From a virus (lineage: Duplodnaviria; Heunggongvirae; Uroviricota; Caudoviricetes), in the IMG/VR virus record IMGVR_UViG_3300018488_000300: DNA of 35,023 bases. The stretch is one strand, 5' to 3'. The notes below the pieces were generated by a model that saw only the letters and a program-made list of their open reading frames with translations, made no database searches and was not told the DNA's origin. The position numbers and the translations under genes were made by a program. Below are positions 1 through 35,023 of this stretch, piece after piece. How positions within the stretch are numbered: the first letter of the stretch is position 1; each line of letters begins with the position of its first letter.

Positions 1-31
1 ACTCTTTCCCTACACGACGCTCTTCCGATCT
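1..31 (+). other. Illumina TruSeq Read-1 adapter/primer remnant (artifact)
   Basis: ACTCTTTCCCTACACGACGCTCTTCCGATCT is the TruSeq Read 1 primer sequence lacking its first two bases; it cuts the virD4 ORF mid-gene. Confidence 0.97.
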
Positions 32-1540
32 AAAGTCTGGAATCTGTCCAATATTTGCAAACTCATCAAGCAGGAACCTTACCGGATATGGCAGACGAAT
101 TGCACCTTTTTGGATTGTGGCTTTCTGAAGTTTTTCCTGATATTTCTTAGCATCTTCTTCTGTATTAAACACCTTTTCAAAATTTCTGGCTTTCAGCAAA
201 TATCTGTTGTTTTTTGTTCTACGTACATTTGCACGCTTGATTGATTCCAATAATCTTTTTGCATCTCTTTCTGTATATTTGTCACCTTTTTCATTCTTAC
301 GCGCAATTGCTAAGACATCATTTCCTTCTTTGACATAGTATTCAAATGGACATTCGTTTTCAGCATGATAATATAAGGTTTCGAATAATTGAGAATACAT
401 CATGGAAACTAAGAAGTTATATGTATCATCCGCTGCGGGAATTACTACGAAAAGTGCTGTTTTTTCATCTCCAACAGATTTTAAATTTAAATCATCCTTC
501 ATTGTAAGGTTTTCAATCTCTTTCAGGTTAAATACGGTAAGCCGGACTGCACACGAAATCAAGATTGATTTTAAAGTTTTTCCAGCACCCATTTTAAAAG
601 TTTTATATTGTTTTACGGCAATGCTATTTGGGTCGGTAGCTTCCAATTTGGCAAATAGTTTATCAAGTGGTGACTGTGCATTCGGATCATTTTCATTTAC
701 TTCTGCTGCCTGCAGAAGTTTCATTACGTTTGTGAAGTTCTTATCTTCATCCGGAATGTTTTTGTTATCCTTTAAATAAAAAACCAAAGCCTGTAACAAA
801 GCTGTTTCAGATTTTTCCCAGAATGGATCTCCTCCCTTCTGTCCGTTGTTGGTATTTTTAATCAAACAGTTAATCATCATCAATACTCCAAGGTCATCCC
901 TTATATATTCAAATGGATTATAAGAATTGGAATGCTCCATGTCGACTAAATTAAATACTTTAATTTTATAGCCATGTTTTTCAAGCATCTTTCCTTCACT
1001 TTCAAGGATTTCGCCCTTAGGATCGGTGCAAATCAGGCTGCAATTTGCCTGGAGGATATTCGGCTTAATCATAAATCTGGTTTTTCCTGATCCTGATCCA
1101 CCAACCACTAAAACATTATTATTACGTCTTGTCTGATGTGAATTCATGCTTAAAGAGATATCCTGTGTCAAAATGATATTATTAAATGGATTCTTCATAT
1201 CTGTATATTTCTTTTTGAATTTGTCGATATTTTCCGACCACTTAGCTGAGCCTGCTGGGTCTTTAATTGTTTTACTGTTTACTTCTCCTTGAATTTTGAT
1301 ATACAGCGCAGCAAATGCTAAAGCTCCCGAATAATATAAAAGACATATGAATGTACTTCCATTTATTGTGATATTCATTGGATCAGATATAAGTGACATG
1401 AGGCCATTAAATACAGCAGTAATGATATTTTTATCCGCTGCGTATGATGGTCCTGAATGCAGGGCTAAAAGAATGACAAAAATAATGCCTAATGTCAATG
1501 AAAAAACTATAGTGAATAAATCTTGTTTTTTAGGTTTCAT
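32..1540 (-). CDS. virD4: Type IV coupling protein VirD4/TraG (3'-truncated by the adapter)
   Basis: Hand-translated open frame of 503 codons from ATG 1540 (GGAGA RBS). It has two N-terminal TM helices, GSAKW, RRNNNVLVVGGSGSGKTRF (Walker A), TDPKGE, YNPF, DPFWE and RLPYPVRFLLDEFANIG (Walker B). Absent from the ORF track because it has no stop codon. Confidence 0.93.
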
Positions 1541-1573
1541 ACCAATCTCCTTTTCCTTTTATTTTTCTGAAAT

Positions 1574-1580
1574 TAGTATG
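1574..1580 (-). promoter_or_regulatory. CATACTA promoter-like motif upstream of virD4
   Basis: TAGTATG on + strand, about 34 nt before the start codon. Confidence 0.55.
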
Positions 1581-1624
1581 AATTTTGGCTTATCTAAAAA
1601 TCAATGATATGAACCAACCAAAGC

Positions 1625-1649
1625 AAAAAAGGGCATTTCTGCCCTTTTT
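1625..1649. terminator. Rho-independent terminator after the 576-aa ORF
   Basis: AAAAAGGGCA-TTTC-TGCCCTTTTT hairpin with A/T tracts on both sides. Confidence 0.75.
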
Positions 1650-3378
1650 ACTCGTCTCTGTCATCTCGATTATTATGGTTTTTATCGAAAAAATCATCTG
1701 GTTCATCATAATCATGATTATGGTCAAATGAATCGTCCATGTCTCTTTCTCTATCCTTTTCTTGTTTACATTCTTCGTATGCCTCATCCAGTGCCCGTGC
1801 CATATGATATGGGTCTCTTACTTTTTCAAATAAAAAATTCTGTTCTATTATATCCATGATCTCAGCAACCCTATCTTTATCACCTAGATTATCTAACAAT
1901 ATCTCCTCAATTGCCTTTGGAGAGCTCTCTTCTGCAATTAAATCAAACACATCCATTCCTACTAAATCCGAAATCAGGCTTTCCCTGTTGTCATTGATTA
2001 TCTGTATATACCTATGATCCAACTCACTCATTACAGATGAATTTTTTATGTATGATTGAGCCAATGGTTCTTCTCCATTATGAGTGTATTCTAATTCATG
2101 GTTTTTGAATCTTCTTCCTTTTTCTTCTTTCTTTAATTTATCAAACTCTTCCTGACTTAATACAAGCAAGGTTCTATTATCTGCAGACATATTTTTTAAT
2201 GAAAATATATCCAATTCTTTATCTGCGCATTTTGTATCGACCAACAGGTGTTTATCTGCTTTATCGATTGATATATTAGCACCTATTTTCATGTAAGTAT
2301 CCCTATCCAACTCATATGCAAAATCTTTTCCATCTGGAACAATTGTGGCTGGAACAACGTATTTTATATCATTAAGCTCATTGACTTTTTTTGTGATTTG
2401 TTCCTTTGTTAATTCATTAACATCTAATTTTTTAATTTCATCAATCAACTTTTCTCTTGCTTCTTTCGATATTGTACTATTCTTTACTAAATCAACAAGC
2501 TTTTCCCGCACATCTTTATCGATATCCAGTTTATTTAATCCAGTGTAAACATATGATATGTTTCTTCTATCTCTTTTTATCTTATCAATATCCAGTACCT
2601 TTTCATTCAGATTTTTTCTGTACTCAACCCTCTTGGCATAATAGTCTTCTATTTCTTTTGCTTCTTTTGTATTCTCCAGATATAACTGTTTTGCTAATAA
2701 TCCCTTAACAATATTAGGAATTGAATATGGTCCTGACTTAACAATTTTACCATTATCCTTTCTTATTTTGCGTTCAAACGTGGATTCAAGAAAACCAACA
2801 TCGACACGTGTTTCTCCATTATTCTCATAGTATTTTGGGAATAATGTAACTTTATTTAGTGGATAATCCAGCTTTGAAATATCGGATAACAGCTGTTCAT
2901 ACTGTGGTTCTGTTAAACCTTTTATTTCTCTCATTGGATTGTCTTTTAGTTTCCCAACATATTCATCTGATTTGATTCTATCTATTTCCGGTAATAATCC
3001 AGCTCTTGCCAAAGCTTCTGATACTACTTTCTCCACCTGTTCCCTATGATTTGAAAAATATAATATGCTCGGAATACTATTTTTGTCATCATCATCAATG
3101 CCGATGATTATTGCTGCAAGCCGCTTTTCTCTATTTAATATATCCTTTGTAATTTCCACTATTTCCGGTGAAAGTGCCCTCGTAACTATTTTATCATTTT
3201 TTGATGTATTTGGATCTAGAGCATGATTAATAATCAGTTGTCCAAGTTCCTTTGTCCCTCGGTTTTTTAAAAAGGCATCTAACAGCCTTGATGCTGCATC
3301 GATAGAAATTCCCATACTTCTAGCGATGACTTCATAACCTTTTGACATGGCTTGCATGTCCTTTGCAATATCTCCCAA
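1648..3378 (-). CDS. Hypothetical protein, paralog of 3396-4802, acidic C-terminal tail
   Basis: 576-aa ORF, TTG start with GGAGG RBS; shares NPMxEIKG, TLFP, DVGF and GPYSIPxI with its neighbour. Confidence 0.85.
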   Translation of the reverse strand: MGDIAKDMQAMSKGYEVIARSMGISIDAASRLLDAFLKNRGTKELGQLIINHALDPNTSKNDKIVTRALSPEIVEITKDILNREKRLAAIIIGIDDDDKNSIPSILYFSNHREQVEKVVSEALARAGLLPEIDRIKSDEYVGKLKDNPMREIKGLTEPQYEQLLSDISKLDYPLNKVTLFPKYYENNGETRVDVGFLESTFERKIRKDNGKIVKSGPYSIPNIVKGLLAKQLYLENTKEAKEIEDYYAKRVEYRKNLNEKVLDIDKIKRDRRNISYVYTGLNKLDIDKDVREKLVDLVKNSTISKEAREKLIDEIKKLDVNELTKEQITKKVNELNDIKYVVPATIVPDGKDFAYELDRDTYMKIGANISIDKADKHLLVDTKCADKELDIFSLKNMSADNRTLLVLSQEEFDKLKKEEKGRRFKNHELEYTHNGEEPLAQSYIKNSSVMSELDHRYIQIINDNRESLISDLVGMDVFDLIAEESSPKAIEEILLDNLGDKDRVAEIMDIIEQNFLFEKVRDPYHMARALDEAYEECKQEKDRERDMDDSFDHNHDYDEPDDFFDKNHNNRDDRDE

Positions 3379-3395
3379 TTATATTACCTCCTTTT

Positions 3396-4802
3396 TTATC
3401 GTGCAATCTCCTCATGGTCTGCAATTGACCTATGAGCTTCCAACTCGGTTCGTTCATTATTAATTAATTCACTTACCTTATCATGTGATTCATAAACAGA
3501 GGCCAATGAATATGCCTGTTCCAATTCGCTTAATAGTTCCATTTCTCTTGTATCCAGTTTTTCATCTATTTCGAGCCAGTCTGTAAAGTCCTCATCTTCT
3601 CTCATGATGATTTCATGAACAGATGCTACAATATAGTTTTCTAAATTTGTGAGATTCCGTCCATTAAAATCATCTGACATCAAAAGAACCTGTTCCCTCT
3701 TCCGATTCAACATTCCTATCAAAGACTCTGATATCTGTTTATCCCGCATCTCTTTTGGTTCAGCATAAACAGGCATTGGATTTTCTTTATAGAACTGTAT
3801 GTTTTTCGGATCAATCATGATATCATTTTTAAACAGATTAAACTCGTCTACTGTCATTGGGACAAGCGTATGATTCAATCCAATAAGACGACTGGCTATG
3901 AATTTATTCACATCATTTATGTTTATATCGCTTTCATAATAATCAACTTCATAAGCCTGGTCCATAAAAACATTGTAATCCTCTTTGCCAACAATCGCCG
4001 GAACAAGATAATAAGGATTATCTGACTCGTAGTACATATCAATGATATTTTGCATCAGTTCATGATTTTTCTTTTGTATTTCCTCATACTTCTTTTCCAT
4101 CTCCGGTTTTTCTAATATTGCACTGGCTAATATAACTGAAGCAATTTTAGGGATGGAATACGGTCCAGCCATTTCTTTGATAGAACCCTTTTTCATCATG
4201 ATGGATTCTGTTTTTGCGAAAAACCCAACATCGATTTTGTCGTTATCCTGCTGGCTAGGGAATAAGGTGAATCTCATTTCATATGGTAATTTTTTTATAT
4301 TCTTTTTCATATTTTCATATATCCCTTTTCTTACTCCCTTGATTTCCAACATAGGATTCGTGTCCTTTATCGCCCTAGCAAATAAATCAGCATCTTCACG
4401 AGTGATTTCTTCAGCGGTACCTGAAACCGCACAGGCTTCCAATAACAAACGATTAAATTCATCTATTTGTCCTGATAAAACCAGTACACTGATTTTATCG
4501 TTTTTCCCGTAAGTCCGGCCACTATCTCCGCTAAAATCAATCAGGATTATTCCAACTGACTCTCTTTTGCATATTTCAATCAGACTTTTTAATGCTCCTA
4601 TATCAACTGATTTCGATATTAATGTCGAGCTTTTATATTCTGGCTGTAAATATGCCTGGCATAGTAAGGATACCTGATTCTTGAATTCATCATCCTCCAA
4701 AGATTGGTCAACAATTTCTTTTGCTCGTTCAGGATTTGATAACGATCGGATTAATAATTTTGATAATATATTCCTCAGTTCCGTATCATTTAGTTTGTTC
4801 AT
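3396..4802 (-). CDS. Hypothetical protein, paralog of 1648-3378
   Basis: 468-aa ORF with GGAG RBS and the shared motifs listed for 1648-3378. Confidence 0.85.
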   Translation of the reverse strand: MNKLNDTELRNILSKLLIRSLSNPERAKEIVDQSLEDDEFKNQVSLLCQAYLQPEYKSSTLISKSVDIGALKSLIEICKRESVGIILIDFSGDSGRTYGKNDKISVLVLSGQIDEFNRLLLEACAVSGTAEEITREDADLFARAIKDTNPMLEIKGVRKGIYENMKKNIKKLPYEMRFTLFPSQQDNDKIDVGFFAKTESIMMKKGSIKEMAGPYSIPKIASVILASAILEKPEMEKKYEEIQKKNHELMQNIIDMYYESDNPYYLVPAIVGKEDYNVFMDQAYEVDYYESDININDVNKFIASRLIGLNHTLVPMTVDEFNLFKNDIMIDPKNIQFYKENPMPVYAEPKEMRDKQISESLIGMLNRKREQVLLMSDDFNGRNLTNLENYIVASVHEIIMREDEDFTDWLEIDEKLDTREMELLSELEQAYSLASVYESHDKVSELINNERTELEAHRSIADHEEIAR

Positions 4803-4974
4803 AATCGCACTCCTTTGCTATATAGTAAAATCTTAAACATATTAAGATTGACTATTTATAGTTATTATGTTTTTTTAATCTTTGCAAAAACAAAAAAAAA
4901 GAGGATGTTCTGCTTAATTAGCTTGTTTTTATCAGTAAAGAATATCTTCTTAAATATCAATCAAATAATCATCG

Positions 4975-4981
4975 CATACTA
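4975..4981 (+). promoter_or_regulatory. CATACTA promoter-like motif
   Basis: About 50 nt upstream of ATG 5032. Confidence 0.5.
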
Positions 4982-5031
4982 TCTGTGTTCAAAACATAAA
5001 AAAAGATGATTTAAAAATATGGAGGTAAAAA

Positions 5032-5262
5032 ATGAAATGTATACTGACTACCTATGTAGAAAGGGAACTATCTGCCCAGGAATGTAATGATTTAGAAGCA
5101 GCTAAAATTGCGATGAGAACCGATTATGAAAAGGTGTTAGGTGAAGAACTAGAAGAAAAGGAAAATAATAATGAAGCAGAATATTGTGAAGATGGCCTAT
5201 GTGCATGGGCGAATGATGTGAATCATAATAACTATGACTGGAAAATTGTAGAACTATCATGA
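5032..5262 (+). CDS. Small acidic hypothetical protein
   Basis: 76 aa, GGAGG RBS, followed by a terminator. Confidence 0.8.
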   Translation: MKCILTTYVERELSAQECNDLEAAKIAMRTDYEKVLGEELEEKENNNEAEYCEDGLCAWANDVNHNNYDWKIVELS

Positions 5263-5266
5263 ATAT

Positions 5267-5292
5267 AAAAAAAGAGGGATACCCTCTTTTTT
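5267..5292. terminator. Bidirectional Rho-independent terminator
   Basis: AAAAAAGAGGG-ATA-CCCTCTTTTTT. Confidence 0.75.
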
Positions 5293-5321
5293 ATAATTTC
5301 TCTGGTAAGTTTCTTCCTATG

Positions 5322-5480
5322 TATTCTAATCCGTCTATTGACACTCCACACGACTAAAGTCGTGGGATTCTTGCTTCAGCGACCACTACATTGCTACGAA
5401 AGCTTTAGTTTTACACGATCTCCACAAGCGTAAATTCCCGTATGTCCTACGGTACTGATATGTTTTATGCTACTGAAAGC
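5322..5480 (-). ncRNA. TnpB omega-RNA (right-end RNA); predicted guide from the flank 5337-5322
   Basis: Established IS605 biology: the RNA overlaps the tnpB 3' end and right end and the guide comes from flanking DNA. The 5' boundary is approximate. Confidence 0.7.
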
Positions 5481-6610
5481 CCTTTCTTTAGGATATTTAT
5501 GCTTGCATTGGTGTCCCTGTCGTGCGTTGTATGGCACACCGGACACTCCCATTTACGGATTGCAAGATTTCTTACCAATGGGTTCTTGTATCCACAACAA
5601 GAGCAGGTCTGACTGCTTGGGTACATAGTCGGTACTTTAATGATGTCATTTCCATACCAATCAGCTTTGTACTTAAGCATTGTAAAGAACTTTGACCATG
5701 ATACGCTTGCTATGGATTTCGCAAGTTTATGATTACGAACCATGCCTTTTACATTCAAGTCCTCTATGCAGATAGTTTGGTTTTCACTAACAAGCATAGT
5801 TGACTGTTTCTGCAAAAAGTCATTCCGCTGATTTGTAATCTTCTCATGTACCTTGGCAACTTTGATACGCTGTTTATTGCGGTTATTTGAGCCTTTTTGC
5901 TTACGGGATAGCCTGCGTTGCTCACGGATGAGCTTACGCTGCGACTTCTCCAGATACTTAGGATTGTTTACAGTATTTCCGTTGCTGTCGGAGTAAAATT
6001 CCTTGATACCTACATCAATGCCGACCATACATCCGGCATTCGGACGAAACTCCGGCTCAAAGTCAACATTCAGGACAACAAAGTATTTGCCTGTCGGAGT
6101 ACGTTCTACAGTGACATTATTGATATGCCCAGCTTCCATAGACTGCTTGATTTTGACATATCCAAGTTTCGGGAGCTTGATATATTTACTAACAATGCGG
6201 ATGTTATCGCCTTGGTTGAGGGTTCTGTATGACTGATGGTTATTGTGCTTGCTCTTGAACTGCGGATGCCTTGCGCGCTTTTCAAAGAAGTTTTTAAAGC
6301 CACGGTCTAAATCCCTTAATGACTGTTGAAGCGCAATAGAATCAACGTCTTTCAGAAAAGCAAAGCCATCCTGCTTTTTAAGGTCTGTAAGCATTGCAGA
6401 GGTCTGGTTATAGCCGATTTTCTGACCTCTGCCGAATGCATCGCTGCGCATGGCAAGACCTTTGTTGTAGATGAATCTGCAACATCCAAGCGTCTGATTT
6501 ACTAAGTTTTGTTGCTGTTTATTGGGATATGCCCTAAACTTAATACCTTTTTGCGAACTCGAACGTCTCGTGTTCGAGGTTCGAATTTCTGTCTTCGATA
6601 GAATTTGCAT
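5465..6610 (-). CDS. tnpB: RNA-guided endonuclease TnpB
   Basis: KFRAYP HTH start, RuvC-I GIDVG, RuvC-II IEDL, Zn finger CSCC/CPVC, RuvC-III DRDTNA. Confidence 0.95.
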   Translation of the reverse strand: MQILSKTEIRTSNTRRSSSQKGIKFRAYPNKQQQNLVNQTLGCCRFIYNKGLAMRSDAFGRGQKIGYNQTSAMLTDLKKQDGFAFLKDVDSIALQQSLRDLDRGFKNFFEKRARHPQFKSKHNNHQSYRTLNQGDNIRIVSKYIKLPKLGYVKIKQSMEAGHINNVTVERTPTGKYFVVLNVDFEPEFRPNAGCMVGIDVGIKEFYSDSNGNTVNNPKYLEKSQRKLIREQRRLSRKQKGSNNRNKQRIKVAKVHEKITNQRNDFLQKQSTMLVSENQTICIEDLNVKGMVRNHKLAKSIASVSWSKFFTMLKYKADWYGNDIIKVPTMYPSSQTCSCCGYKNPLVRNLAIRKWECPVCHTTHDRDTNASINILKKGLSVA

Positions 6611-6618
6611 ACTGTCAC

Positions 6619-7020
6619 CTACGGTCTTGTTTTTTGGGTATCAACGTACCATTGGATGGTTTCAGAGCTTACATTGCCCGCCGTGCTGACAAAATAGCTT
6701 CGTGTCCAGAGACTTGGCATGGCTTTAAGCCGTGGAAACTCTTCCCTTAGTTTTAGGGATGTGGCGCCCTTGATTTGCTTCATGATGTTTGGAATGCTCA
6801 TAGTTGGTAATACGCTAACAAAAATATGAACATGGTCTATATGGCATTCTAAAGCAAAAATTTCAATACCGCATTTATCACATTCAGCTATGGTCAGTTC
6901 CTTAAACCGTTGTTCTACTCCCGGAATATTGAATATTTTTCTCCTGTACCGTGGGCAGAATACAAAATGATAGTTAATCAGCGATACTGTTGTTTTAGTG
7001 TACTTATATTCGTTTTTCAT
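6619..7020 (-). CDS. tnpA: Y1 (HUH) transposase TnpA
   Basis: YHFVFCPRYRR, DHVHIF (HUH), LWTRSYFVSTAG and the catalytic Tyr in IQWYVDTQ. Confidence 0.95.
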   Translation of the reverse strand: MKNEYKYTKTTVSLINYHFVFCPRYRRKIFNIPGVEQRFKELTIAECDKCGIEIFALECHIDHVHIFVSVLPTMSIPNIMKQIKGATSLKLREEFPRLKAMPSLWTRSYFVSTAGNVSSETIQWYVDTQKTRP

Positions 7021-7026
7021 GAGTAT

Positions 7027-7055
7027 ATGGTATCACATTTGTAGATGATAGTCAA
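7027..7055 (-). promoter_or_regulatory. Sigma-A-type promoter of tnpA (probably leaderless mRNA)
   Basis: TTGACT-17 nt-TACCAT with a TG extension, 6 nt before ATG 7020; no RBS. Confidence 0.6.
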
Positions 7056-7133
7056 ATTTATATCTACAATTAAAGAGGGCGCGGGCTATCATCCTCACGG
7101 TTGAAACCGTGGGTTTTCCCGCCCGCAATGGTT

Positions 7134-7151
7134 ATAAATTTTAGTGCTCAT
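7134..7151 (-). pseudogene. 5' part (MSTKIY) of a small ORF interrupted by the IS605; 3' part at 5291-5337
   Basis: AAAGGA RBS and ATG 7151; joining the flanks with one shared A gives MSTKIYIDGLEYIGRNLPEKL*. Confidence 0.45.
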
Positions 7152-7196
7152 TCGTTTTCCTTTCTTTTATTTTTCTCCTGCTTCTTTTTATAACGA

Positions 7197-7203
7197 TAGT
7201 ATG
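7197..7203 (-). promoter_or_regulatory. CATACTA promoter-like motif
   Basis: About 46 nt upstream of ATG 7151. Confidence 0.5.
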
Positions 7204-7248
7204 TATTTTTTTAATTAGCTAAGATATCCATATGAAGAATGTTACAAA

Positions 7249-7330
7249 GGAACTTAGTGACTCGAACCACAAATGATTAACTTATGGGCCGGTTGTTCTA
7301 CCCAATCAATTAAAAAAAAACTGAATCTCC
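7249..7330 (-). pseudogene. Degenerate tRNA-like sequence, anticodon CAT
   Basis: GGAGATT/AAGTTCC acceptor-like ends, GGTAGAAC D-arm remnant, CCCATAA loop and GGTTCGAGTC T-loop. The anticodon stem does not pair, the D-loop is expanded by T9, and there is no CCA. Confidence 0.5.
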
Positions 7331-7353
7331 GGTTTTAATCTTTTTGCATATCA

Positions 7354-8463
7354 TTATTTTAATTTTAAAATAGAACAAATCTCGGCTACAGCATCATCAA
7401 TACTTCCATTATTATCAATGATATAATCACAAAGCTCTTCGTTTTTCTTTTCATCATCCAGGGAAACAATCCTGTTAACAATATCCTCCTTCGTTGTTTT
7501 ACCATCCATAAGGCGCTGCAGCATTACATCAACTAATTTCATCCTGTCCCTTTTAATGTACATGATGACTGTCTGATACTGCATTTTCAGGACCATTGCA
7601 CCAGAGATATCAATTGCCATGATACAATGTTTTCCATTATATAATACATCATTGATACTATCCAGTTCTGTACCGTACTTCTCACCTGCATATACTGTGG
7701 TTTCAGCAAATCTCTGATCCGCTTTCATTCTTTCAAATTCCGAATCAGATACAAAGTGATAATAATCATCACCATCACGAGGGATTCTTGTTGTTGCAGA
7801 CACAGGTCTGTCAATCTTTTCATACTGGAGAAGCTCATTTAGCAATGTTGTCTTTCCAGATCCACTCGGTCCTACCAATGCAACTACAGTCGGCTTTCTA
7901 AGTGAAATCGATGTTTCAGCATATGATGCCTTGACACAATCAACAACATTTAAAAATTCATCGTAATTATTGATTGCTAATACACCTGTGATATGCTCAT
8001 TCCATGGACGTCTAAAAAGAACCGGATATTTAGCTGCTGACACCAAGACATTATGTGCTCCATCATCCAATGTAAAGTCAACATTGATAACATCTTTTCT
8101 TGATGCTGGAATAATATTACTTGGCTTGATTTCTGGAAAGAATTTTTTGATTTGATTAATCCTTATATTGATGGATTCCGGCTCGATTGCAGTTACGATG
8201 AATATTTCCACTTTCTTACTTAATTTTTTTATAAACTGCTGCGCTCTTGGATATGGAAGCTGCCGTTTATAGAATTCCGGATCTTTAAAGAAGTCCAGCA
8301 ATGGTTCTGCTCTTGTCCCTGCAAGGTTCCAAGCCTTAATCTCATTTACAGTCACTGGTGGATTGAATACACCATTCTCATTTGCCAATTCGCAGGCCAA
8401 TGAAACACATGGCATTAAGACATCATCTACATCAATAGCCGCTGAGTATCTATAGTTTTTCAT
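7354..8463 (-). CDS. Fusion: NT5C-type HAD 5'(3')-deoxyribonucleotidase + guanylate kinase-like domain
   Basis: N-terminal IDVDDVL and LDDGAHN (HAD motifs I/IV); C-terminal GPSGSGKTT, SATTRIPR, YHF and KYGT. Confidence 0.85.
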   Translation of the reverse strand: MKNYRYSAAIDVDDVLMPCVSLACELANENGVFNPPVTVNEIKAWNLAGTRAEPLLDFFKDPEFYKRQLPYPRAQQFIKKLSKKVEIFIVTAIEPESINIRINQIKKFFPEIKPSNIIPASRKDVINVDFTLDDGAHNVLVSAAKYPVLFRRPWNEHITGVLAINNYDEFLNVVDCVKASYAETSISLRKPTVVALVGPSGSGKTTLLNELLQYEKIDRPVSATTRIPRDGDDYYHFVSDSEFERMKADQRFAETTVYAGEKYGTELDSINDVLYNGKHCIMAIDISGAMVLKMQYQTVIMYIKRDRMKLVDVMLQRLMDGKTTKEDIVNRIVSLDDEKKNEELCDYIIDNNGSIDDAVAEICSILKLK

Positions 8464-8464
8464 T

Positions 8465-9088
8465 TTAAATCCTCCTTTCCTCTTCTCTTTTTACAGATTT
8501 GTACTTAGCCATATAATTCCTATCGTAAAACAGTTCTACTGCAGTGTTTGATAGAGACTCATCATATTGGTTGTAAATCAGAATTGAGCCTTCCTTGATG
8601 CTTAGAATCAATTCATCTTTTTCAGAAAAATCTGTTGCATCAGACTTAATTCTTCTACATACCTCAGCATAATCTGGTCTTTCCTTATGTTCTTCCCTTA
8701 ATATGATATTTAAGATTCTCTGCTCATCATCCGTATCAATCCATACCGGAATGATAGCTGCTTTATCCTTGTAATATGTTATGACTTCATCATATTGTTT
8801 TGGGCAGACAATCAAGCAGTAAGTCTTGTCATCTTCCACTTTTTCTTTCATGATTCCGAAGTACCAGTTCCCATATGCTGTTTCAATGTATAACTTTCCA
8901 ATGTATGGTTCTTCATGAAACTCTTTTTCTGACATAAAATAATAGTCTTTTCCATCGACTTCACCTGGACGTGCTGGTCTTGTTGTACATTCATGTAATG
9001 GATTCACGCCTAACTTCACCAGTTCATCTTTTAATGTATTTTTACCTGAACCGGATTTTCCTATAATAAGATATAGTATTGGTTTCAT
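8465..9088 (-). CDS. Guanylate kinase-like protein (divergent)
   Basis: GKSGSGKNT P-loop and TTRPARPGEVDGKDYYF GMP-binding signature. Confidence 0.85.
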   Translation of the reverse strand: MKPILYLIIGKSGSGKNTLKDELVKLGVNPLHECTTRPARPGEVDGKDYYFMSEKEFHEEPYIGKLYIETAYGNWYFGIMKEKVEDDKTYCLIVCPKQYDEVITYYKDKAAIIPVWIDTDDEQRILNIILREEHKERPDYAEVCRRIKSDATDFSEKDELILSIKEGSILIYNQYDESLSNTAVELFYDRNYMAKYKSVKREEERRI

Positions 9089-9123
9089 TCTTAAAATTTC
9101 TCCTTATTTTCATTATTCTCAAA

Positions 9124-9130
9124 TAGTATG
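9124..9130 (-). promoter_or_regulatory. CATACTA promoter-like motif
   Basis: About 36 nt upstream of ATG 9088. Confidence 0.55.
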
Positions 9131-9230
9131 GAGAAATTATTTTATTTATAATTTTGTAAACAATAGCGTTTAAGAATCAGTTATTGGGATTTTTAAATAT
9201 GAATTATGTTCCGAATTTACCAAATTGACA

Positions 9231-9237
9231 CATACTA
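9231..9237 (+). promoter_or_regulatory. CATACTA promoter-like motif (divergent partner of 9124-9130)
   Basis: About 77 nt upstream of ATG 9315. Confidence 0.5.
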
Positions 9238-9314
9238 TCAATGAGCCTGCCGCAAGGACTTAATCGTAGTGCAACGAAGCACTTATACCGCAACGGGAAA
9301 GGAGCGCTATCCGA

Positions 9315-10004
9315 ATGGATAAGCAAATATTATTATACGAGTACGAACAAATCTTACTCGGGAACAAAACTGGGTATGCACCCTATTATTTTAAATATGG
9401 CGATGATACATCGCAGAACTATGCCTTATATATTATTAAATTTGCAGTTGAAACTTACTTAGGATGGGATCCATGGGACTTTAAAAACCACTATAACCAA
9501 CAAATATCAAAACAACTAAAACTGGAGCCACTAATGAAATATATTGATTACCCTCCAGAATTAGATAAGACAAAGGATTATTATTATTTATCTGCTTTGA
9601 TTTATCCTGAAGTCATTAATATTGACATTAAGGAATTGGTGCTAAGAACCTATAAAGATGTGCTGGATGGGAAACTCTGTAAATTTCCAAAAGAGTACTT
9701 ATCCGGAACAAAGGGAATGATGCGGGCAAGTATCTGTTTACAATATATGCTATCCCAGAATTATACGTTTTCCAGTATTAAAGCGATGTATAAGTTTTTC
9801 TCCGAGCCATCTGGTTCAAGAGCACTAAAAAAATTCAGGTTAAGTAATATCTGCAATGAAATATACGAACATCCTTTAGATTATCTTCATGAATCACTCC
9901 CAAAAGGACAACAAGATGAATATTGGTATCATTTCTTCCGTTTTAAAGTTTTTTATAACGCACAGATGAAACAAATTAAAAAACAATCCAAAAGCAAGGC
10001 ATAA
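9315..10004 (+). CDS. Hypothetical protein, possibly DUF4046-like (two internal repeats)
   Basis: 229 aa, AAGGAG RBS. Repeated pattern (PYYF..ALYIIKF..YL.W and FPKEYL..A.ICLQY.L) recalled as DUF4046-like, not verified. Confidence 0.55.
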   Translation: MDKQILLYEYEQILLGNKTGYAPYYFKYGDDTSQNYALYIIKFAVETYLGWDPWDFKNHYNQQISKQLKLEPLMKYIDYPPELDKTKDYYYLSALIYPEVINIDIKELVLRTYKDVLDGKLCKFPKEYLSGTKGMMRASICLQYMLSQNYTFSSIKAMYKFFSEPSGSRALKKFRLSNICNEIYEHPLDYLHESLPKGQQDEYWYHFFRFKVFYNAQMKQIKKQSKSKA

Positions 10005-10005
10005 T

Positions 10006-10032
10006 AAAAAGACCGTTTAAGCGGTCTTTTTT
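10006..10032. terminator. Bidirectional terminator between convergent genes
   Basis: AAAAAGACCG-TTTAAG-CGGTCTTTTT. Confidence 0.75.
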
Positions 10033-10586
10033 ATTTTTAATCTTTCGAAAATTCTATTTTTTCCAGCCTGATATAATGATTTAATTTCATTTTCACTTGC
10101 CGAAGTCAAGAACACCTCTAAATCGGAATAGCCATAATTCGTTAATGATGCCTTGATTTCTTCTGTCATTACAGTATTGAAATCCCGGATAAATTTTCTG
10201 GCATCGTCAATATCGTTCTCATTGATTTGTTTCATGTATTTCTTTGTCAAAAAGTTGGAGCAGCGGTTAATGATGGTTCCTTCGTCCGCTGCATCTAACT
10301 CATCATAAGAGAGACATTCCACACACTGTTTCACGGAATTGACATAACCAATCTTGACCTTTCCAGGTTTTTCTTTTCCTGGTGTATTTGTGTCTATTTT
10401 TTTCGCGTTCTCCGACATCTTAGGTGCCTCTACCTTAACTGGAATGACTCCTTCCGGTTTTTTTACATCCTTTTTTATATCAAACATCGTGGAAGCCAAG
10501 TTCATTGCTTTTATTTTATCTTCATCGGATGGATTTTTTATAATAACATAAAACCTTGTTCCATCGTCAATCATTTCAATATTCAT
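10017..10586 (-). CDS. Hypothetical protein, third gene of the AAA-vWA operon
   Basis: 189 aa, GGAG RBS, 15 nt downstream of the vWA gene. Confidence 0.75.
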   Translation of the reverse strand: MNIEMIDDGTRFYVIIKNPSDEDKIKAMNLASTMFDIKKDVKKPEGVIPVKVEAPKMSENAKKIDTNTPGKEKPGKVKIGYVNSVKQCVECLSYDELDAADEGTIINRCSNFLTKKYMKQINENDIDDARKFIRDFNTVMTEEIKASLTNYGYSDLEVFLTSASENEIKSLYQAGKNRIFERLKIKKTA

Positions 10587-10601
10587 ATGATCTCCTTTGC
10601 C

Positions 10602-12647
10602 TTACCATTTCTTGACCATGTTTGTAAACTTTTTTACGATACCTGTAAACAGGTCAGTTGAAGACTCTATAAATACAAAGTCACTCCCATACATACGCTG
10701 TAATTTATCAAGATCAGCACCAATGGCTACACCTAAGACGGTCTGATTCTTGCTTCTAGCTTCCCTAATGGCATCTTTTGTATCAGAATATCCAGTTATG
10801 GAACTATAGGCTGAACATGCAGGCTGTCCATCTGAAATTACAATCATAATTTTATGGGTTTCTGGTCTTTTCTCAAGAACTTTTGATGCATATCGAATTG
10901 AATAACCGTCAAAGTTGTTTGCATCTGCATGAATAGATGTTAGTTTCAGCAGGTCGTTCTGTGCACTTGACCACATCGCATAATGATGATGCAGTACATC
11001 TACCTTTACTCTTTTTTCTTCTGATTCACCCTTTTTTTTCTTTGGCACGTATGTATCAGCCGTAAATCCCATAACATATAGCGGAATACCAAGTTTTTTA
11101 AAGATTTCCGCGAGATTGATTGCCGCTGCTTTTGCACGCTGGATTCTTGCACCTCCCATTGAACCTGACTGGTCAATTACCAGCATGACTGCCATATTTG
11201 ACTTATCTTTTGGTTCGACTTTCTTAGTAAAAACTTTTGAAGACACAGTACCACTAACTGTCCGTTTAAGGCTTAGCTTTCCAGATGACTTGTAAACCGT
11301 TTCTTCAGCATCTTCTGCAAATAATGCTTTTAATTTCTTGTAGCTACTATCAATTAGATCTGCATACTCTCCTACAATTTTGTTGTATCCTAGAACAGCG
11401 GCTTCCCTGTCTTCAAGGGTTGTAGTAACATTTGCACACTTATAATTCCTGTGCTCATATTTTTTTGTGACATCCGGAAACTCAAACGGCTTTTCTAAAG
11501 ATGTCTCAGTTGCGTCCCTTTCTGCAGCTTCGCCAAGTTCCAATTCTGTTCTAACCAAATTATCAAAGAAGTCACATCCCTTGACATCTATCTCATCTTC
11601 AATAGGATCGTAATCATTAATGGTAGAAAGATCAATCTCTTCCGTTTTATCATAAACGATGAAGTCTTCATCATTTCCGGTTATTGCTGATGGAGCAAAT
11701 TCATCTTCCTCTTCTTCTGAGGATATCAATTCTTCTTCCTCTTCCTCCATTTTTTTGGCATTTTCATACATTTCTCTTTCTTCTTCGCTTAATTCGCTAA
11801 TTTCCTTGATGGTTGTCTTTCTAGAAGCTCCTTTTGTATAGTCTGCCATGTCCTCTAATTCTTCTGGATCAAGTTTGGACCCGGAGCCGAATCCCTTCAT
11901 GGAACTTTTTCCAATCGCCATTCCAAGGCAAGAAATCATTTTTTCGAATGCACTTAGAGTCACATCGTCTATGTAAGTCAACTTAGCCTCTGCATCCCAT
12001 AATGGTTTTGAGATATTGTGAATCTTTAAAGCTAAATCAGCTCTCTTTTTAGAATCAACCTCTTCAACGGCTTCAGATGCAGTTGGTACACATTTATAAA
12101 AAATGGTTTTAGCAGCAGGTGTCTTAAACGTTCCTTTTAATGGACCCATATCACCAAATTGCTGTAATGCCATAATAAACTCTTCAAACGGTGTATCTGC
12201 TGAATCAATTGGATCTGCACAATCATATACTCTCTTTGTTGCATAGCGAAGGCTCTGTAACAGGAAACCTCCAATAAAGGTTGGTGCAAGCGATTCTACA
12301 GCCGGTTCCTCAATGATGCTACAAATCAAACGAAATACACTTCTTTCATATGGCTCAATGGATTCTGCAAGTTTATTCTGATAATCGAAATTGGTAAACT
12401 CAAGTCTCGCCATTTCTTTCGTAAATAGTCCAAACCGAAATGCCCTTGCTTTATGCTCATCCAGACCTTTTGTGAAACGGCTGTCCTTTTTTAAATAGAT
12501 GGCACGATTTGGTGGCGGAGTTGTATAAGCCACCTGATTCATACCCTCTGGGACATCACGAAGTGGAATTCTTTCTTTCTTTACTCCAAGATATTTCTTC
12601 TCCATTGCCAATTTCTCATATAACCATTCTGTATCATTCTTTTTCAT
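10602..12647 (-). CDS. vWA-domain protein (CobT/NorD-like partner of a MoxR ATPase)
   Basis: C-terminal MIDAS IDQSGSM, ANNFDG, IMIVISDGQP; acidic linker; N-terminal degenerate zincin-like segment. Confidence 0.88.
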   Translation of the reverse strand: MKKNDTEWLYEKLAMEKKYLGVKKERIPLRDVPEGMNQVAYTTPPPNRAIYLKKDSRFTKGLDEHKARAFRFGLFTKEMARLEFTNFDYQNKLAESIEPYERSVFRLICSIIEEPAVESLAPTFIGGFLLQSLRYATKRVYDCADPIDSADTPFEEFIMALQQFGDMGPLKGTFKTPAAKTIFYKCVPTASEAVEEVDSKKRADLALKIHNISKPLWDAEAKLTYIDDVTLSAFEKMISCLGMAIGKSSMKGFGSGSKLDPEELEDMADYTKGASRKTTIKEISELSEEEREMYENAKKMEEEEEELISSEEEEDEFAPSAITGNDEDFIVYDKTEEIDLSTINDYDPIEDEIDVKGCDFFDNLVRTELELGEAAERDATETSLEKPFEFPDVTKKYEHRNYKCANVTTTLEDREAAVLGYNKIVGEYADLIDSSYKKLKALFAEDAEETVYKSSGKLSLKRTVSGTVSSKVFTKKVEPKDKSNMAVMLVIDQSGSMGGARIQRAKAAAINLAEIFKKLGIPLYVMGFTADTYVPKKKKGESEEKRVKVDVLHHHYAMWSSAQNDLLKLTSIHADANNFDGYSIRYASKVLEKRPETHKIMIVISDGQPACSAYSSITGYSDTKDAIREARSKNQTVLGVAIGADLDKLQRMYGSDFVFIESSTDLFTGIVKKFTNMVKKW

Positions 12648-12746
12648 TTTATAATCTCCTTATTATGATATTTTCGAATCCAGCAAAGCTGGATTCGATT
12701 GTATATTTAAGTTATCTGTGTAATCACAGATTTCCTAATGGTCTAA

Positions 12747-14330
12747 TTAACGACGACGACGTCTTGTTCCTCCGAATTCCCTGAGTGAATCAATGACGTT
12801 ATCTTTTACACTCTTGGCGGCTTCCAAATCAACTTCAGCAATTTTTCCAACAAGAGTATTATTCAATGCTGTTTTAGGATCATCACCCTCTTGCATACAT
12901 TCCAATGCACCAAAACATCCTCGTAATGTAATGTTTTCGCATAATTCTTCTTGTGATTGTTTCGGATCTTTAAGATAGTTAATAATTGACGTATAGGCGT
13001 CATAAACATAGCGGCATTTATCCATTTCATGCCCTTTCGATGCTAAAATATCAATGAATGTCTTCTTATCAGGGTCATCTAAAATGTAAGTACATTTGAA
13101 ACGAGAAGATAATGCCTGATTCAGCTGTTTTGAGCCTGCTGTTCCTGTATTCATTGTTCCGATGATAACACATAAAGGATGCCTTCTAACTGGCTTATAA
13201 CCATCTTTCATTACTACAAATGGGTATTCAATTGCCTGGCCTAATGCTCCCATTACAACTGCAGGGTCAGCCAGGTTGATTTCTTCACATACAATAATTC
13301 CTCCATGCTCATATGCTTTTAGAAACTCAGTTTCCACAAAATCAATTTGACCATTTACAACCTTATTTTTTCCTTCAATCGTATCTTCCTCTGTATTCTT
13401 ACTAAATGGGATTTCATAAACTGGAAGTTTAGTCATTGCTCCAACAGCGTTAGCTGTGGTTGTTTTACCAGTTGCTGGTCTTCCAACCAAAAGGATATTG
13501 ATATAATCGTTTCCAATCGCTTCAACTCCTTCTGCACCAGAATTAATTCTGTCAATTACCCTATCTAGTCGATATTTAATCTTTCTTGCAATTGATTCCG
13601 TTGATTCAGTCTTTACATAAGTATCCAACATCTTTTTATTTGGGATTCGTGCTTTCTCTTCTTCTTCCCAAAAATCATACTTTACCGCATAGTCCGTTTC
13701 TGTCTTTTCACTCACGACAGGTGTAGCTGATGCCTCAAAATCCAATTTCGGTGAAATATCCGAAAATAGACTCATTTGATGAAATACACCTGCACTAATT
13801 GCTTCACGGATTACTTCTGCTCTCAGTCCATTCGGAATACAATCAAAATCATTGCGTCCTTCTGCTTGGATGAATCCATAATAGAATGCATCACAGAACA
13901 GTAAAACTACCTCTTTTAGATTTGATCCCTCTTTGATATTTCTAAAATAGCACTTTAATTCATCCGAACAATCCGACCGGCTATTTCCTTCCGATAATGA
14001 AAATACTACCATAGGGACTAGTACCATATAATCATTTGGTACACTGCCAATCCAAGTAATAGATCCTCCGTCATAACATGCTTCATATGTAACTCCACCA
14101 TGTGTAAATTTCGTATAAATAGCCTCGTCACTTTCATAAGCTATGATACTATTCTCGATAAAAATCTTATCTAGAATCAAACCAACTGTTGAATAGCGGG
14201 CTGCACTTGTCTTTTCAGCAGGTCTTTGTAAACTCTTGATTCCTGCTGGACCCGTAGAACTTGTCTTTGTATCAGATAGTCTAATTTGGGTTGGCTTGAT
14301 TTTATATAATATATTACTTGTTCTTTTCAT
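12747..14330 (-). CDS. MoxR/CbbQ/NorQ-like AAA+ ATPase with an N-terminal unknown domain
   Basis: GRPATGKTT Walker A, CEEINLA Walker B, IIGTMN sensor, LSSRF Arg finger. Start moved to ATG 14330 (AAAGGAG RBS). Confidence 0.88.
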   Translation of the reverse strand: MKRTSNILYKIKPTQIRLSDTKTSSTGPAGIKSLQRPAEKTSAARYSTVGLILDKIFIENSIIAYESDEAIYTKFTHGGVTYEACYDGGSITWIGSVPNDYMVLVPMVVFSLSEGNSRSDCSDELKCYFRNIKEGSNLKEVVLLFCDAFYYGFIQAEGRNDFDCIPNGLRAEVIREAISAGVFHQMSLFSDISPKLDFEASATPVVSEKTETDYAVKYDFWEEEEKARIPNKKMLDTYVKTESTESIARKIKYRLDRVIDRINSGAEGVEAIGNDYINILLVGRPATGKTTTANAVGAMTKLPVYEIPFSKNTEEDTIEGKNKVVNGQIDFVETEFLKAYEHGGIIVCEEINLADPAVVMGALGQAIEYPFVVMKDGYKPVRRHPLCVIIGTMNTGTAGSKQLNQALSSRFKCTYILDDPDKKTFIDILASKGHEMDKCRYVYDAYTSIINYLKDPKQSQEELCENITLRGCFGALECMQEGDDPKTALNNTLVGKIAEVDLEAAKSVKDNVIDSLREFGGTRRRRR

Positions 14331-14400
14331 TTCAAAATCTCCTTTATTCTTCATTGACTACACATGAATAATGGTAGATTTATAATTGAAATAACTATAA

Positions 14401-14427
14401 AAAGAAAAAAGACAGTTTCCTGTCTTT
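14401..14427 (-). terminator. Terminator after recD2
   Basis: AAAGACAG/CTGTCTTT hairpin followed by a T tract on the minus strand. Confidence 0.65.
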
Positions 14428-14453
14428 ATAAATTCATTAAAAATCAATCCTTT

Positions 14454-16748
14454 TTAGAATGTTCTTGATATCTGTAGTATCCTTTCTTTTAAATAGGTGT
14501 TACGTGTTTCTTCAGAATCATTTTTTGCTGCAAGTGCAGCTGCTTTTTTACTTCCAACCAGTTCTTCTTCCAATCCAGCTCTTGAAACAGCAGTATAAAA
14601 CATTTTCCGTTTCATGAAATATGTATATTCTGAACTTACAACCACAATCAGGGCTTTATATTCGCTGCCTTGACTTTTATGAATACTGATAGCATAAGCC
14701 AATATCAGATACTCATATACATCTGAAAAACTATAAAAAGAAATATGTCCATCATCAAATAAGACTTCAACCATTTCCTCTTCATAATCGATATCGTAAA
14801 CAGTACCTGTATCTCCATTGAATATACCCTCTTCTTTATTCCCTAGTGTATCAATGGTCACACGTCTATAATTATTTTTAATATTCATGACACGATCGTG
14901 TATTCTTAATCCACTTGGATTATCTGGATTTTCTTTGCTTGCTGGATTATATCGTTCACGGATTTTTTTGTTAATCATTTCTACACAACCAAATCCTTTG
15001 GTCTTAATTGGAGAAATAATGCCAATTTCACTTGGTATATATCGTTTTAGGAGTTTTAGGTATGCTTCAACAATGTAATCCGGTATTTCTTCCTTGTCCA
15101 ATGTCGTAAATTTAAAAGTATCATCATACTTATAGCTGCTAGGACTTTTACCTTCATTAATTAACTCTGAGTTAATTGCGATTGCTCCTGCATTTCTAAA
15201 ACCAATCGTCAAGTATGTCATTGGTATAACCTCAGAATCAATTAAATCTTTTAAAACATTTCCAGGTTCTATCGATGGCAACTGGTTTTTATCACCAATA
15301 AGTATTAAATTACAATCCTCAGCAATCCAAAACAACATTTCTGCTAAAACAATACCCAACATGGATGTTTCATCTAGGATTATTAATTTATTTTTTGGAA
15401 AAATCCCAGTTTTTTTGATTTCATTCCTATAACGATGGATTGTCATGGCCTTATGCCCAGTTGCCTCTGTCATACGTTTTGCAGCTCTACCTGTGGGTGC
15501 CAATAGAACAACATTATCATCATCATCCCAGCATGAAATAATTGTCTTTGTAATGGTTGTTTTACCTCTACCAGGTCCACCTACGATTAGACTCAGTCGA
15601 TGAGCAAGGCTTTTCTTGACTGCCTCAACTTGTTGTGGTGCATATTCAATTCCGTCTGCATCTTCTATCTCCTTGATTATATATTCAATATCAGACTCGC
15701 TGATTTTTTTGACAGGTTCTTTTCTTAGCATGGAAACGATTCTTGATGCAAGCTTTATCTCTGTCAAATACAAGTCCCTTGAATAGATTCTGGTATCATC
15801 AATTTCAATGCTTCTTGCAGATTCTTCTTTAGATTCGACTTCTACGAGCGCATCGCTTAACAATTCTATGATGCATGTAAATTTATCAGCGTAATCCGTT
15901 AATTCAGCTGATTTTTTATGTGATGAAATATAATCATCTATGGTATCGCTTCCTGATAGTAATTCGTTTTGTATCTTGTTGAATTCCTTATTCGTTATTC
16001 CCTCTGGCTTATTCAGTATTAAATTAGTAACTTCCTTGGCCAATTGGTCCATTTCCAGATAGCAATGGGCTTCCTTGACTGATACATATTTCAGGACATA
16101 TGTGGCCGCAGCTTCAATTCGTTCTTTCGAATATTCTTTGATTCCAGAAGCTAATGCTAATTTATCTACTTTTTTAAAACCAAATCCATCAATATGTTCA
16201 ATTAACCAGTATGGATTTTTTTTGATTTCTTCGAACTTGTCAATCTTACCTGTACATGCTGATATGATTTTATCTACTTGATCAGATGTCACATCATTGT
16301 TGAAATACTGAAACACAGCAAGATACAGCTGGATATGTTCAGTTTCATTCAATGATTTTGTAATCATTTCAAGTTTTTTCTTCTTAATTCCTTTTATATT
16401 ATAAAGAATGGTTGGATCTTTTTTTATTTTGTCAATGCAATCATCACCATACTCATCTACAATTTTTTTTGCTAGTGATTCTCCTATTCCTTTTACGCAT
16501 TTATATAGAAAGGCAATGGTTGGAGACTCCTTTATGGTTATTGTATCAATTTCTATTTGTTTCCCATATTTTGGGTCATTCACCTCACTTCCTTCCAGTT
16601 CGATTTCAAGGCCATTATAAATCATCCCTGTTATTTTTCCTTTTGCAATTTTTCTTTCATGCGTCACATTATCTTCGAAAAGAATACATGCCCAATCTCC
16701 TTTTTGTGAAAAAATCTTTGCTATTTTTCCATAATATTTTTCTGTCAT
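14454..16748 (-). CDS. recD2: RecD2-like SF1B ATP-dependent DNA helicase
   Basis: N-terminal HhH (VKGIG, IDGFGFKKVD), GGPGRGKTT, LAPTGRAAK, DETSM, GDKNQLPSIEPG, LAYAISIHKSQGSEY. Confidence 0.92.
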   Translation of the reverse strand: MTEKYYGKIAKIFSQKGDWACILFEDNVTHERKIAKGKITGMIYNGLEIELEGSEVNDPKYGKQIEIDTITIKESPTIAFLYKCVKGIGESLAKKIVDEYGDDCIDKIKKDPTILYNIKGIKKKKLEMITKSLNETEHIQLYLAVFQYFNNDVTSDQVDKIISACTGKIDKFEEIKKNPYWLIEHIDGFGFKKVDKLALASGIKEYSKERIEAAATYVLKYVSVKEAHCYLEMDQLAKEVTNLILNKPEGITNKEFNKIQNELLSGSDTIDDYISSHKKSAELTDYADKFTCIIELLSDALVEVESKEESARSIEIDDTRIYSRDLYLTEIKLASRIVSMLRKEPVKKISESDIEYIIKEIEDADGIEYAPQQVEAVKKSLAHRLSLIVGGPGRGKTTITKTIISCWDDDDNVVLLAPTGRAAKRMTEATGHKAMTIHRYRNEIKKTGIFPKNKLIILDETSMLGIVLAEMLFWIAEDCNLILIGDKNQLPSIEPGNVLKDLIDSEVIPMTYLTIGFRNAGAIAINSELINEGKSPSSYKYDDTFKFTTLDKEEIPDYIVEAYLKLLKRYIPSEIGIISPIKTKGFGCVEMINKKIRERYNPASKENPDNPSGLRIHDRVMNIKNNYRRVTIDTLGNKEEGIFNGDTGTVYDIDYEEEMVEVLFDDGHISFYSFSDVYEYLILAYAISIHKSQGSEYKALIVVVSSEYTYFMKRKMFYTAVSRAGLEEELVGSKKAAALAAKNDSEETRNTYLKERILQISRTF

Positions 16749-16790
16749 TTTATTTATTGTCGGCTCCTTTCATATTTTCACTGCTATATT

Positions 16791-16797
16791 TAATATG
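16791..16797 (-). promoter_or_regulatory. CATATTA promoter-like motif
   Basis: About 43 nt upstream of the recD2 ATG, about 19 nt after the preceding terminator. Confidence 0.5.
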
Positions 16798-16815
16798 TCT
16801 TTTTTACTTAAATAT

Positions 16816-16838
16816 AAAAAAGCCGCATATGCAGCTTT
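16816..16838 (-). terminator. Terminator after the DUF488-YspA gene
   Basis: AAAGCTGC-ATAT-GCGGCTTTTTT on the minus strand. Confidence 0.65.
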
Positions 16839-17704
16839 AGTTAAAAAATGTTGGATTTACAACTGTGATTGGCCGATTAATTGATTCTGCATATCCTACA
16901 CAGTTTCCAGTACCACCCTTTGTGCCATCCCAAACAGCAATAACTTCATTTGAGATGTTAACCACATATTCGTTTCTTACTTGCATTAAATAAGGTTCAT
17001 ATGTGATATTGGATACAAGTGTTATCTGATCTGCATGTTTTAAAAGCTCATGATAGTGTTCCTGTGATTGTTTCGGCCATTTACATGGATGGTTTTGACA
17101 TGGAATTGCCACAATCAGTTTGATATCATATCCTTCTTTTTTTAATTCCACAACCGCCTCTGCATATACCTGGTCCACGCCCAATGCCATACCAGACACT
17201 GCCTTGGTACACTTCATTTTAATCAACATTTCTTTAAAATACTTTTTCATCAAGGTGTAATGTTCATTATGCATATCATATCCAAACAGTTTATTTGGCC
17301 GATGTCCAGTCACAGAAATAATCACTTCATTTATTTTCATCTCTGGATCCCATTCTTCTATAAAATATCCAGCTTCTCGCAACCACTTTGCAACTAAATG
17401 ACGATGGCAGAAGTCTTCCGGTTTTTCATAACAGGTCAATGCAATATCTTTTCCGCTAGTCATCTTAACCAGTTCTGATACCACCTTGTGAGGATTCAAT
17501 ATATCAGTAACTTCTTCCTTAAAGTGTTTGACATAGTAATCATTATCTTTTGTTTCTTTCCACTCTTTAAAAAATCCAATTTTAGGAGCCAATTTTTTAT
17601 ATTCAATTCCTTCATATCCGGCCGGTGATTTTCCGGCAATTGATATCGGGACAATACTGTCTGGCATTTTTTTTTGTTTTTGCAAAATAACTCGTATATA
17701 TCAT
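16837..17704 (-). CDS. DUF488-like + YspA/DUF1273 (SLOG) fusion with a +1 frameshift in an A9 tract at codons 10-13
   Basis: True start MIYTSYFAK at ATG 17704 (GGAGG RBS). DUF488 motif CYEKPEDFCHRH; SLOG motifs TGHRP, SGMALGVD, RNEY, WDGTKGGTGN. A8 would restore the frame. Confidence 0.8.
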
Positions 17705-17707
17705 CTT

Positions 17708-18055
17708 TTACCTCCACTCTGTAAAAAATATCATTTTATAATTTGGCAAATTCTCCGGAATTGGTAAGTTAAGCTGTTTTAAAGCTTCGTCTACTAAAGG
17801 CTTCTTATCAAGGATATCCTCTATTCCAATTGATTCCATCCATTCATTTTCATCATCTCTGTTCGATATAATATAGCCAAAATATAAATCAATTCCATTC
17901 ATCGGATCTGTAAATAACTGTATGTTGCCTTTGCTAGTTCGGCATGTCCAATTCTCGCCTTCTTCTGTCCAAATCCAGTTATTATCTAATATTTCGGATC
18001 TCTTACTTGAAAAATCATAACCTAATATGGCATAATGTGTTGCGTATGTACTCAT
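17708..18055 (-). CDS. Hypothetical protein
   Basis: 115 aa, AAAGGA RBS, translationally coupled to the next gene. Confidence 0.75.
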   Translation of the reverse strand: MSTYATHYAILGYDFSSKRSEILDNNWIWTEEGENWTCRTSKGNIQLFTDPMNGIDLYFGYIISNRDDENEWMESIGIEDILDKKPLVDEALKQLNLPIPENLPNYKMIFFTEWR

Positions 18056-18128
18056 TTTTATATCCTTTCTATATTTTTATTCTTCGAATCTCTGACACAT
18101 TTTCCTCCTTCTGTTTTTTTTCTATAAT

Positions 18129-18135
18129 TAATATG
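18129..18135 (-). promoter_or_regulatory. CATATTA promoter-like motif
   Basis: About 74 nt upstream of ATG 18055, just after the pspA terminator. Confidence 0.45.
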
Positions 18136-18153
18136 TATTTTTATAATATTCGT

Positions 18154-18178
18154 AAAAGAAAAACGCCCGAAGGCGTCT
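18154..18178 (-). terminator. Terminator after pspA
   Basis: AAGACGCC-TTCG-GGCGTTTTCTTTT (UUCG tetraloop). Confidence 0.8.
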
Positions 18179-18190
18179 TATATTTTACAG

Positions 18191-18859
18191 TTAAATCATA
18201 CCCATTTTCTTTTTTAATTCTGCCAAAGCGTCATCGACATCCGGCGTAGAGTATTTTGCAAGTAAATCCTCTTCTTCCTTCTCATTTGCGCCAGTAAGTT
18301 CTGCCAATGCTTCTTCTGCTGCCAGATTTGAATCAATCCTTTCAGCCATCTCATTAAATTTACTTAAGCTGCCTGCAATATTTTTAGATTTGATTGTATT
18401 AGCTTTTTGCTGACTTTTTGCTGCAATAGCTTTTGATTTAAGTTCTCCCTTCTTCATTTCCATTGCATGAATCTGATCTGCGAATGAATTTAATGCACTT
18501 TCTGCCTTCTGAGAAGCCTCTTCACATTTTGACACTACAGTTTTCTGTACTTCTTCTTGTTTTCTTCCTTCAGCTGCTTTCTTTAAGGCACTTCTTGCAT
18601 CATCATCATTGGCTGCACTGACTGCTTTTTCTGCAATGCTTTCCCACTGTGCACATTCACTTTGTATTTCTTCCAATTTTTGTTTTTCTAGCTTTAAGTT
18701 TCCCTTTACTACAGCCGTATCCTTTAACATGACTGCATATTCTTCTTTCGCATCAGTGAGGCATTGGTCAATGATTTTTTCTGGGTCTTCAAACCGATCC
18801 AGTAATTCATTTACATTTGATTTGATTATTAAACTTACTCTTTGAAATATTGTTGCCAT
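18191..18859 (-). CDS. pspA: PspA/IM30 family protein
   Basis: MATIFQRVSLIIKSNVNELLDRFEDPEKIIDQ N-terminus, long coiled coil, DDALAELKKKM C-terminus. Confidence 0.92.
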   Translation of the reverse strand: MATIFQRVSLIIKSNVNELLDRFEDPEKIIDQCLTDAKEEYAVMLKDTAVVKGNLKLEKQKLEEIQSECAQWESIAEKAVSAANDDDARSALKKAAEGRKQEEVQKTVVSKCEEASQKAESALNSFADQIHAMEMKKGELKSKAIAAKSQQKANTIKSKNIAGSLSKFNEMAERIDSNLAAEEALAELTGANEKEEEDLLAKYSTPDVDDALAELKKKMGMI

Positions 18860-18870
18860 ATGTAATCTCC

Positions 18871-19908
18871 TTATTGATATTTGTCTTTTAGTTCCTCATC
18901 ATTTGATTTTTCTATTGGAGTTTCTAAGATTTTACGTTTTTCCTCAGCTTCTTGTAATTCTATCTTCTTCTTTCTGATGATGAGATATCCAATAACTGAA
19001 ATTCCTCCAATAATTCCAATCACAATGATTGTTTTTAATAGGATGTCATTTCCTGTGGTGGTTTTTCGCATAATTCGTTCTGCTGACTTTTCAAATACGG
19101 TTGAAAAAAATTCGTTATCATCTAAATTCGACGTATAAGAATAGTCTACAAAATCATAAATTATTTCTTGTGCTTCTGTATCTATGACAGAAGAAGCCTG
19201 GTTCCCGGCATATAAATATCCCTTATACGTTCCGCTCTCGTATTCTAAAAATAGATAAATCAGATGTCCTTCATCGTCAAACAGTGCATCATAGGTTTCC
19301 TGTAAATACTGCTCTGCCTCTGAATCATTTAATGTTGCACCTTTTCCATTTACATTATCTGTTATAATGACATAGGGCTGTACTCCAGTCTTTTTATAAA
19401 ACTCTTTCAGTCCCTTTGTCATTTTGGCATCACTTGAAATCCAACCAACTTGGTCATCAAACCAAGACTTTGACTCTGTGCAAGCTTCTGCACCTAGAGG
19501 TTCCCTATTTGTTGTACTTACTGTGATATCACTTCTGTTCATACCCTTAAATGTTATAATAAGGATAAATAGCATGATGATAATCATGAATATGCTTACC
19601 AAACCATTATTTTTCCTGTACCCGGATGTATATGGTCTTGTTCTATATGGATTACTATAACCTCCATAATGACTATGCCTTGGCGGTGGTGTTGAATGAT
19701 ATGTTGTTCTTGATGGTCTTGGTGGTGAAAACAATGGTCTGGAAGTGCGGTTTTGACTAGATATAGATTTACTACATGAACTTCTTCCTCTACCTGATGA
19801 GTTACTGGAGCTCGACCTGCTTGAAAAACTTCTTGATGAACTGGAATGACTTGAACTGCTTCTTCCTCCAGAACTCCTACCTGACGATCCGCCTCTGCCC
19901 AATTCCAT
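18871..19908 (-). CDS. TPM-domain-like membrane protein with a Gly/Ser/Arg-rich N-terminus
   Basis: Two TM segments flank FYKKTGVQPY..YDALFDDEGH..DTEA.EI..D. Start probably ATG 19908 or TTG 19902 (GGAGG RBS), not 20016. Confidence 0.75.
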   Translation of the reverse strand: MELGRGGSSGRSSGGRSSSSHSSSSRSFSSRSSSSNSSGRGRSSCSKSISSQNRTSRPLFSPPRPSRTTYHSTPPPRHSHYGGYSNPYRTRPYTSGYRKNNGLVSIFMIIIMLFILIITFKGMNRSDITVSTTNREPLGAEACTESKSWFDDQVGWISSDAKMTKGLKEFYKKTGVQPYVIITDNVNGKGATLNDSEAEQYLQETYDALFDDEGHLIYLFLEYESGTYKGYLYAGNQASSVIDTEAQEIIYDFVDYSYTSNLDDNEFFSTVFEKSAERIMRKTTTGNDILLKTIIVIGIIGGISVIGYLIIRKKKIELQEAEEKRKILETPIEKSNDEELKDKYQ

Positions 19909-19947
19909 TCCTCCTCTCTTATTATTTGTGGTACTTCTACCTGGAAA

Positions 19948-19954
19948 TAGTATG
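19948..19954 (-). promoter_or_regulatory. CATACTA promoter-like motif
   Basis: About 40 nt upstream of the re-assigned start 19908. Confidence 0.55.
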
Positions 19955-20028
19955 CTAGAACACAAAACTGAACAGGCTTGAAAATAATGCAGTCTTCTTT
20001 TAATGTTAGCAGACATAAATTTGGAAAA

Positions 20029-20062
20029 ACAAAAAAGCCTACCTCTGCTCAGGTAAACTTTT
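20029..20062 (-). terminator. Terminator downstream of the HExxH gene
   Basis: AGTTTACCT-GAGCAG-AGGTAGGCT followed by a T tract. Confidence 0.6.
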
Positions 20063-20203
20063 CCATTTATCTCATATTGACCAACTTCGGATGTTAATGA
20101 ACTTATTTAGAAGCGGAAGTACTCTCGACAGTTGTGATGGAATATGGCTAGCTATAATTCATGAATTCTTACATATCTTTAATTTTGATGGTTCCGATAA
20201 TGA

Positions 20204-21013
20204 TCAGCCTATTGCATCTTTAAATATAATTTCTAATTCATTTCCAAATTTAACATAATCGTTATAATCAAAAGGTCCATTTTCTTCTTGCGTAAGATAC
20301 TGTCTATATAAAAGTTCTTTGGTTTTTATCACCAGATCAATAATTTTTGGCTCCTTCTGAGAATAATTCATTTTTCCTTTGGCCTCATCTATTGCAGCTA
20401 CTGCAGCTATCTTATAAAACAAATTCATAATATAGGCATTATCTTTCCAATTAAGAATATAATGAAAAGTCGATATGATTCCATCCATATTCTCAGCTAT
20501 TTCTATATCATGAAATTCGATAGCATTTTTATAATAAGCGTAAAATTCAGCAATTGCATAATAAGCTACTTTGTCCCATATTCCATTGTACTTGTGTAAA
20601 GTTATCTCATATAATTTTTCACAGCAAGTCTTCCCATGCTTTTTATAGGTCTCAATAAGTAGCCTGGCATGAAAGAATTCATGTGTCATGTCTTTCTCAT
20701 ATTTGTTATGGTAATTTTTGAAATAAAATTGTGAGAATTTGAAACTAATTTTGGGTTTGTCTTCTATAATCCAACACATTTCTGCTGCTGAATCTAAATT
20801 TGTATACTTAACAGAATCTATGTATTCAGCAATATCAAATTGATTCATGAGTTCATTTTCTCGCATAAAGTTTTCATTCATATCATTCTTTATAAAATCC
20901 TCAAATTTTACAGGTTTCGAAATGATGGGTTTTTCTACATCAATTATTTCAATATCTTTTTGCTCTTTATAAGTATTGGATTTAATTTTTTTTAATATGT
21001 CAATGAACTTCAT
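20204..21013 (-). CDS. Putative zinc metallopeptidase (HExxH)
   Basis: DMTHEFFHARL plus a downstream IAEFYAY (candidate third ligand Glu); GGAG RBS. Confidence 0.6.
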   Translation of the reverse strand: MKFIDILKKIKSNTYKEQKDIEIIDVEKPIISKPVKFEDFIKNDMNENFMRENELMNQFDIAEYIDSVKYTNLDSAAEMCWIIEDKPKISFKFSQFYFKNYHNKYEKDMTHEFFHARLLIETYKKHGKTCCEKLYEITLHKYNGIWDKVAYYAIAEFYAYYKNAIEFHDIEIAENMDGIISTFHYILNWKDNAYIMNLFYKIAAVAAIDEAKGKMNYSQKEPKIIDLVIKTKELLYRQYLTQEENGPFDYNDYVKFGNELEIIFKDAIG

Positions 21014-21042
21014 AAATTCTCTCCTTTAATTCTGTTTTTGTA

Positions 21043-21051
21043 ATTATATCA
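21043..21051 (-). promoter_or_regulatory. Extended -10 sigma-A element TGATATAAT
   Basis: TG-N-TATAAT 30 nt before ATG 21013. Confidence 0.6.
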
Positions 21052-21111
21052 TATTTTTTACTAAATAGGAAAAATAATATCCACTTTAAAGAAAATTATT
21101 TCTTATATAAT

Positions 21112-21223
21112 CATACTAACAATATACACGATAATTTGGTGTTATATTTATGAAAACATTAATGAAACTGTATACAGTAATTTTCATAGTATAAAATTAA
21201 GAAGGCCTACTAAGCCTTTTTTT
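21112..21223 (+). other. Candidate small transcript (sRNA or 14-aa peptide MKTLMKLYTVIFIV)
   Basis: CATACTA at 21112, ORF 21150-21194, terminator AAGGC-CTACTAA-GCCTT-T tract at 21202-21223. Confidence 0.3.
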
Positions 21224-21277
21224 GCTATAAAAAAGGCCAATCATATATCTCACTTATATGATCAGCCTTATGAAAAT

Positions 21278-23971
21278 TCATTTGCCCATTTTTATTATGA
21301 ACAATTTTTTAATTCTCTGTCGTTTTGCTCTTGATTTTTTTATCATTTTTGAAAGTTCTGCAATTGGAATAATCATAAAAGCAATTACAATTGCCACGAC
21401 ATATTCCTTTAGCGAGATAAATTCAAACGAAAATGCTTCTCTTAAAAACGGAATATAGATAACAGATGTTGTTAATATAAATGAGACTATTAATGAACCA
21501 AACAACATAGGATTTTTGGTCTTTATCAGGAATATGGAATCATTTCTTGACCTCATATTGAATGAGTGGAATATTTCCAACAAGGAAAGCGTTAAAAAAG
21601 CCATTGTCATTCCATCTGCACTGTTTGCAATCTCCAACACGCCACTTTCCATATAGTGGCCTATAAAATATGCTACAAGTGTTAATACTGCAATTAAAAA
21701 TCCTTGGAAAATAACTTCAAACCCAACTCCATCCGCAAAGATACTGTCCTCTGGATTCCTTGGGTTTCTTTTCATAATATCATCTTCCGCTTCCTCCATG
21801 CCCAAGCCTATAGCAGGGAAACAATCTGTAATTAAATTAATCCACAGTAAATGGACTGGTTTTAGGATTGTAAATCCAAGGATGCTTGAAATGAAAATTG
21901 CAAAGACTTCAGCTAAGTTTGATGATAATAAGAATTGGATTGCTTTTCTAATATTATCATAAATTCTCCTGCCTTCTGCCACTGCGGAGATAATTGTAGC
22001 AAAATTATCATCAGCCAAAATCATATCTGCTACATTTTTTGTGACATCTGTACCAGTTATGCCCATTCCGATTCCGATATCTGCATTCTTGATAGATGGC
22101 GCATCATTAACACCATCTCCTGTCATTGCAGTTACCATGCCTTTTTCTTTCCATCCGTTTACAATTCGCACCTTATGTTCTGGTTGTACCCTGGCATATA
22201 CCGAATACTCTCCTATTGCTTTTCGAAATTCATCATCATTCATTTCGTTTAATTGAGTCCCGGAAATTGCAGACTGACCATCTTCCAAGATGCCAAGTTC
22301 TTTTGCAATTGATACAGCGGTATCTTTGTGGTCGCCAGTTATCATGATTGGCCTAATTCCTGCCTGCTTACATTCTTCAATTGCTGCTTTTACTTCTGGC
22401 CGGATTGGATCTTTCATACCCGAGAGTCCGATATAGGTTAGGTCCTGTTCTATTTTCCCTGGTGAACTGTCTTCTGGAAGTTTATCATAGGTTGTTATAG
22501 CAGCACAAAGGACTCTTAATGCTTTATCTGCCATTTCTTTATTTTTAGAAACAATCTCACTTCTGATAGTGTCCGTCATATTGACCGTTTTTCCATTCTT
22601 TATTGCTTTCGTGCAACAACGAAGCACCTCATCTGGAGCACCTTTTGTAAACTGTATATAATTTCCTTCTGTTGGATTTATATGTATTGTGGACATCATT
22701 TTTCTCATTGAGTCAAAAGGAGCTTCTTCTTTTCTTATATATATTTGTTTTAACTCGTTTTTATTGATGCCATTTTTGAATGCGTCTGCCACCAGGGCAC
22801 ACTCCGTTGGTTCTCCTATCACCTCTCCAGAATTATCATCCACTTCCGCATCTGAACAGAGCGACATTGCTTTCATAAGCATATCATCATCATCTGTTAC
22901 ATGTTCTACAACTGTCATTTTATTTTGAGTTAAAGTTCCAGTCTTATCCGAACAAATGATCTGTGTACATCCTAATGTTTCCACTGCTGTCAGTTTACGG
23001 ATAATTGCCTTATTTTTTGACATCTTAGTAACGCCAATTGATAGAAGCACTGTTACTACTGCAGATAATCCTTCTGGAATAGCTGCTACAGCAAGTGACA
23101 CAGCAATCATAAATGTATTAATTATGGAACTACCTGTAATGGCTTCTCCAGTAGTATAAAGCCTAACAATATCAAAAACAAAAATAGCAGCACATATAGC
23201 CAATACCAGGATGGATAGGGTTTTTGATAATTGATTTAGTTTTACTTGAAGCGGTGTCTCTTCATTTTTTGCTTTTGTAATTGCCTCTGCAATGTGTCCT
23301 ATCTCTGTCTGCATTCCAGTTGCACATATTACAGCGACTCCTCTTCCATATACGGCCGTTGAGCCCATATAGACCATGTTCTTTCTATCGCCCAATGGGA
23401 TTTCATTTACTTCACTCTCTAATTTCTCACAAGCCTTTAATACCGGCTCAGACTCTCCTGTTAATGCTGCTTCTTCAACTTTTAAACTAGCTGCTTCAAT
23501 TAACCTGGCATCTGCTGGTATAGAATCTCCTGCTTCTAAAAAAATAACATCTCCTGGCACTAAATCTTCTGATTTAAGTATGATTTGTTTTCCATTTCTA
23601 TTTACTTTTGATGTAGATGATGACATTTCCTGAAGTGAGGCAATTGCTTCTTCTGCTTTTGTCTCTTGATATATTCCTAAAATTGCATTCATCAATACCA
23701 CAAAAAGAATAATGAATGAATCAATCATGCTTTCACCTGAATATAACGAAGTTATACCAGAAACAATCGCTGCTATTATCAACACAATCGTCATATAGTT
23801 CGATAATTCTTTCATTAATTTCTTTACCAGACTCTCTTTATCTGGCTCTTTGATTTTGTTTAATCCATATTTTTCTTTTCTACTTTTTGCATCATCATCA
23901 GTTAATCCATTTTGATTGGTCTTTAATGATTCCAATGTATCCTCTATACTTTTCAAATACTCCTTATTCAT
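21278..23971 (-). CDS. P-type (P2A) cation-transporting ATPase, probably Ca2+
   Basis: TGES, IPEGL, CSDKTGTLT, KGAPD, MITGDH, TGDGVNDAP, WINLITD. Confidence 0.95.
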   Translation of the reverse strand: MNKEYLKSIEDTLESLKTNQNGLTDDDAKSRKEKYGLNKIKEPDKESLVKKLMKELSNYMTIVLIIAAIVSGITSLYSGESMIDSFIILFVVLMNAILGIYQETKAEEAIASLQEMSSSTSKVNRNGKQIILKSEDLVPGDVIFLEAGDSIPADARLIEAASLKVEEAALTGESEPVLKACEKLESEVNEIPLGDRKNMVYMGSTAVYGRGVAVICATGMQTEIGHIAEAITKAKNEETPLQVKLNQLSKTLSILVLAICAAIFVFDIVRLYTTGEAITGSSIINTFMIAVSLAVAAIPEGLSAVVTVLLSIGVTKMSKNKAIIRKLTAVETLGCTQIICSDKTGTLTQNKMTVVEHVTDDDDMLMKAMSLCSDAEVDDNSGEVIGEPTECALVADAFKNGINKNELKQIYIRKEEAPFDSMRKMMSTIHINPTEGNYIQFTKGAPDEVLRCCTKAIKNGKTVNMTDTIRSEIVSKNKEMADKALRVLCAAITTYDKLPEDSSPGKIEQDLTYIGLSGMKDPIRPEVKAAIEECKQAGIRPIMITGDHKDTAVSIAKELGILEDGQSAISGTQLNEMNDDEFRKAIGEYSVYARVQPEHKVRIVNGWKEKGMVTAMTGDGVNDAPSIKNADIGIGMGITGTDVTKNVADMILADDNFATIISAVAEGRRIYDNIRKAIQFLLSSNLAEVFAIFISSILGFTILKPVHLLWINLITDCFPAIGLGMEEAEDDIMKRNPRNPEDSIFADGVGFEVIFQGFLIAVLTLVAYFIGHYMESGVLEIANSADGMTMAFLTLSLLEIFHSFNMRSRNDSIFLIKTKNPMLFGSLIVSFILTTSVIYIPFLREAFSFEFISLKEYVVAIVIAFMIIPIAELSKMIKKSRAKRQRIKKLFIIKMGK

Positions 23972-24001
23972 ATTATCTCCTTTAATATTTGTTTTCCTGT
24001 T

Positions 24002-24008
24002 TAATATG
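24002..24008 (-). promoter_or_regulatory. CATATTA promoter-like motif
   Basis: About 31 nt upstream of ATG 23971, about 16 nt after a terminator. Confidence 0.5.
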
Positions 24009-24023
24009 CAAGATTTATGTTAT

Positions 24024-24049
24024 AAAAAAGAAGAGGTAATCCTCTTCTT
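24024..24049. terminator. Terminator
   Basis: AAGAAGAGG-TAAT-CCTCTTCTT hairpin. Confidence 0.7.
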
Positions 24050-24093
24050 CTGTTTTTTGTCATGTGCTTGTGGCTCAATTATTATCTTTTATA

Positions 24094-24216
24094 TTAAAAG
24101 TTTTGTATGGTATTTAATGTCTGATACGATACTTTTAATTGCAAACATTTATTAAACGTTTGCTTTGCTAATTCAATCTCTTGTCTAAATTCGTTTAAGG
24201 CATCCAGTTCTGTCAT
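24094..24216 (-). CDS. Small ORF (40 aa) below the ORF-track cutoff
   Basis: MTELDALNEFRQEIELAKQTFNKCLQLKVSYQTLNTIQNF; GAAGGGA RBS; downstream terminator. Confidence 0.4.
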   Translation of the reverse strand: MTELDALNEFRQEIELAKQTFNKCLQLKVSYQTLNTIQNF

Positions 24217-24326
24217 TGCATGTCCCTTCATAGTATTTTATATTATTTTAACACATCCTTCTTTCTATTGCATCTTAAAACTATAGAAAGCCAATTTTCT
24301 TACATATTTATTGTACGGAGGAACCT

Positions 24327-25130
24327 ATGGATACTACAAAAAAAATAATCATTATAATCATAGTAAGCATAGTGCTTATTCGCATCAATCAAAAAATATT
24401 CAGATGGATTCTAAAAAAGCAGAATAAAATTCATATTAATTTTCTATCAGGCATTATAACGGCCTGTATCATATTCTTAGCAATAAGTATGATTGGAATG
24501 CAATTTGAAAATACAAAGGAAATTTTCAAGTCCATTTTAAAGAGTTCAGGACTATTTGTTGCTGTTGCCGGATTTGCAGCTCAACAAACCTTAAATAATA
24601 TTATCAGTGGTCTCATGTTGTCTGTTGCTAAACCATTTGATATAGGAGAACGTGTGAACCTTGTAAATTCAAATATTACAGGTATCATAGAAACCATCAC
24701 ATTACGTCATACTGTCATTAAGGGTTTTGATAACCAGCGTATCGTCATCCCAAATAGTGTAATTAATAATGAGATATTAAAGAATTCCAATTATGATGAT
24801 TCTGTCATCGGAAATTATCTGGAAGTTACAATATCCTATGAAAGTGACATAAGAAAAGCTGTATCTGTATTTGATTCAATCATCCAAAAACATCCGTTAG
24901 TGATAACAAATGAATACCATAATCCTGGAGTCATTGTAAAAGACTTAACTGAAACTGGCATTATATTAAAAGCGACTGTTTGGACTAAAAATGTTTCTGA
25001 TAACTTCCAGGCTTCCAGTGATATTCGTATGGAAATTATTGAGCAGTTTAAACATGAAAAAATTGAAATACCTTATAAAAAGATAGAATTGATAAATCGT
25101 AAGAATGAAATCAAAAAAAGAAGGTGGTAA
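24327..25130 (+). CDS. mscS: Small-conductance mechanosensitive channel
   Basis: GFAAQQTLNNIISGLML, KPFDIGERV, GIIETITLRHTVI, IVIPNS. Confidence 0.93.
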   Translation: MDTTKKIIIIIIVSIVLIRINQKIFRWILKKQNKIHINFLSGIITACIIFLAISMIGMQFENTKEIFKSILKSSGLFVAVAGFAAQQTLNNIISGLMLSVAKPFDIGERVNLVNSNITGIIETITLRHTVIKGFDNQRIVIPNSVINNEILKNSNYDDSVIGNYLEVTISYESDIRKAVSVFDSIIQKHPLVITNEYHNPGVIVKDLTETGIILKATVWTKNVSDNFQASSDIRMEIIEQFKHEKIEIPYKKIELINRKNEIKKRRW

Positions 25131-25139
25131 ACCTTCTTT

Positions 25140-25370
25140 TTACATATAATCATAAGGGCTCTTATGTCTTCGTGCATGGACATCATTATTTTTCATTAGG
25201 CTGTTATTTGCGTCCTCTTCTGATGTAAATATACGGTGTTTTGGCAGGCGTATTGCTCCACCATTCAACTTAATTGTATATAAGTTTCCACTACAGGCTA
25301 ATATGTGCACCTGGGTAACTTTATTGTTATTCTCTACAATATATCCAGTATCACCTTTCTTTAACACCAA
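25140..25370 (-). CDS. Small conserved hypothetical protein (SH3-like beta-rich pattern)
   Basis: 76 aa, KKGDTGYIVENN...RIFTSEEDA...SPYDY; TTG start with GAGAGGA RBS. Confidence 0.65.
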   Translation of the reverse strand: MVLKKGDTGYIVENNNKVTQVHILACSGNLYTIKLNGGAIRLPKHRIFTSEEDANNSLMKNNDVHARRHKSPYDYM

Positions 25371-25444
25371 TTTTCAATCCTCTCTAGATGGTATAAATAT
25401 ATTATAGTATTGAAAAATGAAAAAAGCAATTCCATGTTCTCCAT

Positions 25445-26706
25445 TTATTTTTCATACATGGAAATAATAAGTTTCTTTTCTTCACCATTACGGTTTATAA
25501 TATATGTATATGGATTCGCTGCATTATGTTTTAATAATACAGTTTGCAGGTCCCATTCTTCATGAATTTCAATTCCATCAATAGATATGACAATGTCACC
25601 TATATGAATACCCACATGTTCTGCTGGAGAATTTTCCTCAACACTTGTAATGATATATTTTCCATTCATAAAAGAACTGATGGTCACACCTATTTTTTCA
25701 TTGCTGGATTTATTCTTGGATTGTGTTTGTGTCTCAACTGGCTCGCTCTCTGTTATTTCAATTCCCTTTGTTGGATCCGCTTCTCTTTCATTACAACTAA
25801 CATTAATTGTTCTTTCTATGTTGTCTCTTTCTATTATAAAAATATATGGTTTTCCATTTATATGTGTCCTCAAATTGTATCTCCTGGCTTTAAACCTGCT
25901 CTTTCTGCTGGCGAATTATATTCTACATTAACAATTTTAAACCGCTTATCATCTGTTGAATAATTAAGATTTATACCCACTTTATCGTGTGTTCCCGTAT
26001 CAATAGAGTTTTCTGTAGTTACCTCGCTCATATAGTTTGATAAATCAGATACTGCATTATCCATATTATTTTCCGGTCGTGGTAATACTAATGCAATGAA
26101 TAATATAGCCATAATTGTTAATCAACAAACAAAAGCATGGGCGGCCTCTGGCCCAGCCTCTCGTTCAGAATGTTCTCTTTGTTTCTTAGGTCTTTTTCTA
26201 CATAATGAAACGGTTCCGAAATCAATCCAATCGCTATAATTATATGTATAATATGAATAAGTATACTTATCATTATTTTTATTTTTTTCTGTTGATATTT
26301 TAATTTGAATATACAAATCTATAATTCCATAATTATTAAATTTATCTATAGTCGGTTTAAGATCAATATAGTTTTTGTCCCTTGCCTCTAAATAATATGT
26401 GTTTAAAACTTCTTTTTCTTTATTACTGATTTGGATAAGTAGGATATAACCTATGATATTGTTAGTTGTATTGATACACAATTGTATGTTATCCTGCACA
26501 CTAACAGATACACCTTTTTCTACATCATGATATAACTTTTTAATTTTTTTGTTTTCGTTTAGTTCGTATAAAAGATTATCCTTTTGATTAATTGTTTCTT
26601 CAACAATATATAGACTTACGCAAAACGGGCAGGTTGCTGTTATTTTATTTGTATCTATCTGTATTTCATGTTTACATTCCAGACAAATTCCATTAACGAA
26701 TCTCAT
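25445..26706 (-). pseudogene. Disrupted Zn-ribbon + TM + tandem PDZ protein
   Basis: ORFs 26122-26706 and 25870-26112 are in the same frame, separated by one TGA inside a TM helix. Frameshift at about 25870 within PDZ1 (NSPAERAGLKPGDTI); PDZ2 is NSPAEHVGIHIGDIV. Confidence 0.7.
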
Positions 26707-26756
26707 TTAAACTCCTTTCTACTACTTATCATATAACTATATTATGTAATGAAAAC

Positions 26757-26785
26757 AAAAAACAGGAATTTGAATTCCTGTTTTT
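26757..26785. terminator. Terminator
   Basis: AAAAACAGGAATT-TG-AATTCCTGTTTTT inverted repeat. Confidence 0.7.
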
Positions 26786-26806
26786 ATTTTTTGTTTCGTT
26801 TCCTTT

Positions 26807-27109
26807 TTACGCTTCAATAATTAAACGTCCTGTTGCCGATTCATCAAAGATAGCATTCAAGAAGTAGGCATGATTATAATGAAAGTATTTTTTAATTAAA
26901 TCATACCCTGCATTCAGTAATCTCTGTTCATTATCCTTTGTTAAATAATAATTTTCTCCTACAAGCAAATAACAGGACATTTTGCCTTCTTTTTTTGCTT
27001 TCTCGATTTTATCAAGACAATTTAAAAGTTGCTTTGCCTCTGCATCCATGCATGCATTTTTTGCATTTGGGACATGAAACATTCTCTGATTTGTTCTCTT
27101 CTTTGTCAT
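26807..27109 (-). CDS. Hypothetical protein
   Basis: Start re-assigned to ATG 27109 (GGAGG RBS); about 100 aa. Confidence 0.7.
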   Translation of the reverse strand: MTKKRTNQRMFHVPNAKNACMDAEAKQLLNCLDKIEKAKKEGKMSCYLLVGENYYLTKDNEQRLLNAGYDLIKKYFHYNHAYFLNAIFDESATGRLIIEA

Positions 27110-27207
27110 AATTAAATCCTCCATTTAATCGTCTCCAAATTTCTCATCTTATATATAATGTATTTTTTTTTATACATATAAACAAACAAAAACCAGATAA
27201 TTCTGGT

Positions 27208-27657
27208 TTAGTTTTTCATCATATCAGTAAGTTGTGCATTTACAAGTTTACCATCTGCTTTACCTTTTACCTTTGGCATCAATACTTTCATGATTTTTCC
27301 TGTATCCGACTTTTTCGGATTACTAATCCCAAGCTCATCCAGGGTATCATTGATAATTTCTTTTATCTGAGCGGGTGACAAATCTTCCTCAACAAACTCC
27401 TTATATACAGCAATTCGATATGAGGCTTCTTTTTTGATATCCTGTCTTGTCTCTGGAGCTGAATCAAACGTTTCTTTTGTCTGTTTGATTTCTTTTTTTA
27501 TAATGACATCTTCTTCAGCCTCAGTAAGAGCTGACCGCTTATCAATTTCCGCATTTTTGAGAGCTCCCAACAACATTGATAGAGCATTCTTTCTTTTCTT
27601 ATCATTTGATTTCATCGCTTTCATCATTTCATTTCTTACCAATTCGGTTCTGTTCAT
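27208..27657 (-). CDS. yqeY: GatB/YqeY domain protein
   Basis: MMKAMKSNDK..LSMLLGALKNAEID..GKIMKVLMPKVKGKADGKLV. Confidence 0.9.
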   Translation of the reverse strand: MNRTELVRNEMMKAMKSNDKKRKNALSMLLGALKNAEIDKRSALTEAEEDVIIKKEIKQTKETFDSAPETRQDIKKEASYRIAVYKEFVEEDLSPAQIKEIINDTLDELGISNPKKSDTGKIMKVLMPKVKGKADGKLVNAQLTDMMKN

Positions 27658-27878
27658 GTTAATTTCTCCTTTTCTACTTTTTTTACTTTCAATTTTTTAA
27701 TGTTCATTACTGTTTCTGTCTCTTTTTCAGAAAACCATTTTTTCTTTTTGCATTTTGTGCAATACAAAAGATAGGATTGCTTTACTTTTATCCATCCATT
27801 GACAGGTCCAAGGTATACATCATTATGAATTTCATTTACGATTTCCCAATCATGATTACAAAACAAGCTTTTAAGCAT
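27654..27878 (-). CDS. Small putative Zn-binding protein
   Basis: FCNHDWE...YCTKC pattern; 4-nt overlap with yqeY. Confidence 0.65.
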   Translation of the reverse strand: MLKSLFCNHDWEIVNEIHNDVYLGPVNGWIKVKQSYLLYCTKCKKKKWFSEKETETVMNIKKLKVKKVEKEKLT

Positions 27879-27907
27879 TCTCTTTTGCCTCCCAACATTC
27901 CAAACCT

Positions 27908-28249
27908 TTATGATTTAGCTATTTTTTTAATTGCTTCGATTAGTTCATTTAAATCAACATAATTGCCATAGCATATCTGGTACTGAGTCTTATCTTGTAT
28001 ATTTCTTACCGTGTCGTATCCCAGCATCTCGATGATTTGATGCATACCAATATGACAGCCAACTTCATACCCTTCGTCATAACATGATTCATTTTCATCT
28101 TCTGTTTTATATCCTATCTCACTATCGCAATCGTCATAACCATCCTTTTTGCCCTCATTATAACCCTCATCATAACCAGCTTTATAAACCTTTTTAATAT
28201 ATGCCATATCCTTTTCCGGTATATTTTTATCTATAAAATCAAAATTCAT
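27908..28249 (-). CDS. Hypothetical protein with G-Y-D-E-G-Y repeats
   Basis: 113 aa, GGAGG RBS, GYDEGYNEGKKDGY and YDEGYEVG. Confidence 0.7.
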   Translation of the reverse strand: MNFDFIDKNIPEKDMAYIKKVYKAGYDEGYNEGKKDGYDDCDSEIGYKTEDENESCYDEGYEVGCHIGMHQIIEMLGYDTVRNIQDKTQYQICYGNYVDLNELIEAIKKIAKS

Positions 28250-28302
28250 TATAAATCGTTCCTCCTATTTATATACACATCTCTAACTATAATTTGCATA
28301 TA

Positions 28303-28309
28303 TAGTATG
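28303..28309 (-). promoter_or_regulatory. CATACTA promoter-like motif
   Basis: About 54 nt upstream of ATG 28249. Confidence 0.5.
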
Positions 28310-28378
28310 TAAGTCCAAGCAAAACAGTAATTCCATATCACGTCTTTTAACCTATTTCAAAATGATAAAAAGAAGGTT

Positions 28379-28580
28379 TTAGGCCTTCTTTACTAATTCT
28401 TCACAAATATGACTGTAAGTGTAACAATAAGAGTCCTTTGTTACAAAGCTTGATTTCTTTTTGTTACGAAACTTGATTTGTGTTTTCTCTTTTTCACATC
28501 CGCCACTGCACAATTCAAATTCATTTTCGTATCCTTTAGAAACAATCTCTTTTACTAGTGATTCTGTGTTTGATTTTAAC
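28379..28580 (-). pseudogene. Start-less C-terminal fragment of a Cys-rich (SPASM-like) protein
   Basis: Open frame ...ELCSGGCEKEK...DSYCYTYSHICEELVKKA*, followed by a terminator at 28367-28391; no start or RBS. Confidence 0.45.
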
Positions 28581-29767
28581 TGAAGCTGTCTGAACCTTCT
28601 GTTCTAACAGTGGTTCCAGATGGAGATCATGCTGAATATATATTAGACTATCAATTTGATAAATATGATGATTCTGACGTTGAGTATTATCTATGTTCTG
28701 TTTATATCACGGGAATGTGGATTTTATTGAATGGTCTAAATCTCACTCAAAAAATAAAATCATTGCTGGTGGCTATGAACCAACCATTAACCCTGAAGAG
28801 TTTCTTGATTATGCAGGTCGGATTATCATTGGACCATGTGATGACTTTTATGAAACCATGAAGCAATCAGGAAGAATTGTAAAAGGTATTACAAACAATA
28901 AGAGAGTTCCACGATATGATTTATATGACATTCATTTAAACCAACAAATTATTCCAGATAAGTCACCTAAAGATGTTGTAACTTCTATCAATACATCTCA
29001 AGGATGTCCATTTAAATGTGATTTCTGCTGTTCACCGCTTATGTGTGATCATATTATGTCAAAACCATTATCACTTGTAAAAGAAGAGGTTGACTATTTA
29101 AAACAATTCAAACCAAAATATCTTTTTATACGCAACTAAAATTTTCCGCTGCAGCCTGATTGGAAAGAAAAGTTATCTGCGATTAAAGAAACTGGTGCCA
29201 AGATATATTTGTTTGCGTCCGCTAACCTTCTGACCGAAGAAAATGTAATCTATATGAAAAGATAATAATGTATATATGATTTGTCTTGGTTTAGAGGACA
29301 TTACGGTTGGATATGGCAATAATAAACGGCTGAATGAAGTGTGTGATCTTCTACATAAGCATGGCATTTATGTTTATTTATCATTTATTGTAAATCCTAC
29401 AAAAATAAATACAGATGCAAAAGCAGAATTGTTTTATAAAAAACTACTTGATAGATTTTATGAATTAAAGCCGGAAATGGTTTGTGGAAATTTTTTAATG
29501 CCATTTCGAGAAACGAAGATTTGGGAGGATTATAAAGATTTAGTTAGTCCAGATGACTTTAAATTTTACAATAGTAAAAGTGCCTTTTGGGAAAAAGATT
29601 TGACAAGACGTGCCAAGGATGAATTCGATATGTTTTATTATCAATGGATTTATTATCATTCTGATTTATATAATCAAACCATCCGAACGTTTGAGACGAA
29701 TGATACACTTCACTTACATTTCTTGGAATTAAAAAAGGAATTTCATGAAAAAGGCTTTGAAATATAA
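28580..29767 (+). pseudogene. B12-binding radical SAM enzyme pseudogene
   Basis: IIAGGYEPT, SQGCPFKCDFC (CxxxCxxC), ICLGLED. 5' end missing; frameshift at about 28713, nonsense TAA at 29137 (FIRN* vs the usual FxxDEN), +1 A at 29257-29260. Confidence 0.8.
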
Positions 29768-29827
29768 AAAATGTTTTTCTTTTAATGGAACAAGGTCTGA
29801 TGCTTTTTCATTTAGTATCAATACAAT

Positions 29828-29852
29828 AAAAAAGAGTGCTTTTGCACTCTTT
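29828..29852. terminator. Bidirectional terminator
   Basis: AAAGAGTGC-TTTT-GCACTCTTT. Confidence 0.7.
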
Positions 29853-29930
29853 ACTTGTTTTCTATATTATTTTTCCAAAGTCCACTTGTAAATCTTTAAA
29901 TATACCAAGTTTCTTTCGATATGTAATGCT

Positions 29931-30490
29931 TTAAAATTCAAACTTTGTGGCTTTATCCTCTAATACTAAACTCGCAGAAAACTTTTTACCAGTTTTTGAT
30001 GTGAAGCCTGTTATTTTCTTTGTTTTTTTGTTTTTAATAAGATCTGCTAAATCGGATTCTTTCATCTCTTTCCCTGCTGTTTTGTAGTTAAAACTGAATC
30101 CACAGTTCTCTTCACATTTCCATGACCATTTATCTGCTATGATATTCGTTCCACAACAAGGACATTGATAAGTGGTTTTCGTTTCTTTGGGTTCAATTTG
30201 GTCGAATGCTAATTCTACTTTTTCTTCATTTAACTTTAATTTTGCTGAAAAGGGTTTTCCGACTTTTGACTTAAATCCGGACATTTCTTTAGTCATTCCT
30301 TTTTCAAGCAAGGTCTTGACAGTGGAATCTGTTATTTTCTTAGAAGCGATTTCCAATGGAATCGTAAAGGAACATTCTCCTGTTTTTTGTTTGAACAATA
30401 CCAGCCATATTTTCCCTTCATTAAAGGATTCCCGCAAATAGGACAGTTGAGTCCTGTAGCTCCACTTCCTGCCCATCCAGATTTTTTGAT
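29931..30490 (-). pseudogene. topB: C-terminal remnant of a second topoisomerase III paralog (Zn ribbons + C-terminal repeats)
   Basis: KSGWAGSGATGLNCPIC...GFKSKVGKPFSAKL...CPCC...DKWSWKC...KFEF aligns with the end of 32945-35023; -1 frameshift at T6 30383-30388. Confidence 0.85.
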
Positions 30491-30602
30491 AAATTATTTT
30501 GAAAAAGATTCTGATAAAACAAAGGAAGAAATGTCTTGGTCTGTTAATTTTGATGGAACTGAAACTGTTAAACATCATGTTGATATCAAGAAAGGCAATT
30601 AA
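30489..30602 (+). pseudogene. Start-less C-terminal fragment of an unknown + strand gene
   Basis: INYFEKDSDKTKEEMSWSVNFDGTETVKHHVDIKKGN*, directly followed by a terminator (30601-30625). Confidence 0.4.
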
Positions 30603-30671
30603 AAAAACGGCGTAATGCCGTTTTTATTTTTTGTTAAAACATATCATCGTAAACATTGTCAATTAATTCCA

Positions 30672-31023
30672 TTACTTCTTCCAAAACAGTAAAGCTACAG
30701 AAAATCCTGATCTTCCTGCACCTTTCCAGACATATCTCCAAATTGTTTCAGCCGCATCTCTTGTCAACTCAATATCAGAGTCGTACTGGATTCTTCGATA
30801 GATATCTTCCATAACAGATTTTCTCAATTTTTCTTTCTCTTGAATTAATTGTTTACGTTCTTTTTCATACTTTTCGTTATATTCAGCTACCTTTTTTAAG
30901 TTCCAGGAAGCGTCTTTTGTTCCATTGAATATATAATCCATTGGTAATTTTGAAAACGATGGCTCAGTTTCCATAGCTTCCATTTTGTTATATTTTTTTT
31001 TCAATTGTATTCCAACTTTTCAT
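30672..31023 (-). CDS. Hypothetical protein with a +1 frameshift in an A9 tract near the start
   Basis: AGGAG RBS and ATG 31023 give MKSWNTIEKKI*; A8 would fuse it to KYNKMEAMETEP... (T9 at 30993-31001). Confidence 0.6.
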
Positions 31024-31035
31024 TATTTTTTTCTC

Positions 31036-31308
31036 CTATTCTCTCTTCTCTTTTAGCCGTTCGATCTGGTCTTCATAATACTGTATTAATTTATCGATTT
31101 CTTCATTATATTTTTCTTTCGCTTCTTCATAGGTGCCTGCATATTTTCGGGTATAACGATGAGTACTTTTAGATCTGGCTAATTTTCCACTTTTTCCAAA
31201 CGGGATAAAATCGTTACCTTCTAGTATACCTTCAATAGGTGGCTGCAAAGACATTCTTCCCGTTGTTGTTCTTTGTAACTCACAAGCATATGCCCAAACT
31301 GTTTTCAT
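31036..31308 (-). CDS. Hypothetical protein
   Basis: Start re-assigned to MKTVWAY (AGGAG RBS); 90 aa. Confidence 0.7.
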   Translation of the reverse strand: MKTVWAYACELQRTTTGRMSLQPPIEGILEGNDFIPFGKSGKLARSKSTHRYTRKYAGTYEEAKEKYNEEIDKLIQYYEDQIERLKEKRE

Positions 31309-31325
31309 ATTTTTTCTCCTTTCTC

Positions 31326-31880
31326 TTAGTCCCATCTTGACTTGATCATTCGAGTTTCTAATAGTCTTGTTTCTATAATTGATAATGCAAAATTTAATTC
31401 AGTGGAAAAACCAAGATCATCTGCTATTCCATTCATATGTATTCGATTTTCTGCATCAAGATGTTTTTCTGTCAATAATTTTAACGTTTTCTTTGGAATT
31501 AATAATTCATGTGCCAAAAATTGAATTTCTTCAAAATCAGAGCCCATCCCATTTTGATATTCAATGTTTTTCATATTATGAAATTTTTCATCATCAATCT
31601 CATAACTCATTTTCAGAAACAGAATTGCCAATGCCTCTGCAACTGAACAGAGTTGTTTCAATAAATCTTTTTCTTTCTGTACATGAACGATAAATCCATT
31701 TCCACAGCGACAGACCTCAGTAACAGAAGCAAAATCTCGATACTCAATTCCACCGCCTAACTTTTCTATTAGTTCATCTGGTTGAAGAAACTTTTGATTG
31801 GTTGCAATTAATGAAAAATCAAAGACGTTTAAAACTTCTTCAGCAAATGATTGTAATAATGTTTTTAATTTAATATCCAT
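31326..31880 (-). CDS. ImmA/IrrE (DUF955)-like protein lacking HExxH
   Basis: LIEKLGG..GFIVHV..CSVAEALAILFLKMSY..EEIQFLAHELLIP..IADDLGFS follows the ImmA pattern (FTIAHELGHLFLHMGY..EANxFAAxLLMP..IAxxFxVS). Confidence 0.65.
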   Translation of the reverse strand: MDIKLKTLLQSFAEEVLNVFDFSLIATNQKFLQPDELIEKLGGGIEYRDFASVTEVCRCGNGFIVHVQKEKDLLKQLCSVAEALAILFLKMSYEIDDEKFHNMKNIEYQNGMGSDFEEIQFLAHELLIPKKTLKLLTEKHLDAENRIHMNGIADDLGFSTELNFALSIIETRLLETRMIKSRWD

Positions 31881-31927
31881 ATTTTTTCTCCATTGTTATA
31901 TGAACTTTGCTATTGGTGCAGTTTGGA

Positions 31928-32854
31928 TTATTGCATCAGATTATCTACTAAAGTGTCAACTAATACATCCTTTATTTCATCTTTAATTGGTGCTCCAGCA
32001 GCTTTTGGATATCCACCTCCACCAAATAAATCAGCCATTAATTTTCCTAGGTCAATGTCCTCCCGCATTGTTCGGCAAGAAATTTTTCCATCCATATCGA
32101 TAATCATTATGAAATCCAATTCTGGGTGCTTCTTATACAACTTGTTTCCCATTTCATTCACATATTTGTCCGCAAAGATTATTCCAACATTATATCCAGA
32201 AATTTTTCTTGGCAGCATTGTCTGTTCTTTTTCTTTTATATATTCATCAATTTCTCTTTGCTTTAATTTTAATAACAACAAATCAGTTTCTGATAATTCT
32301 GGGAAAGATTTTTTTCTAATTTTTTTCATACTCCATGAAATAAAGTCGTCTCTTCCTAAAATTCCAAATAAATCATTAAGCTGCTTGCAAATAATACCAC
32401 TATCTCCAAGTTCTGCCCATCGCCAAGTATCATAATCTCGGACTGCTTGGACGAATGTTAATAGTGTATCATTATTTTTTAAATATATATGACTTATTAA
32501 CCAGTTATAATATAATTCTGTTCCGGAAGTTTTAATTTCAGTAAAATCATTTTGAATTTTAACCCTGCACCAATTATATTTATTTAGGTTTAATGCAGTT
32601 GGGTGGTGATCTAATAACTGAATGTTTTGGGAATTTATACTATGGTTAATTTTTTCAGCTAGTTCTTCTTTGATGCTGATATCTGTAATATGGCACTCGC
32701 TAATAGTTTCTTTTTTTCTCATCAATTTTTCAATTTCATCATTGATATTACTATAATCACAATAGGAAATATTTATGTTTTCGCCAAATGCTAATTTTGC
32801 TAAAATTGCACAACCTATTCCGTCTAAATCCGTATGTGTAAATAATTTAATCAT
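31928..32854 (-). CDS. DHH/DHHA1 phosphoesterase (NrnB/oligoribonuclease-like)
   Basis: FTHTDLDG, LLDHH, DYDTWRW, GGGGYPKAAG. Confidence 0.88.
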   Translation of the reverse strand: MIKLFTHTDLDGIGCAILAKLAFGENINISYCDYSNINDEIEKLMRKKETISECHITDISIKEELAEKINHSINSQNIQLLDHHPTALNLNKYNWCRVKIQNDFTEIKTSGTELYYNWLISHIYLKNNDTLLTFVQAVRDYDTWRWAELGDSGIICKQLNDLFGILGRDDFISWSMKKIRKKSFPELSETDLLLLKLKQREIDEYIKEKEQTMLPRKISGYNVGIIFADKYVNEMGNKLYKKHPELDFIMIIDMDGKISCRTMREDIDLGKLMADLFGGGGYPKAAGAPIKDEIKDVLVDTLVDNLMQ

Positions 32855-32884
32855 ATTTCTCTCCTTTTCTTGTTTTGATATTTT

Positions 32885-32891
32885 TAATATG
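32885..32891 (-). promoter_or_regulatory. CATATTA promoter-like motif
   Basis: About 31 nt upstream of ATG 32854, directly after the topB terminator (32911-32938). Confidence 0.5.
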
Positions 32892-32944
32892 TTTCTTTTT
32901 TTAAAAAAATAAAAACGCTAATGATTAACACTAGCGTTATATTT

Positions 32945-35023
32945 TCAGAATTCGAATTTCGTGGTTCCATCTTCATTTAATTTTATCTTAGCTGAAAATA
33001 ATTTTCCAGTTTTTGATTTAAATCCTGTTATTTTCTTTGTTTTTTTTTTCTCGATTAAATCTTTCAAATCTGTTTCCTTCATATCTTTTCCTGCAATTTT
33101 ATAATTAAATGAGAATCCACAATTTTTTGAACATTTCCAGGACCATTTATCAGCTACAACTTCAGCTTCACAACATGGACAAGAATATGTTTTCTTCGTC
33201 TCTTTAGGTGTTGCTTCATCAAAAGCAAACTCCACTTTATTGTCTTTTATTTTTAGTTTTGCAGAAAATGTTTTTCCAGATTTTGACTTAAATCCACTAA
33301 TTTCCTGTGTAATGCCTTTTTCTAACAAATCGTTTACATTTTTATCGGTTAATTTTTTTTCTGCAACTGTCGCTGGAATTGAAAATGAACAGTTTCCATC
33401 TTTTTTACCAGAACAATACCATCCAAATTTTCCTTTTAATAATGGTTCATTACAAACTGGGCAATTCAATCCAGTTGCTCTGCTACCACTCCATCCTGAT
33501 TTTTCAATATGAGCTTTTTCAATTTCTAATGTAATATCTTTCACATACTGCAACATATCAGTTTCAACCTCTTTATATGTTTCACTGCCTTCTTTAATAT
33601 GCTGCATTCTTGTTTCCCATTCTGCGGTTAATTCTGGTTTACAAATTGAAAAATCTTTGATATTACCAATGTATTTTTTACCAGTGTCAGTAATATAAAG
33701 TCCTTTCGCCTTTCCTTTTTCTTCCATATATCCGCTTTTAATTAAATCCGAAATGATTTTAGCTCTTGATGAAGGCATTCCAATACCTTTTACATCTTTC
33801 ATAATTGTTTTCATTTCTTTATCTTCAATATATTTTGCGATATTTTCCATTGCGTCAATTAAAGTGGCCTGGGTTAACCTTGTTGGAGGTGTTGTAGTTT
33901 TTTCTGCTGGTTCGTAATGATCTACAAAAACACTATCTCCTTCTTTCAATTTTGGGAGTTCAGTATCCGTTGTTTTTTTGTCATAAATAGAAGTCCAGCC
34001 TTTTTCTAATAAAACTTTTCCGTTTGTTTTAAATTCATTACCATCGATGTCAATGATTAATGTGGTTTTTTCTTCTTTTAATGGCTCCATAAATACCGCT
34101 AATAATCGTTTATAGATTAACATGAGGATATTTAATTCATCTTTTGTTAATTTTGTAAGATCTGGAATTTTTCCAGTTGGGAGCAAGGCATCATGGGATG
34201 CCTTTTTAACTTCTACATCATTGACAATTCGCTTATCCTTTTTTACTCTTTCAATATCTGCAGCTGAAACAGCTTTTGCTACTGTCTCTAATTCAGGAAT
34301 TGCCTCTACCGCTTTTAATAGAGTTTTTAATTCTTTCGCTTTTTCAGATGAAATATATCTTCCATCTGTACGAGGATAGGATACAATTTTATGAGTTTCG
34401 TATAAAGATTGTACTAAGCCTAATGTTCTTGTTGGGTCATAACCGAACTGTTTTCCAGCTTCTACCTGAATATCAGATAATTTGTATAATTGAGGAGCTG
34501 GTGTTTTTACTGTCTTTTTTGTAACAGTTTTTACAATTCCTTTATTACCTAAATCTAATGAAAATTTATTTGCTTTCTCTTCTGTTTCAAATCTTACACT
34601 TCCGTCTTTATCGATATACGTTCCTTTAAATCCTTCTTTATAGATTGCATGTAATTCAAAATCTGTATGAGGAACAAACTCTTCAATTTCTTTTGAATTA
34701 TCATATACCAGTTTTAATGTAGGTGCCTTAACTCTTCCAACACGCATTGTAAATCCCGATTTAACAGAGAACCCAACTGTAAAATTCATGCCAATTAACC
34801 AGTCCATATGGGATCTTATTTTAAAGGCTTCCGTCATATGAACGTCTCTAGGATTTGTATGATAATCAGTCATTATTAGCAAGGAATCCAACAGCCCTTT
34901 TTCTGTTAGATCAGTTTCATAAAACCTTAAAGCCTCCATTTTAGTTAATGATAGATGGTTCTCCAGTAAATAGTAAATACCATTTCCTTCAACATCTGAG
35001 TCTGTTCCGACAATAATCCCATC
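32945..35023 (-). CDS. topB: Type IA DNA topoisomerase III (5'-partial, frame open to the window end)
   Basis: Toprim GTDSDVEG in the 28 codons upstream of the track start, catalytic SYPRTD, GIGMPSSRA, C-terminal Zn ribbons and GFKSKxGKxFSA repeats. Confidence 0.93.
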   Translation of the reverse strand, partial: DGIIVGTDSDVEGNGIYYLLENHLSLTKMEALRFYETDLTEKGLLDSLLIMTDYHTNPRDVHMTEAFKIRSHMDWLIGMNFTVGFSVKSGFTMRVGRVKAPTLKLVYDNSKEIEEFVPHTDFELHAIYKEGFKGTYIDKDGSVRFETEEKANKFSLDLGNKGIVKTVTKKTVKTPAPQLYKLSDIQVEAGKQFGYDPTRTLGLVQSLYETHKIVSYPRTDGRYISSEKAKELKTLLKAVEAIPELETVAKAVSAADIERVKKDKRIVNDVEVKKASHDALLPTGKIPDLTKLTKDELNILMLIYKRLLAVFMEPLKEEKTTLIIDIDGNEFKTNGKVLLEKGWTSIYDKKTTDTELPKLKEGDSVFVDHYEPAEKTTTPPTRLTQATLIDAMENIAKYIEDKEMKTIMKDVKGIGMPSSRAKIISDLIKSGYMEEKGKAKGLYITDTGKKYIGNIKDFSICKPELTAEWETRMQHIKEGSETYKEVETDMLQYVKDITLEIEKAHIEKSGWSGSRATGLNCPVCNEPLLKGKFGWYCSGKKDGNCSFSIPATVAEKKLTDKNVNDLLEKGITQEISGFKSKSGKTFSAKLKIKDNKVEFAFDEATPKETKKTYSCPCCEAEVVADKWSWKCSKNCGFSFNYKIAGKDMKETDLKDLIEKKKTKKITGFKSKTGKLFSAKIKLNEDGTTKFEF

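Follow-up and report, generated by a model that had tools for sequence, protein, structure and literature searches.

A short -10-like motif heads most transcription units of an apparently conjugative, plasmid-like element of gut Clostridia and is probably read by an element-encoded sigma factor

The late promoters served by gp55 of phage T4 have the form TATAAATA. The gp36 promoter of phage phiEco32 carries AATGTA at -11.5 (PMC12276001). On the Bacillus subtilis plasmid pBS32, the plasmid-encoded sigma70-family factor SigN (ZpdN) directs host RNA polymerase to a plasmid-confined regulon; its gene is first transcribed from host SigA promoters, its own promoters are bipartite (TTTACG -35 and GATATAA -10), and its regulon is a DNA damage-induced subset of pBS32 genes (PMC6751061).

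We compared these systems with a 35,023-nt stretch of DNA (the window) and its relatives, in which the motif CAT(A/T)(A/C/T)TA recurs at gene heads. By analogy, the arrangement would resemble that of pBS32 SigN, with sigma genes carried by the element, a motif confined to it, and initial transcription of one sigma gene (sigma372) from a sigma-A promoter. Unlike the bipartite SigN promoters, the motif has no -35 and has C at what would be -12, and most transcription units carry it, whereas the SigN regulon is a subset of plasmid genes. The layout is also like that of phiEco32 and T4, in that early genes would use the host sigma and the bulk of later genes an element sigma acting at one short motif near -10; as at -10-only phage promoters, a single short motif without a -35 precedes most non-early genes. 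Unlike phiEco32 and T4, the element seems closer to a conjugative plasmid than to a phage, the motif sequence differs, and the element's sigma factors are full-length, not minimal proteins of the gp55 or gp36 type.

All 12 CATAYTA sites listed in an earlier sequence-only reading of this DNA lie at the positions and on the strands it gave (Table 1), and the motif is enriched against composition-matched controls: the window holds 29 CATAYTA matches, compared with 15.8 +/- 3.5 in dinucleotide shuffles, and 0 of 100 shuffles reached 29. Intergenic DNA makes up 10.9% of the window and contains 13 of these 29 matches (binomial P = 4e-6). CATACTA occurs 8 times in intergenic and 0 times in coding sequence, ranking first of all 7-mers for intergenic enrichment, and all 8 copies are oriented toward a gene. 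On the sense strand, 11 of 36 window genes have the motif 15 to 67 nt upstream of their starts; the antisense control gave a count of 1, and 2000 shuffles gave a mean of 1.6 and a maximum of 7. A purine stands exactly 6 nt past the motif in 12/12 window sites (P = 2e-4). The motif proved wider than first described, comprising CATA[ACT]TA plus CATTATA. Two of the three near-matches of the sequence-only reading, at about 26740 (CATAATA) and about 27160 (CATTATA at 27154), are full members; the third, at about 24229 (AATACTA), is probably not a site, because the essential C is missing and the sequence is unconserved in the relative. Its observation that the sites share no -35 was borne out in 143 anchored sites from two relatives, where no upstream column exceeds 0.25 bit and T at -21/-20 is the sole upstream signal. 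This T signal lies at about the same distance (20 to 25 nt) as the terminator T-tails that precede several window sites. The site at 19948 is within the longest ORF, yet upstream of a likely TTG start with a strong ribosome-binding site. No fold signal was found in the conserved leader downstream of 9231, and an Rfam search of the window gave no match.

Table 1. Motif sites in the window and one contrasting promoter region
Feature	Position	Strand	Downstream unit	Other features
CATACTA	1574..1580	-	33 nt before ATG of VirD4-type coupling protein gene (2-1540)	Terminator 1626-1649 precedes; site conserved in G001
CATAATA (variant)	4863..4869	-	60 nt before 3396-4802 / 1648-3378 operon	Added to the earlier list
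CATACTA	4975..4981	+	50 nt before small gene 5032-5262	
CATACTA	7197..7203	-	Short ORF (ATG near 7150)	ORF interrupted by IS200/IS605 insertion (about 5338-7139)
CATACTA	9124..9130	-	35 nt before guanylate-kinase-like operon (8465-9088, 7354-8463)	
CATACTA	9231..9237	+	77 nt before 9315-10004	Conserved leader follows
CATTATT (weak variant)	14367..14373	-	About 36 nt before likely ATG (~14327) of AAA_5 ATPase gene	Terminator 14408-14427 precedes
CATATTA	16791..16797	-	42 nt before RecD2-like helicase gene (14454-16748)	Terminator 16819-16838 precedes
CATATTA	18129..18135	-	17708-18055 and SLOG-fusion gene	Terminator 18160-18179 precedes
CATACTA	19948..19954	-	Likely TTG start (~19890) of gene 18871-19890, then PspA gene	
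CATACTA	21112..21118	+	~100-nt unit with 13-codon ORF	Terminator 21202-21218 in unit
CATATTA	24002..24008	-	30 nt before P-type ATPase gene (21278-23971)	Hairpin 24028-24049 precedes
CATAATA	26740..26746	-	26122-26706	Terminator 26758-26785 precedes
CATTATA	27154..27160	-	26807-27124	Terminator 27190-27209 precedes
CATACTA	28303..28309	-	53 nt before 27908-28249 operon	
CATATTA	32885..32891	-	30 nt before DHH-family gene (31928-32854)	Terminator 32914-32938 precedes
Contrast: HExxH cargo gene and promoter	20204..21060	-	HExxH cargo gene (20204-21013)	Sigma-A-type extended -10 (TGATATAAT)

The motif was resolved further in G001, a 233-kb relative that is syntenic with the window and is listed as viral in IMG/VR. 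Exhaustive k-mer tables were used in place of position weight matrix refinement with a reverse-complement control, for which the reverse complement is unfit because divergent spacers hold real sites on both strands. CATACTA has 64 copies in G001, 44 of them intergenic, and 30 of these are in sense orientation 15 to 60 nt upstream of a start; in an unbiased hexamer ranking ATACTA and CATACT lead, with sense:antisense counts of 37:5 and 37:4. In silico mutagenesis showed that a single substitution in CATACTA cuts the sense-upstream count to between 0 and 4, except for A, C, or T at position 5 (G at this position, 0/34), and that position 2 is always A and position 6 always T. CATTATA is also in use (19 copies), CATAATA (as at 4863 in the window) is a validated variant, and 8 copies of CATTATT are sense-upstream. 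Overall, the motif reads CAT(A/T)(A/C/T)TA, and every position matters. Anchored alignments place a purine at +12 from the motif C in 83/89, 132/143, and 35/36 sites, with T as the preceding base in 87/143, and the distance from motif to ATG peaks at 27 to 34 nt. CATWHTW stands at 125 of 175 gene heads in G001, and about a dozen of the remainder have sigma-A-type promoters.

Motifs are kept inside spacers that have otherwise diverged between the window and G001, as at 9124..9130 (CCATACTAT kept, flanks diverged) and 28303..28309 (TACATACTATATATG kept, rest of the spacer diverged), and orthologous genes retain the motif while position 5 drifts. The subclasses CATACTA, CATAATA, CATATTA, and CATTATA have no upstream signal of their own, and orthologous genes are not tied to any one of them. 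Seven further loci, including the extension of the window's own contig (L016) and relatives with 38 to 62% sigma identity, gave 43 sense and 2 antisense matches.

The element looks like a conjugative plasmid-like element of gut Clostridia of about 235 kb, whose genes include those for VirD4, a VirB4/TraG-like protein, and a sortase-adhesin. Searches for two phage families, Terminase_6N and the HK97 capsid, gave no match, and megablast of 25 kb of the window found nothing in PLSDB and, in phage records, the IS element alone. Lacrimispora amygdalina, the one isolate carrier, has the motif at 48 of 130 gene heads of its element contig (shuffle mean, 6.5) and at 4 of 92 in a 160-kb piece of its chromosome (shuffle mean, 3.4): in the one host and 160 kb of chromosome sampled, the motif is confined to the element and unenriched before host genes.

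The sigma70-family genes that the sequence-only reading anticipated are present: the element has two, encoding proteins of 267 aa (sigma267) and 372 aa (sigma372), both full-length with regions 2 to 4 (PHROG 351). The sigma267 gene lies 8.4 kb beyond the end of the window on the same contig. Sigma372 is present in G001, and an approximately 84% identical copy of its region occurs in the window's probable source sample; it was not located on the window's own contig, and a 62% homologue was traced to other contigs. G001 and the element contig of L. amygdalina each carry both sigmas; co-occurrence cannot tell them apart, because both are found in the full-contig-length records G001 and G002:C23. 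The sigma372 family comprises 78 clusters and that of sigma267 about 11. Searching PLSDB and INPHARED with sigma372 by tblastn gave no match, and IMG/VR scans with either single protein or with a profile returned just the one relative. Against SigE/F/G/K equivalog or subfamily models the element sigmas score 39 to 72 bits, with cutoffs of 250 to 457 bits that the host's own SigE, SigG, and SigF pass, and region 2.4 of both differs from that of host SigE, SigF, and SigG. A conserved protein of about 70 aa is encoded just upstream of sigma372. No RNA polymerase beta-subunit match (RNA_pol_Rpb2_6) and no DxDGD motif was found in any predicted protein of the element; a search for T7-type RNA polymerase gave no match in the element, but none in any control genome either.

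We consider it likely that CAT(A/T)(A/C/T)TA is the -10 of a promoter class private to the element and read by an element sigma, with sigma372 favored. Aligned to a sigma70-family -10, the motif C would be base -12; the two invariant positions then coincide with the A-11/T-7 skeleton of that family, the last base becomes a conserved A at -6, and there is no -35. Sigma70-family promoters start about 7 nt past T-7, usually at a purine that follows a pyrimidine, and the purine of the element sites lies 7 nt past this T. The predicted start is therefore this purine, 6 nt past the motif, which would give short leaders of about 20 to 28 nt containing just the ribosome-binding site. Host core RNA polymerase bearing an element-encoded sigma would most likely be the enzyme. 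TTGACA-17/18-TATAAT stands before the sigma372 operon in G001, L023, and L044, and the host could start a cascade because this operon lies behind a sigma-A promoter. Sigma267 is probably a target, since a CATATTA conserved in four relatives precedes its gene, and it may act as a later or reinforcing reader. The motif carries about 12 bits of information, which is low for a promoter that acts alone, and an additional, as yet unseen factor may have to assist.

Sigma372 is favored as the reader because of its sigma-A promoter, the likely position of sigma267 among the targets, and a His that aligns (HMMER) with Q437 of Escherichia coli sigma70 and is invariant in 78/78 homologues. The Q437H substitution in sigma70 suppresses a T-to-C change at -12 (PMC2613000), and the invariant His of sigma372 would likewise accompany the invariant C of the putative promoters. 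Q437H is a single substitution in a primary sigma, obtained in the laboratory, whereas the His of sigma372 is natural and fixed in a diverged family, where its role in specificity is putative. From this one-residue analogy, the promoter logic, and the breadth of the family, we infer the identity of the reading sigma; the order of the cascade is likewise putative.

A possible, though doubtful, alternative is that sigma267 reads the motif, or that the two sigmas act in turn, one early and one late, with -10 specificities that overlap like those of SigF and SigG. Sigma267 is the factor on the window's own contig, the CATATTA upstream of its gene would fit positive autoregulation, its region 2.4 (A/S-E-M-R/K/S) is loosely like that of SigF and SigG (G-E-I/V-R/K), and a search of the 50 G001 gene heads without the core found no third motif that could be assigned to it. 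However, the residues that it has at the Q437 and T440 positions differ (A/S and R/K/S) from one relative to another although the motif is unchanged, no sigma-A-type promoter that could set off a cascade precedes its gene, and its family is narrow, with no member on distant motif-bearing contigs within the limited sensitivity of the search.

It is very unlikely that host sigma-A, aided by an element-encoded activator or a sigma-appropriation factor, reads the sites as weak -10 hexamers (CATAAT, CATACT). The invariant A at -11 and T at -7 are the two bases that sigma-A most needs, and sigma-A-type promoters do exist on the element. Of the two that the sequence-only reading proposed in the window, that of the HExxH gene, a cargo gene absent from G001, stands as a TGnTATAAT type, and the match at the IS tnpA gene is weaker (TTGACT-17-TACCAT). 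Yet selection at -12 favors C and not T, the base best suited to sigma-A: sense-upstream fractions in G001 are 30/64 for CATACTA versus 2/31 for TATACTA, and 27/107 for CATAATA versus 14/161 for TATAATA. Motif sites also have neither a TG extended -10 nor a -35, the absence of enrichment before host genes is contrary to sigma-A reading, and the window shows no excess of sigma70-type promoter matches over shuffles.

Sporulation promoters require a -35 (GnATA, ATA, or AC), SigE and SigK -10 boxes end in a conserved T, and the -10 consensus of B. subtilis SigG, CATXHTA, equals the motif. The element sites share with SigG, SigE, and SigK promoters a -10 that begins CATA, and the 7-mer resembles the -10 boxes of C. 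difficile sigK promoters P1 (CATATTAT) and P2 (CATATAAT) (PMC3789822). This match and the intact sigE, sigF, and sigG genes of L. amygdalina speak for a host sporulation sigma (SigG in the forespore, SigE or SigK in the mother cell) that reads the motif and ties element expression to sporulation. We nonetheless regard such reading as highly improbable: no -35 of the GnATA (sigma-G), ATA (sigma-E), or AC (sigma-K) type was seen at any spacing, with G and C depleted upstream; the eighth base shows no preference (A in 38 and T in 40 of 89 sites), unlike the conserved T of SigE and SigK boxes; reading by a sporulation sigma would silence over 70% of the transcription units of the element outside sporulation, replication and transfer genes among them; and the element has sigmas of its own that are not sporulation orthologues. 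The sequence-only reading had proposed an element-encoded or sporulation-type sigma and a link between transfer and sporulation; the analysis supports the dedicated regulon and the element sigma genes but not the sporulation type or the link, given the missing -35 and the lack of orthology of either sigma to SigE/F/G/K. Because the 7-mer likeness is real, cross talk with sporulation is conceivable. The element -10 would then be the forespore SigG -10 word minus its -35, and the element sigmas and the host sporulation machinery could cross-read each other's promoters, which we think improbable. If it occurs, sporulation would switch the element on, or an element sigma would misfire sporulation genes of the host, with consequences for dormancy like those shown for some sigma factors encoded by Bacillus phages.

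It is barely credible that the motif is no promoter but the operator of a DNA-binding regulator or a signal acting at the RNA level in 5' leaders: its fixed distance to the start codon would also suit a leader element, but a promoter is needed in these spacers, where an intrinsic terminator typically precedes the motif and nothing else is conserved, and strict strand specificity, the A-11/T-7 skeleton, and the pyrimidine-purine pair at the expected start count against this reading as well.

Since an element-encoded sigma most likely reads the motif, transcription of the element is probably under a program of its own. The motif permits transcription units of poorly annotated elements to be mapped from sequence alone, and since it is compact (seven bases) and orthogonal to host promoters, it could serve with its sigma as a promoter-sigma pair for engineering Clostridia. 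Sigma372 would also allow a long-standing genetic finding, that His at position 437 of sigma70 shifts the -12 preference from T to C, to be tested in a natural protein. If reading by an element sigma is correct, very large conjugative elements that form a widespread family in gut and rumen Clostridia would hide most of their genes from the housekeeping sigma and turn them on with a sigma of their own, as large phages do, and the private promoter class would act as both a transcriptional firewall and a master switch for replication, transfer, surface-protein, and tRNA genes.

The twelve CATAYTA sites listed in the sequence-only reading were all present in the window, and the motif is enriched there over shuffled controls (29 matches versus 15.8 ± 3.5). 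Thirteen of the 29 matches fall in intergenic DNA, which makes up 10.9% of the window (P = 4e-6). CATACTA is the first-ranked 7-mer for intergenic-over-coding enrichment, and its eight copies are all intergenic and gene directed. In sense orientation, the motif lies 15 to 67 nt upstream of 11 of the 36 window genes, most of which are on the minus strand, versus one gene in antisense and a shuffle mean of 1.6; generic sigma70-type promoter matches are not commoner than in shuffles. Several sites lie 20 to 60 nt downstream of an intrinsic terminator, and units in the window are therefore ordered terminator, motif, ribosome-binding site, and gene. One CATACTA heads a unit of about 100 nt with a 13-codon ORF, ending at a terminator; this unit (fold z-score, -1.8) is missing from the syntenic 233-kb relative G001 and could be a small RNA or micro-peptide gene. 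A G+C-rich leader following another promoter is conserved with G001 far above its flanks but has no Rfam match and no fold signal (z = -0.06).

We defined the motif in G001 (233,248 bp), with which the window is colinear between 159.6 and 199 kb at 72 to 95% nucleotide identity. Here 44 of 64 CATACTA copies are intergenic, though just 9.5% of the sequence lies between genes, and 30 lie in sense 15 to 60 nt ahead of a start. When all hexamers were ranked without bias by sense-upstream share, ATACTA and CATACT came out on top. In an in silico mutagenesis, tabulating sense-upstream counts for all single substitutions of CATACTA, changes at C1, A2, T3, T6, or A7 reduced the count from 30 to 0 to 4, position 5 tolerated any base other than G (0/34), and position 4 tolerated T only as CATTATA (19 copies). 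The relaxed core CATWHTW stands at 125 of 175 gene heads. Of the 50 heads without it, roughly twelve are served by canonical TTGACA-17-TATAAT or TGnTATAAT promoters and several more belong to false ORFs of the tRNA region; no third promoter motif emerged.

As the sequence-only reading had held, the sites share no -35 box: in anchored alignments of 89 sites from G001 and then of 143 sites from G001 and a second element, all upstream columns carried ≤0.25 bit. The sole upstream signal, T at -21/-20 relative to the motif C, probably reflects the T-tails of preceding terminators, because several window sites lie 20 to 25 nt past a terminator stem. Downstream, a purine stands exactly 6 nt past the motif at 83/89 G001 sites, 132/143 sites of the two elements, 12/12 window sites, and 35/36 sites at distant loci, and the base before it is usually T. 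Next comes a ribosome-binding site, at +25 to +30, and the distance between motif and ATG peaks at 27 to 34 nt. With this purine as +1, the motif would read C-12 A-11 T-10 A/T-9 H-8 T-7 A-6. A-11 and T-7 are the two bases captured by region 2 of sigma70-family proteins, and the usual -12 base is T; the motif would retain the former two and swap T-12 for an obligatory C. Were the housekeeping sigma-A its reader, TATACTA would be the better hexamer, yet only 2 of 31 copies of TATACTA are used in G001, versus 30 of 64 for CATACTA, which argues against that reader.

The sequences CCATACTAT (site 9124) and TACATACTATATATG (site 28303) are kept between the window and G001 in otherwise diverged spacers. 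Between the window's own contig and L019, a locus about 70% identical to it, orthologous genes retain the motif, and position 5 or the flanks change. The same word has the same placement at loci encoding homologues (38 to 62% identity; 25 to 43% G+C) of sigma372, an element-encoded sigma70-family protein. Seven further loci yielded 43 sense and 2 antisense matches; they include L016 (from the 235,748-bp ENA contig k141_5020), which continues the window's own molecule, because the two overlap at 100% identity. In Lacrimispora amygdalina src4, the motif stands at 48 of 130 gene heads on the element contig (32% G+C; shuffle mean, 6.5) and at 4 of 92 heads, the shuffle level, in 160 kb of chromosomal sequence (42% G+C). 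In this one isolate host, as far as the 160 kb of chromosome sampled shows, the motif is exclusive to the element. The IS element and the HExxH gene do use sigma-A-type promoters, as the first reading had it, and both belong to window segments missing from G001 that look like recent insertions; the IS200/IS605 copy shares 98.5% identity with a copy in Enterocloster phage CB473P3. A TACTAT at 25404 was rejected as a CATA-class member, since it belongs to a canonical sigma-A-type promoter.

Coordinates of features in the window, in G001, and at loci fetched via sigma homologues
Feature	Record	Position	Strand	Remark
Segment not in G001	Window	4817-7354		Small plus-strand gene and IS200/IS605 copy
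Leader	Window	9238-9314	+	After 9231 promoter
Segment not in G001	Window	20070-21336		Carries HExxH gene
Short unit headed by CATACTA	Window	21112-21225	+	Terminator 21202-21218
Sigma-A-type promoter TTGCTT-17-TATAAT	Window	25396-25423	-	Serves 76-aa gene 25140-25370
Overlap with L016	Window	33394-35023
~70-aa ORF	G001	109385-109594	-
~70-aa ORF	L022	9739-9945
~70-aa ORF	L023	9774-9989
~70-aa ORF	L025	9775-9984
~70-aa ORF	L044	9782-10000

The window (35 kb, 33% G+C), from a bovine gut metagenome, encodes a VirD4-type coupling protein, an IS200/IS605 insertion, nucleotide kinases, a CobT/VWA and AAA_5 pair, a RecD2-like helicase, a PspA-family protein, a P-type ATPase, an MscS channel, and a type IA topoisomerase. 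G001 encodes a VirB4/TraG-type ATPase, a 1444-aa lysozyme/NlpC-P60 protein, a sortase-type SpaA/TED adhesin, and a gyrase subunit, and genes for DnaE, SSB, and primase occur at related loci. G001 is filed as viral in IMG/VR (90% completeness), a label that looks doubtful given the conjugation genes (VirD4, VirB4/TraG-like, cell-wall hydrolase, and sortase adhesins) and the lack of matches in G001 to Terminase_6N and HK97 capsid, the two families searched. Despite that label, we read the element as a probable giant conjugative, plasmid-like replicon. G001 has no RNA polymerase beta-subunit match, and the DxDGD catalytic motif occurs in none of its predicted proteins; a T7-type polymerase search was empty there but also in every control genome and is uninformative. 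On the 215-kb scaffold L024 (43% G+C), a 53% identical sigma372 homologue adjoins a host-like dnaG-sigA-trmK operon, and the NlpC/P60, sortase, and giant surface-protein genes beside it all have CATACTA or CATAATA; L024 may represent this system in integrated form or as a small island.

A search for sigma70-family genes in G001 recovered two, encoding sigma372 (372 aa) and sigma267 (267 aa), both in PHROG 351 and both with regions 2 to 4. The sigma267 gene is on the same contig as the window, 8.4 kb past the window end; a copy of the sigma372 region, about 84% identical, is on a 42-kb contig of the window's probable source sample and is not placed on the window's molecule. Neither is a sporulation sigma. 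Against SigE/F/G/K models they score 39 to 72 bits, versus cutoffs of 250 to 457 bits that the host's own SigE, SigG, and SigF pass. In region 2.4, HMMER aligned a His of sigma372 to Q437 of E. coli sigma70, and this His is invariant in 78/78 homologues (38 to 100% identity). Q437H is one of two known sigma70 substitutions suppressing T-to-C at -12 (PMC2613000). Sigma267 has A/S and R/K/S at the Q437 and T440 positions, varying among motif-sharing relatives, and its family is much narrower than that of sigma372, for which PLSDB and INPHARED held no match. Co-occurrence cannot separate the two, because both are present in the two element records at full extent (G001 and the L. amygdalina element contig, G002:C23).

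In G001, L023, and L044, the sigma372 operon stands behind TTGACA-17/18-TATAAT. It includes a conserved ORF of about 70 aa with a [FY]NxW motif, recorded at related loci as always directly upstream of the sigma372 gene, whose product may be an anti-sigma or co-factor; complex prediction with sigma372 gave no verdict either way. In L027 (L. amygdalina src4, NZ_OAOF01000012.1), the site immediately ahead of the sigma372 homologue, which in other relatives is taken by the sigma-A promoter and the ~70-aa ORF, carries an inserted TnpB-like ORF. The sigma267 gene lies 150 nt downstream of a CATATTA conserved in four relatives.

The motif's likeness to sporulation -10 boxes is real, and CATXHTA is the -10 consensus for SigG of B. 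subtilis. Clostridial mother-cell -10 boxes (CATATTAT or CATATAAT; PMC3789822) are similar as well, but it is very improbable that a host sporulation sigma reads the motif directly, and the link to sporulation raised at first is not supported: sporulation promoters require -35 boxes, which the element sites lack, these sites show no conservation of the T that is the eighth base of SigE/SigK boxes, the candidate element sigmas are not orthologues of sporulation sigmas, and it is implausible that a replicon would have replication and transfer genes that could be read nowhere but in the sporangium. Cross-talk between the element's promoters or sigmas and the host sporulation machinery is less remote but still improbable. 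A dedicated, element-encoded sigma regulon is instead what the sequence evidence supports, through the motif's enrichment, its restriction to the element, and the sigma genes. The invariant His and the promoter of its operon favour sigma372 as the reader. The simplest reading would assign the motif to it in a cascade: host SigA would make sigma372, sigma372 would read the CATWHTA units, the sigma267 gene would be one of these, and sigma267 would possibly reinforce or extend the programme.

Phage cascades are closest in working principle, with early genes read by the host sigma and the rest via a phage sigma and one -10-centred word. T4 gp55 is a phage sigma of this type. Another, gp36 of phiEco32, reads AATGTA (PMC12276001). 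Among plasmids, the nearest parallel is SigN of pBS32. This sigma is encoded by the plasmid, its initial synthesis depends on SigA promoters, and its regulon does not extend beyond the plasmid, but its own target promoters are bipartite (PMC6751061), whereas the element motif has no -35. According to a C. difficile promoter atlas, no consensus has yet been identified for sigma factors that mobile elements carry (PMC7438776). Mobile-element sigmas with private promoters are known as a kind; what appears new here is one whose predicted private promoters have no -35 and carry C at -12, and L. amygdalina src4 could perhaps be used to study the element in the laboratory.
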